Source: Candidatus Parcubacteria bacterium (GTDB taxonomy: Bacteria > Patescibacteriota > Minisyncoccia > Phycocordibacterales > EsbW-18). Taken from it: a DNA stretch of 53,001 bases. The translations under genes and the position numbers were made by a program. Below the pieces are notes generated by a model. The model was given only the letters and a program-made list of their open reading frames with translations, made no database searches and was not told the origin of the DNA. Of this stretch, positions 1 to 53,001 are shown one piece after another (position 1 is the stretch's first letter; the number at the start of each line of letters is the position of its first letter). The DNA is taken from positions 1-53,001 of the forward strand of contig JBDKFZ010000009.1 of NCBI GenBank assembly GCA_039798445.1, written 5' to 3'.

Positions 1-2030
1 GCTTCACCGCGCACAGTGCTCATATAGTCAGCGACACCGGTGAAGGTGCTCTCATATTCAGCAAGATATTTTTGTGCGTCGCTTCGACTCATGTCGGCAG
101 TCGCAGCAAGTGCGTTGGCTCCCATGCCGTAGAGGATGCCAAAGTTGATGACTTTTGCAGAGCGGCGCATGTCGGGTGTGACGTCGGCGAGTGGGACATC
201 GAAAATCTCGGAGGCAACCGCCGTGTGAATGTCACCACCGTCTTCGAATGTCTTAACGAGTTTTGGATCACGTGAGAGGATCGCCGCGATGCGAAGTTCG
301 ATTTGAGAATAGTCGAATGTGACAAGCGAGTACCCGCGCTCTGCCATGAATGCTCCGCGGATTGCGCGTCCGAGCGCCGTGCGAATCGGAATGTTCTGCA
401 AGTTCGGAGCCTGTGATGACATGCGTCCTGTCGCTGCGCCTGTTTGGATAAATGTCGTGTGTAAACGTCCATCCTCATCAAGCATCTTTGGGAAGGCGTC
501 GATATATGTTGAGAGAAGCTTCTGGAGTTCGCGGTACGCGATAATCTCACGAATAACAGGGTGAGAACCTGCGAGCTTGTCGAGTTCACTCTCTTTAGTA
601 GAGCGCTGACCCGTTGATGTCTTCTTCCCTCCCTTAAGACCGAGGTCAACAAAGAGCACGTCACCAAGCTGACGTGGCGAATTGATATTAAATTCTTTGC
701 CCGCATGTCCCCAAATCTTTTTTTCAAGATCAGACAACTCTTTGTGATACGTTTCAGAAAGCTCTTTGAGATAGCTCACGTCAACACGGATACCGTTACC
801 AATCATCGTTGAGATAACAGGAATGAGCGGCTTTTCGATATCTTCGAACACGTGTCGCAAACCTGCGGCATCAAGGTCAGCGAAGATTTTCTCGCGCGCC
901 TGTTTGAGGCTGTCGGTACGTGCATAACTCAAAATGTCTTCGGGTTGAGGGTTGGTGAGTTCTGAGTTGATGAGCCAGAGCGCAATCTTTGTCTCCTTCA
1001 ATTCATCTTCGGTAATGTCTGGCTCTTTGGACTTTTCTTCGACAGCTTCGGGAAAACCAAGCGTGCCGGTGTCGCTCACCGCAGCAGCGCCAAGAATGCT
1101 CTTGAGTCGTGCGCCAAATGAACGGAAGTCGAGCTCAGTAAAGAGTGCGGTAATCTCTGCAGGCGACGCTGTCTCTTTCCACGTCTTCTCAGGAAGCGCA
1201 AAAGCAATCGGCGCGTCGCGACGGATTGTGCCGAGGAGTTTCGAGAACTGTGCCTCGTCTTTGCCTTCTTTGAGAATGCCTTGGATGCGCGGGGTGATTT
1301 TGAGTTCATCAAACACAGCCGAATCAGATTCGAGCTGACGATAGATCGCTTCGATGCCGCCAAAACTTGTGATGAGCGTCGACGCAGTCTTCTCACCAAT
1401 GCCTTTGATACCCGGGATATTGTCCGATGGGTCTCCACGAAGACCTTTGTAATCCGGAAGGAGTTCGGGGCCGAATCCAAAGCGTGTAACAACGTCATCA
1501 TATCCATAAAAGACCGTGTCGTTCATTCCTTTGCGAAGCGTAAAGACTTTGACGCGTTCTTTGTCGACGAGCTGCAACGTGTCCATATCCCCCGACGCAA
1601 TGACGACCTCGAGTGTCTCGTCACCTTTTGTTTGTTCGACGATTGTTCCCAAGATGTCATCAGCTTCGAACCCTTCGTGTTCGTACGATGGAATACTAAA
1701 TGCTTTGAGAACGTCACGACTTCGTTCGATCTGAGCTACGAGCGCATCGTCGGTCTTGGCACGACCAGCTTTGTAGTCTTTGTATGCTTCGTGGCGATAC
1801 GTCGGCTTAGGCAAATCGTATGCTGCAGCAATGTAATCTGGCTTGAGGTCAGCAATGATTTTGAGAAGCATCGCCGCAAGACCATACAAAGCGCCTGACG
1901 GTTCGCCCTTACTCGTCGAGAAGTCCGGCAGCGCGTGGTAGGCGCGGTGCAAGATGGCATGCATATCCAAAAGGATGATACGTCGAGAAGCGGTGGCCTT
2001 CTTTTTCTTTTTTGGAGCTTCTTTAGGCAT
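1..2030 (-). CDS. polA: DNA polymerase I (5'-3' nuclease plus polymerase domains), C-terminus cut by the window edge
   Basis: Absent from the ORF track because it runs off the window. My translation from ATG at 2030 stays open to base 1 (MPKEAPKKKK...GDPSDNIPGIKGIGEKTA...DYSQIELRIAA...KVINFGILYGM). The start overlaps the tsaE stop (TAATG). Confidence 0.9.
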   Translation of the reverse strand, partial: MPKEAPKKKKKATASRRIILLDMHAILHRAYHALPDFSTSKGEPSGALYGLAAMLLKIIADLKPDYIAAAYDLPKPTYRHEAYKDYKAGRAKTDDALVAQIERSRDVLKAFSIPSYEHEGFEADDILGTIVEQTKGDETLEVVIASGDMDTLQLVDKERVKVFTLRKGMNDTVFYGYDDVVTRFGFGPELLPDYKGLRGDPSDNIPGIKGIGEKTASTLITSFGGIEAIYRQLESDSAVFDELKITPRIQGILKEGKDEAQFSKLLGTIRRDAPIAFALPEKTWKETASPAEITALFTELDFRSFGARLKSILGAAAVSDTGTLGFPEAVEEKSKEPDITEDELKETKIALWLINSELTNPQPEDILSYARTDSLKQAREKIFADLDAAGLRHVFEDIEKPLIPVISTMIGNGIRVDVSYLKELSETYHKELSDLEKKIWGHAGKEFNINSPRQLGDVLFVDLGLKGGKKTSTGQRSTKESELDKLAGSHPVIREIIAYRELQKLLSTYIDAFPKMLDEDGRLHTTFIQTGAATGRMSSQAPNLQNIPIRTALGRAIRGAFMAERGYSLVTFDYSQIELRIAAILSRDPKLVKTFEDGGDIHTAVASEIFDVPLADVTPDMRRSAKVINFGILYGMGANALAATADMSRSDAQKYLAEYESTFTGVADYMSTVRGE

Positions 2031-2482
2031 TAGTCTAATTTGATGATCTTACGAGTCGTCTCGTCGATGTGTTCGAGGGTGAAGTGGTGGGCGTTATTTG
2101 GAATCGTGCCGGGAACTTTCTCAGGCCATTCGATAGCAATGAGCGCGTCGGGATCAGCAAGAAGCTCCTTCCATCCCAACACTTCGAGCTCATGTGCGCT
2201 TTCGAGTCGATAAGCGTCGATGTGCACGAGTCGTTTGAATCCGCTCTCGTTAGTAACGGGCGTTTCGTACATCTTCATAATAACGAACGTCGGGCTCGTG
2301 ACATGTTCGGTGATTCCAAGCTCTTTTGCGATGGCTTTCACAAATGCGGTCTTCCCTGCTCCTAGGTCTCCGGCAAGCGCGAGAACCACTGCACCCTCGT
2401 GCGGCATAGAGCCTAGGTCAACGAGGACATCGTGAGCATAGACTTCGAGCTCTGAAATCGATTGGATGGCCTTTTCGTTCAT
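2030..2482 (-). CDS. tsaE: tRNA t6A37 biosynthesis ATPase TsaE
   Basis: P-loop GDLGAGKTAF and TSPTF motif. ORF 2030..2551 trimmed to the internal ATG (MNEKAIQS...). Confidence 0.8.
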   Translation of the reverse strand: MNEKAIQSISELEVYAHDVLVDLGSMPHEGAVVLALAGDLGAGKTAFVKAIAKELGITEHVTSPTFVIMKMYETPVTNESGFKRLVHIDAYRLESAHELEVLGWKELLADPDALIAIEWPEKVPGTIPNNAHHFTLEHIDETTRKIIKLD

Positions 2483-2576
2483 GGAGGCATTGTAACACTC
2501 GCCGGAATTGACAGTTGGCGTCAGAAAATGCGCCTTATCCTTTTTGCACAAGCGTATTTCGCTGTATCATTAGCTC

Positions 2577-4253
2577 ATGGTTGCATTTGATGACTCCAAA
2601 CAAGAGCGAAAATACGAACAACTCCGCCAAGAAGAGGAGGAGGTCGCGATACAGGCACTCTCCCAGAAATACGATATTCCTTATATAGATCTTTCGACCG
2701 TTCCGATGAGCGTCGACGCGCTTATTCTCATTCCCGAAGCAGCTGCACGTGAGGCCGGCATCGCTGCCTTCAACAGACTCAACAAGAACGTCGATGTCGC
2801 CTTTCACGCGCCTAACACCGAGCCGGTTCAAAAGATCATCGCCTCGCTCGAAGCTCAAGGCCTCATCATCGCGCCCCACCTTACCTCAACAAAAAGCCTC
2901 AATTTTGCTTGGGATCGCTACAAAGACATGGCGTTCACATCAGAGAGCAAAAAAGGCATGCTCGACGTCTCGGGTGATGAGATTGTGGCATTCATCAAAA
3001 ACGTTCACGGTTCCGAAGACGTAAAGAAATACATCGAGGAGACGATGAAACTCAAAAAGGCCTTCCGCACATCGCGCATTGTCGAAGTTCTTCTCGCCTC
3101 AGCGCTCGCAACCAAGTCGTCAGACATCCACATCGAACCCGAAGAAACAAGTGTGCGCATGCGTATGCGTCTCGACGGCATTCTCACCGACGTGGCCCGC
3201 TTTGATGCAGAAACCTATCGCCTCCTTCTCTCACGCCTCAAGCTCCTTTCAGGTCTCAAGCTCAATGTTGCCAAAGAAGCACAAGACGGACGTTTCAGTA
3301 TCAATATGGAGTCGGGCGATATCGAGATCCGTACCTCTATCCTTCCAGGACAGTATGGCGAATCGATCGTCATGCGTATCTTGAACCCTGATGCCATTGC
3401 GGCCTCAATCGACGTTTTGGGTATGCGTCCTGAGCTTTTGGCGGCTATCGAGCATGAAATCGCCAAGCCAAACGGCATGATCCTCACGACGGGTCCTACA
3501 GGCTCTGGTAAGACAACCACGCTCTATGCCTTCCTCAAGCGCGTTCACAATTCGGAGGTAAAGATTCTCACCATCGAAGACCCTATCGAATATCATCTCA
3601 CTGGAATCGTGCAGACGCAGGTTGATGCAGAAAAGAACTACACGTTCTCAACAGGTCTGCGCGCAGCACTTCGACAAGACCCCGACATCATCATGGTCGG
3701 TGAAATCCGTGACAAAGAAACTGCAGAAATTGCAATCCACGCCGCACTCACCGGACACTTGGTGTTCTCAACATTGCACACCAACTCTGCAGCGGGCGCA
3801 TTCACTCGTCTCATCGACCTCGACTTAAACCCGCGCATTCTTGGATCAGCAATTAATCTCTCGCTCGCACAACGTCTCGTGCGAAAATTGTGTACGGCTT
3901 GTCGCCAAGAATCACCACTCACAGAAACAGAAAAAGCGACCGTCGAAAGAATCCTCGCAGACGTGTCAAAACCGGAGCTCATTGCCAGTGTTCAACGAAT
4001 CAACGGCTGGAAAGCAGGGCCTGGTTGCGCGGAATGTGGCGGTGACGGCTACAAGGGTCGTATCGGCGTCTTCGAGGCGGTTCGGCTCGACGAGGCTGTC
4101 GAAAAGGCCGTCGAAGAGAACCCGAGCGAACGCGATATTAAGAAGGCCGCAGCCCCCCAAGGCTTCCTATCAATGGCTCAGGATGCGGTCGTAAAGGTGC
4201 TTGAAGGCTCTACTACATTTGAAGAGATCGCGCGCGTCGTTGACATCTCATAA
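2577..4253 (+). CDS. pilB: Type II/IV secretion family assembly ATPase (PilB/GspE-like)
   Basis: 558 aa with a T2SSE-type N-domain, Walker A GPTGSGKTTT, IMVGEIRD, and a tetracysteine cluster CTAC...CAECGG. No other pilus genes are adjacent. Confidence 0.8.
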   Translation: MVAFDDSKQERKYEQLRQEEEEVAIQALSQKYDIPYIDLSTVPMSVDALILIPEAAAREAGIAAFNRLNKNVDVAFHAPNTEPVQKIIASLEAQGLIIAPHLTSTKSLNFAWDRYKDMAFTSESKKGMLDVSGDEIVAFIKNVHGSEDVKKYIEETMKLKKAFRTSRIVEVLLASALATKSSDIHIEPEETSVRMRMRLDGILTDVARFDAETYRLLLSRLKLLSGLKLNVAKEAQDGRFSINMESGDIEIRTSILPGQYGESIVMRILNPDAIAASIDVLGMRPELLAAIEHEIAKPNGMILTTGPTGSGKTTTLYAFLKRVHNSEVKILTIEDPIEYHLTGIVQTQVDAEKNYTFSTGLRAALRQDPDIIMVGEIRDKETAEIAIHAALTGHLVFSTLHTNSAAGAFTRLIDLDLNPRILGSAINLSLAQRLVRKLCTACRQESPLTETEKATVERILADVSKPELIASVQRINGWKAGPGCAECGGDGYKGRIGVFEAVRLDEAVEKAVEENPSERDIKKAAAPQGFLSMAQDAVVKVLEGSTTFEEIARVVDIS

Positions 4254-4255
4254 CA

Positions 4256-4299
4256 AAAGCTCCGCACTGGCATATGCACAGTACGGAGCTTTCTTTTTT
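4256..4299 (+). terminator. Rho-independent terminator after pilB
   Basis: aaagctccg...cggagcttt stem followed by cttttttat. Confidence 0.7.
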
Positions 4300-4579
4300 A
4301 TTTAAATCAGATACACTTGAAGAAGTTCTTTGACCAGAGGAGAAATCTCTAAGCAACACCACGTTATCTGTTAAGGGGTTTGTTCGCAATCTTGAAATAA
4401 ATTTCAGGAAAACCAACAAATCCTCACTGACGACATGCATGCGGGCGCATGAAGGTTACTTAGAGGTTTCTCATCTGCTCTTTCGCGATTATCGAAACCC
4501 CATTCACGTAGGCTGTATTCTCGTTGGATACGGGCCTTCTGTCAAAGTGCTAGAAACAGTCTAGCATATCCCTTTTTAT

Positions 4580-5596
4580 ATGTCAAGTACCCCCTCCCAG
4601 AAAGGCCCTGTTGAGGCGTCCCCTACCGAGAGCTCTCTCGATGCCTCCCTGCGCCCTGGATTGTGGGATGAATACATAGGCCAAGACCAAATAAAGGCCA
4701 ATTTGAACATCCTTTTGTCGGCTGCCCGCCAACGAGGCCAATGTCCTGAACACGTTTTGTTCTATGGACCAGCCGGTTTGGGTAAGACCACCTTGGCCCA
4801 CCTTATTGCCCGAGAAATCGGCACTTCTCTCAAATTGACCTCCGGCCCGGCCATCGAGCGAGTTGGCGACCTCGCCTCTATCCTCACCAACCTCTCCCCT
4901 GGTGACATTCTCTTTATCGACGAGATTCACCGCCTCAACCGCGCGATCGAAGAAGTCCTCTACCCTGCCATGGAGTCAGGTCGTCTCGATATCATCATCG
5001 GCAAAGGGCCTTCGGCGCGCACGGTACAGCTCGAGCTTCCTCCGTTCACACTTGTTGCAGCAACCACGCGCATCGCATTGCTCTCATCACCGTTGCGTTC
5101 ACGTTTCTCCGGCGGAACATTCCGTCTCGATTTTTATACTGACGATGACATTCTTGCGATCATGCGTCGCTCCGCAAAAATTCTTGGTGTCGAAGCCGAA
5201 GACGAAGCCCTCAACGAAATCGCAAAGCGCAGCCGCTACACACCGCGCACCGCCAACTATCTCCTCAAGCGAGCCCGCGACTTTGCACAGATCAAAGAAG
5301 CGCCTCTCACCAAATCTCTCGCGCTCGATGCACTCAATCTTTTGGGTGTTGATGAGCAGGGTCTGACTTCGTCTGACCGCAAACTCCTCTCACTTCTCAC
5401 CGACAAGTTCTCAGGTGGCCCCGTTGGTCTCTCCACCCTTGCAGCATCAATGAGTGAAGACGCCGCAACCATCGAAGAAGTTCACGAACCCTATCTCCTT
5501 CAAATCGGCTTTCTCGAACGCACCCCTCGCGGACGTGTCATCACCGAACGCGGCCGCAAACATGGTGGTATCAACGGACAGGAGAAGTTGATGTAG
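4580..5596 (+). CDS. ruvB: Holliday junction branch migration helicase RuvB
   Basis: 338 aa with GPAGLGKTTLA, DEIHRL, and full-length RuvB-like collinearity. Confidence 0.95.
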   Translation: MSSTPSQKGPVEASPTESSLDASLRPGLWDEYIGQDQIKANLNILLSAARQRGQCPEHVLFYGPAGLGKTTLAHLIAREIGTSLKLTSGPAIERVGDLASILTNLSPGDILFIDEIHRLNRAIEEVLYPAMESGRLDIIIGKGPSARTVQLELPPFTLVAATTRIALLSSPLRSRFSGGTFRLDFYTDDDILAIMRRSAKILGVEAEDEALNEIAKRSRYTPRTANYLLKRARDFAQIKEAPLTKSLALDALNLLGVDEQGLTSSDRKLLSLLTDKFSGGPVGLSTLAASMSEDAATIEEVHEPYLLQIGFLERTPRGRVITERGRKHGGINGQEKLM

Positions 5597-5599
5597 CAC

Positions 5600-5628
5600 T
5601 TGACTTTTGTATATAAAGGTGCTACTAT
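5600..5628 (+). promoter_or_regulatory. Sigma70-like promoter TTGACT-17-TACTAT for the 5671 ORF
   Basis: TTGACT at 5600-5605 and TACTAT at 5623-5628. AGGAG at 5660-5664 lies 6 nt before the ATG. Confidence 0.55.
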
Positions 5629-5670
5629 TGTACCAGAACTGGCAATCCAGCCAGTGGTTAGGAGATCTAG

Positions 5671-6009
5671 ATGTCCGACAAGACTGCCGTGGAACGCCTC
5701 AACGAGCTGTTCTGTCTCGAGTTGGACCATGCGCCCGACGAGTTGGAGCGCAAGCTCCTCAGTCCCTACTTCAAGAAGCTGATGGACAATCTGCGGTATG
5801 AGGTCGACCAGCTCTGGCAGATCATCAACAGCATCGTGACGTCGGAACCGGACAGTAATGAGAAGCTCCGAGAAGCGCTCATGCAGCTGTCCAACCGCCG
5901 AGCACAGGTCGTGGGGAACGAAAACAAACTCCATGAGATGGAGGAAGTTCTCAAGGAGTTCGGCTTCACGAACATCCTGCCAGCCAGCACGACTCCCCCG
6001 ACGCCGTGA
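5671..6009 (+). CDS. Hypothetical small helical protein (112 aa), high GC3
   Basis: Has its own promoter, AGGAG RBS and terminator. I recognise no family. Codon third positions are mostly G/C, unlike the neighbours. Confidence 0.6.
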   Translation: MSDKTAVERLNELFCLELDHAPDELERKLLSPYFKKLMDNLRYEVDQLWQIINSIVTSEPDSNEKLREALMQLSNRRAQVVGNENKLHEMEEVLKEFGFTNILPASTTPPTP

Positions 6010-6026
6010 ACACCCACTTCGGGTTC

Positions 6027-6073
6027 AAGCCCCGACGAACGAAGCCCTGCTTCCGACGTCTGGGGCTTTTTTC
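6027..6073 (+). terminator. Rho-independent terminator
   Basis: aagccccgacg...cgtctggggctt stem followed by ttttcg. Confidence 0.7.
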
Positions 6074-6157
6074 GTTGCGAAAAACGGCATGACGAGACAA
6101 TCATTCGCCTTTTGATGTATTCTGTAACCGTCTAAAAGCCACTAGCTCATAGCTACT

Positions 6158-6682
6158 ATGTCCGGACACAACAAATGGAGCCAGATCAAAGAAAAGAAAG
6201 GTGCAACCGATGCCAAGCGCAGTAAGCTCTTCACAAAGATGGTGAAGCTCATCAAGGCTGAAGCGCGCGTTACCAAAGGTGATTTGAATGCACCGTCGCT
6301 CAAAGCGGCGATTGAAAAAGCACGCATCGCAAACATGCCCAAGGACAATATCGAACGTGCTATCAAAGGTGCATCCGAAGGCAACGCCGATGAGAAGGTG
6401 GTTTTTGAAACATACGGCCCGGGCGGTGTAGCAATCATCATCGAAGGACTCACCGACAGCGTCAATCGTGCGTCTCAAGACATCAAACACATCCTTTCAA
6501 AAAACGGCACCGCGCTTGCGGCACAAGGTTCGGCCTCATGGGCATTCGAAAAGACTCACGATGGATACACACCAACGACGATGGTTCCCATCTCCGAAGA
6601 AGACGGCGCAAAGCTCACTGAGCTCGTCGATGCGCTCGAAGAATACGACGACGTGCAGAACGTCTACACGAACGCGGAGTAA
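6158..6682 (+). CDS. yebC: YebC/PmpR family protein, short form (174 aa)
   Basis: MSGHNKWSQIKEKKGATDAKRSKLFTK..., YGPGGVAIIIE, DDVQNVYTN. About 60-70 aa of the middle domain seen in 240-aa homologues is missing. Confidence 0.85.
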   Translation: MSGHNKWSQIKEKKGATDAKRSKLFTKMVKLIKAEARVTKGDLNAPSLKAAIEKARIANMPKDNIERAIKGASEGNADEKVVFETYGPGGVAIIIEGLTDSVNRASQDIKHILSKNGTALAAQGSASWAFEKTHDGYTPTTMVPISEEDGAKLTELVDALEEYDDVQNVYTNAE

Positions 6683-6688
6683 AAAGTT

Positions 6689-6771
6689 CCAAGTAACAAG
6701 TTCCAAACAAACATTAAGTTTTAAAGTTAAAAATCTTTGAGAATTGCTTGGAACTTGGCACTTGTTACTTG
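6689..6771. repeat. Imperfect inverted repeat in the yebC-ruvC spacer
   Basis: caagtaacaagt (6690-6701) pairs with acttgttacttg (6760-6771). Extra ccaa/ttgg and gttccaag/cttggaac pairing flanks an AT-rich loop. Confidence 0.5.
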
Positions 6772-6782
6772 ATACTTACCTT

Positions 6783-7259
6783 ATGAAGGTTCTAGGAATC
6801 GACCCCGGCTACGACCGACTCGGCATCGCCGTACTCTCGGGTGATGCATCACGCCCGACACATGAACACTCCGAGTGCTTCACTCCTGATACAAAAGATT
6901 TCTTAGAGCGCTTGCATCTCTGTGGGGAGCGCGTTGCAAAAATCATTGCCGAGCATGCTCCCGACGCACTTGCGATTGAGACACTCTATTTTGCGGCGAA
7001 CAAAACAACAGCGCTTCATGTTGCTGAGATTCGCGGTGCCATTCTCTACGAAGCAACGCGCGCAAACATCCCCGTTGTCGAATACGCCCCATCAAGTGTT
7101 AAGCTCGCAGTCACCGGCCATGGCGCAAGCGACAAGCGTGGTGTCGAAGATATGGTAAAGCGCCTCGTAACGCTTCCGCGGCGTGAAATGATCGACGATG
7201 AATACGATGCGATTGCGGTTGCCATCACCCATCTCTCGCACGCTCGGGTCGCAAGATAA
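6783..7259 (+). CDS. ruvC: Holliday junction resolvase RuvC
   Basis: MKVLGIDPGYDRLGIAVL..., AIETLYF, DEYDAIAVAI. ORF trimmed to the ATG at 6783. Confidence 0.9.
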   Translation: MKVLGIDPGYDRLGIAVLSGDASRPTHEHSECFTPDTKDFLERLHLCGERVAKIIAEHAPDALAIETLYFAANKTTALHVAEIRGAILYEATRANIPVVEYAPSSVKLAVTGHGASDKRGVEDMVKRLVTLPRREMIDDEYDAIAVAITHLSHARVAR

Positions 7260-7382
7260 AATCCTTCTTCGATTTATCCACTAGACCACGATTTTGCTAT
7301 TGCGTGGTGCGCGAGCTTTTGGTACAAAGTGTGCGCGCTCATCGAGCGCATTTCGGTTACAAGACGTAATCTCATTGTATAC

Positions 7383-7586
7383 ATGTCATTCAACGACACC
7401 CTTTTGGACCCGACGCTTTTGGAGACTGATGTGAACGACTTCGATCCAGTAGAAGACCCGGTCGCTCCAGTAGATGATCCTCTCGATCCAGTAGACCCAA
7501 TAGTAGACCCGGACGGGATTGTTGCTCCTGACCCAGCCGGCGACGACGGAGAAGAGGAAGAAGATGATGCGGACGAAGAAGAATAA
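7383..7586 (+). CDS. Hypothetical highly acidic D/P-repeat protein (67 aa)
   Basis: DPVEDPVAPVDDPLDPVDPIVDPDG followed by an EEEEDDADEEE tail, then a strong terminator. Coding status is uncertain. Confidence 0.4.
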   Translation: MSFNDTLLDPTLLETDVNDFDPVEDPVAPVDDPLDPVDPIVDPDGIVAPDPAGDDGEEEEDDADEEE

Positions 7587-7606
7587 TCGCCACTCTCACT
7601 TCTAAC

Positions 7607-7634
7607 AAAAACCCCCGCAATTGCGGGGGTTTTT
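7607..7634. terminator. Bidirectional terminator (perfect palindrome)
   Basis: aaaaacccccgcaa/ttgcgggggttttt lies between the acidic ORF (+) and tyrS (-). Confidence 0.8.
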
Positions 7635-7635
7635 G

Positions 7636-8871
7636 TTATTTAGTATCGTCCTTCTTCTTTCGTTTGATGATGATGCGAATGAACTGTCGTTTTCCGAGCT
7701 TGAGGTTAATCGGGACGACGATGCGGCGCTTGGGGTCGGTAATCTTCTCCCCCGTTTCAAGGTCGCGCACACCACCACCCATGATGAGGCGACGAAATTC
7801 TGATCGTGACGGAGAAAGCTTGTGCGTCTCGATAATGTCTTCGAGTGTGACGTCTTCGTCTACTGCAACATCAACGAGATCTTCGGCACCAACCTCTTTC
7901 TTTGAGAAGAGCGTGTTGAATCGTTCGCGTGCCTGCTTTGCTGCCTTGGTACCTTTGTACATCGTCACGAGCGCTTCGGCCAAATCTTCTTTTATTGATT
8001 TGGGGTTCTCCCCTGCGTTAAGGCGTGCGCTGTAAGCGCGAACCTGATCGAGCGGAACGCGCGTACACAATTCGAAGCAATCGATGATGACGCCATCGCC
8101 AAGACGCATTGTCTTTCCAAACATATCGTCTGCCGAATCGAGAAGATTGATGGTATTGCCAAAACTCTTGCTCATCTTCTTACCATCACCCGCAGTGAGA
8201 AGCTTCATTGTGATGATGTCTTGTGGCTCTTGTTTGTGGTGTGCCTGAAGTGCGCGACCCGAAAGGAGGTTGAACCACTGGTCGAGACCGCCGAGTTCAA
8301 CATCAGCCTTGATGGCAACACTGTCGTACCCCTGCATAAGTGGGTAGAGCATCTCGCGGAGTGACACGCGGGAACCTTTGTCGAGACGACGTTTGATGTT
8401 GTCGCGCGCGATGAAGTCAGCGACAGAGAATTGATTTGCTTCGTCGGCGAGTTCTGCAAACGTAAGTTTATTGAGCCAGCGAGAGTTGTGGTGCACCTCG
8501 GTCTTCTCGAGATCAATCAACATACCGATCTGCTTGAGATAGGTCTTCTCGTTCTTCTTCACATCTTTTGCGGTAAGCATTGGTCGTTCACTCTCTTTGT
8601 CAGACGTATCGCCAACTGTTGCCGTTGCGTCTCCAATGATGAGAACAACGGTGTGGCCGAGCTCCTGAAAATCACGGAGTTTGAGAATCGGGATTGCGTG
8701 GCCGATGTGGATGTTCTCACCTGTTGGGTCGATGCCGTATTTGATACGAAGCGGTTTTCCTGATGCAAGAAGCTTTTTGAGGTGCTCGATCTGCACAACC
8801 TGTGCCGTTCCGCGCGAAAGGAGCTCGTCGATGCGCTTCAAATCTGTAATAACGTTGTTTTTCCGTGCCAT
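7636..8871 (-). CDS. tyrS: Tyrosine--tRNA ligase
   Basis: HIGH (IHIGH) and KMSKS motifs, with a C-terminal S4-like domain. ORF trimmed to MARKNNVITD... Confidence 0.9.
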   Translation of the reverse strand: MARKNNVITDLKRIDELLSRGTAQVVQIEHLKKLLASGKPLRIKYGIDPTGENIHIGHAIPILKLRDFQELGHTVVLIIGDATATVGDTSDKESERPMLTAKDVKKNEKTYLKQIGMLIDLEKTEVHHNSRWLNKLTFAELADEANQFSVADFIARDNIKRRLDKGSRVSLREMLYPLMQGYDSVAIKADVELGGLDQWFNLLSGRALQAHHKQEPQDIITMKLLTAGDGKKMSKSFGNTINLLDSADDMFGKTMRLGDGVIIDCFELCTRVPLDQVRAYSARLNAGENPKSIKEDLAEALVTMYKGTKAAKQARERFNTLFSKKEVGAEDLVDVAVDEDVTLEDIIETHKLSPSRSEFRRLIMGGGVRDLETGEKITDPKRRIVVPINLKLGKRQFIRIIIKRKKKDDTK

Positions 8872-8917
8872 ATCGGGACAGTGTAACATATTCGTGGTAT
8901 ACAAGGATGTACCGCTT

Positions 8918-11116
8918 ATGACGAAACACACTCGAAATACGCTCCTTTTGCTCGCTGGTTCACTCATTGCCCTCATCGCCGGAGGTGTCTTCCTCTGGGC
9001 AGCATCCCTCCGTTTGCCCGAGTTCAACGTCATCAACGACCGTAAGATCGAGCAGTCAACCAAAATCTACGACCGCACCGGCAAAATTCTCCTCAACGAC
9101 GTCCACCAAGATATCCGCCGAACGGTCGTTCCTTTCGATCAGATGTCGAGAAACATCAAGAATGCCACCGTGGCAATCGAAGATGCTGAATTCTATGAAC
9201 ACGCCGGCATTAAACCGACAGCAATCATCCGCGCAGTTCTCACCAACCTTATCAGCGGTGATCTCCTCAGCGGACAGGGTGGTTCGACAATCACACAACA
9301 GGTCGTAAAAAATGCCCTACTCACAACCGAGAAGAGCATTACTCGAAAGCTCAAAGAGTGGGTTATTGCGATTAAGGTCGAACGTATCATGACAAAAGAA
9401 GAGATTCTTGCACTCTATCTCAACGAGGCTCCGTACGGCGGCAATATCTACGGTGTCCAAGAGGCTTCTCGTCAGTTCTTTAATAAAAGCGCGTTGGATG
9501 TGACACTCGCCGAAGCCGCATATCTCGCCGCACTTCCTCAGGCGCCAACATACTACTCGCCTTACGGTGGCAACCTTGCTGATCTCGACAAGCGCAAGAG
9601 TCTTGTTCTCGAGCGCATGGAAGAGATCGGTTTTATTACTGAAGAAGAACGCGAGATTGCAGACAAAGAGATCGTCACGTTCAACCCTCGACCCGACCAA
9701 AGCGTCCAGGCTCCTCATTTTGTTTTTTATGTCCGTGATTATCTCGAAAAGAAATACGGTCAAGCAGCAGTCGAGGAACGCGGATTCAAAGTAACCACAA
9801 CGCTCGACTTTGAGCTCCAAAAGAGCGCCGAAGAAATCATCCTCAAGGGTGCTTTGGAAAACGAAAAGAATTTTAATGCTTCAAATGCCGGCGCTATCGC
9901 TCTCGACCCAAACACCGGACAGATTCTTGCGATGGTGGGTTCCCGTGATTACTTTGACGAGAATATCGACGGTGCGGTCAACGTAACCCTCGCAAAACGC
10001 CAACCCGGTTCATCGTTCAAGCCGTTCGTCTACGCCACCGCGTTCAAAAAGGGTTACACCCCAAACACCATTCTCTTTGATGTGCCAATGCAATTCTCAA
10101 CCGCGTGTAGCGTCAGCAATATGACGAGCGAGGGTGAGTGTTACAGCCCAAAGAACTACGACAATGTCTTCCGCGGACCAATGACGGTTCGTAATGCACT
10201 CGCACAGTCGATCAACGTTCCTGCAATCCAAGGCCTCTACCTCGCCGGTATCAACGAGTCACTCAAGACGGCCCGCGATCTCGGCATTAGCACGCTCGCC
10301 GATGCGGGTCGCTATGGACTCACGCTTGTCCTCGGAGGTGGTGAAGTAACGCTCCTCGAAATGGCGGGTGCATATGGAACATTCGCAAACGAAGGCGCAC
10401 GCAATCCTACGGTCGCCATCTTGAAGATCGAAGACAGCGAAGGAAACCTCCTCGAAGAATTCTCCGAGAAGCCGTACCGCGTGCTTGATCGCAACATTGC
10501 ACTGCAAATCTCGGACATCTTGTCAGACAACACTGCTCGTACTCCTTCATACGGAGAACGTTCATCGCTCTACTTCCCTGGATACGATGTCGCCGCAAAA
10601 ACCGGTACAACCAACGACTACCGCGACGCATGGATTCTTGGTTACAATCCGAATGTTGTTGTTGGTGCGTGGGCAGGAAACAACGACAACACTCCAATGG
10701 AAAAGAAAGTCGCCGGCCTCATCATCGCGCCGCTCTGGCACCAGATCATGGATGTGGCGCTGCAAAATGTCGACAATGACAACTTCCCTTCTCCTGAATA
10801 CAACTACGACGAAGACACCAAGCCTGTCCTCAGAGGCATCTGGCAAGGTGGTGAGTACACCGACAAAAGGGGTAAGGTTGTTCCCGACGGCAAGGGTGGT
10901 GACTACGTCCGCCAAGATGTTCACTCAATTCTCTACTGGGTAGACAAAGACACACCAACAGGTCCGATTCCTTCAAACCCTCAAAAAGATCCTCAATTCA
11001 AATATTGGGAATACGGCGTTCTCAACTGGGCCGCTCGTAATGGCTACAACCAATCTGGTGTTGTTATTCCAGTAACGAAGATTCAGTCAAACAACAATTC
11101 TGCTGACGAGAATTAG
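8918..11116 (+). CDS. Class A penicillin-binding protein (glycosyltransferase plus transpeptidase)
   Basis: N-terminal TM, EDAEFYEHAGI, GGSTITQQ, SSFKP (SxxK), SIN and KTGT. ORF trimmed to MTKHTRN... Confidence 0.9.
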   Translation: MTKHTRNTLLLLAGSLIALIAGGVFLWAASLRLPEFNVINDRKIEQSTKIYDRTGKILLNDVHQDIRRTVVPFDQMSRNIKNATVAIEDAEFYEHAGIKPTAIIRAVLTNLISGDLLSGQGGSTITQQVVKNALLTTEKSITRKLKEWVIAIKVERIMTKEEILALYLNEAPYGGNIYGVQEASRQFFNKSALDVTLAEAAYLAALPQAPTYYSPYGGNLADLDKRKSLVLERMEEIGFITEEEREIADKEIVTFNPRPDQSVQAPHFVFYVRDYLEKKYGQAAVEERGFKVTTTLDFELQKSAEEIILKGALENEKNFNASNAGAIALDPNTGQILAMVGSRDYFDENIDGAVNVTLAKRQPGSSFKPFVYATAFKKGYTPNTILFDVPMQFSTACSVSNMTSEGECYSPKNYDNVFRGPMTVRNALAQSINVPAIQGLYLAGINESLKTARDLGISTLADAGRYGLTLVLGGGEVTLLEMAGAYGTFANEGARNPTVAILKIEDSEGNLLEEFSEKPYRVLDRNIALQISDILSDNTARTPSYGERSSLYFPGYDVAAKTGTTNDYRDAWILGYNPNVVVGAWAGNNDNTPMEKKVAGLIIAPLWHQIMDVALQNVDNDNFPSPEYNYDEDTKPVLRGIWQGGEYTDKRGKVVPDGKGGDYVRQDVHSILYWVDKDTPTGPIPSNPQKDPQFKYWEYGVLNWAARNGYNQSGVVIPVTKIQSNNNSADEN

Positions 11117-11118
11117 TT

Positions 11119-11376
11119 TTACCGAATCGCACTGATTCCCTTTCGTCCTAGACGCTCCTCCACACGCTTCAAAATCGCGCTCTGACGCATGAAGAGTGCT
11201 GATTTGAGCGTTGTGTCGATATCAACGTACGCCACGTCTCCGACGATTTTAATGTCTCGCTGAGGGATATCCATGTTGGCGACATCTTTAATACTCTCCG
11301 AGAGCGCGCGCCGGACGGCCGTATCGGGTGCGGCGAGCTTAAAATATCGATCAAGTAAGTCGCGGATGTTTTGCAT
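11119..11376 (-). CDS. DUF721/DciA-like small protein
   Basis: 85 aa immediately downstream of dnaN. The pattern IKIVGDVAYVDIDTTLKSALFMRQSAILKRVEERLG resembles DUF721. Confidence 0.55.
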   Translation of the reverse strand: MQNIRDLLDRYFKLAAPDTAVRRALSESIKDVANMDIPQRDIKIVGDVAYVDIDTTLKSALFMRQSAILKRVEERLGRKGISAIR

Positions 11377-11389
11377 GGAGAATCGTTAG

Positions 11390-12490
11390 TTATCGATTCA
11401 TCGGCATCACGATGTACGTGAATGATTGATCTCCTACTGAACGAATTCGAGCCGGCTTTCCTGCTCCGGCGAATTCGATGGCGATGCGGTCTGTTTTGAT
11501 TGATTGAAGTGGATCTGACCAATATGCGTAGTTAAAATTGAGTTCAAGTGATTCGCCGGTGACATCTCCTTCGAGCGTAACCACACTCTCTCCCGTTGTT
11601 GGATTGATGGTTTTGAGTGTGATGGTGTTTTCGTCAGCATCAAACTTGGCTGAGACCTTGTTGAACTGGTCTGAGAAAATGCGCGACTGTTTGAGCGCAT
11701 CGAGCATGTCCTGTTTGAGGAGTGTTGCTTGTGAGCCAAACTCTTTTGGAATGATCTGTTGGTAGTCGGGGAACACACCGTCGATGATTCGTGATGAGAT
11801 GTACGATCCATCGACCTCGATACCAATCTGATGCCCGTCTCCACGCACTACAATCGCGCTGTCGGCGTTCTCTATGTGTCGGACGACCTCTGCGACATTC
11901 TTGAGGGGTATGAGCACTCCTTCGAACGATTCAGACGCCTTTCCGGTGAATCGTTTTTCTGCGAGTCTAAACGAATCTGTGGCGACACAGGTAAGTTCTG
12001 ATCCATTTGCGAATATATACACGCTCGAAAGCTCTGGCTTGATTGATGTTGTTGATGCTGCCCACCAAACCGAGCGTAGTGCAGCAGCAAATTCAGACGC
12101 TTTGACTGAGAAGAGCTCATTAGTTGGTGCTGGCGGCAAAAGTGGGAAATCTTCATGGTTATTCACCGGAACCTTAATCTCAGTCTTTGGAGTGGTGATA
12201 ACGATGTGTTTATCCTCACTCTTCATAGTGAGCATGTCTGCATTTGGTGTAGCACCGAGGAACGAGCCGAGCGTTGCCGCAGGAACAGCGGCTACGCCGT
12301 CTTCCTCGACCTGTGCCGGGATTCTTACTTCGAGACCGAGGTCGAGGTTCGTCGCACGAAGCACCACTTCTTTTCCTTGGGCCAAAATGAGAACACAGTG
12401 AAGAACCGGAAGTGAGAGATGTTTACCTGCGATTCGCTCTGCTTGAGCGACTCCTTTTTGAAATGCATCTTTGTTCACTGAGAATCTCAT
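11390..12490 (-). CDS. dnaN: DNA polymerase III beta sliding clamp
   Basis: 366 aa, position after dnaA, and typical three-domain clamp sequence (MRFSVNKDAF...IVMPMN). Confidence 0.93.
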   Translation of the reverse strand: MRFSVNKDAFQKGVAQAERIAGKHLSLPVLHCVLILAQGKEVVLRATNLDLGLEVRIPAQVEEDGVAAVPAATLGSFLGATPNADMLTMKSEDKHIVITTPKTEIKVPVNNHEDFPLLPPAPTNELFSVKASEFAAALRSVWWAASTTSIKPELSSVYIFANGSELTCVATDSFRLAEKRFTGKASESFEGVLIPLKNVAEVVRHIENADSAIVVRGDGHQIGIEVDGSYISSRIIDGVFPDYQQIIPKEFGSQATLLKQDMLDALKQSRIFSDQFNKVSAKFDADENTITLKTINPTTGESVVTLEGDVTGESLELNFNYAYWSDPLQSIKTDRIAIEFAGAGKPARIRSVGDQSFTYIVMPMNR

Positions 12491-12736
12491 AGGTGTGGAG
12501 TATTTATTACTAAAGAAAAGATACTACTACTATTAGGGCGGTGGATATGTGGAGATGTCGTTCGTTTGTTCTCATACAAGCTTTTTCTCGGACATACTCT
12601 GTGGATTATTTTGTATCGACTGTGTCTGAATCGGGGACTAATTTTTTCAATCCGATTTTCATCTCCCCGTCTCCCCTACTTGTCTCCATTCTGTCCGACC
12701 ACTTTTCACTCATCTCTACAGAACTTTTCCCCAGAC
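12491..12736. promoter_or_regulatory. Candidate oriC module (DnaA-box-like cluster plus AT-rich tract)
   Basis: Same-orientation TGTGGA-type boxes at 12494 (tgtggagta), 12540 (ggtggatat), 12548 (tgtggagat) and 12600 (tgtggatta, 8/9). AT-rich tract at 12501-12537. Confidence 0.4.
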
Positions 12737-14110
12737 TTATACCATTCCTCTCAGCTGCGTGATCTCCTGCTCGAGCTGATGATCGGTCTTGAGATCCTCC
12801 TTTACCTTCTCGTATGAGTGGATGACGGTGGTGTGATCACGACCGCCGAGCTTTTGTCCGATGGTTGGGTATGGCAACGCAAAATCTTCGCGCAAAAGAT
12901 ACATGATGACTTGACGCGGCTTCACAACTTCTTTTTTGCGGCTCTTTTTGTAGATGCTTTCTTCGTCGAGGTTATAGAATCCTGCAACCATCTTTACGAT
13001 GTCTTTTACCGCAACCATTTTCTTTGGTTTGATGTTGTTCTTAACAATCTCTTTGACCTCCTGGAGCGTCAGATCGCGTTTCTTGAACTGTATCTGACCG
13101 AGAATGGAGTTGAGGGCACCTTCGAGTTCGCGGATGTTTCCTTCGAGTGCACTTGAGAGGAAAGCAATGATGTCATCAGGGAGCACAACGCCGCTTTCAG
13201 CAGCCTTTGCTTTGACGATGGCGGTGCGTGATTCGGGGTCTGGTGATTGAATATCAACCGTCATGCCAGCGTTAAAGCGCGATTTGAGGCGGTCTGCGAT
13301 TGATGCGATGTAGTTTGGGTGACGGTCTGAAGAGAAGATGATCTGACCGTTACGTTCGTAGATATCGTTGAACATATGGAAGAGCTCCTCCTGAGTCTTT
13401 TGGGTGTTTGAAAGGAACTGAACGTCGTCCATGATGATGACGTCGTACTTTCGGTACTTCTCTTTGAACGCATTTGCGCTGTTGGTTTGAATTGAGTTGA
13501 TGTAGTCCTGCGAAAAACGCTCTGACGTAACGTAATAGACTTTTTTCTCGGGGAATTTTTGTTTGATTTCATTCCCTACCGCTTGGATGAGGTGGGTTTT
13601 TCCGTTTCCTGTTTGTCCGTAGATGAAAAACGGATTGTAGCGACGGCCCGGGCGTTCGATGATTGCTTGTGCGGCGGCGTGTGCAATTTCGTTGAACGTA
13701 CCAACAATGAATGATGAGAACGTATAGCGTGGATTGAGATTGTCGCTCTTGTTGATATAGAGATCGCGAAGTGGAAGTTCCCCTCCCATTGACGACGCCA
13801 TCGACGACTCGAGCGTTGCTGTCGGCATCGTTGTGTCTTCGGGAGCTTTGGTTGATATGGTGTATTCAACAGAACGAACAACATCAGAGAGCTCGCGGAG
13901 CGTCTTAAGAATCGTCTTGTGGTGTTTGGTGTGGATCCAATCTTTGGCAAAGAGGTTTGGAACACCGACGATGACAGTCCCCTCTTCGACGCGGACGATG
14001 TGGGTACCTTTGAACCATGTTCGGAAGCTCGCGCTCGATACCGACGACTCAACCGCAGAAAGCACATGCTTCCAAAGAGTCTTTGTGTCGGTTGGAGGAG
14101 GGAGTGTCAT
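12737..14110 (-). CDS. dnaA: Chromosomal replication initiator DnaA
   Basis: GQTGNGKTHL and a domain IV motif RDHTTVIHSYEKV. Head-to-head with rpmH. Confidence 0.97.
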   Translation of the reverse strand: MTLPPPTDTKTLWKHVLSAVESSVSSASFRTWFKGTHIVRVEEGTVIVGVPNLFAKDWIHTKHHKTILKTLRELSDVVRSVEYTISTKAPEDTTMPTATLESSMASSMGGELPLRDLYINKSDNLNPRYTFSSFIVGTFNEIAHAAAQAIIERPGRRYNPFFIYGQTGNGKTHLIQAVGNEIKQKFPEKKVYYVTSERFSQDYINSIQTNSANAFKEKYRKYDVIIMDDVQFLSNTQKTQEELFHMFNDIYERNGQIIFSSDRHPNYIASIADRLKSRFNAGMTVDIQSPDPESRTAIVKAKAAESGVVLPDDIIAFLSSALEGNIRELEGALNSILGQIQFKKRDLTLQEVKEIVKNNIKPKKMVAVKDIVKMVAGFYNLDEESIYKKSRKKEVVKPRQVIMYLLREDFALPYPTIGQKLGGRDHTTVIHSYEKVKEDLKTDHQLEQEITQLRGMV

Positions 14111-14130
14111 GGAGAGTTTGGTCGCGCATC

Positions 14131-14136
14131 ATTATA
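14131..14136 (-). promoter_or_regulatory. Perfect TATAAT -10 box upstream of dnaA
   Basis: The reverse complement of attata lies 20 nt upstream of the dnaA ATG. No SD sequence is visible. Confidence 0.4.
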
Positions 14137-14213
14137 CGCATGTCCACCCATCACCAGAACTTGTGATGAGGGCATAAACATGTTAATAATGTGTGGGTAA
14201 CTGATATTCCATC

Positions 14214-14351
14214 ATGAAACGAACGTACCAACCAAAGAAAAGGAAGCGCGCAAAGACGCACGGATTCCTCGTTAAGATGAAGACTGCCGGTGGCCGCAAG
14301 ATGATTAAGCGCCGTCGCACCAAGGGCCGAGCCAAGCTCTCGACTGTCTAA
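14214..14351 (+). CDS. rpmH: 50S ribosomal protein L34
   Basis: Below the ORF-track cutoff. My translation is [45 protein letters not shown]. Confidence 0.95.
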
Positions 14352-14359
14352 ACCCTCCT

Positions 14360-14698
14360 ATGCTTCAAAAAAGCCGCAGATTGACGCGGCACACCTTCCC
14401 AAACGACCACAGGGAGGGTTTTGTCGTTCACTCGACCCATATTTCACTGCGAATCACCCCTAAAAACGCTGAAAAAGCACGTTTTTCAGCCGTTATTTCA
14501 AAAAAGGTCGCCTCAGGATCACCCGAACGCCACACATGGAAGCGCCGAATATACGAAATTGTGGCCATTTTCGACAAAAAGACCCCTCTTCCACCAGCTT
14601 CCTATGTCTTTTTTGCAAAAAAGGGCTCAACCAAGCTCTCTTATAAGGATTTGACCACAGAATCCGAGGAACTCATCCGTCAGGGCCTCAGAAAGTAA
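14360..14698 (+). CDS. rnpA: RNase P protein component
   Basis: 112 aa basic protein directly after rpmH (RFSAVISKKVASGSPERHTWKRRIYE). Confidence 0.85.
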   Translation: MLQKSRRLTRHTFPNDHREGFVVHSTHISLRITPKNAEKARFSAVISKKVASGSPERHTWKRRIYEIVAIFDKKTPLPPASYVFFAKKGSTKLSYKDLTTESEELIRQGLRK

Positions 14699-14739
14699 GA
14701 CTAGGCTCCGCTTCCACCATTCCTGCGGAAATGTCCCAG

Positions 14740-14821
14740 CCCGCCCCTCTCGCGGTCTCGCTTGCTAGCTCGCCGCTCGACTCGCGCCAGTCGCGCTCCG
14801 CAGGCTCCTTGGAGGGACGGG
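14740..14821 (+). repeat. GC-rich hairpin repeat, copy A (50-nt core 14751-14800)
   Basis: The core is the exact reverse complement of 48253-48302. It is closed by cccgcccctc/gagggacggg (9 of 10 bp). Confidence 0.85.
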
Positions 14822-14859
14822 TCGCTTCGCTCTGCACCACGTATTTCGGGCTTTTTTCA

Positions 14860-14883
14860 TAAAAGTTAATCGCCAATCGCTAA
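14860..14883 (+). promoter_or_regulatory. Shared leader/promoter element TAAAAGYTAATCGCCAATYGCTAA, copy 1
   Basis: 22/24 identical to 50736-50759. TATACT at 14893-14898 sits 7 nt before the yidC ATG. Confidence 0.5.
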
Positions 14884-14905
14884 AAGCTTCTGTATACTGT
14901 TTCCC

Positions 14906-15649
14906 ATGTCAGACGGATTCTTCAGCACCATCGTCACCACACCGCTCTACAACGGTATGGTGCTTCTCATGGGGGCTCTTCCTTGGGCAGACTTGGGTGT
15001 TGTTATCATCCTCTTCACCTGCATCATCCGTCTCGTCCTCTTTCCTCTTGCCCAGAAGTCGGTTAAGACGCAGATTGTCATGCAGGAAATTCAGCCAAAG
15101 CTCGATGCAATCCGCGAACAATTCAAAGGCGACCCACAGCAACAGGCATCTCGAACGATGGCTGTCTACAAAGAGAACGGTCTCAACCCGTTCGCAAGTA
15201 TTCTTTTCATGTTTATCCAGATTCCGATCATCTTTGGGCTCTACTTTATGTTTCTGCACGCAGGATTTCCGTCGATTGATTCGAATTTTCTCTACTCTTT
15301 TGTTCACGTTCCAGCAGGTGTCGATACGATGTTCCTCGGCTTCATCGACATGACCGTCAAAAGCCTCCCAATCGCCATTCTTGCCGGTGTCTTCCAGTTC
15401 ATTCAGGCACAGCTCATGAAGATGCCAAAACCAAAGCAGGACGACAAGCCGTCGTTTGGTAAGGAGTTCACCAAGAGCCTTAACTTCCAGATGAAGTACG
15501 TCTTCCCACTCATCATCATCTTCGTTGCTGCCGCACTTCCAGCTTCAATCGCTCTCTATTGGGCAACGAGCAATGTCTTCTCCATCGGACAGGAGCTCTA
15601 CGTACGCAAGCACTTAAAGAAACAGGGTGACACTGTCGTTATCATCTAA
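14906..15649 (+). CDS. yidC: Membrane protein insertase YidC (short form)
   Basis: 247 aa polytopic protein in the rnpA-yidC position (PLAQKSVKTQIVMQEIQPKL..., ALYWATSNVFSIGQ). Confidence 0.9.
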   Translation: MSDGFFSTIVTTPLYNGMVLLMGALPWADLGVVIILFTCIIRLVLFPLAQKSVKTQIVMQEIQPKLDAIREQFKGDPQQQASRTMAVYKENGLNPFASILFMFIQIPIIFGLYFMFLHAGFPSIDSNFLYSFVHVPAGVDTMFLGFIDMTVKSLPIAILAGVFQFIQAQLMKMPKPKQDDKPSFGKEFTKSLNFQMKYVFPLIIIFVAAALPASIALYWATSNVFSIGQELYVRKHLKKQGDTVVII

Positions 15650-15656
15650 GTAGAAC

Positions 15657-16934
15657 TTACTCTACTACTGGAGAGACGTCCGCGACCCATCCGCGGAGGT
15701 CTTTTTTGTTTATGAGAGAGAGAATGGTGCCGTCGTCAGAGAGGTCGAGATTGATGATATCCATTGTCTGGTTGGCGTCGGTGTCTTCGGGCGCGTAGAG
15801 GAAGTCGTATATTTCATTCGCCACGTCGATTACCCAAATGCTGTCATTGAAAGAAGTGTTGCCTTGATACCACGCATCGGGCGTGTTGGCAGGGATGTTG
15901 TCAGGGATTGCACAGATGATTACGTCGTCGTCACGCCAGACGCATTTCTCAGGAAGGGTTCGGACCGACAACGGCTTTGTCTCTTGTGTGGCGCGTGTGA
16001 GAACAAACGAACGGAGCGTGTTTTGGGATGCGGTCGTATAAAGAACACGTGTGCCTGATGGGCTTGGCAGCACGGTCAAGCCGTTTCCCGAGATGACGCG
16101 GGTTGCACCACCATCCTTTTGTAGCGCATATGAAACGCCAGCAGCAGAGACAGAAGGTTTCGACGTGACGAAAATCTCCTCTGACGTCTCCCACGACGAT
16201 ACCCATTCGCGGAGTGGAGATGCGAAGACTGTCTTTTGATTTTGATTGGTGAGGGTTGAGAGCTTCCCGACACCTTGGTTCTGCGTCATTGTCATAAAGA
16301 AGGCCTCAGATCCGGTGGCACTCAAAGAAAACGAAGATATGTTTTGAGGGAAGAAGATGCCGGTAAGGTCATAGGGGTCTGGTCGCATTGTGGTCTTGAG
16401 ACGTGCAACGTATGTCTCGATTGTTTCGTTGTCTTCCGTGAGATAACGAAGTGCAACGGACGATCCGTTCTCTCCCCAGAGGACCTCTTGGATCGCAGGA
16501 ATCGTTGTGTTTGTCACGCGGAGCTCCTCCCCCGTTTCAAGGGAGATGTCATTGATGTGTCCGGTCTCACGCTCGACGAAGCGCACAAACTCCTCGGTTG
16601 TCGTAGCGCCCGTGGTCGTTGAGACTTCGATTGTGGTCGTGAACGTCGCGCCTGCGAGTATTGTGTTTCCTATTGGGAGCATCTGTGCACGTCGGAGACG
16701 TTCGCGGAATGAGGGTCCAGCCGGTGTCTCGACAGGTGTTGTTGTGGCAACAGGAGTCTCGTCATCACTAAATCCAAATGTGTCACCAAAGAAAGAAAGG
16801 AATCCGCGCTGCTCGCTCGTTGGTGTTGTGTCGACTCTTGTCCCGCTGGTTGTTGCGCGCACAAAGAACCAAACGCCGACCGCGATGGCGATTCCGATGA
16901 TGAGGATTGATGTGAGGATGGTCCAGCGTTTCAT
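15657..16934 (-). CDS. Hypothetical membrane-anchored extracytoplasmic protein (425 aa)
   Basis: N-terminal TM (ILTSILIIGIAIAVGVWFFV), a T-rich linker, and a beta-rich repetitive body. Last gene of the VirB4 operon. Confidence 0.6.
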   Translation of the reverse strand: MKRWTILTSILIIGIAIAVGVWFFVRATTSGTRVDTTPTSEQRGFLSFFGDTFGFSDDETPVATTTPVETPAGPSFRERLRRAQMLPIGNTILAGATFTTTIEVSTTTGATTTEEFVRFVERETGHINDISLETGEELRVTNTTIPAIQEVLWGENGSSVALRYLTEDNETIETYVARLKTTMRPDPYDLTGIFFPQNISSFSLSATGSEAFFMTMTQNQGVGKLSTLTNQNQKTVFASPLREWVSSWETSEEIFVTSKPSVSAAGVSYALQKDGGATRVISGNGLTVLPSPSGTRVLYTTASQNTLRSFVLTRATQETKPLSVRTLPEKCVWRDDDVIICAIPDNIPANTPDAWYQGNTSFNDSIWVIDVANEIYDFLYAPEDTDANQTMDIINLDLSDDGTILSLINKKDLRGWVADVSPVVE

Positions 16935-16940
16935 AGTAGT

Positions 16941-17765
16941 TTAAAAAGATACGTGCCAATGAGGAGCAACTCCTGGGCCACACTGAGCATCTTCCCAGTG
17001 GAATGTCAGACCGTCTTTGACCTTACCTTGAAAACAGGTACCCCCCGCTCCCCCAATGTAGGCATTTATTCCAGATTGCTGTCTGAGGTCGACGGTCCTA
17101 TTGTCTCTGTGGGTATTGTGGAGCCAATATTCTGTGCCAGCAGTAACGATGATCCGACAGCTTGGCTGGGCTGCCACGCACCGCGACTTGAGATTGATAA
17201 GACCTTCGATGGCACCCTGTGTGAGTCCGTGGACACTTGTGCACCCTCTTTGTCCGATGGTGGTGCAGTTTGCATTGTTTATGCCGATTCCTGCTGCTAA
17301 AAGGGCCTCTCGCTCGCTTGCATCACTCGGCCATGCCTCACCATCGTCAGTAGGAGTTGGTGGGGGCGGCGCGCCGCTTATTGCTGCATCAGCCGCCTGG
17401 TCGAGGCTCCTGACGAGATCGAACTTCACGAGGTTTGGATTGATGGTGTAGAGGATGAGCCACGCGCTAAAAGCGAGGATGAGACCCCAAACGATATTGC
17501 CGAGATTATTCTTGGAGGCGATTTTGACTCCCGGAATATCGGAGAACATGTACTGGATGCCGTTGATGACGAGCATAACGACGGCGAGTGTTACCGCAAT
17601 ACCGATGCCAAGCTGGAACAAGCCGTTCAGGTAGCTGCCAAAATCAGCGCTTTGTCCGATGAACGGGAGGTCTTTGACGATGAGATAGTCAGACGGTGCA
17701 GCCGAAGCAATCGAGGCGACGGTGAGGATCGATGCTGAGGCGAGATAAGAAAAGGTTTTTTTCAT
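16941..17765 (-). CDS. VirB2/TrbC-like pilin domain fused to a LAS (M15-like) zinc peptidase domain
   Basis: Signal peptide and two TM helices (LFQLGIGIAVTLAVVMLVINGIQYMF, IVWGLILAFSAWLILYTINPNL), then a PPPPTP linker. The C-domain has IIVTAGTE, HRDNRTVD (H-x6-D) and a terminal HWH. Confidence 0.65.
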   Translation of the reverse strand: MKKTFSYLASASILTVASIASAAPSDYLIVKDLPFIGQSADFGSYLNGLFQLGIGIAVTLAVVMLVINGIQYMFSDIPGVKIASKNNLGNIVWGLILAFSAWLILYTINPNLVKFDLVRSLDQAADAAISGAPPPPTPTDDGEAWPSDASEREALLAAGIGINNANCTTIGQRGCTSVHGLTQGAIEGLINLKSRCVAAQPSCRIIVTAGTEYWLHNTHRDNRTVDLRQQSGINAYIGGAGGTCFQGKVKDGLTFHWEDAQCGPGVAPHWHVSF

Positions 17766-17767
17766 AT

Positions 17768-18496
17768 TTATTCCAAAAAGAGTGTCGTTTTTCCAGAAGC
17801 GTTCTCGAGAATCCGGCCACTGTTTGCTATCGAGACTCCGACGGTTGTGGTGCCTGCCGCAGATTCTGATCGTAGAACCAGTCGGCCACTGTTACCGAGT
17901 GGGTTGGAGACACTCGAACTATTCACCTCCCATCGATATGAAAGAGCGGGGTTGTCACGCCGTGTTGTGGTAAAGAAAAGCGGGTACGTTTCTACAACAA
18001 GCTCTTCACCGTTGAGACGGGGGTTTTCGACGTTGAACAAGACTCCTCCAAGTGGTGCGTCGGCATAGACGAGCACACGAGGTTTGGTGAGTGGTATGCG
18101 GAGCGCACCTGTTCCGATGGGGCCCTTTTCATCAGAGACTTCGACGACGATGAGGGGAGATCCACCGAAGATCTCGCTACGGACTTCGTATGTGTTCTTG
18201 CCGACTCCTGAGCGTGCTCCATCAACGGCCCCATCAACGCGCCACGAATAGCTTGTCTTGTCGGTTGCGGCAATTCCTGAAGGTAGGAATGCGACGATTC
18301 GACCATCTCCCCCATCGGGCATAAGCGCCTTACCTTTGTAGAAAGGTGGCACGTACGAGCGGGCTTCCCAAACGAGTGTGATGTTGGGAGTGACGTTTTT
18401 TGTGACTACGTTCACCTGGGCGAGCGCAGATGACGAGACGAATGCGAACGATAGTGCGAATATTGCGAGGAGGTATTTCATGAGGCGTGGATTCAT
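17768..18496 (-). CDS. Hypothetical secreted protein with two beta-sandwich-like repeats
   Basis: Signal peptide MKYLLAIFALSFAFVSSSALA. Internal duplication (SYSWRVDGAV... and LSYRWEVNSSSV...). Confidence 0.55.
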   Translation of the reverse strand: MNPRLMKYLLAIFALSFAFVSSSALAQVNVVTKNVTPNITLVWEARSYVPPFYKGKALMPDGGDGRIVAFLPSGIAATDKTSYSWRVDGAVDGARSGVGKNTYEVRSEIFGGSPLIVVEVSDEKGPIGTGALRIPLTKPRVLVYADAPLGGVLFNVENPRLNGEELVVETYPLFFTTTRRDNPALSYRWEVNSSSVSNPLGNSGRLVLRSESAAGTTTVGVSIANSGRILENASGKTTLFLE

Positions 18497-18521
18497 GTGT
18501 ATTATCTCCTATTTATCGTTC

Positions 18522-19649
18522 CTATGAAACGTCGTCATTCACATCTCTGGGGATGGGCGTTGCACCGCTAGGTGTCGTATCTACCACCGCTTCCGGAGAG
18601 GCCTCTTTTTGTCGCACATCGAAGTCGACGGGCTTGCCACCTTGCCGTGTGCCACGGCCGAATGAGGATGAGCCTGCTCCTGGGAAAGGAATACGTTGCT
18701 CTTCGGTGCGGCTCGCTTGTCGAGGCAATGAATCGATTCCTCGTGGTGTCGCTGACTCAAGTGCGTAGGGGTCTTCTTGATAGGGGTCAGGGGTGAACGA
18801 TGTATCTTCTTGTGATGGCCGGAGTCCAGTCACGACTTCCTCGTCTTGAGGATTGGGCTGTCGCCGCGATGCTGGCGGAGTTCTTTTTGGCGCTGGTTTC
18901 GCTGGTGTAGCACCTTTGGTTACAGGTACAGAGGGGTCGGCAAAATGTTCTTCTTGTGAGGCGGTGACGGGGTTCTTTTCAGGGGTTATGAGGGTAGGTC
19001 GGTTTGGAGTCTCGGGAGTTGCTCCTCGCGCACCCGATGGTGATTTGCTCCCCTTGATATGTGGGGTCGCGCCAGTGAGCGGGGGCAGTTCGCCGCCCTC
19101 TCGAAGTGGAGTCTCATATTTGTGCCACAAGTCCATGGCGAGCATGATGAGCTTCACCATCTTTTTTTCTCGATAGTGTGCCATCAGGACCAAGATGGTG
19201 TTCGCAGGAACCAGTTTGAGGATGGGGATAGATTCTAAAACGAGGACCCCGACCATCCAAAGCCAAAAACGTTTGATGAGAAAACCTCTCCACCAGGTGC
19301 CGTTCATCTTTCCAAGAAACCAAAAGAATAGGATTACCCAGAGGATCCACCCTAAGATCAATACGACGACATATCCCACACCGGTCAGCTCGAGAAGTGT
19401 AAAATCGATAAGGTCTTTACAGATGGAACAGTAGAGGGCAAAAAACGGGAGTGAGGGCGAAGGTGGTGGCGGGTCGTTTCGGACGATGGCCATCTCCGTC
19501 TCTTTTTCAACATCCTCTCCGTTTTTTTTGAAGATATCGCGTATGCCTCGAATGCCTTCTCGCACCAGATTTTCTGTTTCTGCGGAGGGCTGGTCCGTGG
19601 GAGATGTTGCTCCTGCTGATGGATTGTTCGGAGTTTCGTTTTGTGGCAT
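18522..19649 (-). CDS. Hypothetical polytopic membrane protein with a long disordered P/T-rich tail
   Basis: About 4 TM segments in the centre (YVVVLILGWILWVILFFWFL, WLWMVGVLVLESIPIL...) and a low-complexity C-terminal half. Confidence 0.55.
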   Translation of the reverse strand: MPQNETPNNPSAGATSPTDQPSAETENLVREGIRGIRDIFKKNGEDVEKETEMAIVRNDPPPPSPSLPFFALYCSICKDLIDFTLLELTGVGYVVVLILGWILWVILFFWFLGKMNGTWWRGFLIKRFWLWMVGVLVLESIPILKLVPANTILVLMAHYREKKMVKLIMLAMDLWHKYETPLREGGELPPLTGATPHIKGSKSPSGARGATPETPNRPTLITPEKNPVTASQEEHFADPSVPVTKGATPAKPAPKRTPPASRRQPNPQDEEVVTGLRPSQEDTSFTPDPYQEDPYALESATPRGIDSLPRQASRTEEQRIPFPGAGSSSFGRGTRQGGKPVDFDVRQKEASPEAVVDTTPSGATPIPRDVNDDVS

Positions 19650-19664
19650 GAGAGCCGGCTTCTA

Positions 19665-21731
19665 CTACTGAAGCACGTTCTTCAATTCTACACCCTCAGT
19701 GATGCTTTTCGGAGGCTCAGGAGCGATGCTTTGTGCCGGTTGTGCTGCGGGACGCTGTGGTGCAACGACAGATGCATCGCCTGATGATGGTCGTGTTTTT
19801 GTTGCGGCAGGAACAGTGTCTGATGCCAGCGTATCGTCGGACGATGGCTTTGTTTTTTCTGGAACGAGTGCGGGTGCGGGCATCGCGGTCTCTGCTGCAT
19901 TCTCCGCGGCGGTCGTCTGGGCTTGTCGGTATTCTGCCTTTGCCTTTTTGATAGCCATCACCTGTGACGGATCGGACGTGATGATTTGGTCTTCGGTGTA
20001 TGAAGCGATGGTTTTGATGGCGACGTGTTTGAGTCCCGCAAAGAAGATGCCCTCCCCTACTTCTGATTCGAGCAAGAGATATTTTTCTTCGTCGGTGAGG
20101 TTGAATGTCTTCTGAACCAAATCAACCGATGATGGTGATTGTTTGAGCAGAACTTGGATCGATGAGTTTGTGATGATTGGGAGACCGTATGGTGAGCGCA
20201 AGAAGTCGCCGACGTCTTGTGTGATTGTTGCGATACCCAAGAAGTATTTGCGGCCACGTTTTGCAAGACCAAAGAGGAGCGATGCGGTGTCTTCTGACTT
20301 CATCATCCACCACGCCTCATCGACGACGAGGAGACGTTTCTTGATGTCGCGGCGGACCGCGCTCCAGATGTAGTGTGTGATGAGATACATCGCAACCGGC
20401 TTCAATTCATCTTCCATGTCGCGCACCGAGAACACAACGAACTTCTTGTTGATGTCGACGTTCGATGGGTTGTTGATGAATCCAGACCATGTTCCTTTTG
20501 TGTATTTGGAAAGACGCGTCACGAGCGACTCCCCTCCTTCCATGCCGGCCAAGACAAGCTCAAAGTCAGAGAGAAGCGGTGGTTGTGCACCTGCCCAGTC
20601 GGCTTCGCCGGTGATGTCTTTGAGCGCGTATGTCTCGGTGAGCGCGCGGTCGACGATGGCGTCTTCTTCGGGAGTGAGATTGCCGAACATAATACGGAAG
20701 AGACCGACGAGTGTCACGATGTGTGAACGCAGAACGTTGTTCGGTGTCTCATCTTCTTTGACTGGTGGCAGGTCAAACGGATTGATGTGGTGCTCCGACG
20801 TAAGCGAGATGTTGAAATAGCGGCCACCCATCGATTCAGCCATGAATTCGTATTCGCGCTCGGGGTCGATGACGATGACTTCGGTCTCGAACATGAGTGT
20901 GCGGAGAATTTCGAGCTTCGTTGCATATGATTTACCAGCACCTGACGTTGCGAACGTTACCGAGTTGTAGTTTGGGAGCGAGAAGCGGTCGAACAAGATA
21001 AGCGACGAGTTGTGGCGGTTCACACCGTAGAGAATCCCCTTGTCTGAGGTGAGGTCGAACGAAACGAATGGGAAGAAGCTCGAAAGCGGTGATGTGTTGA
21101 GTTTCGAGTGAACATTGAGTTCATCGAGTTGGATCGGAAGAACACTGCGGAAGCCTTGTTCTTGCTGAAAAAGCGCAGGTTTGAGGTAGATGAGGCGAGC
21201 TTCGAGGATTGAACGAATTTCGGACTCCATCTTATCGAGCTCGTTCTGGCTCTCGGCATAGATTGATATATAGAGACCGACATCGAAGAGTTTCTCGGTC
21301 GCCTGCTGGAGCTGGTCGCGCAACCCTTCGAGGTTCTGGTAGGCAGCATCGAGCATCGGATCGCGCACGAGACCCTTCTCTTCTCGCATATGAATCTGGC
21401 TCTGCACTTCGGCAACGCGCTTACGGAAATCTTTGAGCGCGACCGATGTCTCAATCGGCATGATTGAAATCGAAATGTCGAAGACCTTATCCAAGTTGAT
21501 GATCGGCGAAAGCCAGTTGTCCGGGATGAAACGTGGGTATGAGATAACGAAGAAGGTGCGCACGATGCGGTCACCAAGATTGAGTTCGCGTGGTGTGATC
21601 TTGAGCGCCGAAGGAGCAAGGATGTCTTTGAGTTCCAAGACTCCTGCCTCGTAGATGTCTTTTGGAAGGACCGGTGTTATCTCCGGAGCACCTGCTGTTT
21701 TTCGTTTTGTTAAGAAATCAAAGAAAGACAT
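19665..21731 (-). CDS. VirB4/TrbE/ConE-like T4SS ATPase
   Basis: Walker A ATSGAGKSYATK and Walker B RLLVVDEAWWMM. N-region pattern ILAPSALKITPRELNLGDRIVRTFFVISYPRFIPDNWL. Disordered C-tail. Confidence 0.8.
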   Translation of the reverse strand: MSFFDFLTKRKTAGAPEITPVLPKDIYEAGVLELKDILAPSALKITPRELNLGDRIVRTFFVISYPRFIPDNWLSPIINLDKVFDISISIMPIETSVALKDFRKRVAEVQSQIHMREEKGLVRDPMLDAAYQNLEGLRDQLQQATEKLFDVGLYISIYAESQNELDKMESEIRSILEARLIYLKPALFQQEQGFRSVLPIQLDELNVHSKLNTSPLSSFFPFVSFDLTSDKGILYGVNRHNSSLILFDRFSLPNYNSVTFATSGAGKSYATKLEILRTLMFETEVIVIDPEREYEFMAESMGGRYFNISLTSEHHINPFDLPPVKEDETPNNVLRSHIVTLVGLFRIMFGNLTPEEDAIVDRALTETYALKDITGEADWAGAQPPLLSDFELVLAGMEGGESLVTRLSKYTKGTWSGFINNPSNVDINKKFVVFSVRDMEDELKPVAMYLITHYIWSAVRRDIKKRLLVVDEAWWMMKSEDTASLLFGLAKRGRKYFLGIATITQDVGDFLRSPYGLPIITNSSIQVLLKQSPSSVDLVQKTFNLTDEEKYLLLESEVGEGIFFAGLKHVAIKTIASYTEDQIITSDPSQVMAIKKAKAEYRQAQTTAAENAAETAMPAPALVPEKTKPSSDDTLASDTVPAATKTRPSSGDASVVAPQRPAAQPAQSIAPEPPKSITEGVELKNVLQ

Positions 21732-21733
21732 GA

Positions 21734-22384
21734 TTATGAATTGAGTTTGATTGGCTTCTCAGAGTCGCCAGGGTTGAAGAGCTTGTAGTAGAGCTCAACA
21801 AGCTCTTCAGTTCCCAATTGAACAGCGCGGATGCCGGCGCGCGCGAGACCTTGTGAGACGACGGCGACACGCTGATCGAGCTGGCTCTTGTTCTCTTCGA
21901 ATATGTTGAGAATCTCCTGCGAGTCTTTTTTCTTTCCCATGAGCCCACCGAGCGCTCCGGTGATTCCCCCGCTGCTTTGTGACACCGCCGCTGCAGAATA
22001 TGGGACGACGACGAAGAAGCTCTTGGACATGATGTTCACATTCTCGGTGAACCCTTTGATGAATTCGATGTACTCACGTGTCTGGACCTTAATGAGATCA
22101 ATCGTCTGTTCTTTGAGTTGAGCATCGAGAAGTGCGAGGTATGGGCGGATGTCGAGTTCGCGTGATTCGATGAAGAACTGCAACGGGAACTCAATCGAGT
22201 TGATGAGATTTTGGAACTGCATGATAATCGCCGTCTGTTCGCTCTCGGATTTGAGAGCAAAGTTGAGCGATGATGCGAGCAAGACGCTTCGGAGCGATCC
22301 ATCGACTAAAACGACGGTACCACTCCGGATTTCTTTGATCGGAACGAACTTTTGCGCGGACTGCGCTTTAGGAGCGGGAGCCAT
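21734..22384 (-). CDS. Protein resembling the extreme N-terminal domain of Gram-positive-type VirB4 (ConE/Orf16-like)
   Basis: FVPIKEIRSGTVVLVDGSLRSVLLASSLNFALKSESEQTAIIMQFQNLINSIEFPLQFFIESRELD. The stop lies 2 nt before the ATPase ATG (TAATCATG), in a different frame. Confidence 0.45.
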   Translation of the reverse strand: MAPAPKAQSAQKFVPIKEIRSGTVVLVDGSLRSVLLASSLNFALKSESEQTAIIMQFQNLINSIEFPLQFFIESRELDIRPYLALLDAQLKEQTIDLIKVQTREYIEFIKGFTENVNIMSKSFFVVVPYSAAAVSQSSGGITGALGGLMGKKKDSQEILNIFEENKSQLDQRVAVVSQGLARAGIRAVQLGTEELVELYYKLFNPGDSEKPIKLNS

Positions 22385-22444
22385 GCAGATATTGTAGCGT
22401 ACAAGGCACTATGAACAAGGAACAAAAACCGTTATTCTTATCTT

Positions 22445-22861
22445 ATGCGATTCGAAGTACCCCAATTCATCGATGTCGAAGATAAGATCTTCGGCCCGCT
22501 GACGTTCAAACAGTTCATCTATCTCGCGGGAGGCGCTGGAGCCTCAGTAATTCTGTGGTCATTCCTCCCTAAAATTGTGGCGATCCTTCTTATTCTCATC
22601 GTCGTTGGTCTTGCCTGTGCGCTTGCTTTCTACAAGATTAACAACAAGCCGTTCGTCGATTTTCTCGAATCAGCATTCAAATACAGCCTTGCAGGAAAGC
22701 TCTATATCTGGAAGAAAGAGGCGCGCCCTGTCGAACAGCATACCGCCGCCCTCCCTACCGATGAGTCTGTGGGCGTACCGCGTATCTCTGACAGTAAGCT
22801 TCGCGACCTGGCCTGGAGTCTCGATGTCCACGATTCGCTCTATAGCGAAACGGAGAAATAA
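22445..22861 (+). CDS. PrgI/VirB3-like small membrane protein
   Basis: MRFEVPQFIDVEDKIFGPLTFKQFIYLAGGAGA followed by two TM helices. Divergent from the VirB4 operon. Confidence 0.6.
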   Translation: MRFEVPQFIDVEDKIFGPLTFKQFIYLAGGAGASVILWSFLPKIVAILLILIVVGLACALAFYKINNKPFVDFLESAFKYSLAGKLYIWKKEARPVEQHTAALPTDESVGVPRISDSKLRDLAWSLDVHDSLYSETEK

Positions 22862-22887
22862 AACACCCCGCAGATGCGGGGTGTTTT
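22861..22887. terminator. Bidirectional terminator
   Basis: aaacaccccgc agat gcggggtgttt. Confidence 0.75.
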
Positions 22888-22896
22888 CAACTCTCT

Positions 22897-23484
22897 TTAA
22901 TTCGTCGGTTCTCGATAGGGGTCGACTGCTGCGTACTTGCCGTCTCGTACGGGGGCTGAGGGGGTTGGTTTCGGCACTGAGGGTGTCACTGGAGCCTTTA
23001 CGGTGACAGAATCCGGCGCAAGGCGGAATGTGCCGTCCATCTTCACTTGCGTCATATCCGCACCAAGTGTGCGCGAGACGGATGCCATAGCTGGTGGAGG
23101 CGTTTGAACTGCGGCGGGTGCTTGTGTTGGAGCAGCCGGCGCGACAAGTGGCGTCTTTGCATCGTGTGCTGCTTCCATGACATGCATACGGATTGGCGCG
23201 AGCAACAAAGTGTTTACATCTGCCACAAGCGCCTCGATCTTGGCGGATTCGAGTGTTGGCAACGCACGTCGAAGCTCGCTCGGGAGCTCTTTTGGAAGCA
23301 CAAGACCAAAGGTGATGGGCGCGAGTGTGTCGGCGACTGCTGCAATCTGTGCAACGGTGAGCTCGTGCTTCTTCATGATGGTATGAAAAGCTTCGGACTG
23401 CTCCTGTGACATAACAATATCTTGAATGTCCTGAGGGAGTTTATGAAGTCCTTCGAGAAGTTGTTGTTTGGTGAACCGTGACAC
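22897..23484 (-). CDS. Hypothetical protein (195 aa), helical N-domain plus P/A-rich tail
   Basis: ORF only. Last gene of the VirB6 operon. No family recognised. Confidence 0.5.
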   Translation of the reverse strand: MSRFTKQQLLEGLHKLPQDIQDIVMSQEQSEAFHTIMKKHELTVAQIAAVADTLAPITFGLVLPKELPSELRRALPTLESAKIEALVADVNTLLLAPIRMHVMEAAHDAKTPLVAPAAPTQAPAAVQTPPPAMASVSRTLGADMTQVKMDGTFRLAPDSVTVKAPVTPSVPKPTPSAPVRDGKYAAVDPYREPTN

Positions 23485-23493
23485 AAATGTTCG

Positions 23494-25752
23494 TTAGAAT
23501 ACTAATCCGTTAATAGAGGTGAGCCAACCGACTGACGCGCTAAGCGTGTTCAGTTTAAGTTGCTCGTCTACTGTCAGAGGTCGTCCTGTTATTGCGGATA
23601 GACGGGCGTGTTCGGCAGTGATGTTAGCTCGTATTGTGCTCTTGTCTGCGTCGCTCATTTTGCCGTCAGTGGCAATCTTAGCAAGAGTGTTTGCTGAGAG
23701 ATGTCCAGAGACAGCAGCATTCGTGAGGACATCTGACGGTAATTGTGCGACCTCGTGAGGTTTGCCGGAGGCGATTTTCTTCGCCTCCTTATTGACATCC
23801 GCGACACTCTTTCCAGGATTGACATTGAGCCTATCAAGAAGACCGGTCTTGCGTGCGCCGTTGATTTCATTCTTAACCGTATCGCTGACAAGATCACTCG
23901 ACATAATCTTGTCCATATGTTTCGAGGTGAGGTCGGGCGCCATTTTCTTGAGTTTGTCGATCTGTCCAGTTGCCAACATTTCCTCGATTTGTTTATCAGT
24001 CATTCTTGAAACAGTCTCAAGATAATCCTTGATGGCGCCTGTTGTGGAGTCGTATGTGCCCGCACTGAGATCTTTCTGTGTTTGTACAAGACCGTCCTTA
24101 ATCTTCTGTGCATCGTTCGCCTCCTTAACAGCCTGGCCGAGCTCTTTCTGACGCTGGAGAGCTGCCTTTTCGCGGTCGGCAAGGCTTTCTTGTGAACCGA
24201 ATTTTGATGCAGCAGTTGTCTTGAGTGTATCGCGGATACCTTCATCAATAGGTGTTCTCCGGGCGATACCAGCAATCGTTCTTCCTGCTGCAAATTTGGC
24301 TACACCTGTAACACCCTTGGCATCTTTAAAGGTGAGCTGAGACATGCGGCCCATAGCAGTGTCGTACTTTTCTCCGGCAAATCGAGCGCCTCTACCAAAA
24401 GTATTGCGTCCGAGGAAGCCAAGGACCGCTCCCGGTGCTCCTTGCGCCTTCTTGATCGCCCAGTTGGCGGCCCCATTTGATGCTGCACCTGCGGTACTCT
24501 TGGCAACGACCATACTCACAATGAGGAGGCCGATGACGATGGCATATTGAACGAGACCCTCTACACCACCAACCAATCCAGGCACAGATTCTGCTGAGAA
24601 CCTACCTCTAAACTCCGGGTTTGAAACGACAACCGCAGTGACCACCAAGAAGAGCATCATGAGCGGTGCAAACACGGCTTGATCGATAAGCGTCTTCCAC
24701 CATTTTTTGGAATACCCTGCTATTTGCGGGAAAAGGCCACCCATCACCGAGACCGGTGAGGTTATGAGAAGGATGATGAGGACAACGAACCGGCCGAGAA
24801 GCAAGAAGCCCATCGCAAAGAATACGAATGCCAAAATGAGGAATGTGATCGAAGAGAAGATCATCTGCTGCAACAAAGTCGCCACGAAGGATGCCGCATT
24901 CAGGTCTTTGATAGCGGCAACTTGGATTCCTGTCCCCTGCATGAAGACTGCAGTAATGCCACCCGGTGTTCCAACGACGCTGTTATCTTCGCCCGCCTCG
25001 ATGTTGTCACCGATCCTTCTCACCGCTTCGTGCATCTGTACGGTGAGGACGTTCGATGCGTCGATGATGACGCTTGTGAAGAAGAAGCTGAAGTTGATGA
25101 GAAGGCCCGCGATGACGACTCCTTTGACGATACCCTTCTCTTTACCGAGACCAAGAATCATCGATATCGATGCATACAAAAGAAGGAAGATGAATGTGAT
25201 GTTCATCGTGTCGCGCAAAACGGTCCATGCGATGCGGATGCCTGGCAATGCTGCCCAGTTGTGAAAATCTAATATGGACAGCTTGATGACGAGGTCGAGG
25301 AACATCGCAGAGATCCACACCAAGAAACCAAATGTCGAGTAGATGGCGTAATAGAAGAGCCTTCCGATGACACAGTTGAGATCTGGAGAGAGCCAACCTC
25401 CGCAGTCGATATCTTGTGGTTCTGCCGGAGGCTGAGGTGATGCCGCGATACCGCTTCCAGCAGGGGCGTTTGCAACACATGCGGACCCCTCTTGGTGTTG
25501 TCCGGCCGGACACGACATGGTGTCAGGAGACCATGGCTCATCATCGACACACCCCGATCCTTCTTGGTGCTGTCCTACTCCACACGAGATTGTATCGGGG
25601 ATACAGCCAAAACCGCTTGGGTCTGGGTGGGTACCAGGCTGACATGTTTGTGCAAGGCTCTGCTGTGGAGCAAAGAGAATGAATCCTGCTAGCACCAAGA
25701 AACTGATGCTGGTTGTGAGGAGAGCTATTTTTTTACCCCAGTTTGTTTTCAT
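23494..25752 (-). CDS. VirB6/TrbL-like polytopic membrane protein with a Cys-repeat ectodomain and long C-terminal soluble domain
   Basis: Signal peptide, 3x C-x2-G-x-H-x3-5-SG-x-C repeats, about 7-8 TM helices, and a roughly 300-aa K/A/T-rich C-domain. Confidence 0.55.
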   Translation of the reverse strand: MKTNWGKKIALLTTSISFLVLAGFILFAPQQSLAQTCQPGTHPDPSGFGCIPDTISCGVGQHQEGSGCVDDEPWSPDTMSCPAGQHQEGSACVANAPAGSGIAASPQPPAEPQDIDCGGWLSPDLNCVIGRLFYYAIYSTFGFLVWISAMFLDLVIKLSILDFHNWAALPGIRIAWTVLRDTMNITFIFLLLYASISMILGLGKEKGIVKGVVIAGLLINFSFFFTSVIIDASNVLTVQMHEAVRRIGDNIEAGEDNSVVGTPGGITAVFMQGTGIQVAAIKDLNAASFVATLLQQMIFSSITFLILAFVFFAMGFLLLGRFVVLIILLITSPVSVMGGLFPQIAGYSKKWWKTLIDQAVFAPLMMLFLVVTAVVVSNPEFRGRFSAESVPGLVGGVEGLVQYAIVIGLLIVSMVVAKSTAGAASNGAANWAIKKAQGAPGAVLGFLGRNTFGRGARFAGEKYDTAMGRMSQLTFKDAKGVTGVAKFAAGRTIAGIARRTPIDEGIRDTLKTTAASKFGSQESLADREKAALQRQKELGQAVKEANDAQKIKDGLVQTQKDLSAGTYDSTTGAIKDYLETVSRMTDKQIEEMLATGQIDKLKKMAPDLTSKHMDKIMSSDLVSDTVKNEINGARKTGLLDRLNVNPGKSVADVNKEAKKIASGKPHEVAQLPSDVLTNAAVSGHLSANTLAKIATDGKMSDADKSTIRANITAEHARLSAITGRPLTVDEQLKLNTLSASVGWLTSINGLVF

Positions 25753-25778
25753 GTGTTCGGTATCGAAGTTGTCTCGCC

Positions 25779-27479
25779 TTATTCTTCAACCGTCGCACCT
25801 CCCGATTCAAAATTCACCTTTAGGTTCTTCCATGTAAAACCATCGGCGAGACCTTCATCTGCTGACGCATTTTCGGCGTTGCCGAGCTTGATGAAGAACC
25901 CACCGCGACCGCGCTGATCTCCACTTTGGAGTACATCAACTGTTGTGTCCTGGGAGACAATGGTCGAACCATCGACTTTTAAGGTCATGTTTCCGTTACC
26001 TGGGTTGTAGTCGACGATGACATGGTACGTGATGTTGTCTCGGAACGGGCTTCGCACAGACTTCTCGAGCATGTCACAGCTGTTCACAGCTGTTGCAAAA
26101 CGAACCTTACCGTTTTCTGTATTCAAAACAACCTCTGCAATATTGTTCCCTCCCCACTCTGATTGGTCTATATTCGGTCCTCGGTGGAGCCAGAACAAGT
26201 TGAGTTGTGAGGCATAGTCAGGGGCCGTTTGTGGTGCTGTGGTCAAATCAAACTCAGCTGTTACACGTGAGTAGTTCTGTCCAGGTGGGACATCAATATT
26301 GATTTCTTTGAATGGGTCATCGGCTGTTGAGGTGAATGCTTGTGGTTCGTTGACCAGTTGTCCATTCGGTCGGCCGGGCTCTCCTGCACCGCTACTTGGG
26401 GGTGTACATGCACCACCGCCACCGCCAACAGGAGGAGGTGGGAGCTCATGATCGATTTCCTCAGGGTCGTACTCCGCGAGGCCACCCTCTTGCGTGAGGA
26501 TGTCTGAGATGAGCCATGCGGCGAGAAGATTGAAGATCTCATCAAACTCATCGGCGGTCGCTATTTGGTCGAGGTTCACACCAAACGCTTGTTCGAGTGA
26601 CGTCTTGATTTGTGCTCCTGGAGTAACGACTCGTGGAGGATCACAGACGGTGCCGGATGGTGGAGGACCAACCTGAGTTTCGTCATAGGGTGTTGGGGGG
26701 CCTGCCTGGTCATCAGGAAGAGGCGTATAACAATCTTGCACCTCTTTTGAAAGGAATCCGCTACCGAGATCTATTTTTATTGACGCTTCACCTGATGCCG
26801 AATTGATTTTGGTGGCAAGCTCGTTGCGCGCCTCGAAGTATGCGCCGTAGGGGTTATTTTGAGGATTCGAAAACATCGATCGCCACCCGTCCCATCCACC
26901 GGCAGAGAAGTCGCCTGCAAGGAAAGCATCGATGTTCTCGACGCTCTCGCTGAGGGTACAGCTCGATCCATTGATACCGAGTGGGCCGCGTCCACTCGAA
27001 TTCTTGTAGAGCATGTTGAGCTGTAGCTGGATGTCAGCACGGAACGGAGAACAAAGGAATGGCGCGGCATTTTCGATGTAGCTGCCGACTTGTCGATCGG
27101 CAACGTTTCGAAGATATGCACCGATGTTTTGCACGAACGCAGGGTTGCCATTCATGCCTGTTTGTACCCACTGTACTGTCGAGCCGGTCATCTCTTGAAT
27201 GATGGCGTTCTTGAATGCCCAAAAGAGACAGTCGAGAATCTGCTCCTTGATGTTGGTCGCGATATCGTTCGTGGGCACGTTCATGCCGCCTGCGATGAAA
27301 CTGATGACCATGAGGATGGCTGCCGTCGCCGCACACATGACGACACCATTCTCGAAGTTCTCCTGGGTATCGTCGCTGAAGCTGCCGAATCCAGCATCGG
27401 CAACAATTGGAGTCACAATGTTCGTAACAAAAGCAAAGACGACGAGGAGTGTGAGGAATTTTCGTGCGAGAGTGTTCAT
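25779..27479 (-). CDS. Hypothetical membrane-anchored protein (566 aa) with a beta-sandwich-like C-domain
   Basis: N-terminal TM(s). Conserved-looking segment ILDCLFWAFKNAIIQEMTGSTVQWVQTGMNGNPAFVQN, a PPPPVGGGGG linker, and a jelly-roll-like C-terminus. Confidence 0.5.
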   Translation of the reverse strand: MNTLARKFLTLLVVFAFVTNIVTPIVADAGFGSFSDDTQENFENGVVMCAATAAILMVISFIAGGMNVPTNDIATNIKEQILDCLFWAFKNAIIQEMTGSTVQWVQTGMNGNPAFVQNIGAYLRNVADRQVGSYIENAAPFLCSPFRADIQLQLNMLYKNSSGRGPLGINGSSCTLSESVENIDAFLAGDFSAGGWDGWRSMFSNPQNNPYGAYFEARNELATKINSASGEASIKIDLGSGFLSKEVQDCYTPLPDDQAGPPTPYDETQVGPPPSGTVCDPPRVVTPGAQIKTSLEQAFGVNLDQIATADEFDEIFNLLAAWLISDILTQEGGLAEYDPEEIDHELPPPPVGGGGGACTPPSSGAGEPGRPNGQLVNEPQAFTSTADDPFKEINIDVPPGQNYSRVTAEFDLTTAPQTAPDYASQLNLFWLHRGPNIDQSEWGGNNIAEVVLNTENGKVRFATAVNSCDMLEKSVRSPFRDNITYHVIVDYNPGNGNMTLKVDGSTIVSQDTTVDVLQSGDQRGRGGFFIKLGNAENASADEGLADGFTWKNLKVNFESGGATVEE

Positions 27480-27482
27480 GAT

Positions 27483-28481
27483 TTATGGGGTGATGGTGGC
27501 ATGAACAAATGCATAACCCGGCTCCCCTGGTAGGAACTCCGTGTTCGATTTTACGAATGAAGCGCGGAGTTTTTCGAACAGGCCTGTCATGAGTGCCGAA
27601 TCTTTTTGGTATGCGTCGAGCGCCGCGATCGCCATAAGAGGATTGTCCCCCACTTTTGACAGGTCAACAAGGTCGGTACGCACAGCGATGAGTGCATTGG
27701 TGAGTGCAAGATGTGCATCTGCTCTGTCTGCAGAGACGCCCATACCTATGAAGTTATCGATAGTCACATCGTAGCGCTCAACCACAGCAGCCATGTCCTG
27801 CTGAAACTTTTCTGAGTCGGGCGCTTGGATGTAACTCAGCATGACGGAGAGCTCGCTTGGCGCTGGAGTACCACTTGTGTTCATGAGCGCTGTTCCGACG
27901 GCGTTCCCGTATGCTTTTGCTGACATTGTGCCCGCGATGATGGTGAGATCTGCCGTCGAGGCAATTGGATACGTGCGGTTCAGGTCTGTGGTCCCAAGCG
28001 CGATCTGTCCTGCAAGTGCAATTGAGTCCTCTTTCAAAGGTATGCCAGCTTCTTTTGCAGTAAGGAATTGAGAGATGAGTATTTTTCCTGCCAACTCTGT
28101 TGGTGTCGGAGGAGCTGCATCAAGGTCGATGGTGTTGAGAACGATTGCAGGAGCATCAGCAACGGTCTTTCTGCGGTTCTCGACTTCTTGATAATCTCCG
28201 GTTCCATCCCCATCACTATCGGGATTCACTGGGCTCAGCCCCCAGAGGTCTTCTTCCCAGTCTTTGAGTTTGTCTCCGTCACTGTCTTTCTCCTCGGTCT
28301 CTGTTCGGGGGGTGGTTGTATCAGAAAGAGAGACACGCATGGCGGACTCTTTGCCAAAAGAAGGTTCGCTGCGGAAGATCACTACCGCGACGACTATTGC
28401 CGCGACCACTATCAAAAGTGAAGCAACCCGCTTGCTCGGCGCGAATGCGCGCGCCTCGGAAACAAAACCCATATATGACAC
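27483..28481 (-). CDS. Hypothetical membrane-anchored protein with DxDxDG calcium-binding-like repeats
   Basis: TM LLIVVAAIVVAVVIF, then DSDGDKLKDWEED...NPDSDGDGTGDYQE (thrombospondin type 3-like). Confidence 0.5.
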   Translation of the reverse strand: MSYMGFVSEARAFAPSKRVASLLIVVAAIVVAVVIFRSEPSFGKESAMRVSLSDTTTPRTETEEKDSDGDKLKDWEEDLWGLSPVNPDSDGDGTGDYQEVENRRKTVADAPAIVLNTIDLDAAPPTPTELAGKILISQFLTAKEAGIPLKEDSIALAGQIALGTTDLNRTYPIASTADLTIIAGTMSAKAYGNAVGTALMNTSGTPAPSELSVMLSYIQAPDSEKFQQDMAAVVERYDVTIDNFIGMGVSADRADAHLALTNALIAVRTDLVDLSKVGDNPLMAIAALDAYQKDSALMTGLFEKLRASFVKSNTEFLPGEPGYAFVHATITP

Positions 28482-28558
28482 ATATGATAGTACATTCTAA
28501 TGAAGACTACTAAGGAATAAGTGAATATTTTTCCAAATCATGTACAGTTGAGGATGAA

Positions 28559-29293
28559 ATGAAATCACGAAGCATCAGCACTGCATTTTTCTTGTTCGCT
28601 TTCTTCACGATTGTTCCGTTTTCTGCGCATGGGTATACGTTTTCTCGCGACTTGAAGCTCGGCGATTCCGGAGAGGACGTCCGCGCCCTCCAAATGAGCC
28701 TCAATGCCAACACGCAGACGCGCGTCGCTGCCTCAGGTGTTGGATCTCCGGGTCAAGAAACAAATTTTTTTGGAGAAAAGACGCAATCGGCTGTGATTCG
28801 GTACCAAAATCTCCACGCCGACGATATATTGCGCCCGATTGGGCTTGCTGTGGGGACTGGATATGTCGGTGCAGCAACGCGAAATAGGCTTAGTGGAAAC
28901 ACTGGTGGCGGAACCACTACCAAAAAAAGCCTCAACGAGGCCATTGCTGCCTTTGATACGGCCCTTGGGGTCTCTCCTGGCGCTGAAACAAATCGTTCCC
29001 CTGTCGACGACCCACGCATTCCTAAGACAGAAGACGAGCTCATTGCGGCGGTCGATGATTTTGCGGGTTCAGACGTAAGTGATGCAGAGATCGTGGACTT
29101 TAGCAGACAAATGGTCATTGCGCGCTATGGGTATTCAACGGAGATTCAGGGTTCGTCGGGTGATGATGACGAAAGCGATACTGGTGATGGAGACGATGAT
29201 GGTGGGGGTGGCAGTTCGGGAGGCCAGGAATTTGACACGGGTGGTAGCGGTGCAGGCTGCATTGGGCTTCTCTTAAGCTTTCTCGGACTCTAA
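28559..29293 (+). CDS. Secreted protein with a peptidoglycan-binding (PG_binding_1-like) domain
   Basis: Signal peptide, then LKLGDSGEDVRALQMSLN...FFGEKTQSAVIRYQ. Acidic and G-rich tail. Confidence 0.6.
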   Translation: MKSRSISTAFFLFAFFTIVPFSAHGYTFSRDLKLGDSGEDVRALQMSLNANTQTRVAASGVGSPGQETNFFGEKTQSAVIRYQNLHADDILRPIGLAVGTGYVGAATRNRLSGNTGGGTTTKKSLNEAIAAFDTALGVSPGAETNRSPVDDPRIPKTEDELIAAVDDFAGSDVSDAEIVDFSRQMVIARYGYSTEIQGSSGDDDESDTGDGDDDGGGGSSGGQEFDTGGSGAGCIGLLLSFLGL

Positions 29294-29297
29294 AACT

Positions 29298-29762
29298 ATG
29301 ACACCACTTATTACAAAGGTATTTTCGGGGATTATCGTTTGTTCCGGCTTCCTACTTGCCCTTAATGTGTGGCTTTTTAACCCTGAACCAACGGTTGCTT
29401 TCGGACTCATCCCGTTTGAAGGGTACCCAGTATATATTGAGTACAACTGTCTTTGTTCAGGCTCTATTATGGTGACAGTTCAGCCTTCGGTGACTGCTAT
29501 TGGCCCACAACAAAATGTCGATCTTCTCTATGTGTGGGCGGCTGACCTACTTTCAAACTTTATAGATCTTGGTCCGTTTTCCGGCCTTGTTCCTCATGCA
29601 TACCTCTGGTGCGGGGTGGCTTGGGAAGGAGAACACACACTCCTTGGCAACTATGTTCCTGGAGCCTTCCCGTGCTACCAATTTGTCGGGCCTCCTGACT
29701 GGTGCCGGTTCAGGAGCAACGCCAAGGGCGCGATTCTCAACGTTGGTTCGTCGCTCTTCTAG
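29298..29762 (+). CDS. Hypothetical membrane-anchored Cys-containing protein (154 aa)
   Basis: N-terminal TM. The 3' end overlaps the rsmA 3' end by 4 nt (convergent). Confidence 0.45.
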   Translation: MTPLITKVFSGIIVCSGFLLALNVWLFNPEPTVAFGLIPFEGYPVYIEYNCLCSGSIMVTVQPSVTAIGPQQNVDLLYVWAADLLSNFIDLGPFSGLVPHAYLWCGVAWEGEHTLLGNYVPGAFPCYQFVGPPDWCRFRSNAKGAILNVGSSLF

Positions 29763-30535
29763 GCGATAAGTTTCATCCAATTGTCGAACGAAAGCTCCTC
29801 GGGCCGCGCGGTCACGGGGAGTTTTTGTTGTGTGAGGAATTCGACGAGCGTTTCTTTTGGTATGAGCGGAGGGATTGTGCCCGCGAGCTGTTTTCGTTTT
29901 TGTGAGAACGCTTGTTTGATAATCGTGAAGAATTGTTCTTCTTCGTCTGATGAAAGACGGTCGTGTGATATATCGGTGATAGAAAGAATCGCAGAATCGA
30001 CTTTTGGTGCAGGAGAAAAATCGCGTACAGGTACGGTCATAACAAGCTTCGGCGTTCCGTACGCTTTTACCGAAAGCGAGAGAATACTTTCTTTTGCATC
30101 TCGTGCAGTGATGCGCGTCGCGACTTCTTTTTGTACGAGCAATACCATGCGCTCGGGCTGTGCAACTTCGGACAAGAATCTGCGGATGATTTCGCCGGTG
30201 ATGTAGTACGGGATGTTTGCAATGAGCTTGTATCTCCCCTGCTGCAACCCATGTGTAGTTGGATCGAACATCAAAACATCATCGTGTATCAAAAAGAGAC
30301 GACCCGATTCGATCTCGCTCGCGAACATCTGTTCCAACACCTCAATCATGTCGTTGTCTTTTTCGATTGCGATCACTCGTGCACCACTTTCAAGAAGCGC
30401 TTTGGTGAGTGCGCCTTTCCCTGGTCCAATCTCGAGCACGACATCATCAGTGGTGAGTTGTGCCGCACTGATAATCTTCGCAATGGCGCGTTTTGATTTG
30501 AGAAAATGTTGTCCAAGGGACTTCTTTGCTTTCAT
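29759..30535 (-). CDS. rsmA: 16S rRNA (adenine1518/1519-N6)-dimethyltransferase
   Basis: SLGQHFL and EIGPGKGALT, with KsgA collinearity. Confidence 0.93.
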   Translation of the reverse strand: MKAKKSLGQHFLKSKRAIAKIISAAQLTTDDVVLEIGPGKGALTKALLESGARVIAIEKDNDMIEVLEQMFASEIESGRLFLIHDDVLMFDPTTHGLQQGRYKLIANIPYYITGEIIRRFLSEVAQPERMVLLVQKEVATRITARDAKESILSLSVKAYGTPKLVMTVPVRDFSPAPKVDSAILSITDISHDRLSSDEEEQFFTIIKQAFSQKRKQLAGTIPPLIPKETLVEFLTQQKLPVTARPEELSFDNWMKLIA

Positions 30536-30550
30536 ATATATAGAATGCGC

Positions 30551-31093
30551 CTAGAGATCGTCCCAGTCGATAGTGAGTAAGTCTTTCTTACGAGGAGGGA
30601 TTGGGATGCCAGAACTATCGACTGCAGTCACCAACGCCTCATCGATATCAGTGAGAAATCGTGACGGGATGTTCACATTGGTCGAACCAAAGACTGTGCG
30701 CACTGATGCATACGAGAGATGTGCCTGTTCTTTTGCGCGGGTGATTGCAACGTAGAAAAGACGACGTTCTTCCTCGCGCTCTTCGGGCGTCGCGCGCATC
30801 TCACTACGCTCGCTCGGAAAGAGTCCTTCTTCGAGGCCGGCGATGAAAACATGTTTGAATTCAAGACCTTTTGCGGCATGTACGGTCATGAGCTTCACCG
30901 ACGCTTCGGCTTTTGACATTGCATCCTGATCGCTCGCGAGCGCCACTGCATCCATGAATGCGTGGAGTGATTCACCTTGTGGCAACACGTCGTAGCGCAT
31001 CGCGAGCGAAGCGAGTTCTTTGAGGTTCAGGAGTCGCTCGTTCCCTTCATCACCATCAGCGATGAGCTCTGTCTCAATGCCACTCTCTTTCAT
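30551..31093 (-). CDS. uvrD: UvrD/PcrA helicase, C-terminal fragment (domain 2A end)
   Basis: TVHAAKGLEFKHVFIAGLEEGLFP, EEERRLFYVAITRAK. In frame with the upstream fragment, 6 codons after its TAA. Confidence 0.8.
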   Translation of the reverse strand: MKESGIETELIADGDEGNERLLNLKELASLAMRYDVLPQGESLHAFMDAVALASDQDAMSKAEASVKLMTVHAAKGLEFKHVFIAGLEEGLFPSERSEMRATPEEREEERRLFYVAITRAKEQAHLSYASVRTVFGSTNVNIPSRFLTDIDEALVTAVDSSGIPIPPRKKDLLTIDWDDL

Positions 31094-31111
31094 GATGTAT
31101 TCGATGAGCTT

Positions 31112-32509
31112 TTATGGTGAGAGAGTCTCTGATACTTCGCGGATGCGCACCAAGAGCGCGCGGACATTCGCTATCTTTGCTGCGTGCGATGCGGAGAGCT
31201 CGTGTTCGAGTCCCGACGTGATGCGCAAGATGGTGGTTTTGCCGATGCCGCGCGCCGGCACGTTCACGATGCGCGCAAAGTTGGTCATACTCTCGGGATT
31301 GAGTGCGGCATTCAAGTACGACATCACATCCTTCACCTCTTTGCGTTCAAAGAATCGTGTGCCGAGCATTTGATATGGAATGCGTTCAGAGAGAAAGGCT
31401 TCTTCGAGTGCACGTGATTGAAAATGTGCGCGGAATAAAACCGCGATGTCTGCTGCGGAGATACCGCTTGCAATCAATTCTTTTGCGCGCTTTGCGACCC
31501 ACTGTGCTTCGTGCGTTTCGTTGAATGCGGTAAAGATTTCGATTGGCGCGCCGTCGGTGTTGTTGGTGAAGAGTGTCTTATCTTTGCGCATCGCATTTTG
31601 TTTGATCGCATCGTTTGCCGCGGTGAGAATCGTTTTTGTCGAACGATAGTTTTCTTCGAGCATGATGACGCGCGTTCCTTTGAACTCTTCTTCAAAACGC
31701 GCCAAGTTGCGCAAGTCGGCCGAGCGCCACGTGTAAATGCATTGATCGTGATCACCAACGACGCAGATGTTGTTTGCAGGATTTGCCAAGAGCTTTGCGA
31801 GCTCGTACTGCACGATGTTGGTGTCTTGGTACTCATCCACCATGATGTGCGAGAAACGACGACGATAGCGTTCGAGAATGTCGGGGTGTGACTTGAGCAT
31901 CTCGTATGTCGCCAAGAGGAGATCGTCGAAGTCGAACGCCTTCTCTTTGGCGAGCTCTTCGGCATAGCGCTCCCATACTGCCGTGACGGTCCGGCCGACA
32001 CGCTCATTGCTTCGTTCTTCTCGATACCGTGCGAGCGTCATTGCCTCCCCCTTGCTTCGCGACATAGTAGAGAGAATCGAGCTGGCCGACATTGTCTTTG
32101 GGTCCATGCCGAGATCTTTCTGGATCCTCTTAATGAGCGAGATCGAGTCGTCCCGGTCGAAGATACTGAATCGAGCCGGCAAACCAAGCGCCACGGCATT
32201 GTCTCGAAGTACCGAGACGCCGAAGCTGTGGAAGGTACCGACGAAGGGCGTTCTATATATAGGCTTGTCGGTCCCCGCATGCTCCGAGAGCAGATGTCCC
32301 ACTCGCTCGCGCATCTCCCCCGCCGCTTTGTTGGTGAATGTGATAGCCAAAATAGACTCTGGGGCGATACCTTGGGTGATGAGATGAAGCATTCGGCGGG
32401 TAAGGACACGGGTTTTTCCTGTCCCTGCTCCTGCCACAATGATTAATGGACCGGTCGTGTGGAGCACGGCCTCTTTTTGGGCAGGGTTGAGGTCGTCGAG
32501 GTGTTTCAT
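31112..32509 (-). CDS. uvrD: UvrD/PcrA helicase, N-terminal fragment ending at an in-frame TAA
   Basis: AGAGTGKT, DEYQDTN. Start trimmed to MKHLDDLNPAQKEAV. The stop TAA is at 31112-31114. Confidence 0.85.
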   Translation of the reverse strand: MKHLDDLNPAQKEAVLHTTGPLIIVAGAGTGKTRVLTRRMLHLITQGIAPESILAITFTNKAAGEMRERVGHLLSEHAGTDKPIYRTPFVGTFHSFGVSVLRDNAVALGLPARFSIFDRDDSISLIKRIQKDLGMDPKTMSASSILSTMSRSKGEAMTLARYREERSNERVGRTVTAVWERYAEELAKEKAFDFDDLLLATYEMLKSHPDILERYRRRFSHIMVDEYQDTNIVQYELAKLLANPANNICVVGDHDQCIYTWRSADLRNLARFEEEFKGTRVIMLEENYRSTKTILTAANDAIKQNAMRKDKTLFTNNTDGAPIEIFTAFNETHEAQWVAKRAKELIASGISAADIAVLFRAHFQSRALEEAFLSERIPYQMLGTRFFERKEVKDVMSYLNAALNPESMTNFARIVNVPARGIGKTTILRITSGLEHELSASHAAKIANVRALLVRIREVSETLSP

Positions 32510-32915
32510 GTTTTCGCATGATAGCATGCCCTCTAAAACCATTTACATAAAATTTAGTTCGTGGTCTAATCAAGCAAACCTGTCCTCCAAACCCCTTTTG
32601 GACGTCTTGGGGTAACCTTTTCACGGGCGGTGGAAAAATCCGTGATAATACGGTGTTTAAAAAATCTGTCAATACTCGACGCTCTCTTTGAGAGGACTAA
32701 AATGGTCTTTGTTAGCTCCCGAAACGATCCGACCTCAGACCCGCCTTAGATAGGCGGGCGTCGCACGAAAGAAAGCAGAATTAGTATCTAACCCCAATTG
32801 TATTACTAGTTTTTCTGGCGACTCTGACCCTTCCAAACGTAGCGCCGGGCTTCGTTGGCAGGTCACCAATAGGTTTTACGCTTCTCTCCAGACGGGCTTT
32901 TTTGTAGTCCTTCTT

Positions 32916-33869
32916 GTGGTCCCGTCGGCAGCCGCCTACGCGGGCCTTTTAGATTGGATTAGCTGCAAGGCATCAGCCGGAGAGCTCCAGGGCCAGACCG
33001 ACACCCGCACCATGCCTCTTCTCGAAGGTGGCCACAGTTTTAATACACAAGCAGCTTTTGGTGGCGGTGATATTACCATTGTCGACGGCAGTGCCTTGGC
33101 ATCCGAGACCAGCCCTCTCGCCGGCACCGCGGTTGCCCTTGGTTCTTCAGACCAGATTAGCGTCTATGTGGTTCGCGAAGGCGACACCCTTTCTCAGATT
33201 GCCGACATGTTTGGTGTGACGATGAACACCATCCGTTGGGCTAACGACATCCCAGCCAAGGGTTCAATCCAGCCTGATCAGACCCTCGTTATCCTTCCAA
33301 TCACTGGTGTAAAGCATGTCGTCAAAAAGGGCGACACACTGGCTTCCATCATCAAAAAATACAAGGCTGACAAGGACGAGGTCCTTCAGTTTAACGGTCT
33401 TGAGAACGGCGTCGTTCTTGCGGTCGGTGATGAGCTCATTATCCCCCATGGAGAGGTTGTTGCAGCTCCTGCAGCAGCTTCATCAGGTGGCGCCAAGACA
33501 TACGGCAGCGGTCCTTCGTATGACGGTTACTTTATGCGTCCAGTCAAAGGTGGCACGCGCACACAGGGTATCCACGGGTACAACGGCATCGACATTGGTG
33601 CAGCACACGGCACAGCAATTTATGCCGCAGCCGGCGGAGAGGTCATCATTAGCAAGTCAGGTGGTGGCTGGAACGGTGGTTACGGAAACTACATCGTCAT
33701 CAAGCATGATAACGGCACTCAGACGCTTTACGCTCACTTGAGCGCCAACAGTGTAGTGGCCGGTGCCACAGTTGCACAGGGCGATATGATCGGTGCGATG
33801 GGTTCAACCGGTAAATCAACCGGCACGCACCTTCACTTCGAGGTGCGTGGGGCGAAGAATCCGTTCTAG
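32916..33869 (+). CDS. LysM-LysM-M23 peptidoglycan endopeptidase (5' end uncertain)
   Basis: Two LysM repeats (YVVREGDTLSQIA, HVVKKGDTLASII) and M23 motifs HGYNGIDI and HLHFEV. The signal-peptide-like sequence lies upstream of the first canonical start. Confidence 0.85.
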   Translation: MVPSAAAYAGLLDWISCKASAGELQGQTDTRTMPLLEGGHSFNTQAAFGGGDITIVDGSALASETSPLAGTAVALGSSDQISVYVVREGDTLSQIADMFGVTMNTIRWANDIPAKGSIQPDQTLVILPITGVKHVVKKGDTLASIIKKYKADKDEVLQFNGLENGVVLAVGDELIIPHGEVVAAPAAASSGGAKTYGSGPSYDGYFMRPVKGGTRTQGIHGYNGIDIGAAHGTAIYAAAGGEVIISKSGGGWNGGYGNYIVIKHDNGTQTLYAHLSANSVVAGATVAQGDMIGAMGSTGKSTGTHLHFEVRGAKNPF

Positions 33870-33937
33870 GTCAATATGCGCGGTGGGTGAGCAACCACCT
33901 TCCGCGCTTTTGATCTAGATATCGTCCGAGATACAAA

Positions 33938-33969
33938 AGAAAACACCCCGAGGAGAATCGGGGTGTTTT
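33938..33969. terminator. Bidirectional terminator
   Basis: gaaaacaccccg...cggggtgttttc. Confidence 0.75.
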
Positions 33970-33972
33970 CTT

Positions 33973-34500
33973 TTACTTTTTATTCACACTAAATCCGATT
34001 GGGCGACTTTTGACCAACGGAGGTTCTATGAGTTTGTTGAGTACCTCAAAGACAATCTTGAAATTTTTGTTGTACTTCTTCTCGAGTTCTTTAAGTTTTT
34101 CCGCGAGTTCGCGATGTGTTGCGAGTATCTGACGAAGTTGGACGAACGCGCGCATGATGGCGATATTCACCTTAATGGCGCGGTCGCTATTGAGAACACT
34201 TGAGAGCATCGCAACGCCTTGTTCAGTAAAGGCGTGGGGCATATTTCGTCGGCCACCTCTCCCTATCTTTGATATCGCAATTTGCGATATCAAAGCGGAG
34301 TGTTCTTTGGTATTAAGCCTGAACATAAAGTCGTTAGGAAAACGACTTTTATTTCTTCGGACTTGTTCATTGAGACGATGTGTCGGTACGTGATAGAGCA
34401 ATGCAAGATCACTGTCGAGGAGTACCTTGTTTCCGCGAATGAGATGTATTTTTCTGGAGATTACCTCAAGTACTACGACCGATGTTTTTGATGGTGTCAT
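33973..34500 (-). CDS. ORF6N (KilA-N-like) DNA-binding domain protein
   Basis: IHLIRGNKVLLDSDLALLYHVPTHRLNEQVRRNKSRFPNDFMFRL is the typical ORF6N signature. Confidence 0.8.
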   Translation of the reverse strand: MTPSKTSVVVLEVISRKIHLIRGNKVLLDSDLALLYHVPTHRLNEQVRRNKSRFPNDFMFRLNTKEHSALISQIAISKIGRGGRRNMPHAFTEQGVAMLSSVLNSDRAIKVNIAIMRAFVQLRQILATHRELAEKLKELEKKYNKNFKIVFEVLNKLIEPPLVKSRPIGFSVNKK

Positions 34501-34513
34501 ACAATAAGATGGC

Positions 34514-36055
34514 TCATTGCGGACTGAGTCCTTTCGACCGGTACTGCACCGCTTCGAGTATGTGTGCGGGCTCGATTGTCACAGCGCGTTCGAGGTCTGC
34601 GATTGTGCGCGCGAGTTTGATGACACGATGGTAACCGCGCCCCGACAAATCAAGTTTGGCTGCGGCTGTGTTGAGCGTGTCTGTTGCCTCTGGCGACATG
34701 TTGGCAAACTTTCCTATATCTTTTGGACCTAAGTCGCTGTTTTTCTTGATTGCTGTATCTGCATACCGATTAAGTTGTACGTTTCGCGTTTGTGCAACGC
34801 GTTCTGCAACCACTGCGCTCGGCTCGCCGTCGTCCATCGATGAAAGCTTTGCATGTTCGACCGGTGGTACTTCGATCCACATATCGATACGGTCGATAAT
34901 GGGACCAGATACTTTGCGCTGATAGCGCATGAGCGTATGTGCGCTGCACGTGCAGGTTTTCTTTGAACCCCAATTGCCGCATGGACAGGGGTTGAGTGCG
35001 GCGATGAGAATGACATCTGCGGGAAACTTTGCGGAGCCACGCACACGCGAAACGGATACGGAGCGTTCTTCGAGTGGCTGACGGAGTGCTTCAATCACAC
35101 GCCGTTCGAATTCGGGAAGTTCGTCGAGAAACAATACACCACGATGTGCGAGTGATAATTCGCCAGGGCGCGGTATCGACCCTCCCCCAATGAGCGCAAC
35201 ATACGAGCTCGTATGGTGTGGCGCGCGGAACGGCGGATGTGTAATCAAGTCGCCATTGAGTGTTCCTGCAATCGAATGGATGCCAGTCACTTCGAGTGCG
35301 GTCTCAAATGCTAAGGGTGGCATGATGCTCGCGCAGGCTTTTGCAAGGAGTGTCTTCCCTGTCCCTGGCGGTCCCCACAATCCAACATTGTGACCACCTG
35401 ACGCAGCGATTTCGAGCGCGCGCTTGGCGTGTTCCTGCCCCTTAATATCTTTAAGGTCGACTGCATACGAGGGAGGAATGTGAACGAAAGGCGTTTCTTC
35501 TTGTTGCCCTATCCGCTCGCGCTTCTTTCTTTTGGTATCGGGAGAGAGATGTTCGACGAGTTGAGCAAGCGTGTGTACGGGGAATATCTTTATATCTCTC
35601 ACGAGTGCAGCTTCGCGCGCATTGTCTGTGGGGACGTACACTTCGGTGAATCCAGATTCTTGTGCATGAATGACGAGCGGAAGCACGCCGGGTATCGGGC
35701 GCACATCACCATCGAGTGAGAGTTCTCCTAGAAAAAGTTTTTTGTCGGGATCGAATGAAACATCCTCTGTTGCAAGAAGATATGCGAGTGCGATGGGTAC
35801 ATCGAACATTGGACCTTCTTTTCGTACATCAGCGGGAGCAAGCGAGATGACAATCTTTTCGTTCTTGCTCTTAGGCGATTCGAATCCGGAATTTTTGATG
35901 GCCGCACACACACGATCGCGCGATTCCTCGACTGCTTTGTCGGGAAGTCCGACGAGCGTGAATGAATTCAATCCACGCGAGATATCGACCTCGACCGTTA
36001 CCGTGTGCGCCCTGAGCATCGATGTCTGTGCGCTGTATGTTTTGGCGAATGACAC
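34514..36055 (-). CDS. comM: YifB/ComM family Mg-chelatase-like AAA+ protein
   Basis: GTG start. Lon-like N-domain, GPPGTGKT, and a C-terminal Mg_chelatase_C-like segment. Confidence 0.9.
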   Translation of the reverse strand: MSFAKTYSAQTSMLRAHTVTVEVDISRGLNSFTLVGLPDKAVEESRDRVCAAIKNSGFESPKSKNEKIVISLAPADVRKEGPMFDVPIALAYLLATEDVSFDPDKKLFLGELSLDGDVRPIPGVLPLVIHAQESGFTEVYVPTDNAREAALVRDIKIFPVHTLAQLVEHLSPDTKRKKRERIGQQEETPFVHIPPSYAVDLKDIKGQEHAKRALEIAASGGHNVGLWGPPGTGKTLLAKACASIMPPLAFETALEVTGIHSIAGTLNGDLITHPPFRAPHHTSSYVALIGGGSIPRPGELSLAHRGVLFLDELPEFERRVIEALRQPLEERSVSVSRVRGSAKFPADVILIAALNPCPCGNWGSKKTCTCSAHTLMRYQRKVSGPIIDRIDMWIEVPPVEHAKLSSMDDGEPSAVVAERVAQTRNVQLNRYADTAIKKNSDLGPKDIGKFANMSPEATDTLNTAAAKLDLSGRGYHRVIKLARTIADLERAVTIEPAHILEAVQYRSKGLSPQ

Positions 36056-36151
36056 GAAGTCAGTGTATTCATGGAAGATAAAGAGAGCCTAAAGAACGTT
36101 CCGGTGCGCATTAATTAGAGTGATATACTGAGTGGTCTAAAGAATTAAGCT

Positions 36152-37345
36152 ATGTCGTTTTCCATAAAATACGAAATCAAGGAGCCAGCCATTAGAAGGC
36201 TTGAATTTATTTCAAAAGCGGACGGGCACCTCCAGATTCTCCGTATGAATCCTCAATGGGCATCCTTACTTGAAAGACGAGCTCGTATGATGGAGGCCGT
36301 TAGCTCTATCGGAATCGAAGGAACGGTTGTCTCTCTTGACCAAGCTAAAGCAATTACGTCTGGAGAAAAAGGTGTCGCGATTGGAGAGAAAGAAAAAAGA
36401 GAATTCGAGGGGTACTATGACTCTCTTGAGTTCATTAGGAGCCGTGTGGATGAGCCGTTGAATATTGTTTCTCTACTCAAAATTCACGAAAAGATTACAA
36501 GAGGAGATACGAAGGCAAGCCCTGGAAAAGTCCGAACAGACATAAGGTCAATTAAATCTAGGGGAAAAATTATTTATACGGCTCCTCCACCAGCGCATCT
36601 GGATGTCTTAATCAGAGAATTTATCGATTGGTTTAATAATGTTGCCGAAGATAAACAAATATCTCCAATAATTGCCGCTGCCGTCTGTCACTTTTGGTTT
36701 GTTTGGATTCACCCATTTTGTGACGGTAATGGGCGTACAGGAAGACTTCTGACCACGTATCTTCTTTTGAAGAAAAAGTCGGAAGGGATTAAATATTTTG
36801 CTCTTTCTGATTACTACAACACAGACAAGGATTCATACTATGATGCGCTAGAGAAAACGAATATATGCAATGCAACTGAGCCTGCCTTAAACTTCGACAA
36901 ACAAATGACTCTGTGGCTTGAATATTTTATTCAGTCGTATCAGTTTCAGATGGACAATCTTGAGCAAGTAACCAATAGAATATTACAACTTAATATTCGT
37001 GTCGCGCATTTACGACAGACAGGCCAGATAACAGAAACACATAATAAAGTCTTGTCGTTTCTTTCTTCGCGCGAAAGGGCCTCATATCCCGAGCTTGTTG
37101 AGTTGCTAGAAGTCAGTAAGCAGCGGGTGCATCAAATCCTCGAACCGCTTAGAGATGCAAAGATTCTTGCTGAAGAGAAGGTCGGCCAACTCATTTGGTT
37201 CAAGTTGGGGTCTCCTGAGTCTGAGTTGGATGAAAAAGGACTAAAGAAAAGAGTAAAGAAAAAACTTAACAGTAATGCTGTGGATAACGAAAAGAACCCC
37301 AACGAAGCCGTTGTGCGGCAGGGTGTGCTCCCAATCTTCGAATAA
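36152..37345 (+). CDS. Fic/DOC family protein with a C-terminal wHTH-like domain
   Basis: Fic motif HPFCDGNGRTGR. AT-richer than its surroundings. Confidence 0.85.
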   Translation: MSFSIKYEIKEPAIRRLEFISKADGHLQILRMNPQWASLLERRARMMEAVSSIGIEGTVVSLDQAKAITSGEKGVAIGEKEKREFEGYYDSLEFIRSRVDEPLNIVSLLKIHEKITRGDTKASPGKVRTDIRSIKSRGKIIYTAPPPAHLDVLIREFIDWFNNVAEDKQISPIIAAAVCHFWFVWIHPFCDGNGRTGRLLTTYLLLKKKSEGIKYFALSDYYNTDKDSYYDALEKTNICNATEPALNFDKQMTLWLEYFIQSYQFQMDNLEQVTNRILQLNIRVAHLRQTGQITETHNKVLSFLSSRERASYPELVELLEVSKQRVHQILEPLRDAKILAEEKVGQLIWFKLGSPESELDEKGLKKRVKKKLNSNAVDNEKNPNEAVVRQGVLPIFE

Positions 37346-37440
37346 GATCGTTAAGAAAAAACTTAAAGACATCAAAAGACCCGCCGTGTGCATTTTGCTC
37401 ATCTTTATATAACCCTCCGAATATTTTATTAAAAAACGAA

Positions 37441-37473
37441 CTCCCGCGGGGCCGACAAGCGGCCGCGCGGGAG
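37441..37473 (-). terminator. Terminator of the secreted-protein pair
   Basis: ctcccgcg...cgcgggag stem. On the minus strand it is followed by ttcgttttttaat. Confidence 0.7.
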
Positions 37474-37485
37474 GGTTGAGTACAA

Positions 37486-37989
37486 CTAGAAGGCTTCGGG
37501 CTTACTCTCCTTGCCACCACAAAGCTTGATGGCATGCCTGAAAGCCTTTTTGAATCGTTCTTGCATATCAGCACTAACTGCAATATGGACCTTCTCGTCA
37601 GGTTCTCCGGAATTATCGAAGATAACCTTCTTACGGTCGGTTGTATTTAGCGTTATGCTCTCAGGGCCAACCATAACACCATTGATTGCATCCCGCTCAG
37701 CCTTCCCTTCAATCTTGCTGGGATCGAGATCTTTCAGGTTTAGCCTGTAGGAAGATTCCCTGTCTTTCCCGCTAGAAGACGAGGAGGTGCTGCTCCAGGA
37801 GAATTTGCATCCCTCCCACCGCGGGCTGTGAGGAGTTTTTGAATAATAGTTTTCATTCACCATAGCCCCACTTCCTTCCACGATGTTTCGGCTAATCCAC
37901 TCCTGGGTTTCCTGCAGAGTGGGTTCTGCTGCGGAGAGAGAGGTGACCGAGAAAAGCAGGACGAGTAGAGCGGCGAGAAGGATCTTCAC
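37486..37989 (-). CDS. Hypothetical secreted protein (167 aa), high GC3
   Basis: GTG start overlapping the upstream stop (GTGA), with GGAGGA 8 nt upstream. Signal peptide MKILLAALLVLLFSVTSLSA. Confidence 0.6.
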   Translation of the reverse strand: MKILLAALLVLLFSVTSLSAAEPTLQETQEWISRNIVEGSGAMVNENYYSKTPHSPRWEGCKFSWSSTSSSSSGKDRESSYRLNLKDLDPSKIEGKAERDAINGVMVGPESITLNTTDRKKVIFDNSGEPDEKVHIAVSADMQERFKKAFRHAIKLCGGKESKPEAF

Positions 37990-38612
37990 TGGAAATCCTC
38001 CAGGTCTTCGATGAGCTGTTCGAGCTCGTCGAGGGTTCGCTGATGTCGTCGACGGATCTCATCCATCGACTCTCCCACGATTTTGCCCCGCAGTCCGTCA
38101 GACTGATCGAGGCTCTCCGCCAGATCATGAGTCCTTTCGTAAAAGGCACGCTCACGAGCCAAGGCGGAACGGCCAGCATTGCTGTCTTTGTCCCTCCTTG
38201 CCGCTTCCGCATGGCACTGGCGCACGGTCTTGTCCCGATGGACAATCACCTGGTACCAATCTCGCTCTACGGAATAGCAGTCGGGAAAACAGCTGTTGCA
38301 CCAGCCGAGGCTTGCCGCCTCCCGCCCAGCCCATTCACGGCAATCCGAACCGAGATCTTGGCAAGAAGAAGCATCCAACTTATTCTCAGCACGGCAGGTG
38401 CGTATGTAGCCCTGAATCGTTTCCAGCGCTTCCTGATGGGCATCTCCGATCCGCCGGCAGTCTTCCCACGTCGGCAGGAGTGGCACCGACTGTTGGGTGA
38501 TCATCTGCAAGACGAGTCCGTGGCTGCGAGTGCCTGAAAAATCAGCCGCAGACGCAGAACTCGTGATGAAGACGACCAGCAGAGACAGAACCAAAGCCTT
38601 GATGAGTTTCAC
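37986..38612 (-). CDS. Hypothetical secreted Cys-rich protein (208 aa), high GC3
   Basis: GTG start after GGGAG. Signal peptide MKLIKALVLSLLVVFITSSASA. Nine Cys and a helical acidic C-terminus. Confidence 0.55.
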   Translation of the reverse strand: MKLIKALVLSLLVVFITSSASAADFSGTRSHGLVLQMITQQSVPLLPTWEDCRRIGDAHQEALETIQGYIRTCRAENKLDASSCQDLGSDCREWAGREAASLGWCNSCFPDCYSVERDWYQVIVHRDKTVRQCHAEAARRDKDSNAGRSALARERAFYERTHDLAESLDQSDGLRGKIVGESMDEIRRRHQRTLDELEQLIEDLEDFQ

Positions 38613-38755
38613 GTTTCTTCTCCCTCTTCCTTCTAGTTGTACTATTTGAAACGAACCAAGAAGGGACAATCCCTCCTTTTCCCGGAAAGACTATACAAGA
38701 AAATCTTAATTCTGACCAGGTGTATTGCTGGACTAGGGCTTGCGGTTCCCATTAG

Positions 38756-38785
38756 AAAAACACACTCATTGGGGAGTGTGTTTTT
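38756..38785. terminator. Bidirectional-type terminator hairpin
   Basis: aaaaacacactc...gagtgtgttttt. Confidence 0.75.
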
Positions 38786-38790
38786 ACTTT

Positions 38791-39186
38791 CTAGATATTA
38801 TTTCGTGCCGAAGGATTTGCTTCGAGGCGTTCGACAGGGATTGGTTCACCTGTTTCTTCGTCGTGGCCGTAGGTTCCTGCGTCCATACGTTCGAGCGCGT
38901 CGTTTACTTCTTTGAGTTGAGTCTCGAGCGCGTTGCTGATGCCGGTGTTTTCTTCGAGATCTTCCATTGCATCAGCGATGTCGTTTTTGTCGGCGCTGTT
39001 AGCTTCGGCTTCATCGACGACAGCATTCCAATCATCAGGGTTGCTAGGATTCTGCTTTGAGACGGTTGAAAGCTCTTCTTCGAGGCGTGCTTTTTCTGCT
39101 ACCAGGCGGTTTTTGAGGTCGGTGACCTGCTCAGGTGAAAGGTGATTCATGGCGATGAGTATAGAGGAATCGGATGGCTTGGACAA
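38791..39186 (-). CDS. DksA/TraR-like protein lacking the C4 zinc finger
   Basis: Coiled coil plus GTYGHDEETGEPIPVERLEANPSAR, where canonical members carry CxxC...CxxC. Confidence 0.6.
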   Translation of the reverse strand: MSKPSDSSILIAMNHLSPEQVTDLKNRLVAEKARLEEELSTVSKQNPSNPDDWNAVVDEAEANSADKNDIADAMEDLEENTGISNALETQLKEVNDALERMDAGTYGHDEETGEPIPVERLEANPSARNNI

Positions 39187-39194
39187 GCGATTCG

Positions 39195-40259
39195 TTACAT
39201 CCCGAATATAGGCGCGTTCAAAGCGTCAACAATCACAGTAAAGGCCTCTTTGGTCTGGGCGATGACCATGAGGTCATCTTTCGGGAAAGCGTAGAGCAAA
39301 ACGATGTCTCCGTCATGTGTGACAAGCGCTCGAACGTCTTTGTTTTTGACGATGATGTCTTTCCATGTGGGAGCTGGAGGGGGCAATGGAATCACGACGG
39401 TCGGTGTCGTAGATGCTGTTGAAGTCCCTGTGGTGCTACCTGCGGTCGTTGTTGACGCTGTTGAGGTGGAGATGTCGGTTGACTCGATGGGGAGGATTGG
39501 TGCAGGAGCGGGTTCCGTCTCTTTGATGAGAAATGGCAGATCATCACCCATGAATGGTTCCCATTCGAGCATGCCGGCGAACGCTGACTCGTATGAGGGA
39601 ACCAGTGTGATGAGAAACGGTGTTCCTCCGACACGACCGAGCGTCATGTCAGGACCGATTGATCGGATGAGCCTTCCGGGCGCGCGTGTCCCCAAACGCT
39701 CAAAGAATCGTTCAATCTCTATGGGTGAAAGAATCATCGTTGGCTCTCCTTCCGAAGATGTTGCTGTCACCATCTCTTGCACAATGAGCGCCTCGATTGC
39801 CACTGGAGATGAATAATCATCATCGCTGAACTCCTCTATTTTTCGTGTGAGTTCGGCACGCGGCATACGTGTTGTGTCGACGGAGACGCGACCGGTGACT
39901 GGCACGAGCGTCGGCGCTGGCGGTTCCTGATTCACGAACGGAAGCGAGACATTTTTGGACAACATGATGAAAAGCGCGCCGACGATGACGGCAAAACCTG
40001 CAAGGATGAGGAGAATGGTGCCGATGGACCACGCGCTCCAGAAGTGCGATTTTTCTTCGGCAACAAATGGAAGGCTTTCGTTTCGTGCCTGCTGAGCGAG
40101 TGCAATCTTGGTGATTGAAACATTGTTGTCGCGCACGGATGCAGCTACGTCAGAGTGGAGCGTGCGAATCGCAGGACGAACCGGTAGTGATTCTTCAGGT
40201 TTTGGTTCAGCCGGAGTTGTCGGCGTCACCTCAGGTTCGTTTGAAAGAGGATTCTCCAT
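39195..40259 (-). CDS. Hypothetical membrane-anchored protein (354 aa)
   Basis: Single TM FWSAWSIGTILLILAGFAVIVGALFIML with an extracytoplasmic body containing T-rich stretches. Confidence 0.5.
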   Translation of the reverse strand: MENPLSNEPEVTPTTPAEPKPEESLPVRPAIRTLHSDVAASVRDNNVSITKIALAQQARNESLPFVAEEKSHFWSAWSIGTILLILAGFAVIVGALFIMLSKNVSLPFVNQEPPAPTLVPVTGRVSVDTTRMPRAELTRKIEEFSDDDYSSPVAIEALIVQEMVTATSSEGEPTMILSPIEIERFFERLGTRAPGRLIRSIGPDMTLGRVGGTPFLITLVPSYESAFAGMLEWEPFMGDDLPFLIKETEPAPAPILPIESTDISTSTASTTTAGSTTGTSTASTTPTVVIPLPPPAPTWKDIIVKNKDVRALVTHDGDIVLLYAFPKDDLMVIAQTKEAFTVIVDALNAPIFGM

Positions 40260-40331
40260 GTCGCTATGAGTATAGCAAAGGAAGCGATCTTGTTCCGAAC
40301 GGTTCGGGTATCTTCAGGAGAAGGTTCTTTC

Positions 40332-40964
40332 TTAGTCGACTTTGCGCTCTACCCTACGCACACTGCTTTGTCGTTGTGTTGAAGGAGTGCGACTAGAGTT
40401 TTGCTGTCTGTTGGCTGACGAGTTGCGATTGCCAGTTCGCTGAGTGTTACCGCCGCGGAACCCGAGAAGATATTTGCCCGGATCTTCGTCGAGGTCTTTG
40501 AAGTCGTCCACCGCTTCGATGAGACGTGCCGATGATGAGCGGCCGAATGAAACGGCCTCGACCTGACAGCCCTCATTAATCTGAAGGTATTCGACGAGTG
40601 GAACATAGTCACCATCGCCCGAGACGATAATGACGACGTCGAGTTTTGGTGCGAGCTTAACTGCGTCGATTGCGAGACCAACGTCCCAGTCCCCTTTCTT
40701 GGCGCCACCAGCAAAGATCTGGAGGTCCTTGGTCTTGGCTTCGATGCCGACCTTGCCGAGCGCTTCAAAAAAGCTTTTTTCTTCACCGGATTCGGTTGAG
40801 ATAACGTACGCGATGGCACGAACGAGTGGTCGACCTGCAACTGCGTCTTCGACGAGTTTGCCGAAATTAACCTTCGATCCGTAGAGATGCTTGGCGCTGT
40901 GATAAAGATTCTGTGCGTCGATGAAAACGGCAACGCGTTGTGCCGGGTGTTTGATGATTGTCAT
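40332..40964 (-). CDS. NYN/LabA-like domain protein
   Basis: VAVFIDAQNLYHSAK...IIVSGDGDYVPLVEYL, with a basic disordered tail. Trimmed to MTIIKHP. Confidence 0.75.
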   Translation of the reverse strand: MTIIKHPAQRVAVFIDAQNLYHSAKHLYGSKVNFGKLVEDAVAGRPLVRAIAYVISTESGEEKSFFEALGKVGIEAKTKDLQIFAGGAKKGDWDVGLAIDAVKLAPKLDVVIIVSGDGDYVPLVEYLQINEGCQVEAVSFGRSSSARLIEAVDDFKDLDEDPGKYLLGFRGGNTQRTGNRNSSANRQQNSSRTPSTQRQSSVRRVERKVD

Positions 40965-41068
40965 AAAATAGTTACGAAACGAGTATAAAAAGTATGGACT
41001 CAACGAAAGAGCCTACCTGAAGTGTATCAGCAAAAAGAGGAAACGAGACGGAAAGGCCTAGAGGGCGC

Positions 41069-41332
41069 TTATTCCTTGATCTTCTTCAAAAGCTCGGCGT
41101 GTTTGACCGGGTTCTTCTTCTTGAGGTATTCGAGGTGGGTGCGGCGTTCAGCAACCAATCCGAGGAGACCGCGACGTGAGTGCTTGTCCTTGCGGTTCTT
41201 TTTGAGGTGCTTCGACAAATCGTCGATGCGCTTTGAGATAAGGTTAACCTGGACCTCCGGAGAGCCGGTGTCCTTGTCGTGTCGGGCAGACGATTTGATG
41301 ATTGTTGCCTTCTTTTTCGGTGAGAGTGCCAT
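41069..41332 (-). CDS. rpsO: 30S ribosomal protein S15
   Basis: MALSPKKKATIIKSSARHDKDTGSPEVQVNLISKRIDDLSKHLKKNRKDKHSRRGLL. Trimmed from the 155-aa ORF. Confidence 0.93.
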   Translation of the reverse strand: MALSPKKKATIIKSSARHDKDTGSPEVQVNLISKRIDDLSKHLKKNRKDKHSRRGLLGLVAERRTHLEYLKKKNPVKHAELLKKIKE

Positions 41333-41339
41333 GCGCGGC

Positions 41340-41367
41340 ATAGTAGCACAAAATTTAGCAATCGCAA
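41340..41367 (-). promoter_or_regulatory. Promoter TTGCGA-16-TACTAT placed 7 nt before the rpsO ATG
   Basis: Minus-strand read: TTGCGAttgctaaattttgtgcTACTATgccgcgcATG. Confidence 0.45.
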
Positions 41368-41749
41368 ATACCCCGCATGCCTTTGGGTATTTGGTCAAAA
41401 AAGGGCCCAGAACCCCTCGTGGGATGGGTAACGGCCTAATTTCTAGGACGTACGTACCGTTGAGAGATTCCGGGCCGAGGAGGGGGGACTGCTTCGGTCG
41501 GACGCGTGGGGGTCGGTGGTGGGTTCGCGGTTGCATGAGGCCATTGGCGGGGGTTCCGCAATGGTCCCCCTTGAAGACATGGTACCTACCGTGTGTCTAC
41601 AAGGTCTCAGGATTCGAGGGGTTGTTAGACGCCGCCACGTCGTGCGACCGGCACGAGCTGTTTCTGGCAAGCACAATGCATGATTTTTTGATTTTATGCA
41701 AGGTATAGAAATATTGTGCGACAGGACGATTCACGCGACACTGTAGTTC

Positions 41750-42694
41750 ATGGCTGCACACTCCCTCAAAGACTTTAAACAGCAATTTCTCGAACATCTT
41801 GAGATTGAGAAAGGCCGTTCGGTTAAAACGACCGAGAACTACGACCGATATCTCACACGCTTCTTCAATTTCGCCAAGATAGATGACCCAAAAAAGCTCA
41901 CCGACAGCACGGTACGCGAGTTTCGCTTGTGGCTCAACCGCCAAGAAAGCGGTGCAGGACAAGGCGCAACGCTCAAAAAGAAGACTCAGAACTACTATCT
42001 CATCGCGCTTCGCGCATTTCTCAAATATCTTCGCAAACGAGGCGTCGAATCGCTTCAACCCGAGGTAATCGAGCTCGCAAAGACCGGCGATCGTGATCTG
42101 GACCTCATGAGCCATGCCGAGCTCGACCGTTTGCTTGCCGCGCCGCGTGAGGCTCTCAAAAAAGCCAAGAATCCCGAAGATGAGCTCAAGGCGCTCCGTG
42201 ACACCGCGATACTTGAGCTTCTTTTTTCGACCGGCATGCGTGTTTCGGAGCTTTGCTCACTCAAGCGTGATACCGATCTCGATCGTGGGGAGTTCTCCAT
42301 TCGTGGAAAGGGCGACAAGGTGCGCGTGGTCTTCGTCTCCCCTGCTGCCCTCCAAACGGTCAATGCCTATCTCAAGGCACGCAAAGATATGGAAGATGCG
42401 ATGTTCGTTTCACACCCCGGTGGAAATCAGCAACCGCGTCCGCTCATTCCCCGCGCCGTAGAGCGTGCGGTCAAATCCCACGCGGTGAGCGCGGGTATCA
42501 GCCGCAAAGTGACGCCACATGTCGTCCGTCACTCATTTGCTACCAATCTTCTCGAGAACGGTGCTGATGTTCGTAGCGTTCAGGCGCTTTTAGGTCACGC
42601 GAATATCGCTACGACGCAGGTCTACACGCACGTGACCGACAAACATCTCAAAGAGATACACAAAGCGTTTCATGGGCGTCGTGAAAAGATGTAG
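41750..42694 (+). CDS. Tyrosine recombinase, XerC/XerD family
   Basis: SAM-like N-domain. Catalytic HVVRHSFAT, LLGHANIATTQVYTHV. Confidence 0.88.
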   Translation: MAAHSLKDFKQQFLEHLEIEKGRSVKTTENYDRYLTRFFNFAKIDDPKKLTDSTVREFRLWLNRQESGAGQGATLKKKTQNYYLIALRAFLKYLRKRGVESLQPEVIELAKTGDRDLDLMSHAELDRLLAAPREALKKAKNPEDELKALRDTAILELLFSTGMRVSELCSLKRDTDLDRGEFSIRGKGDKVRVVFVSPAALQTVNAYLKARKDMEDAMFVSHPGGNQQPRPLIPRAVERAVKSHAVSAGISRKVTPHVVRHSFATNLLENGADVRSVQALLGHANIATTQVYTHVTDKHLKEIHKAFHGRREKM

Positions 42695-42720
42695 AATATA
42701 TCAAGGCACTAATACATATC

Positions 42721-44115
42721 ATGAAAAAATATCTCCTTAGCTGTGCAGTCATCATTTCGGCAGTTTGTTTATTTATTCCAGCGCTTACCTACGCGCAACA
42801 GAATTTAACAACACCCACACAGAACGTAATGTTCGATAAGGTCATTCGCACATACCAAGAGGAGGGTTTCCATGGCGTGCTCTGGAATTATGCCTTCAAT
42901 GGAGTGCAGTGGTTGTCGGACGATTCACTTGCCGTCACGGGTAACTGCAACATCAGGCAAGACAATACGGGAGGTCTGTATATTTTTGATGAAGATGGCG
43001 TTTATAAGGAAAAACAAAACTCATGTCACCACACGAGTAATACGCGAGTGGCATGTCCTGAAGGCGGCGGATGTCAGATGGGTTGGCAGGTGGCTGAAAA
43101 GGATTCGTATCTCATCCGTGAGGGCCAGGCTCCTTCAGGCGTTCGACGCTCACCGCTGGTCTATAGTAAGTCAGGCACAGCACTCTCATACATAAGTCGA
43201 CTTTTCTTCACAGATAAGGATGATGATATACGCTATCCAACTGGTGACATGGACGAATGGGAGGATTGGGCTGCCTACTATAGTCCTGTTGTTGTTGGTG
43301 ACACATTAGTCACCTTCAAAACCGGCACCGGTCTTGCATACAGCTCTTCGTATAACAAGCTTGTAGGGTTGAGCGTCCCAAACCTCTCCGTGCAGTGGGA
43401 AGAATTTGCCGAAGGAACTATCGCAGGCGTTATAGGGGATGTGTTGATTCTTTCTCGTATCAATACGCTGAGACCGGTAACAACAACGCTCATTGCGTAT
43501 CATGTCGAAGATGATGGTCTTGTGGAATTGAGCCGTACTCAATATCCTGGCGCGGCCATGTCGACCACGGGGAGCATACAAGTCAAAATCGATGGGCGCG
43601 ACCCGTCTATTGGTGCTTTTGCGATTACCGGAGAAGGTAACAGTAGCTGTAGCGTTAGGCGTTTTCGAAGAACAGATTCCGGTATAGAAGAGATCGATGA
43701 AAGAACATATTCCCTTGGTGTTGGCGGTGGTTGTGGAGCAGATTTCGCGATCTTGGATGATTATGTGGTATTCACAGTTGGTACGCAGGGTATGCGTGCA
43801 TGGAAAGGAATGACAGAGCTTACCGTCGAGTTGCCCGAAGAGCTTTCGTTTGAACCTGGTAGTGGACTGCCAACACAGTGGGACGGTAGGCTTTTGGGCG
43901 TTGACATTCGTGAGGATGGAAAAATCGCGGTTGCTATGGGAAATAGGGCTGTCCTCTATACGATAAGCAGTGTAGTAGCCCCTCCTCCTCCTCCACCAGA
44001 CCCTAACCCAGTGCCACCTAACCCAACGCCAGATCCAGCACCACCAGCAAGTGGTATGGCGGCTATGGTCCAGGCGTACGTTCAGTTCATCGAGGCGTTC
44101 GTCAACTCCCACTAG
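42721..44115 (+). CDS. Hypothetical secreted protein (464 aa) with a Pro-rich linker and C-terminal helix
   Basis: Signal peptide MKKYLLSCAVIISAVCLFIPALTYA, PPPPPPDPNPVPPNPTPDPAPP, then MAAMVQAYVQFIEAFVNSH. Confidence 0.55.
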   Translation: MKKYLLSCAVIISAVCLFIPALTYAQQNLTTPTQNVMFDKVIRTYQEEGFHGVLWNYAFNGVQWLSDDSLAVTGNCNIRQDNTGGLYIFDEDGVYKEKQNSCHHTSNTRVACPEGGGCQMGWQVAEKDSYLIREGQAPSGVRRSPLVYSKSGTALSYISRLFFTDKDDDIRYPTGDMDEWEDWAAYYSPVVVGDTLVTFKTGTGLAYSSSYNKLVGLSVPNLSVQWEEFAEGTIAGVIGDVLILSRINTLRPVTTTLIAYHVEDDGLVELSRTQYPGAAMSTTGSIQVKIDGRDPSIGAFAITGEGNSSCSVRRFRRTDSGIEEIDERTYSLGVGGGCGADFAILDDYVVFTVGTQGMRAWKGMTELTVELPEELSFEPGSGLPTQWDGRLLGVDIREDGKIAVAMGNRAVLYTISSVVAPPPPPPDPNPVPPNPTPDPAPPASGMAAMVQAYVQFIEAFVNSH

Positions 44116-44137
44116 CATTTCTCATCAAATATCCCTG

Positions 44138-44166
44138 AAACAAAGAGCCCTCTCGGGCTCTTTGTT
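44138..44166 (+). terminator. Rho-independent terminator
   Basis: aaacaaagagccc tctc gggctctttgtt. Confidence 0.7.
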
Positions 44167-44227
44167 CGTTGTATCAACTAGGTTCACACTCGTCACAATA
44201 AGAAGTAGAATAGAGGGCATAAATCAT

Positions 44228-46660
44228 ATGAAAAAATATTTCCTCGGAACGTTGATTGTTATCTTAAGTATCATCGGACTTACTGCATCGAACAATTCAA
44301 AAACTCTTGCATACGATGAGGGTACTTGTGGTGCTGTGAGTGTTGGTTTTACACGAAACCAACTCCCACTCAATACATATCCTTCCTTTACCATTACAGG
44401 ACCCGGTGGAATCACCATCCCTTCATCTCGCTTTTTCCCTGGGACTGGTGGCTCAACTCTGCAATCAATCCACACAACAGATAGTGGTGCCCCCCTACCT
44501 CCAGGAAGCTATCGTATTAACGCGGAGCCAATGGCGGGAACTTCTCGTCTTGTATTGATTAACGCGGATGATCCTCCAACCTCACTCATACAGTGTCCAT
44601 CGGCAACTTCGATATTGTTCTGGCTTTCATATGAGCCCGCAGCGCCAGATGGTGGACCATCACTCCGCATGAATCCGGCGCCACAAACGGTGCAGGTTGG
44701 CAACATGGTCCTCTTTGGTGCCGAGTATAGTGCCGACGGAGAAGATTGGGGCGATGTCAGTGGACAAGCAACATTCTCTTCCCCACAGGCAGGCACACTT
44801 GTTAGTGATGCAGTATCTCCACACGGAGGAAACTTGAAAGAGATCACGGGGTGGAGTGCGGGTGTCGCGCAAATTAGAGCAACATATGCGGGTCTCACCA
44901 CGTCAACAAACCTCACTGTTACAGCTGGAGCTCCTCCATCTCCTCGCTCACCAGATTGTCAAATGTGGAGCAACCCACAAACGGCAACAGGAGGAACGGT
45001 AACGCTGAACTATACCGTGGGATATTTGCCAACAACCATTACAGTAGCGGCAAGTGATGCCTCCGCTACCCCACCAGGAACGCCAACAGTTGGTGCTCCA
45101 GACCCTACGCGCGTCGACTCTCGGCAAACAGGGAGTGTTGTTACTGGACCGATAACGGAAGATACCACTTTCACCATGACGGTTTCAAACTCGAGGGGTG
45201 ATAACGATTGTAGTGTTGAGGTGCCTTTCGTCGCTGCTCCGGAAGCGGGCCTGAGACTACCTCTTGTTGCAACACTACTTGATCTACCTGATCAAATGGT
45301 TTACCCAGGACCACTAATTGGAACTCAAAATATTCAAGGCGTTGCATATGCAAACGGTGTCTTCGCATTTTCTGGTGCGTGCGGTGGTCCTAGGAATCAA
45401 AATTACTTGAGCTCAAATCCACCGTTTCGACAAGGTGGGGCGCGGTTCTTTAAAGACGACGGTACGTTTATTGTTGAGCGCGATCTTTGTATGGATGGTG
45501 GTTCTAGATTTCAGTCACTATATATGCACGGAGGTGCAGGTTCTCAAATGGTTGCAGACGGTGACAGAGGATTCTTTATGGCAGTTCGCTCGCTTGCAGG
45601 AAGTCATTCAGGAAACACATTTGGATCTGGTGCTGAACATGCAGGATATTACCAAGTTGCAGGCGACAGCATACTTTTTACCCCCTCTTCCAACTTTACT
45701 GTTGGTGGAAACGGTCCTTTCGCGGCGGCTAATGGCAAGGTAATCGCAGAAGTAGACCTTGAAACTCCGGGTGATAGTCGAAGAAATGTGACACTTTCCA
45801 CTCCATCACTTCAGATACTTGCACAGCGAGAAACAGGCTCAATAAGACCTACCCTAGGGTTCGGGGATTACATCATTGGTGCTACAAGTGATTCCCAGAG
45901 TACTTGTAGAGTTCCCTCCCTCTCGCCTTACGGCGTACCAATTGTCTTTAGACCTGAATCCGATGGAGGTATCACTTCGGTACAAGAGCTCACATTGCCC
46001 GATGGTTTGTGCGCAGGAAAGATGACAATTGACTACACATCCTCTCCAAAACGTTTGGCGGTAACATCGTTTGAACGCCAATCAAGTACGTCGTGGAATG
46101 TCACCGACAGAATATTCTTCTTCACCAGCGGCGCAAATGGATTAGAGCCTGCAGGAGAGACAACGATTCCTTCGAGTGTTCTCGCTGACATCAACAGAGC
46201 CTCACACCCAGGCTTCCCCGCTTTTGCAGTTGGTGGATCCTACTTAGTGTTTGCCGGACAGCCGAACGGTGACGAGAGATATTTCACCTTGTGGAATAAT
46301 GGTGAACTTAAGGGTGTTGCACAGGCGCCCCTCCGACGTGATTACGGAACAGCTATTATTGGTGAAGCGGCAACACAACCAACCTACCTCTTCATGACTC
46401 CTCAAGGGAAGATAATGGCAGGAGGTATACGTAATGCATATCTTTTTGATAGCCGTGTATCGCCCGGAACAGTTGTTCCTCCAAACCCGGGGCCTGGTCC
46501 TGGCACGGGCACGACGACTCCTGGTGTTGGGGTTGGTGGAGTCACAGACCTCCTTATTCTTGCTGGAGGGTATCTCAAAGCACTTCAGGCAATCATGGGC
46601 AGTCGGTCGATTTCTACAGAGATGTTTGATAGTCTGCAGTCCAACGGCTTTACTTTCTAG
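44228..46660 (+). CDS. Hypothetical large secreted protein (810 aa) with an Ig-like (Big_2-like) segment
   Basis: Signal/anchor MKKYFLGTLIVILSIIGL. Big_2-like VQVGNMVLFGAEYSADGEDW...IRATYAGLTTSTNLTV. PNPGPGPGTG linker and C-terminal helix. Confidence 0.6.
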   Translation: MKKYFLGTLIVILSIIGLTASNNSKTLAYDEGTCGAVSVGFTRNQLPLNTYPSFTITGPGGITIPSSRFFPGTGGSTLQSIHTTDSGAPLPPGSYRINAEPMAGTSRLVLINADDPPTSLIQCPSATSILFWLSYEPAAPDGGPSLRMNPAPQTVQVGNMVLFGAEYSADGEDWGDVSGQATFSSPQAGTLVSDAVSPHGGNLKEITGWSAGVAQIRATYAGLTTSTNLTVTAGAPPSPRSPDCQMWSNPQTATGGTVTLNYTVGYLPTTITVAASDASATPPGTPTVGAPDPTRVDSRQTGSVVTGPITEDTTFTMTVSNSRGDNDCSVEVPFVAAPEAGLRLPLVATLLDLPDQMVYPGPLIGTQNIQGVAYANGVFAFSGACGGPRNQNYLSSNPPFRQGGARFFKDDGTFIVERDLCMDGGSRFQSLYMHGGAGSQMVADGDRGFFMAVRSLAGSHSGNTFGSGAEHAGYYQVAGDSILFTPSSNFTVGGNGPFAAANGKVIAEVDLETPGDSRRNVTLSTPSLQILAQRETGSIRPTLGFGDYIIGATSDSQSTCRVPSLSPYGVPIVFRPESDGGITSVQELTLPDGLCAGKMTIDYTSSPKRLAVTSFERQSSTSWNVTDRIFFFTSGANGLEPAGETTIPSSVLADINRASHPGFPAFAVGGSYLVFAGQPNGDERYFTLWNNGELKGVAQAPLRRDYGTAIIGEAATQPTYLFMTPQGKIMAGGIRNAYLFDSRVSPGTVVPPNPGPGPGTGTTTPGVGVGGVTDLLILAGGYLKALQAIMGSRSISTEMFDSLQSNGFTF

Positions 46661-46673
46661 TAACGCACAAAAC

Positions 46674-46705
46674 AAAAACAGCTCTGCCACCGCAGAGCTG
46701 TTTTT
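46674..46705. terminator. Bidirectional terminator
   Basis: aaaaacagctctgc cacc gcagagctgttttt. Confidence 0.8.
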
Positions 46706-46724
46706 GTTTTTCTCGTAACGGGTA

Positions 46725-46976
46725 TTACATTCCGCCGTTCACCGGACCTGCCACTACACACTTTTTGCAGCGACATCCGAAGAGCTTCGAGACACCTGCG
46801 AGACCGACAAGGATGTAGATGACTGCTTCGAGCCACATCCAGTTGCCGAACACCAGGTTGACGACGTTCCAGTTCGCATTGAAGAAGTATCCAACACCGA
46901 TGAGACCCCAGTTGAGGGCACCAACGATGAGGAGTATCTTTGCAACCTTCGAACATCCGCACATTCCCATGCTCAT
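46725..46976 (-). CDS. DUF378 family small membrane protein
   Basis: LLIVGALNWGLIGVGYFF...AVIYILVGLAGVSKL. Confidence 0.8.
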   Translation of the reverse strand: MSMGMCGCSKVAKILLIVGALNWGLIGVGYFFNANWNVVNLVFGNWMWLEAVIYILVGLAGVSKLFGCRCKKCVVAGPVNGGM

Positions 46977-47093
46977 ATGTTGTTCTGACTACTTATAAAA
47001 TACCGACAGATACACGCTTCATATTGTACGCGCACTGTGTGCATACGATAGCGGGGCTGTGGATATGAATTAAAAAGATGGCATACTTCCTCC

Positions 47094-47864
47094 ATGCGAA
47101 TCGTCACATGGAACGTCAACGGATTGCGCTCGCTCGACAAGAACGGTCTTTGGGACGCCTTCTTCGAGCTTGCTCCAGACGTCGTCTTCCTTCAAGAAAT
47201 CAAAGCCGAAGAAAGCCAGCTTGCCGACTCGATGAAGAAACCCGCCGGCTATGTCGCCGCCTTCAACTCTTGCCGTGTACGCAAGGGATACAGTGGTGTG
47301 GCGCTTTATTCGACCGTAGCGCCCGATTCAATCAATTTCGACGTCCTCCCAGACGAGTTCAACACTGAAGGCCGTCTCATTGAGGCTATTTTTGGCACTA
47401 CGGCCATGTACGGCATCTATTTCCCCAATGGTGGCAGGGGTGCCGACCGCTTGGACTTTAAACTCCGCTACTACGATGCCTTTTTGGAATATATAGAAAA
47501 AGTACGAAAAACAGGCAAATCCATCATATTTTGTGGTGACATTAATACGGCCCATCACGAAATTGACCTTGCACGACCAAAAGAGAACCAAGAAACAAGC
47601 GGTTTCTTGCCCGAAGAGCGCGAATGGCTCGATGGTGTTGAAAATGCAGGCTATATCGACGCTTTCCGCCACTTCTACCCTACCAAGACAGGCCAATACA
47701 CATATTGGGACCAAATCACTCATGCTCGCGAACGCAATGTTGGCTGGCGCCTCGACTACTTCTTTGTTTCTTCCGACCTAGTTCCAAAGATGAAAGGTTG
47801 TGAGATAGAACCAGGGGTCTACGGATCCGACCACTGTCCAGTAGTCCTGGACATTGAGATTTAA
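47094..47864 (+). CDS. xth: Exodeoxyribonuclease III
   Basis: MRIVTWNVNGLRS, LQEIK, GDINTAH, SDHCPV. Confidence 0.93.
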   Translation: MRIVTWNVNGLRSLDKNGLWDAFFELAPDVVFLQEIKAEESQLADSMKKPAGYVAAFNSCRVRKGYSGVALYSTVAPDSINFDVLPDEFNTEGRLIEAIFGTTAMYGIYFPNGGRGADRLDFKLRYYDAFLEYIEKVRKTGKSIIFCGDINTAHHEIDLARPKENQETSGFLPEEREWLDGVENAGYIDAFRHFYPTKTGQYTYWDQITHARERNVGWRLDYFFVSSDLVPKMKGCEIEPGVYGSDHCPVVLDIEI

Positions 47865-47899
47865 GTTTCCCTTAACGAAACGAGCTGGCGAACGTAGAG

Positions 47900-47944
47900 T
47901 TATCCACTCTTTGTCCTTTACATGTCCTTGATGTCCTTTATACT
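47900..47944 (+). promoter_or_regulatory. Iteron cluster X (3x TGTCCTT[TG]A) with a DnaA-box-like 9-mer and promoter-like TTTACA-16-TATACT
   Basis: ttatccact at 47900-47908. tgtccttta at 47912 and 47932, tgtccttg at 47923. TTTACA at 47917-47922 and TATACT at 47939-47944. No annotated gene lies downstream. Confidence 0.45.
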
Positions 47945-48236
47945 TGTTTCAGAGCCGGAACAAGTCATACAGCACCGTGTTGCCCTACGGCGCTAAACAA
48001 CAACGAAGGGACACCCCTCCCTTCTCTCCTTAACGATCTTGTTCGTCTGGCTAGCTCTTTAGACGAACAATTTCATAGGACGCTCCCCCGTCCACATGGT
48101 CCAGTATCTCGGGCCGCCCCACCACTTTTCGGGGCCGCCAAACAAGCCGCCCTTCGCGCACAACGTGCACAACACAACGTCGCAAAGAGCGGCTTTTCTA
48201 TTGGAAAAACAAATTTAAAAACGGAACAAGCTGTGT

Positions 48237-48316
48237 CCTTCCGAGGAGACTACGGAGCGCGACTGGCGCGAGTCGAGCGGCGAGCTAGCAAGCGAGACCG
48301 CGTGCTCCTCGGAAGG
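48237..48316 (-). repeat. GC-rich hairpin repeat, copy B (50-nt core 48253-48302)
   Basis: The core is the exact reverse complement of 14751-14800. It is closed by a perfect 12-bp stem, ccttccgaggag/ctcctcggaagg, and sits 19 nt after the cca stop codon. Confidence 0.85.
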
Positions 48317-48335
48317 AGCCGGCGAGTGACGTAGT

Positions 48336-49799
48336 TTACTCCACGTGATACTTCGATCGAATCTTCCCTATTTCTTCTGCTTCAATAGCTTCGCGCGCTT
48401 CTTTTGCGGCTTCTCCTAATTTTTTAAGTTCTGGTTCAGGTAGTGTGGCGAGTTCTTGTGCGCGTGCGATGAGAATCTCCGAGGTGTTCTGTGCAGGATC
48501 ATCCAACACAATCTCAAGAAGTGCATTAAGAATCCACCCAATACGTCGTCCGGGTTTCTCCTCAAGTTTTTCCATGATGTCGGCCCCCTTCACAGCAAGC
48601 ATGCCGACTGATACCGGATCGCGAAGCACTTCTTCGATCATTGCTTTGTATTTGCGCAAACGGTATGGCTGTTCTTTTGGTCGTCCGGTGCCGATGCGGT
48701 CGCACACGCGCAAGAGCAAAATATTCTCCACGTTATCGGTCCCCACATTGCTGATGAGACGACGCACAGCCGAGTGTGTAATCTGTTCTGTGTCAGAGAA
48801 GAACATGTGCCAGCGCACGAGCTTTACTACCGTCTCAATGACGTCGTTACCGTATCGCAATTCGCGCAAGCGGCGCTTGGCTATTTTGGCACCCACCATA
48901 TCGTGGCCGTGGAACGACCAGTCATCGTTTTTATCATTGAAAGCTTTTGTTGCAGGCTTGCCGATATCGTGGAAGAGCGCAGCAAGTCGCACCTCGAGCG
49001 TCGCATCCTTGTCTGCAGCGGCCTGGAGCGTGCGTACGATGTGTTCAAACACCGGATATGTGTGCGCCTGATTCTGCTTCACGTTGACCCCTTCCTCGAG
49101 CTCGGGGACGATGTGTTTCAAGATGCCGAGTTCGTAGAACATCTCAATACCTTTGCGCGGACGGGGCGACATGATGAGTTTGGTGAATTCATCACCAATG
49201 CGCTCGAGAGCAATATCCTTGAGTGTGTCGCCAAACTCCTTGATGGCAGCCTCAGTGGCCTTGTCGAGCTCAAAATCGAGCTCTGCGGAGAATCGTACGG
49301 CGCGCATGATGCGCAACGCATCCTCGGCAAATCGCTCGCGCGCCTCCCCTACCGTGCGGATGATTTTGTTTTCGATATCTTTTGCTCCTTTGTGCGGATC
49401 GGAGAAATTACCCGAGAGTGGGTCGTATGCAATCGCATTCATCGTAAAGTCGCGACGCTTGAGATCGTCAGAAAGATTCTTTGCAAATGTCACCGTGTCC
49501 GGGTGGCGCTTGTCTGAGTACTTTCCTTCGATGCGATACGGTGTCACTTCAATCACCTTGAGCTTGGGGTCGGTTGTTTCGTCATTCACTACCCCAACGG
49601 TCCCGTAGTCATTTTCATAAAAGGTATTCGGAAAGATTCTAACGATATCCTCAGGGGTCGCATTGGTCGTCACGTCCCAGTCCTTGGGCGTGCGGTGCAT
49701 GAGAATGTCGCGCACACAGCCACCCACGAGATGGGCTTCAAACCCTTCGTGCTGCAAAAGTGCCACAACAGCAATCGCCTCTTTGGGGACGTCATTCAT
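48336..49799 (-). CDS. cca: CCA-adding enzyme / tRNA nucleotidyltransferase with HD domain
   Basis: LVGGCVRDILM...DWDVTT, and HDIGK in the HD domain. Confidence 0.85.
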   Translation of the reverse strand: MNDVPKEAIAVVALLQHEGFEAHLVGGCVRDILMHRTPKDWDVTTNATPEDIVRIFPNTFYENDYGTVGVVNDETTDPKLKVIEVTPYRIEGKYSDKRHPDTVTFAKNLSDDLKRRDFTMNAIAYDPLSGNFSDPHKGAKDIENKIIRTVGEARERFAEDALRIMRAVRFSAELDFELDKATEAAIKEFGDTLKDIALERIGDEFTKLIMSPRPRKGIEMFYELGILKHIVPELEEGVNVKQNQAHTYPVFEHIVRTLQAAADKDATLEVRLAALFHDIGKPATKAFNDKNDDWSFHGHDMVGAKIAKRRLRELRYGNDVIETVVKLVRWHMFFSDTEQITHSAVRRLISNVGTDNVENILLLRVCDRIGTGRPKEQPYRLRKYKAMIEEVLRDPVSVGMLAVKGADIMEKLEEKPGRRIGWILNALLEIVLDDPAQNTSEILIARAQELATLPEPELKKLGEAAKEAREAIEAEEIGKIRSKYHVE

Positions 49800-49845
49800 A
49801 AAGTGAGTATATCCCGTCCGTGGAGGGATAAAAGGGGCTTAACTG

Positions 49846-49916
49846 TGCGGGCAGCGAGAATCGAACTCGCGTCTCGTCCTTGGCAAGGACGTGTTCTACC
49901 ACTAAACCATGCCCGC
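49846..49916 (-). tRNA. tRNA-Gly (anticodon GCC)
   Basis: Hand-folded: acceptor GCGGGCA/TGCCCGC, anticodon arm CGTCC-TTGCCAA-GGACG, T arm GCGAG-TTCGATT-CTCGC. No CCA is encoded. Confidence 0.9.
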
Positions 49917-49926
49917 AACGTGGTGA

Positions 49927-50178
49927 TTATAGCGGGAGTCCGTTGATTTTCAAAGCGAGATCGAGATCTTTCTCAGTTACCTTCCCTGCCGAGTGCGTGG
50001 AGATCGAAAGCGATACCTTGGTGTACGAGATAGAGATATTTGGGTGATGCTTAGCCGTTTCTGCTAAATCGGCTACCTGGTTCACAAAAGCAACGCCTTG
50101 GACAAAGTTTTTGAAGTTGAATTCGCGCCAGATTGCATCCCCTCTTCCATTTAGGTTCCAGTCTTTTGGGATGTTCAT
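49927..50178 (-). CDS. Pterin-4a-carbinolamine dehydratase (PCD/DCoH) family protein
   Basis: 83 aa with FKNFVQGVAFVNQVADLAETAKHHPNISISYTKVSLSISTH. Confidence 0.8.
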   Translation of the reverse strand: MNIPKDWNLNGRGDAIWREFNFKNFVQGVAFVNQVADLAETAKHHPNISISYTKVSLSISTHSAGKVTEKDLDLALKINGLPL

Positions 50179-50333
50179 ATTTGGTTGATTTTATAAGGGG
50201 ATTCGGTCACGGATGATTTTCTGCTGAAAATCTCCGCGACCCCGCCTCGGCCCGTCGGCCTCCGGCTTTCGAATCCCTCCGGTCGCTAAAATAATAGTCG
50301 CTCAATGCTTCGCATCTCGCTCGTTTATTTTAT

Positions 50334-50404
50334 GCTCCCGGAGGGATTCGAACCCCCAATAACAGGTTCGAAGCCTGTCGTGATATCCATTTCACCACGG
50401 GAGC
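50334..50404 (-). tRNA. tRNA-Arg (anticodon TCG)
   Basis: Hand-folded: acceptor GCTCCCG/CGGGAGC, anticodon arm ACAGG-CTTCGAA-CCTGT, T arm GGGGG-TTCGAAT-CCCTC. No CCA is encoded. Confidence 0.88.
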
Positions 50405-50454
50405 GGTGTAGAGCCATCATACGGCATAGAATGCTTTTTAGCACTCCAGGACAA

Positions 50455-50584
50455 TGTCCTTTATCCCCTCTTTATGTCCTTTATGGATAATGGGAGGTAA
50501 TTCACAGAACCCTTGTATCTGTGGATAAAAACGGGGACATGTGTAAAGGACAGGTCTTTTTGAGGGTCTTAGATATAAAGGTCG
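50455..50584. promoter_or_regulatory. Iteron cluster Y (TGTCCTTTA in both orientations) interleaved with DnaA boxes
   Basis: tgtccttta at 50455 and 50475. taaaggaca at 50544 and taaaggtcg at 50576. tatggataa at 50482 (8/9) and a perfect TGTGGATAA at 50520-50528. AT-rich 50588-50622 follows. Confidence 0.5.
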
Positions 50585-50622
50585 CCAAAAAACCCTTATT
50601 TTATAACGATTCATATAAAATA

Positions 50623-51157
50623 GGTTTCACGTGAAACAGTTTCATGTGAAATATGGGCTCCACTCCCTGCTCCCTCCAAGGAGCACCCCCGCCATGGCGG
50701 GGTCCGCTCCGAACCATATGTTTCGAGGTCTTTCCTAAAAGCTAATCGCCAATTGCTAATTGCTATCATGCTAACCCCCAAACGACGATTCGGCGATCTT
50801 GGCGAGCTTTTGGCGGCTCGGTTTCTCATGAAACATGGTTTTTCCATAATAGAGAAGAACTATTGGAAGCCATGGGGAGAGATTGATATCGTTGCCGAAC
50901 GTCTAGAAGCTGTTCCGGCCAGAGAAACGCTAGAAAATGGCTCTAAATCGAAGATGTTTCTTGTGAAACCACGATATAAGGAGGTTTCAAGGGTTCTTCA
51001 CTTTGTTGAGGTAAAGACAGTTTCATGTGTAACGGATAGGGAAGGTGTTTCACGTGAAAACATTAGACCTGAGGAAAACATGCATTATCACAAGATGCGG
51101 CGCTTTTCACGGGCCGTTCAGACCTATATGGAAGAGAGGCGTGTTTCTTGTGAAACT
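50623..51157. promoter_or_regulatory. Array of six parS-like sites (consensus TGTTTCACGTGAAACA)
   Basis: 50623 GGTTTCACGTGAAACA (15/16), 50638 (13/16), 50955 (13/16), 51019 (12/16), 51046 TGTTTCACGTGAAAAC (14/16), 51142 (13/16). Confidence 0.75.
50736..50759 (+). promoter_or_regulatory. Shared leader/promoter element TAAAAGYTAATCGCCAATYGCTAA, copy 2
   Basis: 22/24 identical to 14860-14883. It ends 8 nt before the yraN ATG. Confidence 0.5.
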
Positions 51158-51241
51158 CCCTTTCAGGTCGATTTGGTGACCGTCAGGATCGACTACAGGA
51201 AAAGGGTGGGTAGGGTAGAGATGCTCGAGAAGATTTTCTGA
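50768..51241 (+). CDS. yraN: YraN (UPF0102) family endonuclease-like protein with an internal insertion
   Basis: FGDLGELLAARFLMKHGFSIIEKNYWKPWGEIDIVAE...LHFVEVKT...VDLVTV. About 30 extra residues lie between the GEIDIV and FVEVK blocks. Carries 4 parS-like sites. Confidence 0.75.
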   Translation: MLTPKRRFGDLGELLAARFLMKHGFSIIEKNYWKPWGEIDIVAERLEAVPARETLENGSKSKMFLVKPRYKEVSRVLHFVEVKTVSCVTDREGVSRENIRPEENMHYHKMRRFSRAVQTYMEERRVSCETPFQVDLVTVRIDYRKRVGRVEMLEKIF

Positions 51242-51247
51242 CAAATG

Positions 51248-51276
51248 AAAACCCCCAACGGAATGTTGGGGGTTCT
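51248..51276. terminator. Bidirectional terminator
   Basis: aaaacccccaac ggaat gttgggggtt. Confidence 0.7.
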
Positions 51277-51307
51277 TCGCAGCGGAGGCTGCGAAATATC
51301 GAGGAGA

Positions 51308-51583
51308 CTACTTCGTGCTGCGGGGGTCGGTCCAATCGGGATCGATCCACTTGAGCATGCTCTTCCGGGTGGCCGTGATGGCGTTGGCCTTCTGCATCTT
51401 CTTCAGGCAGGTGGGGCAGGTCAGGGTGTGGACCATGAAGCTCAAGTTCCACTCGTCCTTTTCCATCGAGGAAAGAAGCTTTCCCTCCTCCTCACACTTT
51501 TCGACGGCTTCGCAGTCATCCGCGTAGGGCTTGGTGCCATCCGCAAGCTTGCTGAGGAACAGTTCTTCGGAACAGTAGGACAT
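51308..51583 (-). CDS. Small cytoplasmic HxxxCxxC (zf-HC2/ZAS-like) protein, paralogue 1 (91 aa)
   Basis: AGGAG RBS (caaaggagactatATG). MSYC...DDCEAV...MVHTLTCPTCLKKMQKANAITATRKSML. Very high GC3. Confidence 0.65.
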   Translation of the reverse strand: MSYCSEELFLSKLADGTKPYADDCEAVEKCEEEGKLLSSMEKDEWNLSFMVHTLTCPTCLKKMQKANAITATRKSMLKWIDPDWTDPRSTK

Positions 51584-51660
51584 ATAGTCTCCTTTGAAAG
51601 AACATCGTTTTCTGTTTCGTCCTTTCGGACTCATCAGCAGAGATACACATCTCTGGACAG

Positions 51661-51686
51661 TGCCCCGTTCGTTCTTGCGAACGGGG
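51661..51686 (-). terminator. 10-bp hairpin between the two paralogues (no clear U-tract)
   Basis: gccccgttcg ttcttg cgaacggggc. Confidence 0.4.
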
Positions 51687-51694
51687 CGAGGAGA

Positions 51695-51979
51695 CTACTT
51701 CGTGCTCTGCTGGGAGCACCACTCGAAGTCGGGGTCGATGTAACGGAGCATGCTCTTGCGGAGGGCCGTGATGGCGTTGGCCTTCTGCATCTTCTGCCGG
51801 CAGGTGGGGCAGGCCATGAAGTGAATCATGGCGCCCAAGTTCCAGTCGTTGGTCTCCGCCAGTTCGAGAAGGCTGTCACCGCGCTCCTCGTGCCGGGCGA
51901 CGGTCTGGCAGGTGTTCGGGCGGGACATGACGCCTTCCTCAAACTGGTTGAAGAGATGCTCGTCGATGCAGTAGGACAT
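51695..51979 (-). CDS. Small cytoplasmic HxxxCxxC (zf-HC2/ZAS-like) protein, paralogue 2 (94 aa)
   Basis: Near-identical RBS context (caaggagactatATG vs caaaggagactatATG in paralogue 1). MSYC...NTCQTV...MIHFMACPTCRQKMQKANAITALRKSML. Very high GC3. Confidence 0.65.
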   Translation of the reverse strand: MSYCIDEHLFNQFEEGVMSRPNTCQTVARHEERGDSLLELAETNDWNLGAMIHFMACPTCRQKMQKANAITALRKSMLRYIDPDFEWCSQQSTK

Positions 51980-52157
51980 ATAGTCTCCTTGTAAAGAACA
52001 TTGGTGATGGGCTCTAGTGCTCATCGTCTGCAAACATAATAACCCAAAAACCAACAAATGTCAAAGATACAATTTACAATACGCATAACAAACCAAAGAA
52101 GCGTTGTGCTTTAAGTCTTTAAATGTTATATACTTAACTGTACAAATACGATAAACC

Positions 52158-52904
52158 ATGAATATTAACGCTGTACTTGCAAAAATAGGCCTCACCGACA
52201 CAGAAAGCGCTCTGTATCTGTTTCTCCTTGAGAACGGTATTTCAAGCCCGCCACAGATATCTCGTGGAACGGGTGTGGTGCGTTCCAATGCTCATTACGT
52301 CCTGAAACAGCTTATTGAGAAGGGATTGGTAACACGCGAGAAGAAGGGTAAGCGTTATGTGTATGGACCAAACGATCCGTCATCGGCTCTGGCACTTGTT
52401 GAGCGAAAGAAGAAAGTTCTTGAGGAAGCGATTCCTGACTTGCGTGCATTGTACAAAAAAACAAAAAACAAACCGGTTGTTAAATTTTATGATGGTCCCG
52501 AAGAAGTGCGTGCAATTTTTGAAGACATACTCGAATCAAAATCAAAACAAGTGCTCGGCTTTGCCTCAACAGGAAAATTGTTTGAAATCATTCCCAATTA
52601 TTTTCAAAAACGTTTTCAACCCGAATTAAAAAAGCGAGAAATCTTTTTGAAAGATATTCTTACATTTGAATCGGGCACGCAGGGTGTGGCGACACACGAT
52701 GTTGCTGGTGCGTATTATGAATATCGAGTGTTGCCACAAAAGTACGAAGGGGTATTGTCTGATGTAATTATTTGGGATGACATGGTTGCTATCATTTCTC
52801 TTGAGGAACCAATCTTTGGAACGGTCTTGATGAACGCACAGCTTTCACATACGTTTCGCACGATGGTTGAAATTATTTGGAAGTCATTGGAGAGAAGAGA
52901 CTAG
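52158..52904 (+). CDS. TrmB family transcriptional regulator
   Basis: N-terminal wHTH LGLTDTESALYLFLLENGISSPPQISRGTGVVRSNAHYVLKQLIEKGLV plus a TrmB-type C-domain. Confidence 0.75.
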   Translation: MNINAVLAKIGLTDTESALYLFLLENGISSPPQISRGTGVVRSNAHYVLKQLIEKGLVTREKKGKRYVYGPNDPSSALALVERKKKVLEEAIPDLRALYKKTKNKPVVKFYDGPEEVRAIFEDILESKSKQVLGFASTGKLFEIIPNYFQKRFQPELKKREIFLKDILTFESGTQGVATHDVAGAYYEYRVLPQKYEGVLSDVIIWDDMVAIISLEEPIFGTVLMNAQLSHTFRTMVEIIWKSLERRD

Positions 52905-52941
52905 GGAAGAGTGGTTTGAGAAAATGTTCTGACAAACAAAA

Positions 52942-52965
52942 ACCCGCGACACAATGGTCGCGGGT
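52942..52965 (+). terminator. Terminator hairpin after the trmB-like gene
   Basis: acccgcgac acaatg gtcgcgggt. The T-tract is weak (acctcctttctt). Confidence 0.5.
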
Positions 52966-53001
52966 ACCTCCTTTCTTGAGAACGTCTGTTGTTTTTAGAA
53001 T

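What the first reader, a model, noticed from the sequence alone, without database searches (positions are those of the whole stretch)
15657..29762. 14-kb envelope cluster: a stripped-down VirB2/B3/B4/B6-type machine with no coupling protein, relaxase or integrase, plus about 8 unnamed surface proteins
Seen: 13 ORFs, nearly all with a signal peptide or TM segments. They form two tightly packed minus-strand operons (28481->22897 and 22384->15657, gaps of 2-26 nt). A plus-strand PrgI/VirB3-like gene separates them, and a divergent PG-binding gene pair flanks them. Recognisable parts are a VirB4 ATPase (ATSGAGKS, LLVVDEAWWMM), a PrgI-like protein, a VirB6/TrbL-like polytopic protein and a VirB2-like pilin. 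I did not see a VirD4/TraG coupling ATPase, relaxase, VirB8-11, or an adjacent integrase or att repeats anywhere in the 53 kb. Established: VirB2/3/4/6 plus a wall hydrolase is the conserved core of Gram-positive conjugation channels. Inference: this is a resident chromosomal cluster near the origin with no DNA-processing genes. It is therefore more likely a surface organelle (DNA uptake, adhesion pilus, or delivery into a partner cell) than an ICE. More than half of its proteins have no family I can name.
Basis: partly seen in the sequence, partly recalled or inferred. Interest (0 to 1): 0.8.

Follow-up and report, generated by a model that had tools for sequence, protein, structure and literature searches.

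The report
Known Patescibacteria type IV secretion cluster
This is the chromosomal type IV secretion machine that ultra-small Patescibacteria (CPR) carry next to their replication origin; it is real and well conserved, but it was described in 2023-2025, so the finding is a rediscovery with a few new details.

Summary
There are 13 ORFs at the stated coordinates, forming two tight minus-strand operons. VirB4, PrgI/VirB3 and a VirB2-like pilin each pass curated HMM cut-offs. No ORF in the 53 kb matches a relaxase or coupling-protein family. No att repeats or tRNA flank the cluster.

The window is a Paceibacteria (Parcubacteria) chromosome around dnaN-dnaA-rnpA-yidC. The same gene order recurs in 43 of 43 related genomes with full flanks, so the cluster is resident, not an ICE.

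This is the system published by Wang et al. 2023 and Quinonero-Coronel et al. 2025. Those papers describe a Patescibacteria T4SS derived from monoderm MPF-FATA conjugation machinery. It has pilins, mostly lacks relaxases, and often sits near dnaA/dnaN/rnpA/ksgA. In Saccharimonadia it is essential for epibiotic growth.

Details added here:
- VirB4 is split into g6 and g5.
- The single pilin (g2) carries a C-terminal domain with a conserved HxxxxxxD...HxH motif and a weak hedgehog/DD-peptidase-like fold. It is probably a Zn cell-wall peptidase.
- g1, g3, g4, g10 and g11 are conserved unnamed envelope components. g10 has swappable lectin-like C-termini.
- VirB4 is more conserved than DnaA.
- The VirB6 assignment rests on topology, gene position and 9 of 54 orthologues only.

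The parts
15657..16934 (-). g1, 425 aa. It has an N-terminal membrane anchor and an extracytoplasmic domain with weak TolB-type beta-propeller similarity. It is a conserved unnamed component.
   Evidence: TM segment at the N-terminus. tblastn hits in 43 of 43 full-flank loci, always between the pilin gene and yidC. The orthologue profile matches the TolB beta-propeller in the PDB at E 1.3e-3. No Pfam or NCBIfam match.
16941..17765 (-). g2, 274 aa. It consists of a signal peptide, a VirB2-like pilin helical hairpin (about residues 42-113), a Pro-rich linker, and a 134-aa Cys-rich C-terminal domain that is a probable LAS-type (hedgehog/DD-peptidase-like) Zn hydrolase.
   Evidence: Pfam T4SS_pilin 29.3 bits (gathering score 26.6), TrbC 22.2 bits. 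NCBIfam Mbov_0395 pilin-like, 5e-5. H216, D226 and H269 are invariant, and H219, H271 and 3 Cys are nearly invariant, in 27 homologues. The AF2 model of the C-terminal domain has pLDDT 95.8. Foldseek matches: a phage multidomain lysin at E 1.6e-3 (prob 1.0), a Microviridae 'Sonic hedgehog'-like protein at E 1.7e-2 (prob 0.97), PDB Shh-N at prob 0.6, and the 1lbu Zn DD-peptidase. This domain is found in 12 of 80 related loci and always inside the pilin ORF. g2 is the only pilin-like ORF in the window.
17768..18496 (-). g3, 242 aa. A secreted protein made of beta-rich, Ig-like repeats. It is a conserved unnamed component.
   Evidence: Signal-peptide-like N-terminus. tblastn hits in 74 of 80 loci and 43 of 43 full-flank loci. 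The profile gives only weak matches to Ig-like domains (Hoc, E 8e-3). No Pfam match.
18522..19649 (-). g4, 375 aa. A small-membrane-protein core (2 TM helices, residues about 58-163) with long, Pro-rich, probably disordered tails.
   Evidence: TM hairpin. An HMM built from the ORFs at the same position (between virB4 and g3) in 48 loci matches g4 residues 58-163 at E 7.9e-15. Plain tblastn found it in only 3 loci.
19665..21731 (-). g5, 688 aa. The VirB4 ATPase (CD1110/MPF-FATA type), lacking the first ~185 positions of the full-length VirB4 profile.
   Evidence: NCBIfam conju_CD1110 equivalog 359.5 bits (cut-off 325), covering profile positions 185-734 of 752. Pfam P-loop_TraG 1.4e-22. 77-100% identical to thousands of Patescibacteria VirB4 proteins. 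At most 35-36% identical to Firmicutes and Actinobacteria plasmid VirB4.
21734..22384 (-). g6, 216 aa. A cytoplasmic TrsD-like protein that corresponds to the detached N-terminal domain of VirB4.
   Evidence: NCBIfam VirB4_plasma 3.8e-12 over profile positions 101-233. BLASTP aligns g6 residues 8-207 with residues 25-197 of the full-length VirB4 of C. botulinum pCDC3875 at E 3e-4. It lies 2 nt upstream of g5. Present in 78 of 80 loci at 57% median identity.
22445..22861 (+). g7, 138 aa. A PrgI/VirB3-type membrane protein. It is inverted here relative to most relatives.
   Evidence: Pfam PrgI 48 bits (gathering score 27), TcpE 28.7 bits. Present in 78 of 80 loci. Co-directional with the operon in 41 of 43 full-flank loci, and inverted only in L002 and L059, as in the window.
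22860..22887 (.). A perfect 13-bp palindrome between the convergent stop codons of g7 and g8. It is a probable bidirectional terminator that ends operon g11-g8.
   Evidence: the repeat finder pair I1: AAAACACCCCGCA / TGCGGGGTGTTTT, 100% complementary, 2-nt loop.
22897..23484 (-). g8, 195 aa. A helical N-terminal part with a Pro/Ala-rich tail. It is a variable component.
   Evidence: No family match. tblastn hits in 13 of 80 loci, always between g9 and g7.
23494..25752 (-). g9, 752 aa. A candidate 'extended' VirB6: signal peptide, Cys-rich extracellular repeats, 6 TM helices (residues 137-417), and a ~330-aa hydrophilic C-terminal region.
   Evidence: Topology. Its position upstream of PrgI matches that of the VirB6/TrbL gene in pCDC3875. 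9 of 54 orthologues hit Pfam TrbL, best E 6e-5. The window protein itself has no hit. hhalign against the CD1112-type VirB6 is negative.
25779..27479 (-). g10, 566 aa. It is membrane-anchored or secreted. It has a conserved, unnamed ~270-aa N-terminal domain and a variable C-terminal module that may be lectin-like in this copy.
   Evidence: N-domain hits in 41 of 43 full-flank loci. A profile of the N-domain finds 6,330 clusters (50% identity) at E<=1e-3, with no Pfam or PDB match. C-termini of orthologues carry F5/8 type C (6 of 47), bacterial Ig-like, PKD and BNR domains. In the window copy only a weak Laminin_G_2 match is seen, E 0.024.
27483..28481 (-). g11, 332 aa. An N-terminal membrane anchor, a pair of DxDxDG Ca-binding loops, and a helical extracytoplasmic domain.
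   Evidence: TM at residues 18-36. D66/D68/D70/G71 and D88/D90/D96 are nearly invariant. The profile matches the Ca-binding region of the Bap surface protein at 1.5e-7, and calmodulin loops. Present in 29 of 43 full-flank loci.
28559..29293 (+). g12, 244 aa. A secreted protein with a peptidoglycan-binding domain and an acidic, Gly-rich tail. It is transcribed divergently from g11.
   Evidence: Pfam PG_binding_1 25 bits (gathering score 23). Present in 13 of 43 full-flank loci, always at this position and in this orientation.
29298..29762 (+). g13, 154 aa. A small Cys-rich secreted or membrane protein that is lineage-specific.
   Evidence: No family match. A hit in only 1 of 80 loci.
11390..15649 (.). 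Left flank: dnaN, dnaA, rnpA and yidC. This is the replication-origin neighbourhood and is not part of the machine.
   Evidence: Pfam matches. The same flank occurs in 43 of 43 full-flank loci. The cumulative GC skew minimum lies at about 10-12 kb.
29759..32542 (-). Right flank: ksgA (rRNA adenine dimethylase) and uvrD/pcrA. Not part of the machine.
   Evidence: Pfam matches. ksgA is present in 38 of 43 full-flank loci at the same position.

Best explanation
The cluster is the vertically inherited, chromosomally fixed type IV secretion system of a Paceibacteria (Patescibacteria/CPR) genome. It is encoded beside the replication origin.

Shown:
- The cytoplasmic motor is a VirB4 ATPase split into two polypeptides: g6 (N-terminal domain) and g5 (the rest).
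- g7 is a PrgI/VirB3-type membrane protein, and g2 is a VirB2-like pilin.
- The gene order VirB6-like, PrgI, VirB4, small membrane protein, then a wall-hydrolase-bearing gene parallels clostridial MPF-FATA conjugation modules.
- The cluster sits between the same housekeeping genes in dozens of genera. It has no relaxase, coupling protein, integrase or att sites next to it.
- The ATPase is under stronger constraint than DnaA, while the extracytoplasmic parts evolve fast.

Inferred:
- g7 docks VirB4 on the membrane and g9 forms a VirB6-like polytopic channel.
- The machine assembles a short pilus or tube from the pilin g2. In this lineage g2's outward-facing C-terminus carries a Zn peptidase-like domain that could cut peptidoglycan, either its own wall for assembly or the host's.
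- g10 (variable lectin-like end), g1 (beta-propeller), g3 (Ig-like repeats) and g11 (Ca-binding) form the extracellular, host-facing part.
- The system serves the epibiotic lifestyle as a conduit to the host cell, exporting proteins or importing host macromolecules. It does not serve conjugation.

The direction of transport and the substrate are unknown.
For: Identity of parts: (HMMs above curated cut-offs for VirB4, PrgI, T4SS_pilin and PG_binding_1). Searches show the split VirB4.

Taxonomy: all 120 best VirB4 relatives that carry a name are Patescibacteria, Parcubacteria or Paceibacterota, and the locus titles agree.

Residency: the order uvrD-ksgA-(g12)-g11-g10-g9-(g8)-g7-g6-g5-(g4)-g3-g2-g1-yidC-rnpA-dnaA-dnaN recurs in the 43 loci with full 10-kb flanks. 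There is no GC anomaly. No tRNA or att-like repeats flank it.

No DNA-processing genes: Pfam scans of all sizeable ORFs.

Constraint: median identity to relatives is 76% for VirB4, against 56.5% for DnaA, 44% for YidC and 50% for KsgA. For g1, g3, g9 and g10 it is 28-32%.

MPF-FATA relationship: the best plasmid VirB4 matches are Firmicutes and Actinobacteria at about 35% identity, and pCDC3875 has the colinear order VirD4-VirB6-PrgI-x-VirB4-small-SLT hydrolase.

Pilin-hydrolase.

Variable adhesin-like ends.

Literature: PMC12102498 describes the same system, its lack of relaxases and its dnaA/dnaN/rnpA/ksgA neighbourhood. PMC10633639 shows the T4SS and pilin genes are essential for epibiotic growth of Southlakia epibionticum, reports no recognisable coupling protein or relaxase, and shows a comEC deletion is viable. 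PMC12857230 is a review proposing a pilus conduit. bioRxiv 10.64898/2026.06.21.733656 reports tubular structures at a parasite-host interface that 'may be T4SS pili'.
Against: - No experiment exists for any Paceibacteria T4SS. Essentiality is shown only in Saccharimonadia, whose cluster has a different layout (pilin arrays).
- The VirB6 assignment is weak for this protein.
- No VirB8-like component was identified.
- The Zn-peptidase assignment rests on a motif and on marginal fold matches. No M15/LAS HMM matches.
- A coupling ATPase or relaxase could lie elsewhere in the genome, which I could not scan.
- The roles proposed for g1, g3, g10 and g11 are inferred from domain type and evolutionary rate only.
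Confidence: 0.8

Rival explanations
1. It is a functional conjugation system whose coupling protein, relaxase and oriT are encoded elsewhere in the genome. The cluster would then be only the mating-pair-formation half.
For: VirD4-like genes are frequent in Patescibacteria genomes but rarely lie near virB4: 5,713 homologues, 148 of them near virB4 (PMC12102498). T4CP genes lie far from virB4 in many conjugative systems. The VirB4 passes the NCBIfam cut-off for a conjugal-transfer ATPase family.
Against: Only 109 relaxases were found in 103 Patescibacteria genomes, against more than 2,400 virB4 genes (PMC12102498). In S. epibionticum the distant t4cp homologue is not essential, whereas the T4SS genes are (PMC12102498, citing PMC10633639). 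The cluster's position is fixed in 43 of 43 genomes and VirB4 is more conserved than DnaA. That pattern fits a core cellular function better than a transfer function.
Confidence: 0.07
2. It is a DNA- or nucleic-acid-uptake machine, analogous to the ComB T4SS of Helicobacter or the archaeal Ced system. It would feed a cell that cannot make nucleotides.
For: CPR bacteria lack nucleotide synthesis. ComM (34514-36055) is encoded in the same window. A weak partial CedB match covers the P-loop region, E 5.8e-7. In class ABY1 the T4SS co-localises with comF, recG and radA (PMC12102498). A 2026 preprint proposes host-RNA feeding and links VirB4 to macromolecule transfer (10.64898/2026.06.21.733656).
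Against: In S. epibionticum competence depends on type IV pili and ComEC. A comEC deletion abolishes transformation but is viable, while the T4SS is essential (PMC10633639, PMC12857230). A separate PilB-type pilus ATPase is present here at 2577-4253. No VirB7, VirB9 or VirB10 family matched any of the 13 cluster proteins, and the CedB match covers only about 70 residues of the shared ATPase fold.
Confidence: 0.1
3. It is a decaying remnant of an integrated conjugative element that has lost its mobility genes and has no current function.
For: It derives from conjugation machinery and lacks relaxase, T4CP and integrase. One gene (g7) is inverted relative to most relatives.
Against: All 13 ORFs are intact with tight spacing. 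VirB4 is 76% identical (median) across 80 genomes and more conserved than DnaA. Synteny is preserved in 43 of 43 loci. There is no compositional anomaly. Essentiality has been shown in a related class (PMC10633639).
Confidence: 0.01

Closest known systems
Patescibacteria-clade T4SS (Quinonero-Coronel et al. 2025, Microb Genom, PMC12102498; Wang et al. 2023, Cell, PMC10633639: SEML1_0006-0019 of Southlakia epibionticum)
   Same: VirB4 with an adjacent TrsD-like protein, PrgI/VirB3, a divergent VirB6 and a VirB2-like pilin. No relaxase or T4CP nearby. Chromosomal location next to dnaA/dnaN/rnpA/ksgA, as that paper reports for Paceibacteria. Monoderm-type composition with no VirB7, VirB9 or VirB10.
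   Different: The experimentally studied Saccharimonadia cluster has an array of 6 short pilins, and separate peptidase and lysozyme genes downstream of virB4. This Paceibacteria cluster has one pilin with a fused enzyme-like C-terminal domain, plus conserved unnamed genes (g1, g3, g4, g10, g11) that the main text of that paper, which is what I read, does not name.
MPF-FATA conjugation modules of Firmicutes (CTn2/CD1110-type, e.g. Clostridium botulinum plasmid pCDC3875; also pCF10 prg/pcf and pGO1 trs)
   Same: VirB4 of the CD1110 family. A PrgI-family VirB3. The gene order VirB6-PrgI-x-VirB4-small protein-wall hydrolase is colinear. The TrsD-like split-off VirB4 N-terminal domain is known from pGO1.
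   Different: Here there is no VirD4 or relaxase and no plasmid or ICE context. VirB4 is only about 31-35% identical. A VirB2-like pilin is present, which Gram-positive systems lack. The hydrolase is not an SLT/CHAP VirB1 but a small LAS-like domain fused to the pilin. VirB6 is not detectably similar to CD1112.
T4SSs that work without a coupling protein (Bordetella Ptl, Brucella VirB)
   Same: A VirB4-driven secretion machine with no VirD4 encoded in the locus, and a non-conjugative function.
   Different: Those are diderm MPF-T systems with VirB7-11 and known protein substrates. This one is a monoderm-type system with an unknown substrate.
LAS / hedgehog-type Zn peptidases (MEROPS M15 DD- and LD-peptidases, phage L-alanoyl-D-glutamate endolysins, Streptomyces albus DD-peptidase 1LBU, Shh-N)
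   Same: The g2 C-terminal domain has an invariant H-x6-D ... H-x-H pattern, a small alpha/beta sandwich, and weak Foldseek matches to Shh-N, 1LBU and phage lysins.
   Different: No M15, VanY or hedgehog HMM matches it. It has 4 conserved cysteines and is fused to a T4SS pilin, an arrangement I did not find described in the papers read.

Membership tests
Patescibacteria-clade T4SS (PMC12102498) | VirB4 ATPase related to MPF-FATA VirB4 and grouping with Patescibacteria VirB4 | tested here: met
   NCBIfam CD1110-family equivalog 359.5 bits (cut-off 325). Pfam P-loop_TraG 1.4e-22. The 120 best relatives are 72-100% identical, and every one that carries a name is from Patescibacteria. No tree was built.
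Patescibacteria-clade T4SS (PMC12102498) | TrsD-like protein (VirB4 N-terminal homologue) next to virB4 | tested here: met
   g6 lies 2 nt upstream of g5. It matches VirB4_plasma profile positions 101-233 at 3.8e-12. It aligns to residues 25-197 of a full-length clostridial VirB4 at E 3e-4.
Patescibacteria-clade T4SS (PMC12102498) | VirB3/PrgI-family membrane protein near virB4 | tested here: met
   g7: Pfam PrgI 48 bits against a gathering score of 27.
Patescibacteria-clade T4SS (PMC12102498) | VirB2-like pilin near virB4 | tested here: met
   g2: Pfam T4SS_pilin 29.3 bits against 26.6. 49 of 55 positional orthologues match the same model. AF2 predicts a helical hairpin at residues 42-108.
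Patescibacteria-clade T4SS (PMC12102498) | VirB6/TrbL-type polytopic membrane protein | tested here: inconclusive
   g9 has the right topology and position, and 9 of 54 orthologues hit Pfam TrbL, best E 6e-5. g9 itself has no hit, and hhalign against the CD1112 VirB6 is negative.
Patescibacteria-clade T4SS (PMC12102498) | No relaxase associated with the cluster, and chromosomal location near dnaA/dnaN/rnpA/ksgA | tested here: met
   No relaxase or T4CP Pfam family in any window ORF. The flanks are dnaN-dnaA-rnpA-yidC and ksgA-uvrD, conserved in 43 of 43 loci.
Patescibacteria-clade T4SS (PMC12102498) | Required for epibiotic growth on a host | not testable with these tools
   Shown only for Southlakia epibionticum by Tn-seq (PMC10633639).
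Integrative conjugative element / conjugative MPF-FATA system | Relaxase (MOB) and oriT | tested here: not met
   No relaxase family found in the 53 kb. The rest of the genome is not available.
Integrative conjugative element / conjugative MPF-FATA system | VirD4/TcpA-type coupling ATPase | tested here: not met
   The ORFs of about 450 aa or more are PilB, PBP1, DnaA, VirB4, g9, g10, UvrD, ComM, the CCA enzyme, and two secreted proteins with no family match. None matches a T4CP family. This holds for the window only.
Integrative conjugative element / conjugative MPF-FATA system | Integrase with flanking att repeats or a tRNA target, and variable presence among relatives | tested here: not met
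   No tRNA lies within 20 kb of the cluster. Only two short imperfect direct-repeat pairs were found. The XerC/D-type recombinase is 12 kb away. The cluster is present at the same site in 43 of 43 relatives.
LAS (M15/hedgehog-type) Zn peptidase, for the g2 C-terminal domain | Zn-ligand motif H-x(3-6)-D ... H-x-H | tested here: met
   The motif H219-x6-D226 ... H269-x-H271 is conserved: H216, D226 and H269 are invariant, and H219 and H271 are present in at least 90% of 27 homologues.
LAS (M15/hedgehog-type) Zn peptidase, for the g2 C-terminal domain | Hedgehog/DD-peptidase fold | tested here: inconclusive
   The AF2 model has pLDDT 95.8. BFVD matches: a phage lysin at E 1.6e-3 (prob 1.0, TM 0.52) and a Microviridae 'Sonic hedgehog'-like protein at E 1.7e-2 (prob 0.97). 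PDB matches: Shh-N at prob 0.6 (TM 0.41) and 1lbu at TM 0.38, neither significant.
LAS (M15/hedgehog-type) Zn peptidase, for the g2 C-terminal domain | Match to a curated M15, VanY or hedgehog sequence model | tested here: not met
   No such Pfam family for any of the 23 domain sequences, even at E<=10. The profile search against PDB sequences found nothing relevant.

The most novel reading that the evidence does not exclude
In a subset of Paceibacteria the T4SS pilin is itself an enzyme carrier. On this reading, each VirB2-like subunit displays a Zn peptidoglycan peptidase on the outside of the filament or at the membrane; in other lineages the displayed domain would be a subtilase, a lysozyme-like domain or an unnamed domain. 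The pilus would then act as a wall-cutting probe that opens the host envelope. The g10 family's swappable lectin ends would set host specificity. A pilin-hydrolase fusion of this kind is not mentioned in the papers I read.
Probability: 0.2. Interest if true: 0.6.

Novelty: already known. Interest (0 to 1): 0.3.

Why it matters
The system matters for CPR biology because it is the leading candidate for the physical link between these ultra-small epibionts and their hosts. That case has already been made in print, so this window adds an instance, not a discovery.

Four things here may be useful to a specialist:
1. A Paceibacteria-specific parts list: ten genes conserved in order, five of them unnamed.
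2. Evidence that VirB4 is split, and that it evolves more slowly than DnaA while the surface parts evolve fast.
3. A candidate pilin-hydrolase fusion that could take the VirB1-like wall-hydrolase role, which the 2025 survey leaves open for most Patescibacteria.
4. A very large unnamed domain family, the g10 N-domain, with 6,330 clusters at 50% identity. It deserves a family model.

Tried and rejected
- Peptidase_M15 and other hydrolase HMMs on all 13 proteins gave no hit.
- Foldseek of the full-length g2 model returned only spurious histidine-kinase matches, caused by the helical hairpin plus alpha/beta domain. I therefore re-modelled the C-terminal domain alone.
- Profile searches of orthologue alignments against PDB sequences gave the following. 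g9: only coiled-coil noise. g10: only lectin matches to variable C-termini. g3: weak Ig-like matches. g1: a weak TolB match.
- hhalign of the g9 family against a clostridial CD1112 VirB6 was negative.
- BLASTP of g6 against g5 showed no similarity, so g6 is not a duplicate of the g5 N-terminus.
- BLASTP of g7 against the clostridial PrgI was not significant, although both match Pfam PrgI.
- The search for a VirB5-like identity for g10 led nowhere. One of 47 orthologues hits DUF4141, E 1.3e-5. The family-wide searches returned only close relatives with no Pfam domain in the N-terminal region.
- DnaA-box enrichment as evidence for the origin was not significant, 13 matches against 8.8 expected.
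- Rfam found only two tRNAs.
- The promoter and terminator scans did not exceed shuffled controls.
- I looked for inverted repeats that might explain the g7 inversion. Only the terminator palindrome was found.
- No VirB8-like protein was identified.

Full report
**What the window is.** The 53-kb window encodes dnaN (11390-12490, minus strand), dnaA (12737-14110, minus), rnpA, yidC, ksgA, uvrD, ruvB and a PilB-type ATPase, among others. The VirB4 of the finding is 72-100% identical to the 120 best database relatives. Every one of those that carries a name is from Patescibacteria, Parcubacteria or Paceibacterota. The 80 related genomic loci I fetched come from MAGs labelled as Patescibacteria, Paceibacterota, Parcubacteria or their candidate groups; some carry only generic or Saccharibacteria labels. 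The cumulative GC skew has its minimum at about 10-12 kb, next to dnaN and dnaA. The window is therefore the origin region of a CPR (Paceibacteria-class) chromosome. DnaA boxes are not enriched, so the origin assignment rests on gene content and skew.

**Check of the observation.** All 13 ORFs are present at the coordinates given. The two minus-strand runs have gaps of 6, 2, 25, 15 and 2 nt, and of 9, 26 and 3 nt. By a hydropathy scan, eleven of the 13 proteins have a signal-peptide-like start or TM helices; g8's single segment sits at the threshold. Three of the four named components pass curated thresholds:
- VirB4 (g5): Pfam P-loop_TraG 1.4e-22, and the NCBIfam CD1110-family equivalog at 359.5 bits against a cut-off of 325.
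- PrgI/VirB3 (g7): 48 bits against 27.
- T4SS_pilin (g2): 29.3 bits against 26.6.

The fourth, the VirB6-like g9, has the expected topology of a signal peptide, Cys-rich repeats, six TM helices and a long hydrophilic tail. It matches no model itself. Only 9 of its 54 positional orthologues match Pfam TrbL (best E 6e-5), and a profile comparison with a clostridial CD1112-type VirB6 is negative. I treat that assignment as likely but unproven. The 2025 survey likewise reports extreme divergence of VirB6 in this phylum.

No relaxase or coupling-protein family matched any sizeable ORF of the window. No tRNA gene or credible direct repeats flank the cluster. Its GC content does not differ from its surroundings. 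A XerC/D-type recombinase lies 12 kb away at 41750-42694, and nothing ties it to the cluster.

**Resident, not mobile.** I compared all 13 proteins and the flanking genes by tblastn with the 80 loci. In the 43 loci that hold a full 10 kb on each side, the order is uvrD-ksgA-(g12)-g11-g10-g9-(g8)-g7-g6-g5-(g4)-g3-g2-g1-yidC-rnpA-dnaA-dnaN. The hit counts are:
- g1, g3, g5, g6, g7: 43 of 43
- g9: 42
- g10: 41
- g2: 36
- g11: 29

g4 looked unconserved by tblastn. However, an HMM built from the small 2-4-TM ORFs at the same position in 48 loci matches g4 residues 58-163 at E 7.9e-15. Ten genes are thus a conserved Paceibacteria set, while g8, g12 and g13 are variable.

Median identity to relatives is 76% for VirB4, higher than for DnaA (56.5%), KsgA (50%), YidC (44%) or DnaN (40%) in the same loci. 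The extracytoplasmic proteins g1, g3, g9 and g10 are at 28-32%. That pattern fits an indispensable motor with a fast-evolving outward-facing part. It does not fit an ICE or a decaying remnant.

**Relation to known systems.** The closest plasmid-borne VirB4 proteins are from Firmicutes and Actinobacteria at about 31-36% identity, and those that are named belong to the CD1110 family. In Clostridium botulinum pCDC3875 the order is VirD4, a hypothetical protein, VirB6/TrbL (CD1112), PrgI, a hypothetical protein, VirB4, a small protein, then an SLT hydrolase. This parallels g9-g8-g7-g6-g5-g4...g2 read in the direction of transcription.

VirB4 is split here. g5 covers positions 185-734 of the 752-position CD1110 profile. 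g6, which lies 2 nt upstream, aligns to residues 25-197 of the full-length clostridial VirB4 (E 3e-4) and to positions 101-233 of the mycoplasma-ICE VirB4 model (3.8e-12). g6 is what the literature calls the TrsD-like protein.

**The literature already has this.**
- Quinonero-Coronel et al. 2025 (PMC12102498) surveyed Patescibacteria genomes. They found a monophyletic VirB4 clade related to MPF-FATA, with TrsD, PrgI/VirB3, divergent VirB6 and VirB2-like pilins nearby. Relaxases were rare (109, against more than 2,400 virB4 genes), and VirD4 homologues were mostly far from virB4. In Paceibacteria and Microgenomatia the neighbourhood was rich in dnaA, dnaN, rnpA, ksgA and rpmH. They concluded that the system was co-opted for a function other than conjugation.
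- Wang et al. 2023 (PMC10633639) showed by Tn-seq that the T4SS genes and the pilin array of Southlakia epibionticum are essential for epibiotic growth. They found no recognisable coupling protein or relaxase.
- A 2025 review (PMC12857230) notes that a comEC deletion is viable. It speculates that the T4SS and its pilus form a conduit for exchange with the host.
- A 2026 preprint reports tubular structures at a parasite-host contact that may be T4SS pili.

One statement given as established is wrong: Gram-positive conjugation channels normally lack VirB2, and the pilin is the unusual feature of the CPR system.

**What I can add: the pilin.** g2 is the only pilin-like ORF in the window. It is 274 aa, far longer than a VirB2. 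After the helical hairpin (AF2 helices 42-74 and 80-108) and a Pro-rich linker comes a 134-aa domain. Across 27 homologues, H216, D226 and H269 are invariant, while H219, H271 and three cysteines are nearly so. This gives H219-x6-D226 ... H269-x-H271, the zinc-ligand pattern of LAS (M15/hedgehog-type) peptidases. The conserved cysteines fit an extracytoplasmic location.

The domain modelled alone has pLDDT 95.8. Foldseek gives marginal matches:
- a phage multidomain lysin at E 1.6e-3 (prob 1.0, TM 0.52);
- a Microviridae protein labelled as Sonic-hedgehog-like at E 1.7e-2 (prob 0.97);
- in the PDB, Shh-N (prob 0.6) and the Streptomyces Zn DD-peptidase 1LBU.

No sequence model of M15, VanY or hedgehog matches it. 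I rate 'Zn peptidoglycan peptidase' as probable (about 0.65), not shown.

The domain occurs in 12 of the 80 related loci and always inside the pilin ORF. Other lineages carry other C-termini on the same pilin module, including one subtilase and one lysozyme-like SLT_3, and a database relative with an SLT domain. By the known topology of VirB2-family pilins, where both termini lie outside and the loop faces the lumen (established knowledge, not tested here), a C-terminal extension would face outward. That is the basis of the speculative 'enzyme-carrying pilus' reading.

**What I can add: the unnamed components.**
- g10 has a conserved ~270-aa N-terminal domain with no Pfam or PDB relative. A profile of it finds 6,330 clusters (50% identity) at E<=1e-3, of which 3,724 are at E<=1e-30. 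Its C-termini are swapped between lineages: F5/8 type C, bacterial Ig-like, PKD and BNR domains, and possibly laminin-G-like here (E 0.024). This is adhesin-like behaviour.
- g1 is membrane-anchored, with weak TolB beta-propeller similarity (E 1.3e-3).
- g3 is a secreted protein of Ig-like repeats.
- g11 is membrane-anchored, with two DxDxDG Ca-binding loops (Bap at 1.5e-7, and calmodulin loops).
- g12 has a PG_binding_1 domain.
- I found no VirB8-like protein.

**Operon structure.** g7 (PrgI) is on the opposite strand here, but it is co-directional with the operon in 41 of the 43 full-flank loci. It is inverted only in L002 and L059, as in the window, and it is not inverted in the closer relatives L001 and L003. 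A perfect 13-bp palindrome (22860-22887) sits between the convergent ends of g7 and g8, and is probably a bidirectional terminator. The 'two operons separated by a plus-strand gene' layout is thus a local rearrangement and not a feature of the system.

**Mechanism, with status.**
- Shown by sequence: the ATPase (g5 plus g6), PrgI/VirB3, the pilin module, the PG-binding domain, the lack of DNA-processing genes in the window, the fixed chromosomal position, and the conservation pattern.
- Inferred: g9 acts as the VirB6 channel. g2 polymerises. The g2 C-terminal domain cuts peptidoglycan. g1, g3, g10 and g11 form the host-facing part. The machine mediates exchange with the host cell.
- Unknown: the direction of transport and the substrate.

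**Rivals.** The three rival explanations are conjugation with distant T4CP and relaxase genes, nucleic-acid uptake, and a dead remnant. I weigh each in its own section; none is favoured by the data.

**Verdict.** It belongs to a kind already described in 2023-2025. Interest is low to moderate. The pilin-hydrolase fusion and the large unnamed g10 domain family are the only parts that might repay follow-up.

Noticed in passing
window 30551-32542 (minus strand); stop codon at 31112-31114: The uvrD/pcrA helicase is interrupted by an in-frame TAA at codon 477 (...ETLSP*KLIEYIMKESGIE...). Homologous sequence continues in the same frame. This could be a nonsense mutation, a sequencing error or a genuinely split gene. 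Both parts match UvrD Pfam domains.
   Followed up: partly
window 22445-22861 and 22860-22887: The PrgI gene is inverted relative to 41 of 43 related loci. The same inversion is seen in two more distant relatives (L002, L059) but not in the closest ones (L001, L003), which suggests recurrent inversion. A perfect 13-bp palindrome lies at the new convergent junction. No flanking inverted repeats or invertase were found.
   Followed up: partly
window about 34000-38700: A low-GC stretch (0.44-0.47, against about 0.51) holds a Fic-domain protein (36152-37345), an ORF6N/KilA-N-like protein (33973-34500) and two small secreted proteins without a family (37486-38669). It sits next to ComM (34514-36055). 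It may be an inserted element or an accessory island.
   Followed up: no
window 2577-4253: A PilB/GspE-type ATPase (T2SSE 3e-113, with an MshEN domain). This is a type IV pilus or competence-pilus motor, a second and separate envelope machine in the same origin-proximal region.
   Followed up: no
window 42721-46660: Two large ORFs (464 aa with a signal peptide, and 869 aa) have no Pfam family. They lie directly downstream of the XerC/D-type recombinase (41750-42694). They may be further surface proteins.
   Followed up: no
80 related loci (L001-L080) compared with the window: VirB4 (76% median identity) is markedly more conserved than DnaA (56.5%), KsgA (50%), YidC (44%) and DnaN (40%) in the same loci.
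   Followed up: yes
L003:13328-14337: In the closest relative with long flanks, the pilin gene appears frameshifted. The LAS-like domain is in a separate 81-aa ORF (L003:14092-14337), and the pilin ORF ends in unrelated sequence. This is either an assembly error or a pseudogene.
   Followed up: no
L010, L019, L040, L048, L055, L064: Six of 66 loci carry two tandem long pilin genes instead of one. This is a small-scale version of the pilin arrays reported for Saccharimonadia and Microgenomatia.
   Followed up: no

What the first reader, a model, noticed from the sequence alone, without database searches (positions are those of the whole stretch)
16941..17765. Pilin-like protein covalently fused to a LAS/M15-type cell-wall peptidase domain
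Seen: the N-terminal 120 aa have the VirB2/TrbC pilin layout. That is a signal peptide, hydrophobic helix 1 (LFQLGIGIAVTLAVVMLVINGIQYMF), a short polar loop, and helix 2 ending in TINPNL. After a PPPPTP linker comes a Cys-rich 150-aa domain with IIVTAGTE, HRDNRTVD (H-x6-D) and a C-terminal HWH. Established: H-x6-D plus H-x-H is the zinc triad of LAS metallopeptidases (VanX/VanY, phage L-Ala-D-Glu peptidases), and T4SSs normally carry a separate VirB1/CwlT-type hydrolase. Inference: the wall-cutting enzyme is tethered to the pilin-like subunit itself. That would localise peptidoglycan remodelling, of the cell's own wall or a partner's, at the site of assembly. I do not know of a described pilin-hydrolase fusion of this kind.
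Basis: partly seen in the sequence, partly recalled or inferred. Interest (0 to 1): 0.65.

Follow-up and report, generated by a model that had tools for sequence, protein, structure and literature searches.

The report
T4SS pilin fused to wall peptidase-like domain
In an ultra-small Patescibacteria (CPR) genome, the only pilin gene of the type IV secretion locus next to the replication origin is fused to a zinc-site domain with a Hedgehog/DD-peptidase-like fold, probably a cell-wall peptidase; this fusion is the rule in a large, undescribed protein family and may explain why these secretion systems seem to lack the usual wall-cutting enzyme.

Summary
A 274-aa ORF lies at 16941-17765, on the minus strand, and every quoted motif is present.

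- **N-terminal half:** it passes Pfam's threshold for T4SS_pilin (PF18895) and folds as a signal peptide plus a helical hairpin.
- **C-terminal 135 aa:** no Pfam, NCBIfam, PHROG or PDB sequence relative. A confident AlphaFold model (pLDDT 95) has as its only compact structural neighbours the Hedgehog/DD-peptidase (LAS) fold: Sonic hedgehog, the S. albus Zn DD-peptidase 1lbu, a phage lysin and a Hedgehog-like phage protein. The scores are modest.
- **Metal-site motif:** E212, H216, H219-x6-D226 and H269 are essentially invariant in 292 family members. Position 271 is only ever His or Asp.
- **Other contexts of the domain:** SLT fusions in CPR; in Streptomyces and Deinococcus, PG_binding_1 fusions or stand-alone secreted proteins beside lysozyme or amidase genes.
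- **The fusion is the rule:** 136 of 143 cluster representatives carry both domains, in a conserved slot of the virB4 locus beside dnaA.
- **Comparison:** in the studied Saccharibacterium S. epibionticum, pilins and a Hedgehog/DD-peptidase-domain protein are separate genes of the T4SS locus.

Most likely this is a pilin-anchored peptidoglycan peptidase serving the T4SS. Catalysis, its target wall, and pilus display are all untested.

The parts
16941..17765 (-). Whole ORF, 274 aa plus stop: pilin-like module + linker + LAS-like domain
17700..17765 (-). Sec-type signal peptide, residues 1-22 (MKK..SIASA|A); the cleavage site is inferred
   Evidence: Sequence; helix 5-20 in the model; A22 is conserved in at least 90% of members
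17445..17630 (-). Match to Pfam T4SS_pilin PF18895 (residues 46-107)
   Evidence: 29.3 bits against cut-off 26.6
17541..17633 (-). Hydrophobic helix 1 (residues ~45-75)
   Evidence: Hydropathy; model helix 42-74
17439..17507 (-). Hydrophobic helix 2 (residues ~87-109), ending in the invariant L-x-T-I-N-P motif
17349..17426 (-). Linker, residues 114-139: short helix 117-130, then low-confidence GAPPPPTPT
   Evidence: pLDDT 57-61. Across 107 fusions the linker has median length 33 aa and is rich in Thr, Gly and Pro
16944..17348 (-). C-terminal domain, residues 140-274: unnamed family with a Hedgehog/DD-peptidase (LAS)-like fold
   Evidence: Model pLDDT 95.4, pTM 0.89; fold hits; family size
17088..17132 (-). 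Motif E212-x3-H216-x2-H219-x6-D226 (TE..H..H......D): proposed metal ligands H219 and D226, plus catalytic candidates E212 and H216
   Evidence: 98-100% conserved in 292 members
16953..16961 (-). H269-W-H271 motif; H269 is invariant; position 271 is His in CPR and Asp in non-CPR members
17768..18496 (-). Conserved upstream operon partner, 242 aa, with a signal peptide or anchor; function unknown
   Evidence: Orthologues in L001, L003 and L007 at 47%, 31% and 27% identity
15657..16934 (-). Conserved downstream operon partner, 425 aa, N-terminal TM; function unknown
   Evidence: Orthologues at 47%, 29% and 30% identity
18522..19649 (-). 375-aa membrane protein between virB4 and the pilin gene; poorly conserved
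19665..21731 (-). VirB4-like ATPase, P-loop part (CD1110 family, monoderm type)
   Evidence: NF045971 at 359.5 bits against cut-off 325
21734..22384 (-). TraC-like N-terminal part of VirB4, as a separate ORF
   Evidence: the same split is seen in relatives (PF26593)
22445..22861 (+). PrgI/VirB3-like protein, inverted relative to the operon
   Evidence: PF12666 at 48 bits against cut-off 27
23494..25752 (-). 752-aa polytopic membrane protein; VirB6-like by position and topology only
   Evidence: Hydropathy; orthologues in relatives; no Pfam hit
12737..14110 (-). dnaA, which marks the locus as origin-proximal (rpmH, rnpA and yidC lie between)
   Evidence: the same arrangement is seen in relatives

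Best explanation
The gene encodes a Sec-exported membrane protein made of three parts.

1. A VirB2-like T4SS pilin module: a signal peptide and two hydrophobic helices forming a hairpin, with both termini outside the membrane.
2. A flexible linker rich in Pro, Gly and Thr.
3. A 135-aa extracytoplasmic domain, probably disulfide-stabilised, with a Hedgehog/DD-peptidase (LAS)-like fold. It has a His/Asp/His(Asp) metal site (H219, D226, H271) and further invariant polar residues (E212, H216, H269).

The gene is a fixed core gene of the origin-proximal, monoderm-type (VirB4 CD1110/MPF-FATA-like) T4SS of Paceibacteria-group Patescibacteria.

Proposed mechanism: the pilin module inserts into the membrane and joins the T4SS, either around the channel or in a pilus. 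This holds the metallopeptidase head in the cell-wall zone at the machine. There the head cleaves peptidoglycan peptide stems or cross-links, opening the wall locally. In effect it is a VirB1-type function carried by the pilin itself.

Shown: the ORF, the domain boundaries, the pilin-family match, the invariant motif, the fold neighbours, the synteny, and the other cell-wall contexts of the domain.

Inferred: zinc binding, peptidase activity, the substrate, the topology, and whether the target is the cell's own wall or the host's.
For: - **Pilin module:** PF18895 above its cut-off, with near-threshold TrbC and Mbov_0395 pilin-like hits. The model shows a helical hairpin at 42-74 and 78-108. 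It is the only pilin-like ORF in the 53-kb window.
- **T4SS context:** VirB4, a TraC-like ORF and PrgI are adjacent. Gene order is conserved in relatives at 46%, 31% and about 40% identity, with orthologous flanking genes.
- **C-domain model:** pLDDT 95.4.
- **Fold neighbours in the PDB:** the only compact matches longer than 100 columns are Sonic hedgehog 7rpk_H (prob 0.60, TMq 0.43, rmsd 4.8) and the Zn DD-peptidase 1lbu (rmsd 4.7 over 113 columns).
- **Fold neighbours in BFVD:** a 442-aa phage lysin (prob 1.00, E 1.5e-3, TMq 0.49) and a Hedgehog-like Microviridae protein (prob 0.96).
- **Motif conservation:** E212, H216, H219, D226 and H269 are 98-100% conserved in 169 CPR members and 123 non-CPR members. 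Position 271 is only ever H or D.
- **Motif order:** the motifs align co-linearly with the ShhN residues I recall as its Zn-site ligands H141, D148 and H183 (ligand identity from memory); the fragment's sequence was verified against 2wfx_A.
- **Other contexts are all wall-related:** SLT plus this domain in P0077 and P0150; one or two PG_binding_1 domains plus this domain on Streptomyces plasmids, one of them next to a GH25 lysozyme; a stand-alone form in Deinococcus next to a MurNAc-L-Ala amidase.
- **A sister pilin carries SLT instead** (P0048).
- **No other wall hydrolase:** the scanned proteins of the locus have no recognisable one.
- **Literature:** the S. epibionticum T4SS locus encodes a separate protein with an ECOD Hedgehog/DD-peptidase domain next to virB4 (Wang 2023 Table S2). 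Most Patescibacteria with VirB2 lack a detectable VirB1 (PMC12102498).
Against: - **No significant sequence link to any LAS family.** Pfam on all 26 C-domains found nothing. A profile search against PDB sequences gave 0 hits at E<=10. PHROGs found nothing. hhalign against MepK, DdpX and ShhN gave probabilities of 0.1-13%.
- **No fold match reaches E<=0.001.** TM-scores are below 0.5.
- **The metal-site geometry could not be measured,** because no model coordinates were available.
- **Hedgehog's own zinc site is not a proven protease site,** so the fold does not guarantee catalysis.
- **Nothing shows that the protein polymerises,** or that the head stays attached after export.
- **A 135-aa head on every subunit may be hard to reconcile** with a tightly packed VirB2-type pilus.
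Confidence: 0.68

Rival explanations
1. The head is a host-directed weapon. The pilin polymerises into an extracellular filament whose surface or tip carries the peptidase heads, and these breach the cell wall of the bacterial host during epibiotic attachment. It would not serve to remodel the producer's own wall. This shares the enzyme assignment with the best explanation and differs in the target and in requiring pilus display.
For: The Patescibacteria T4SS is essential for epibiotic growth and mostly lacks a relaxase or coupling protein, which suggests a non-conjugative role. Pilins in the same syntenic slot carry interchangeable heads of HWH, HFH, HVH and SLT types. That pattern is reminiscent of polymorphic effectors. 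VirB2-type pilins expose their termini on the pilus exterior (my own knowledge of F-pilus structures).
Against: No immunity-like gene varies with the head type: the downstream ~420-aa gene is orthologous whichever head is present. A 135-aa domain on each subunit is sterically demanding. Pilus formation has not been shown in this clade.
Confidence: 0.3
2. The pilin-like hairpin is only a membrane anchor and assembly tag, and no pilus forms. In that case the protein is the equivalent of the TM-anchored VirB1-like hydrolases of Gram-positive T4SSs (PrgK, TraG of pIP501, TcpG, CwlT), sitting around the channel.
For: The VirB4 is of the monoderm CD1110 type. The N-domain also weakly matches the Mbov_0395 'pilin-like conjugal transfer protein' of wall-less or monoderm ICEs. 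P0077 and P0150 carry the same head behind a plain TM segment plus SLT, which is the classic Gram-positive VirB1 architecture.
Against: The pilin module is far more conserved than a simple anchor needs to be: G69, L105, T107, N109 and P110 are invariant. It passes the pilin family threshold. It is the only pilin in the locus.
Confidence: 0.35
3. The C-domain is a non-catalytic binding module. Like the Hedgehog signalling domain, it would use its metal site to bind a ligand such as peptidoglycan stem peptides or a host surface molecule, making the protein an adhesive pilin.
For: The best solved-structure match is Sonic hedgehog. NCBI annotators call the actinobacterial relatives 'peptidoglycan-binding protein', although that name comes from the PG_binding_1 domain.
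Against: Six polar residues are invariant, not just three ligands. In Streptomyces the domain is attached to dedicated PG_binding_1 modules, so it occupies the position of the catalytic domain, as I recall 1lbu being built. It is also paired with SLT.
Confidence: 0.15
4. The head is cut off after export, for example near the invariant LYTINP motif or within the Pro-rich linker. In that case the pilin part acts as a carrier or pro-sequence, and a soluble hydrolase plus an ordinary mature pilin are produced.
For: Some VirB2-type pilins are C-terminally processed (RP4 TrbC; my own knowledge). The LYTINP motif is invariant across pilins with every head type. The linker is disordered.
Against: No candidate protease (a TraF-like one) is seen in the locus. 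The linker sequence is not conserved.
Confidence: 0.15
5. The fusion is an artefact: an assembly or frameshift join of two genes.
For: None was found.
Against: The same architecture is present in 136 of 143 independent cluster representatives and in many assemblies. The reading frame is continuous.
Confidence: 0.01

Closest known systems
VirB2/TrbC-type T4SS pilins, specifically the Patescibacteria T4SS_pilin family (PF18895) described by Quinonero-Coronel et al. 2025 (PMC12102498) and Wang et al. 2023 (PMC10633639)
   Same: Signal peptide plus two-helix hydrophobic hairpin; above-threshold PF18895 match; located near virB4 and dnaA.
   Different: The described pilins are small (about 125-145 aa in S. 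epibionticum) and often occur in arrays of 2-11. Here a single pilin gene carries a 135-aa enzyme-like head, and no array is present in the window.
SEML1_0007 of Southlakia epibionticum ML1 (essential T4SS locus; Wang 2023 Table S2)
   Same: A Hedgehog/DD-peptidase-fold domain (ECOD e6n7gC1, prob 0.993) encoded right beside virB4 in a Patescibacteria T4SS locus.
   Different: There it is the C-terminal end (residues 951-1105) of a large separate protein, and the pilins are separate genes.
VirB1-like hydrolases of Gram-positive T4SSs (PrgK of pCF10, TraG of pIP501, TcpG, CwlT)
   Same: Membrane-anchored, extracytoplasmic wall-degrading enzymes encoded in the T4SS locus and needed to pass the thick wall. 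Family members P0077 and P0150 even have the TM + SLT + peptidase layout.
   Different: Those enzymes use SLT/lysozyme plus CHAP or NlpC/P60 cysteine peptidase domains and a plain TM anchor. This protein has a LAS-like metallo-domain and a pilin module as its anchor.
LAS metallopeptidases: Streptomyces albus G Zn D-Ala-D-Ala carboxypeptidase (1lbu, MEROPS M15A), MepK, VanX/VanY, and the Hedgehog N-domain
   Same: H-x6-D plus H-x-H/D motifs in the same order. The order of helices and strands around the motifs is the same by eye, comparing the DSSP string with my recollection of ShhN's secondary structure. These are the best structural neighbours. The Streptomyces relatives share what I recall as the architecture of 1lbu: a PG_binding_1 domain followed by the catalytic domain.
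   Different: No significant sequence or profile similarity to any of them. The domain has an extra Cys-rich N-terminal subdomain of about 40 aa, and additional invariant residues E212 and H216.

Membership tests
T4SS_pilin (Pfam PF18895) / VirB2-like pilins | Profile HMM score at or above the curated gathering threshold | tested here: met
   29.3 bits against 26.6, residues 46-107
T4SS_pilin (Pfam PF18895) / VirB2-like pilins | TrbC/VirB2 (PF04956) gathering threshold | tested here: not met
   22.2 bits against 27.9, E 1.6e-4; a near miss
T4SS_pilin (Pfam PF18895) / VirB2-like pilins | Signal peptide followed by a two-helix hydrophobic hairpin | tested here: met
   Hydropathy; AF2 helices 5-20, 42-74 and 78-108
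T4SS_pilin (Pfam PF18895) / VirB2-like pilins | Encoded in a T4SS locus with VirB4 | tested here: met
T4SS_pilin (Pfam PF18895) / VirB2-like pilins | Structural match to solved VirB2/TraA pilins | tested here: inconclusive
   The full-length Foldseek search gave only spurious histidine-kinase hits; helical hairpins are poorly discriminated
T4SS_pilin (Pfam PF18895) / VirB2-like pilins | Polymerises into a T4SS-dependent filament | not testable with these tools
   Needs microscopy or biochemistry
LAS metallopeptidases (Hedgehog/DD-peptidase fold; MEROPS M15, M23, M74) | Conserved H-x(3-6)-D motif | tested here: met
   H219-x6-D226: H219 in 289 of 292 members, D226 in 292 of 292
LAS metallopeptidases (Hedgehog/DD-peptidase fold; MEROPS M15, M23, M74) | Conserved C-terminal H-x-H (or equivalent) motif on the last strand | tested here: met
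   H269 in 292 of 292; position 271 is H in 160 members and D in 132; it lies on strand 130-134 of the domain model
LAS metallopeptidases (Hedgehog/DD-peptidase fold; MEROPS M15, M23, M74) | Fold similarity to solved or predicted LAS structures | tested here: inconclusive
   The top compact hits are all LAS-type but weak: 7rpk_H at E 0.4, prob 0.60, TMq 0.43; 1lbu at E 1.9; BFVD at E 1.5e-3 with prob 1.00, and E 2.2e-2 with prob 0.96
LAS metallopeptidases (Hedgehog/DD-peptidase fold; MEROPS M15, M23, M74) | Sequence membership in a curated M15 or M23 family model | tested here: not met
   No such Pfam or NCBIfam hit (Pfam at E<=10, NCBIfam at E<=0.1) for any of the 26 C-domains. A PDB profile search gave 0 hits. 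hhalign probabilities were at most 13%
LAS metallopeptidases (Hedgehog/DD-peptidase fold; MEROPS M15, M23, M74) | The three ligands converge on one metal site in 3D | not tested
LAS metallopeptidases (Hedgehog/DD-peptidase fold; MEROPS M15, M23, M74) | Zn2+ binding and peptidase activity on peptidoglycan peptides | not testable with these tools
   Needs biochemistry
VirB1-class T4SS wall hydrolases (functional class) | SLT/lysozyme or CHAP/NlpC-P60 catalytic domain | tested here: not met
   None in this protein. However, relatives combine the head with SLT, and a sister pilin carries SLT
VirB1-class T4SS wall hydrolases (functional class) | Encoded within the T4SS locus and placed outside the membrane | tested here: met
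   Locus. Outside location is inferred from the hairpin topology, the conserved Cys pairs, and the secreted or lipoprotein relatives

The most novel reading that the evidence does not exclude
Patescibacteria use the VirB2-like pilin as a modular display scaffold. The T4SS would build a filament, or a channel collar, studded with interchangeable wall-degrading heads: at least three LAS-like types (HWH, HFH, HVH) and SLT. This 'lytic pilus' would drill through the host bacterium's cell wall and create the conduit on which the epibiotic lifestyle depends. Under this reading the pilin-head fusion is the missing VirB1 and also the host-range determinant.
Probability: 0.2. Interest if true: 0.85.

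Novelty: new variant of a known kind. Interest (0 to 1): 0.62.

Why it matters
The Patescibacteria T4SS is essential for epibiotic growth in the one species tested. It is almost universal in the phylum, and its function is unknown.

A recent survey noted that most genomes with VirB2-like pilins have no detectable VirB1 and concluded that pilus biogenesis may not need one (PMC12102498). This finding offers a concrete alternative: in a large clade, the wall-cutting function appears to be built into the pilin itself.

It also defines a large secreted domain family with no Pfam model. There are at least 2,494 clusters at 50% identity, spanning CPR, Actinomycetota, Deinococcota and Chloroflexota. 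The family is a probable new branch of LAS/Hedgehog-fold metallopeptidases.

The fusion acts as a Rosetta-stone link between two components that are separate in S. epibionticum. It gives a directly testable handle, one small gene with six invariant residues, on how ultra-small bacteria get a secretion machine through a cell wall.

Tried and rejected
1. **+ strand reading of the coordinates:** full of stops. The gene is on the minus strand.
2. **Foldseek with the full-length model:** only spurious histidine-kinase matches, caused by the helical hairpin plus α/β shape. I discarded this and repeated the search with the C-domain alone.
3. **Sequence searches of the C-domain:**
   - phmmer against the PDB gave only a chance nanobody hit at E 0.4.
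   - A profile search against the PDB gave 0 hits at E<=10.
   - Pfam on all 26 members gave nothing relevant.
   - NCBIfam gave nothing.
   - PHROGs gave nothing.
   - tblastn against phage genomes gave no match.
4. **Profile-profile tests (hhalign):** against E. coli MepK and DdpX as single sequences, a shallow MepK family profile, verified ShhN, and the HFH and HVH head types. All were non-significant, with probabilities of 0.1-13%, although the motifs line up in register. I treat these as consistent with the LAS assignment, not as evidence for it.
5. **Assembly or frameshift artefact:** rejected on conservation.
6. **Polymorphic toxin plus immunity pair:** not supported. The downstream gene is orthologous whichever head type is present.
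7. **Invertible-element explanation for the inverted prgI:** no convincing flanking inverted repeats, only 13-15-nt arms at 80-85% complementarity.
Full report
**1. The observation**

The window holds an ATG-initiated ORF of 274 codons at exactly 16941-17765, on the minus strand. The + strand frame is interrupted by stops.
- the hydrophobic helix LFQLGIGIAVTLAVVMLVINGIQYMF;
- TINPNL at the end of the second helix;
- the PPPPTP linker (residues 133-138);
- IIVTAGTE;
- HRDNRTVD (H219-x6-D226);
- the C-terminal HWH (H269, H271).

The C-domain is about 135 aa rather than 150 and has six cysteines.

**2. Genomic setting**

All the neighbouring T4SS genes lie on the minus strand. In order they are:
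- a 566-aa protein and a 752-aa polytopic membrane protein;
- a 195-aa protein;
- a TraC-like ORF, followed by a VirB4 ATPase of the monoderm CD1110 family (NF045971 at 359.5 bits against cut-off 325);
- a 375-aa membrane protein and a 242-aa exported protein;
- the gene in question;
- a 425-aa membrane-anchored protein.

A PrgI/VirB3-like gene (PF12666, 48 bits) sits between the 195-aa gene and the TraC-like ORF, but on the + strand. Beyond the 425-aa gene come yidC, rnpA, rpmH and dnaA.

This is the origin-proximal, MPF-FATA-like T4SS locus described for Patescibacteria by Quinonero-Coronel et al. 2025 (PMC12102498). Relatives in species-representative genomes are labelled Zambryski-, Nomura-, Vogel- and Adlerbacteria, Paceibacterota and Parcubacteria. 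The window therefore comes from the Paceibacteria branch.

**3. The N-terminal module**

- Pfam T4SS_pilin (PF18895) matches residues 46-107 at 29.3 bits, above the 26.6 cut-off.
- TrbC/VirB2 (PF04956) scores 22.2 bits, just below its cut-off.
- NCBIfam's Mbov_0395 pilin-like family gives a sub-threshold hit.
- AlphaFold2 with 26 homologues predicts a signal-peptide helix (5-20), a helical hairpin (42-74 and 78-108), a short helix (117-130), and a low-confidence Pro-rich linker.
- A profile built from this module finds no other pilin-like ORF in the 53-kb window: 152 bits for this gene against 4 bits for the next best.

**4. The C-terminal domain, sequence level**

It is an orphan at the sequence level. 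I found no relative in any of these searches:
- Pfam or NCBIfam;
- phmmer or profile search against PDB sequences, with 0 hits at E<=10;
- Pfam on any of the 26 members;
- PHROGs;
- tblastn against phage genomes.

**5. The C-terminal domain, structure level**

A domain-only AlphaFold2 model is very confident (pLDDT 95.4, pTM 0.89).

Foldseek against the PDB gives nothing at E<=0.001. The only compact, long superpositions are these:
- Sonic hedgehog N-domain 7rpk_H: prob 0.60, TMq 0.43, rmsd 4.8 Å over 106 columns;
- the Streptomyces albus Zn DD-peptidase 1lbu: rmsd 4.7 Å over 113 columns.

Against BFVD the top two hits are these:
- a 442-aa phage lysin: prob 1.00, E 1.5e-3, TMq 0.49;
- a Microviridae protein described as Sonic-hedgehog-like: prob 0.96, TM 0.45/0.42.

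So four independent top hits converge on the Hedgehog/DD-peptidase (LAS) fold, but each is individually modest.

I verified my recalled ShhN sequence against 2wfx_A and compared the motifs by eye and with hhalign:
- VTEGW (Shh) against ITGGTE (this family's consensus);
- LHYEGRAVDI against THRDNRTVDL;
- HIHCSV against HWHVSF.

The alignment places H216 on Shh H135, H219 on H141, D226 on D148, and H269/H271 on H181/H183. These are the positions I recall as the Shh Zn-site residues. The probability is only 1.3%. Profile tests against MepK and DdpX are likewise non-significant.

**6. Conservation**

In 26 same-architecture homologues reaching down to 29% identity, H216, H219, D226 and H269 are invariant.

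An exhaustive profile search of 1.84 billion cluster representatives finds 2,494 relatives at E<=1e-3 and 1,776 at E<=1e-10.

Over 169 CPR members plus 123 non-CPR members:

| Residue | CPR (of 169) | Non-CPR (of 123) |
|---|---|---|
| E212 | 167 | 123 |
| H216 | 167 | 123 |
| H219 | 166 | 123 |
| D226 | 169 | 123 |
| H269 | 169 | 123 |
| Position 271 | His 160, Asp 9 | Asp 123 |

A position that admits only two metal-ligating residues is what one expects of a ligand.

Among the cysteines, C167, C175 and C203 are conserved in both groups. In the alignment C196 is Cys in 162 of 169 CPR members but aligns to Ser in 121 of 123 non-CPR members. A C196-C203 disulfide is therefore a CPR-specific inference.

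**7. Architectures**

- Of the 143 new representatives among the top hits, 136 have the pilin module followed by this domain at the extreme C-terminus. The median number of residues after the domain is 0.
- The linker has a median length of 33 aa and is rich in Thr, Gly and Pro.
- Two CPR members (P0077, P0150) have a TM segment, an SLT lytic transglycosylase, and this domain. That is the two-domain layout of Gram-positive VirB1-like hydrolases.
- A translated search of plasmids led to three further contexts:
  - Streptomyces proteins made of a signal peptide, one or two PG_binding_1 domains and this domain (85.6 and 75.6 bits to the family profile), one of them directly downstream of a GH25 lysozyme;
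  - a 179-aa stand-alone secreted version in Deinococcus (79.1 bits), directly downstream of an N-acetylmuramoyl-L-alanine amidase.
- The stand-alone form has 1,098 relatives, at E<=1e-5, in Deinococcus, many Actinomycetota and Chloroflexota. All are annotated as hypothetical protein, lipoprotein or 'peptidoglycan-binding protein', and none has a Pfam domain over this region.

Every context of the domain is extracytoplasmic and related to the cell wall.

**8. The fusion gene is a fixed part of the locus**

Three relatives have the same gene order: P0014 (46% identity), P0026 (31%) and P0027. The order is polytopic protein, PrgI, TraC-like, VirB4, two small genes, pilin fusion, a ~420-aa gene, then yidC, rnpA (called in two of the three) and dnaA/dnaN. 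The flanking genes are orthologous.

P0027 carries a different head, VTESYPPT..H.DPCH.SGTCVD...HFH. It again has H-x6-D and H-x-H, and it looks intermediate between this family and Shh (b vs Shh: E 0.0021, prob 13.5%). Other sister pilins carry an HVH-type head, an SLT domain (P0048; SLT at 50.4 bits), or short Cys-rich tails.

**9. Comparison with the studied system**

In Southlakia epibionticum ML1 the T4SS locus is essential for epibiotic growth. Its structure-based annotation table lists three relevant items:
- six small separate pilins (SEML1_0014-0019);
- a lysozyme-like/cysteine-proteinase protein, by position in the table SEML1_0006 (its row label was cut off in the passage I read);
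- SEML1_0007, whose residues 951-1105 are classified ECOD Hedgehog/DD-peptidase (template e6n7gC1, a Shh chain, prob 0.993). By locus-tag order it adjoins virB4 (SEML1_0008).

The two modules fused in this window therefore exist as separate components of a T4SS locus in another Patescibacteria class. This is a Rosetta-stone argument that they work together.

PMC12102498 reports VirB2-like pilins near virB4 in 1,135 assemblies. It also states that most genomes with VirB2 lack VirB1, and it does not mention pilin-hydrolase fusions. Full-text searches for PF18895/T4SS_pilin found only that work and a structure-clustering preprint, and neither describes the fusion.

**10. Mechanism (inference)**

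After Sec export and signal-peptide cleavage, a VirB2-type hairpin has both ends outside the membrane. The linker and head therefore sit in the wall zone. The conserved cysteines and the secreted or lipoprotein relatives fit this placement.

I propose that the pilin module recruits the protein into the T4SS, and that the metallopeptidase head cleaves peptidoglycan peptides locally. This would supply the VirB1-type function that the locus otherwise lacks: its scanned proteins carry no recognisable hydrolase domain.

The evidence does not decide three things:
- whether the target is the producer's own wall or the host's wall;
- whether the pilin polymerises into a head-decorated filament or only forms a collar at the channel;
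- whether the head is later released.

**11. Verdict**

The head is LAS/Hedgehog-DD-peptidase-like but is not a demonstrable member of M15. It belongs to a large unnamed family.

I class the finding as a new variant of a known kind: a T4SS-associated wall hydrolase that is built onto the pilin. Interest is 0.62. Confidence in the overall explanation is 0.68. It is higher, about 0.85, for the claim that this is a real, conserved fusion of a pilin and a metal-site domain, and lower, about 0.6, for peptidoglycan peptidase activity.

Noticed in passing
window 22445-22861 (+), hairpin 22860-22887: The PrgI/VirB3-like gene (PF12666, 48 bits) lies on the strand opposite to the rest of the T4SS operon. 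In three related loci it is co-directional with the operon. It ends in a perfect 13-bp stem hairpin. Only weak inverted repeats flank it (13-15 nt, 80-85% complementary).
   Followed up: partly
window 21734-22384 and 19665-21731 (-): VirB4 is encoded as two abutting ORFs: a TraC-like N-terminal part of 216 aa and a P-loop part of 688 aa. The same split is seen in relatives L001, L003 and L007, so it is natural rather than a frameshift. Two of those relatives also have a 23S_rRNA_IVP-family gene inserted nearby, which this window lacks.
   Followed up: partly
window 31112-32542 and 30551-31093 (-): A UvrD/PcrA-type helicase is split into a 476-aa ORF and a 180-aa ORF that carries the end of the UvrD_C domain. 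This could be a frameshift, a pseudogene or a sequencing error.
   Followed up: no
window 28559-29293 (+): A 244-aa exported protein with a PG_binding_1 domain (25 bits against cut-off 23), an acidic Gly/Asp-rich region and a hydrophobic C-terminal tail is transcribed divergently from the far end of the T4SS locus. PG_binding_1 is the module fused to the same C-domain in Streptomyces.
   Followed up: no
window 36001-38000: G+C dips to 0.444 against about 0.51 elsewhere. An ORF at 36152-37345 (+) lies in this stretch. Possibly foreign DNA.
   Followed up: no
window ~17436-17453 (residues 105-110), and alignment A1: The motif L-x-T-I-N-P at the end of the second pilin helix is invariant across pilins with every type of C-terminal head (L105, T107, N109, P110). 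Its role is unknown; it could be a membrane-interface motif or a processing or recognition site.
   Followed up: no
proteins P0017, P0018, P0027, P0029-P0032, P0039, P0046, P0048, P0049; locus L007 10001-10825: Pilins of the same family carry alternative C-terminal heads: an HFH type, an HVH type, SLT, and short Cys-rich tails. The HFH type sits in the same syntenic slot. This suggests a modular 'pilin plus head' system.
   Followed up: partly
protein P0404: A stand-alone homologue of the C-domain is labelled as a protein of the springtail Folsomia candida. This is either horizontal transfer into an arthropod or bacterial contamination of that assembly.
   Followed up: no
window 49846-49916 and 50333-50404 (-): Two tRNA genes are the only Rfam matches in the window at gathering threshold.
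   Followed up: no

What the first reader, a model, noticed from the sequence alone, without database searches (positions are those of the whole stretch)
50623..51157. Dense array of six parS-like sites, four of them written into the yraN coding sequence in two different reading frames
Seen: six 16-mers match TGTTTCACGTGAAACA at 12-15 of 16 positions within 535 bp. Two abut each other just upstream of yraN, and four lie inside it. Three of the in-gene sites are read as V-S-x-x-T/N, and one is read in another frame as M-F-L-V-K-P. Three of the four in-gene sites lie at or just after an insertion of about 30 residues relative to the usual compact YraN layout. My rough estimate is about 0.4 such matches by chance in the whole window. 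Established: TGTTNCACGTGAAACA is the ParB/Spo0J centromere site, conserved across bacteria and clustered near oriC. Inference: this is the chromosome's partition or SMC-loading centromere, about 37 kb from dnaA. The use of two frames argues for selection at the DNA level, with the host gene tolerating the sites. No parAB genes are in the window.
Basis: partly seen in the sequence, partly recalled or inferred. Interest (0 to 1): 0.7.

Follow-up and report, generated by a model that had tools for sequence, protein, structure and literature searches.

The report
Centromere sites written into yraN
Seven copies of the bacterial chromosome-segregation site parS are packed into and just before one small gene of an uncultured Parcubacteria bacterium, and 80 related species keep the same arrangement, so a centromere has been written into protein-coding DNA.

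Summary
There are seven parS-like sites, not six, at 50623-51157. Two lie upstream of yraN and five lie inside it. Shuffles of the window predict 0.40 such matches, and there are none anywhere else in the window.

Selection acts on the DNA, not the protein:
- Among close relatives, 1 of 22 third-codon positions inside the sites varies, against 98 of 134 outside them.
- Across 79 orthologues, the genes carry 128 sites. Synonymous recoding of the same proteins gives 8.

The cluster is a trait of the whole lineage. In 80 Parcubacteria species (GC 32-57%), sites concentrate in the cca–yraN region. Beyond it, density falls to near chance. Some relatives carry in-frame tandem V-S-R-E-T repeats in loops of YraN and of the CCA-adding enzyme.

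The cluster sits about 38 kb from an oriC-like dnaA–dnaN spacer. A tandem DnaA-box element lies about 100 bp upstream of it and is conserved in 63 of 80 loci.

The best reading is an origin-proximal ParB loading centromere. The main gap is ParB itself. I found no ParB in the window, in the flanks reached by contig walking, or in 1.35 Mb of related DNA. Whole genomes could not be searched.

The parts
50623..50638 (.). parS site 1, GGTTTCACGTGAAACA (15/16, perfect 14-nt core). Non-coding, 130-145 nt before the yraN ATG. Likely the primary high-affinity site.
   Evidence: It is invariant in all close relatives (0 of 14 core columns vary, against 160 of 290 in the neighbouring non-coding DNA). An upstream site, often a perfect match, is present in most of the 80 loci.
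50638..50653 (.). parS-like site 2, AGTTTCATGTGAAATA (13/16). It abuts site 1, with centres 15 bp apart.
   Evidence: It is weakly constrained: 11 of 14 core columns vary among close relatives. L082 carries a different parS-like variant there, and L088 has lost the site. A 15-bp spacing recurs in other loci.
50768..51241 (+). yraN (UPF0102, predicted PD-(D/E)xK-type endonuclease), 157 aa. It hosts five sites.
   Evidence: PF02021, E=3.3e-15. 922 homologues were found, and the named ones come from Patescibacteria/Parcubacteria. The AlphaFold2 model has a mean pLDDT of 81.7.
50820..50835 (.). parS-like site 3, GGTTTCTCATGAAACA (13/16), read as R18-F-L-M-K-H23 at the end of helix 1.
Evidence: 24 of 80 orthologues have a site at the same alignment position. 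In L088 the codon change M->V keeps the site match.
50903..50986 (+). Clade-specific 28-residue insertion (L46-V73) in YraN, predicted to be disordered.
   Evidence: Alignment A1. Residues 54-66 have pLDDT below 50. The insertion is present only in the 89-100% identity clade.
50955..50970 (.). parS-like site 4, TGTTTCTTGTGAAACC (13/16), read as M63-F-L-V-K-P68 inside the insertion.
   Evidence: It is invariant in all close relatives and is found only in this clade (3 of 80).
51019..51034 (.). parS-like site 5, AGTTTCATGTGTAACG (12/16; core 12/14), read as V85-S-C-V-T89.
   Evidence: 44 of 80 orthologues have a site at the same alignment position.
51046..51061 (.). parS site 6, TGTTTCACGTGAAAAC (14/16; core 13/14), read as V94-S-R-E-N98. 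It lies 27 bp from site 5.
   Evidence: It is invariant in close relatives. 38 of 80 orthologues have a site at the same alignment position. Spacings of 24 and 27 bp are the commonest between neighbouring sites.
51142..51157 (.). parS-like site 7, TGTTTCTTGTGAAACT (13/16), read as V126-S-C-E-T130 in the loop after helix 107-123.
   Evidence: The core is invariant in close relatives. 13 of 80 orthologues have a site at the same alignment position.
50482..50550 (+). Conserved tandem DnaA-box element: TATGGATAA (50482), then a perfect TGTGGATAA (50520), followed by CGGGGACATGTGTAAAGGACA. It sits about 100 bp upstream of parS site 1.
   Evidence: A perfect box in the same orientation lies upstream of yraN in 63 of 80 loci (1.92 per kb against 0.046 per kb elsewhere). 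The consensus is TGTGGATAA-N3-TGKGGAMATGTG..TAAAGGACA. It is conserved among close relatives.
48336..49799 (-). cca (CCA-adding enzyme), the conserved divergent neighbour of yraN. It has no sites in this genome but hosts sites in most relatives.
   Evidence: Pfam hits to PolyA_pol and HD. The synteny xth–cca–yraN is conserved. In 58 cca orthologues there are 76 sites against 5.07±2.1 after synonymous recoding.
12491..12736 (.). Probable oriC, the dnaN–dnaA spacer. It contains an AT-rich stretch, a trinucleotide run TACTACTACTAT (12521-12535), a GC cluster and two adjacent DnaA-box-like sequences (12540-12556).
   Evidence: Sequence. The cumulative GC-skew minimum is at about 11-12 kb. dnaA and dnaN were identified, and rpmH–rnpA–yidC run divergently from dnaA. 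The resemblance to the box/GC-cluster/DnaA-trio layout is my reading from memory of Richardson et al. 2016.

Best explanation
This is the origin-proximal parS centromere of a Parcubacteria (Patescibacteria) chromosome.

Proposed mechanism: dimers of a canonical ParB nucleate at the perfect upstream site (50623). The weaker neighbouring and in-gene sites probably raise the local loading rate. Once loaded, ParB clamps spread over the cca–yraN region. This marks the origin domain, 38 kb from oriC, for SMC loading and/or ParA-driven segregation.

These genomes are small and gene-dense. The array has therefore been accommodated inside coding sequence, in the two reading frames that avoid the TGA stop:
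- GTT TCA CGT GAA ACn, read as V-S-R-E-T
- nnG TTT CAC GTG AAA Cnn, read as x-F-H-V-K-x

The sites mostly fall in loops of YraN and, in relatives, in loops of the CCA-adding enzyme. The array grows by in-frame duplication of 24- or 27-bp units.

Shown: the sites exist. They are under DNA-level purifying selection. They are conserved in position across 80 species. They are confined to this locus within the DNA that could be read. They lie near oriC.

Inferred: ParB binds them, and what follows from binding (spreading, SMC or ParA recruitment).
For: 1. Seven sites in 535 bp against 0.40 expected, and none elsewhere in the 53 kb.
2. The logos of 82 upstream, 129 in-gene and 89 cca-side sites from 80 species all give GTTTCACGTGAAAC with weak T/A flanks, which is the canonical parS.
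3. Site density is 315 in 277 kb of the cca–yraN zone and 6 in 898 kb of flanks. Chance gives 0.0032 per kb. This holds over a GC range of 32-57%.
4. Codon-level constraint in yraN: 128 sites observed against 8.15±2.4 after synonymous recoding. In cca the figures are 76 against 5.07±2.1.
5. In the close clade, 1 of 22 third-codon positions inside sites varies, against 98 of 134 outside (p=6e-10). The upstream site has 0 of 14 variable columns, against 160 of 290 around it.
6. Four of the window's five in-gene sites are positionally homologous to sites in distant orthologues.
7. Relatives carry tandem arrays with a 24/27-bp period inside coding loops. L058 CCA has six V-x-x-E-T repeats, and L077 YraN has four.
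8. The cluster is origin-proximal. It is 38 kb from the oriC-like dnaA–dnaN spacer and the GC-skew minimum. In three relatives dnaA is within 4.5-8.8 kb of yraN.
9. In the structure model, the sites sit at the end of a helix, in loops, or in a disordered insertion.
10. Canonical ParA and ParB exist, and are needed for fitness, in at least one cultured Patescibacterium: Southlakia SEML1_0183/0184, with PF02195+PF17762 (supplement of PMC10633639).
11. A published review states that par operons and most parS sites lie in the ori domain and that multiple ori-proximal sites are common (PMC7022226).
Against: - No ParB or ParA gene was found in any readable sequence. This covers the window, about 24 kb further left and about 17 kb further right reached by contig walking in the same or closely related populations, and 1.35 Mb of Parcubacteria loci searched with a ParB profile (0 hits at E<=1; the positive control gave 104 hits).
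- ParB is therefore not linked to the parS cluster within ±10 kb in any of the 80 species.
- Its presence elsewhere in these genomes is unverified. About 1.7 copies would be expected in 1.35 Mb if parB were placed at random, so finding none is only weak evidence.
- Most in-gene sites deviate in the central CACGTG (A 64%, C 73%, G 70%). Their affinity for ParB may be low.
- No binding data exist.
Confidence: 0.8

Rival explanations
1. The palindromes are operators of a local transcription factor that controls the divergent cca and yraN promoters. A candidate is the TrmB-family HTH protein encoded 0.9 kb downstream at 52158-52904. In this reading the resemblance to parS is coincidental or convergent.
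For: The best site lies in the promoter-proximal spacer of a divergent gene pair, next to other conserved non-coding motifs. A TrmB-like gene is nearby in the window and in some relatives.
Against: - The TrmB-like gene neighbours yraN in only 17 of 80 loci.
- Sites extend up to about 2.5 kb into coding sequence on both sides and form tandem arrays of up to six. This is not how operators are laid out.
- The motif matches parS at all 14 core positions in 27 sites.
Confidence: 0.06
2. The sites are bound by a different, unidentified DNA-binding protein because these genomes lack ParB. This would be an orphan parS-like array with another role, for example origin-domain organisation together with DnaA.
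For: No ParB was found in any accessible sequence (and the contig walks). A conserved tandem DnaA-box element always accompanies the array.
Against: - The accessible DNA is a small fraction of each genome.
- The motif is exactly the ParB site.
- Another Patescibacteria class encodes a canonical ParAB pair that is needed for fitness.
- From memory of Livny et al. 2007, which I could not read, parS consensus clusters have been found only in genomes that encode ParB.
Confidence: 0.08
3. The similarity is a by-product of selection on the protein, for a V-S-[CR]-E-T or F-L-x-K peptide motif of YraN.
For: V85 and S86 are nearly invariant in the protein alignment, and F-L-x-K-x-G is a family-wide motif.
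Against: - Synonymous recoding of the same proteins gives 16-fold fewer sites.
- Third-codon positions inside the sites are frozen.
- The best sites are non-coding.
- The same DNA motif appears in unrelated proteins (CCA enzyme, XerC, hypothetical proteins) and in two frames.
Confidence: 0.02
4. The palindromes act at the RNA level, as short hairpins in the yraN and cca mRNAs.
For: Each site can form a 5-bp stem with a 4-nt loop. Of 92 symmetric double deviations, 62 are complementary.
Against: - In 708 of 800 deviating symmetric pairs only one arm changes, which breaks the pairing.
- The would-be loop ACGT is itself conserved.
- The strongest sites lie upstream in non-coding DNA, next to DnaA boxes.
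Confidence: 0.03

Closest known systems
Bacillus subtilis Spo0J/ParB parS sites (Lin & Grossman 1998; Breier & Grossman 2007; cited from memory)
   Same: They share the 16-bp palindrome TGTTNCACGTGAAACA and an origin-proximal location. Several B. subtilis sites also lie inside coding sequences, including inside spo0J itself. Natural sites there carry 1-2 mismatches.
   Different: In B. subtilis about ten sites are spread singly over roughly 20% of the chromosome, and one lies in parB itself. Here seven sites sit within 535 bp. They reshape the host protein through insertions and V-S-R-E-T repeats, and they are not linked to parAB within ±10 kb in any of 80 species.
Clustered chromosomal parS arrays next to parAB: Caulobacter crescentus (about 7 sites), Myxococcus xanthus (about 24), Corynebacterium glutamicum (10), Pseudomonas aeruginosa parS1-4 (from memory; the general statements are in PMC7022226)
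   Same: These are also multiple ori-proximal parS sites that act as one loading zone for ParB, with SMC recruitment.
   Different: Those clusters span 5-35 kb and sit beside the par operon. This one is 10-50 times denser. It is anchored at a cca–yraN gene pair across a whole lineage, and much of it is encoded in frame.
Plasmid iteron-type centromeres (F sopC 12×43 bp; R1 parC; from memory)
   Same: They are dense, regularly spaced tandem arrays of binding sites. In relatives here the arrays have a 24- or 27-bp period.
   Different: Plasmid centromeres are non-coding, lie adjacent to their partition operon, and have plasmid-specific sequences. Here the unit is the chromosomal parS, and the repeats are translated.
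Noc-binding sites (NBS, ATTTCCCGGGAAAT; from memory of Wu et al. 2009 and Jalal et al. 2020)
   Same: They are 14-16-bp palindromes bound by a ParB-family protein.
   Different: The logo here has G at core position 1 and A at position 6 (parS-type), not A and C (NBS-type). NBS are also scattered away from the origin.

Membership tests
Chromosomal ParB–parS centromere | A 16-bp palindrome matching tGTTNCACGTGAAACa | tested here: met
   Site 1 matches 15/16 with a perfect 14-nt core, and the others match 12-14/16. The logo from 80 species equals the consensus.
Chromosomal ParB–parS centromere | Sites concentrated in the origin-proximal domain and rare elsewhere | tested here: met
   The cluster is 38 kb from the oriC-like dnaA–dnaN spacer. 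There are no other sites in the 53 kb or in about 24 kb further left. Flanks of 80 species hold 6 hits in 898 kb, against 315 in 277 kb in the zone. Whole genomes could not be scanned.
Chromosomal ParB–parS centromere | Sites maintained by selection on the DNA sequence | tested here: met
   Synonymous recoding gives 8.15 against 128 observed in yraN and 5.07 against 76 in cca. Third-codon positions inside sites are frozen (1/22 against 98/134).
Chromosomal ParB–parS centromere | A cognate ParB (ParBc PF02195 plus the HTH) encoded in the same genome | not testable with these tools
   None was found in the window, in about 41 kb of extra flanks, or in 1.35 Mb of related loci. Database searches with a ParB profile returned only Bacillus ParB or ParB on contigs showing no Parcubacteria affinity. 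ParAB does exist in a Saccharibacterium.
Chromosomal ParB–parS centromere | ParB binding, CTP-dependent loading and spreading at the sites | not testable with these tools
   This needs ChIP-seq or in-vitro assays.
Plasmid-type iteron centromere | A tandem array adjacent to its own parA/parB operon on a mobile replicon | tested here: not met
   The context is chromosomal (dnaA, dnaN, rpmH, rnpA, yidC). No par genes lie within ±10 kb in 80 loci.
Noc-binding site | The ATTTCCCGGGAAAT-type half-site (A at position 2 and C at position 7 of the 8-nt half-site) | tested here: not met
   The logo shows G (87-95%) and A (64-93%) at those positions.
Local transcription-factor operator | Sites confined to promoter regions, with a conserved adjacent regulator gene | tested here: not met
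   Most sites are intragenic and reach up to 2.5 kb away. The TrmB-like neighbour is present in 17 of 80 loci.
YraN / UPF0102 (host gene) | A match to PF02021 above the gathering score | tested here: met
   56.7 bits against a cut-off of 23.6.

The most novel reading that the evidence does not exclude
Across the Parcubacteria, the chromosomal centromere is a fixed, lineage-wide module: a tandem DnaA-box element, then parS, then in-frame parS arrays. It is anchored at the divergent cca–yraN gene pair and is physically unlinked from parAB. The module expands and contracts by in-frame 24/27-bp duplications. These duplications write V-S-R-E-T-type peptide repeats into surface loops of two housekeeping proteins. 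The sequence of the proteins is thus partly dictated by a DNA-segregation signal, and ParB and DnaA occupancy may be coupled at one locus.
Probability: 0.5. Interest if true: 0.78.

Novelty: new variant of a known kind. Interest (0 to 1): 0.64.

Why it matters
parS/ParB centromeres are textbook biology. Three things here appear to be unreported. My full-text searches linking parS with Patescibacteria, CPR or yraN found nothing relevant.

1. This is a first look at the centromere of the Parcubacteria, a very large uncultured lineage. It gives a concrete, testable locus conserved in 80 species.
2. It is an unusually clear case of a cis-acting DNA signal overriding codon choice, and even protein sequence. 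The signal produces translated tandem repeats in two housekeeping enzymes. This is useful for understanding overlapping codes in gene-dense genomes. It also warns annotators against reading such peptide repeats as protein motifs.
3. A class-conserved DnaA-box pair sits 100 bp from parS. This points to a physical link between the replication-initiation and segregation machineries that could be tested biochemically without culturing the organism.

Tried and rejected
ParB hunt. All attempts were negative or uninformative.
- A six-frame regex for the GERRxRA box and the ParA Walker A motif, over the window and 80 loci, found nothing.
One search showed that the Spo0J and Thermus ParB sequences were accurate.
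- hmmsearch with a 3-sequence ParB profile over 1.35 Mb gave 0 hits, against 104 in the control.
- A protein-database search with the profile returned only Bacillus ParB. That search was wasted.
- The metagenome scan returned 80 ParB loci. Their neighbours showed at most 55% identity to my Parcubacteria protein set, so none could be assigned to this lineage.
- Contig walking through cluster members reached about 24 kb left of the window and about 19.5 kb right of yraN. No par genes turned up.

Literature. No paper links parS to CPR, Patescibacteria or yraN. Livny 2007 is not held in the library.

Hypothesis that the yraN upstream region is oriC. I considered this because the window's best DnaA-box cluster and an AT-rich stretch lie there. 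I judged it less likely for two reasons. The cumulative GC-skew minimum is at 11-12 kb. The dnaA–dnaN spacer has the layout of boxes, GC cluster, trinucleotide run and AT-rich stretch. The multi-locus skew profile was ambiguous: left<0 and right>0 in 20 of 37 loci, but the signal is confounded by gene orientation.

Other checks. The protein-motif and RNA-hairpin explanations were rejected. Rfam gave only the two tRNAs.

Full report
**1. The observation**

A mismatch search for TGTTTCACGTGAAACA with up to 3 mismatches finds six matches in the 53,001-bp window. All lie between 50623 and 51157. Dinucleotide-preserving shuffles give a mean of 0.40 and never reach six.

| Position | Match | Location |
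|---|---|---|
| 50623 | 15/16, perfect 14-nt core | non-coding, upstream of yraN |
| 50638 | 13/16 | non-coding, upstream of yraN |
| 50820 | 13/16 | inside yraN |
| 50955 | 13/16 | inside yraN |
| 51019 | 12/16 | inside yraN |
| 51046 | 14/16 | inside yraN |
| 51142 | 13/16 | inside yraN |

The two upstream sites lie 115-145 nt before the ATG. yraN spans 50768-51241 on the + strand and matches PF02021 at E=3.3e-15. No other position in the window matches the core GTTTCACGTGAAAC with 2 or fewer mismatches.

In three in-gene sites the core starts at codon position 1 (V-S-x-x-T/N). In two it starts at codon position 3 (x-F-L-x-K-x). The remaining frame would read TGA inside a consensus site. Two frames are therefore all that coding sequence permits.

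**2. Organism and surroundings**

YraN homologues that carry a name come from Patescibacteria/Parcubacteria. NCBI taxonomy places Adlerbacteria in the Parcubacteria group.

The window is a chromosomal origin region:

- dnaN is at 11390-12490 and dnaA at 12737-14110, both on the - strand.
- rpmH, rnpA and yidC run divergently from dnaA.
- The cumulative GC-skew minimum is at about 11-12 kb.
- The dnaN–dnaA spacer contains an AT-rich stretch, a TACTACTACTAT trinucleotide run, a GC cluster and two adjacent DnaA-box-like sequences.

I read this as the oriC unwinding module. The comparison with the published DnaA-trio layout is from memory. The parS cluster is thus about 38 kb from oriC.

Pfam scans of essentially all ORFs of 100 aa or more found no ParA, ParB or SMC in the window.

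**3. Is selection on the DNA or on the protein?**

I ran it in two ways.

*Close relatives.* I aligned six distinct sequences with 89-100% YraN identity, taken from metagenome contigs.

- Third-codon positions vary at 98 of 134 columns outside the sites but at 1 of 22 inside them (Fisher p=6e-10).
- First and second codon positions do not differ significantly.
- The upstream site 1 core is invariant (0 of 14 columns vary). Around it, 160 of 290 non-coding columns vary and there are large indels just downstream.
- Site 2 is variable. One relative has replaced it with a different parS-like sequence.

*Distant relatives.* For 79 orthologues at 35-55% identity, I resampled every codon from locus-specific synonymous usage.

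| Gene | Sites observed | Expected after recoding |
|---|---|---|
| yraN, 79 orthologues | 128 | 8.15±2.4 (maximum 15 in 300 replicates) |
| yraN in the window | 5 | 0.39 |

The amino-acid sequence therefore does not explain the sites.

**4. The cluster is a trait of the lineage**

A scan of GTDB species genomes with the YraN alignment returned 80 loci. Their record titles name Adler-, Zambryski-, Nomura- and Wolfebacteria, Paceibacterota and Minisyncoccia. Their GC content ranges from 32% to 57%.

- Core matches with 2 or fewer mismatches number 315 in the 277 kb from -2.5 kb to +1 kb around yraN. There are 6 in the remaining 898 kb, close to the chance rate of 0.0032 per kb.
- The median is four sites per genome, with a range of 1-11. 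The window's seven is in the upper tail.
- Logos of upstream, in-gene and neighbouring-gene sites are all GTTTCACGTGAAAC with weak T/A flanks.
- Synteny is conserved as xth(+) – cca(-) – [tRNAs] – yraN(+).
- In most relatives, additional sites lie inside cca. There are 76 in 58 genes, against 5.07±2.1 after recoding. The xth control gives 4 against 0.9.

Four of the window's five in-gene sites are positionally homologous to sites in distant orthologues.

| Window site | Orthologues with a site at that position |
|---|---|
| 50820 | 24/80 |
| 50955 | 3/80 |
| 51019 | 44/80 |
| 51046 | 38/80 |
| 51142 | 13/80 |

Site 50955 belongs to a 28-residue insertion found only in the window's clade (L46-V73).

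**5. How the sites are accommodated**

Neighbouring sites are most often 24 or 27 bp apart, and 15 bp apart in non-coding DNA. Some relatives carry translated tandem arrays:

- The L058 CCA-adding enzyme has six consecutive 8-9-residue units: VPHET, VSRET, VTHET, VSPET, VPHET and VPRVT. They sit in the loop between FGTVGV and IEVTPYR.
- L077 has five units in the same loop.
- L077 YraN has four: VSRVT, VPRET, VSHET and VPHET.

An AlphaFold2 model of the window's YraN has a mean pLDDT of 81.7. It places the sites as follows.

| Site | Position in the model |
|---|---|
| 3 | C-terminal end of helix 1 |
| 4 | disordered insertion (pLDDT below 50) |
| 5 | end of a strand |
| 6 | following low-confidence loop |
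| 7 | loop after the long helix |

The protein tolerates the sites mainly in loops. The array appears to grow by in-frame duplication.

**6. A companion element**

A perfect DnaA box (TGTGGATAA on the + strand) lies at 50520. A one-mismatch box lies at 50482. These are two of only 13 near-consensus boxes in the window, and 50520 is one of only two perfect ones.

A perfect box in the same orientation lies upstream of yraN in 63 of 80 loci. Its density is 1.92 per kb, against 0.046 per kb elsewhere. It is embedded in a conserved element, TGTGGATAA-N3-TGKGGAMATGTG…TAAAGGACA, typically 60-160 bp before the first parS.

I considered whether this region might be oriC. The window's GC skew and the architecture of the dnaA–dnaN spacer argue against it. 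A multi-locus skew profile was ambiguous. I treat the element as a DnaA-binding or regulatory module next to the centromere.

**7. The missing partner**

No ParB or ParA was found by any of the following:

- motif search;
- tblastn;
- a ParB profile over 1.35 Mb of Parcubacteria DNA, which gave 0 hits against 104 in the control;
- contig walks in the same or closely related populations, covering about 24 kb left of the window and about 19.5 kb right of yraN.

Attempts to fetch a Parcubacteria ParB from the public collections also failed.

The accessible DNA would contain only about 1.7 parB copies if the gene were placed at random. Absence from it is therefore weak evidence. What it does show is that parB is not within ±10 kb of the centromere in any of the 80 species. 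That departs from my recollection, which I could not check, that chromosomal parS clusters usually lie close to parAB.

A cultured Saccharibacterium encodes adjacent ParA and ParB genes that are classed as growth-defect or essential (supplement of PMC10633639). The phylum-level group therefore does possess the system.

**8. Verdict**

The best explanation, at confidence 0.8, is an origin-proximal ParB-loading centromere written largely into coding sequence.

The rivals are each unlikely, for the reasons given in their entries:

- a local operator;
- an orphan array bound by another protein;
- a protein motif;
- an RNA hairpin.

The kind of element is known. Four things are new, and I found no report of them:

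- the density;
- the translated tandem repeats;
- the lineage-wide anchoring at cca–yraN away from parAB;
- the adjacent DnaA-box module.

Noticed in passing
window 50482-50550; L002-L081, 50-315 bp upstream of yraN: A tandem DnaA-box element (TGTGGATAA-N3-TGKGGAMATGTG..TAAAGGACA) is conserved in the same orientation in 63 of 80 Parcubacteria loci, about 100 bp upstream of the first parS. It could be a DnaA-regulated promoter or a DnaA-binding module coupled to the centromere.
   Followed up: partly
window 12491-12736: The dnaN–dnaA spacer looks like the oriC unwinding module. It has an AT-rich stretch, a TACTACTACTAT trinucleotide run, a GGGCGG cluster and two adjacent DnaA-box-like sequences (GGTGGATAT, TGTGGAGAT). 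It coincides with the GC-skew minimum.
   Followed up: partly
L058 (cca, 971-1097 nt upstream of yraN); L077 (cca, and yraN +153..+234): Relatives carry five or six in-frame tandem 8-9-residue V-x-x-E-T repeats in one loop of the CCA-adding enzyme, and four in YraN. Each repeat encodes a parS-like site, with a 24- or 27-bp period.
   Followed up: yes
window 15657-28481: A block of minus-strand genes lies right next to yidC and has type IV secretion hallmarks: T4SS pilin PF18895, a VirB4/TraG-like ATPase PF19044 and PrgI PF12666. Many large ORFs in the block have no Pfam match. All are oriented head-on to replication from the inferred oriC.
   Followed up: no
window 30551-31093 and 31112-32542 (- strand): UvrD/Rep helicase is split into two adjacent ORFs 18 nt apart: the N-terminal 476 aa and the C-terminal 180 aa. 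This could be a frameshift, a stop-interrupted gene, a genuine split gene or an assembly error.
   Followed up: no
window 51308-51634 and 51695-52057 (- strand): Two paralogous small cysteine-rich ORFs (108 and 120 aa) lie just downstream of yraN and have no Pfam hit. They share a C-terminal C-P-T-C…K-M-Q-K-A-N-A-I-T-A…R-K-S-M-L…I-D-P-D block. The yraN–TrmB interval is variable among close relatives.
   Followed up: no
window 50731-50759 and 14855-14883: A 29-nt motif, TTTC[CA]TAAAAG[CT]TAATCGCCAAT[TC]GCTAA (26 of 29 identical), sits immediately upstream of the start codons of yraN and yidC. It may be a shared leader or promoter element.
   Followed up: no
window 50454, 50474, 47931 (+ strand); 50542, 47912 (inverted): The 11-mer ATGTCCTTTAT, or its reverse complement TAAAGGACA(T), recurs in the tRNA–yraN and xth–cca spacers. 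The inverted copy at 50542 is part of the class-conserved DnaA-box element.
   Followed up: partly
window 33973-37345: A low-GC stretch (GC 0.44-0.47) holds an ORF6N/KilA-N-type protein, ComM and a Fic-domain protein. The window's only other perfect DnaA box (37279) also lies here. This may be a small island.
   Followed up: no
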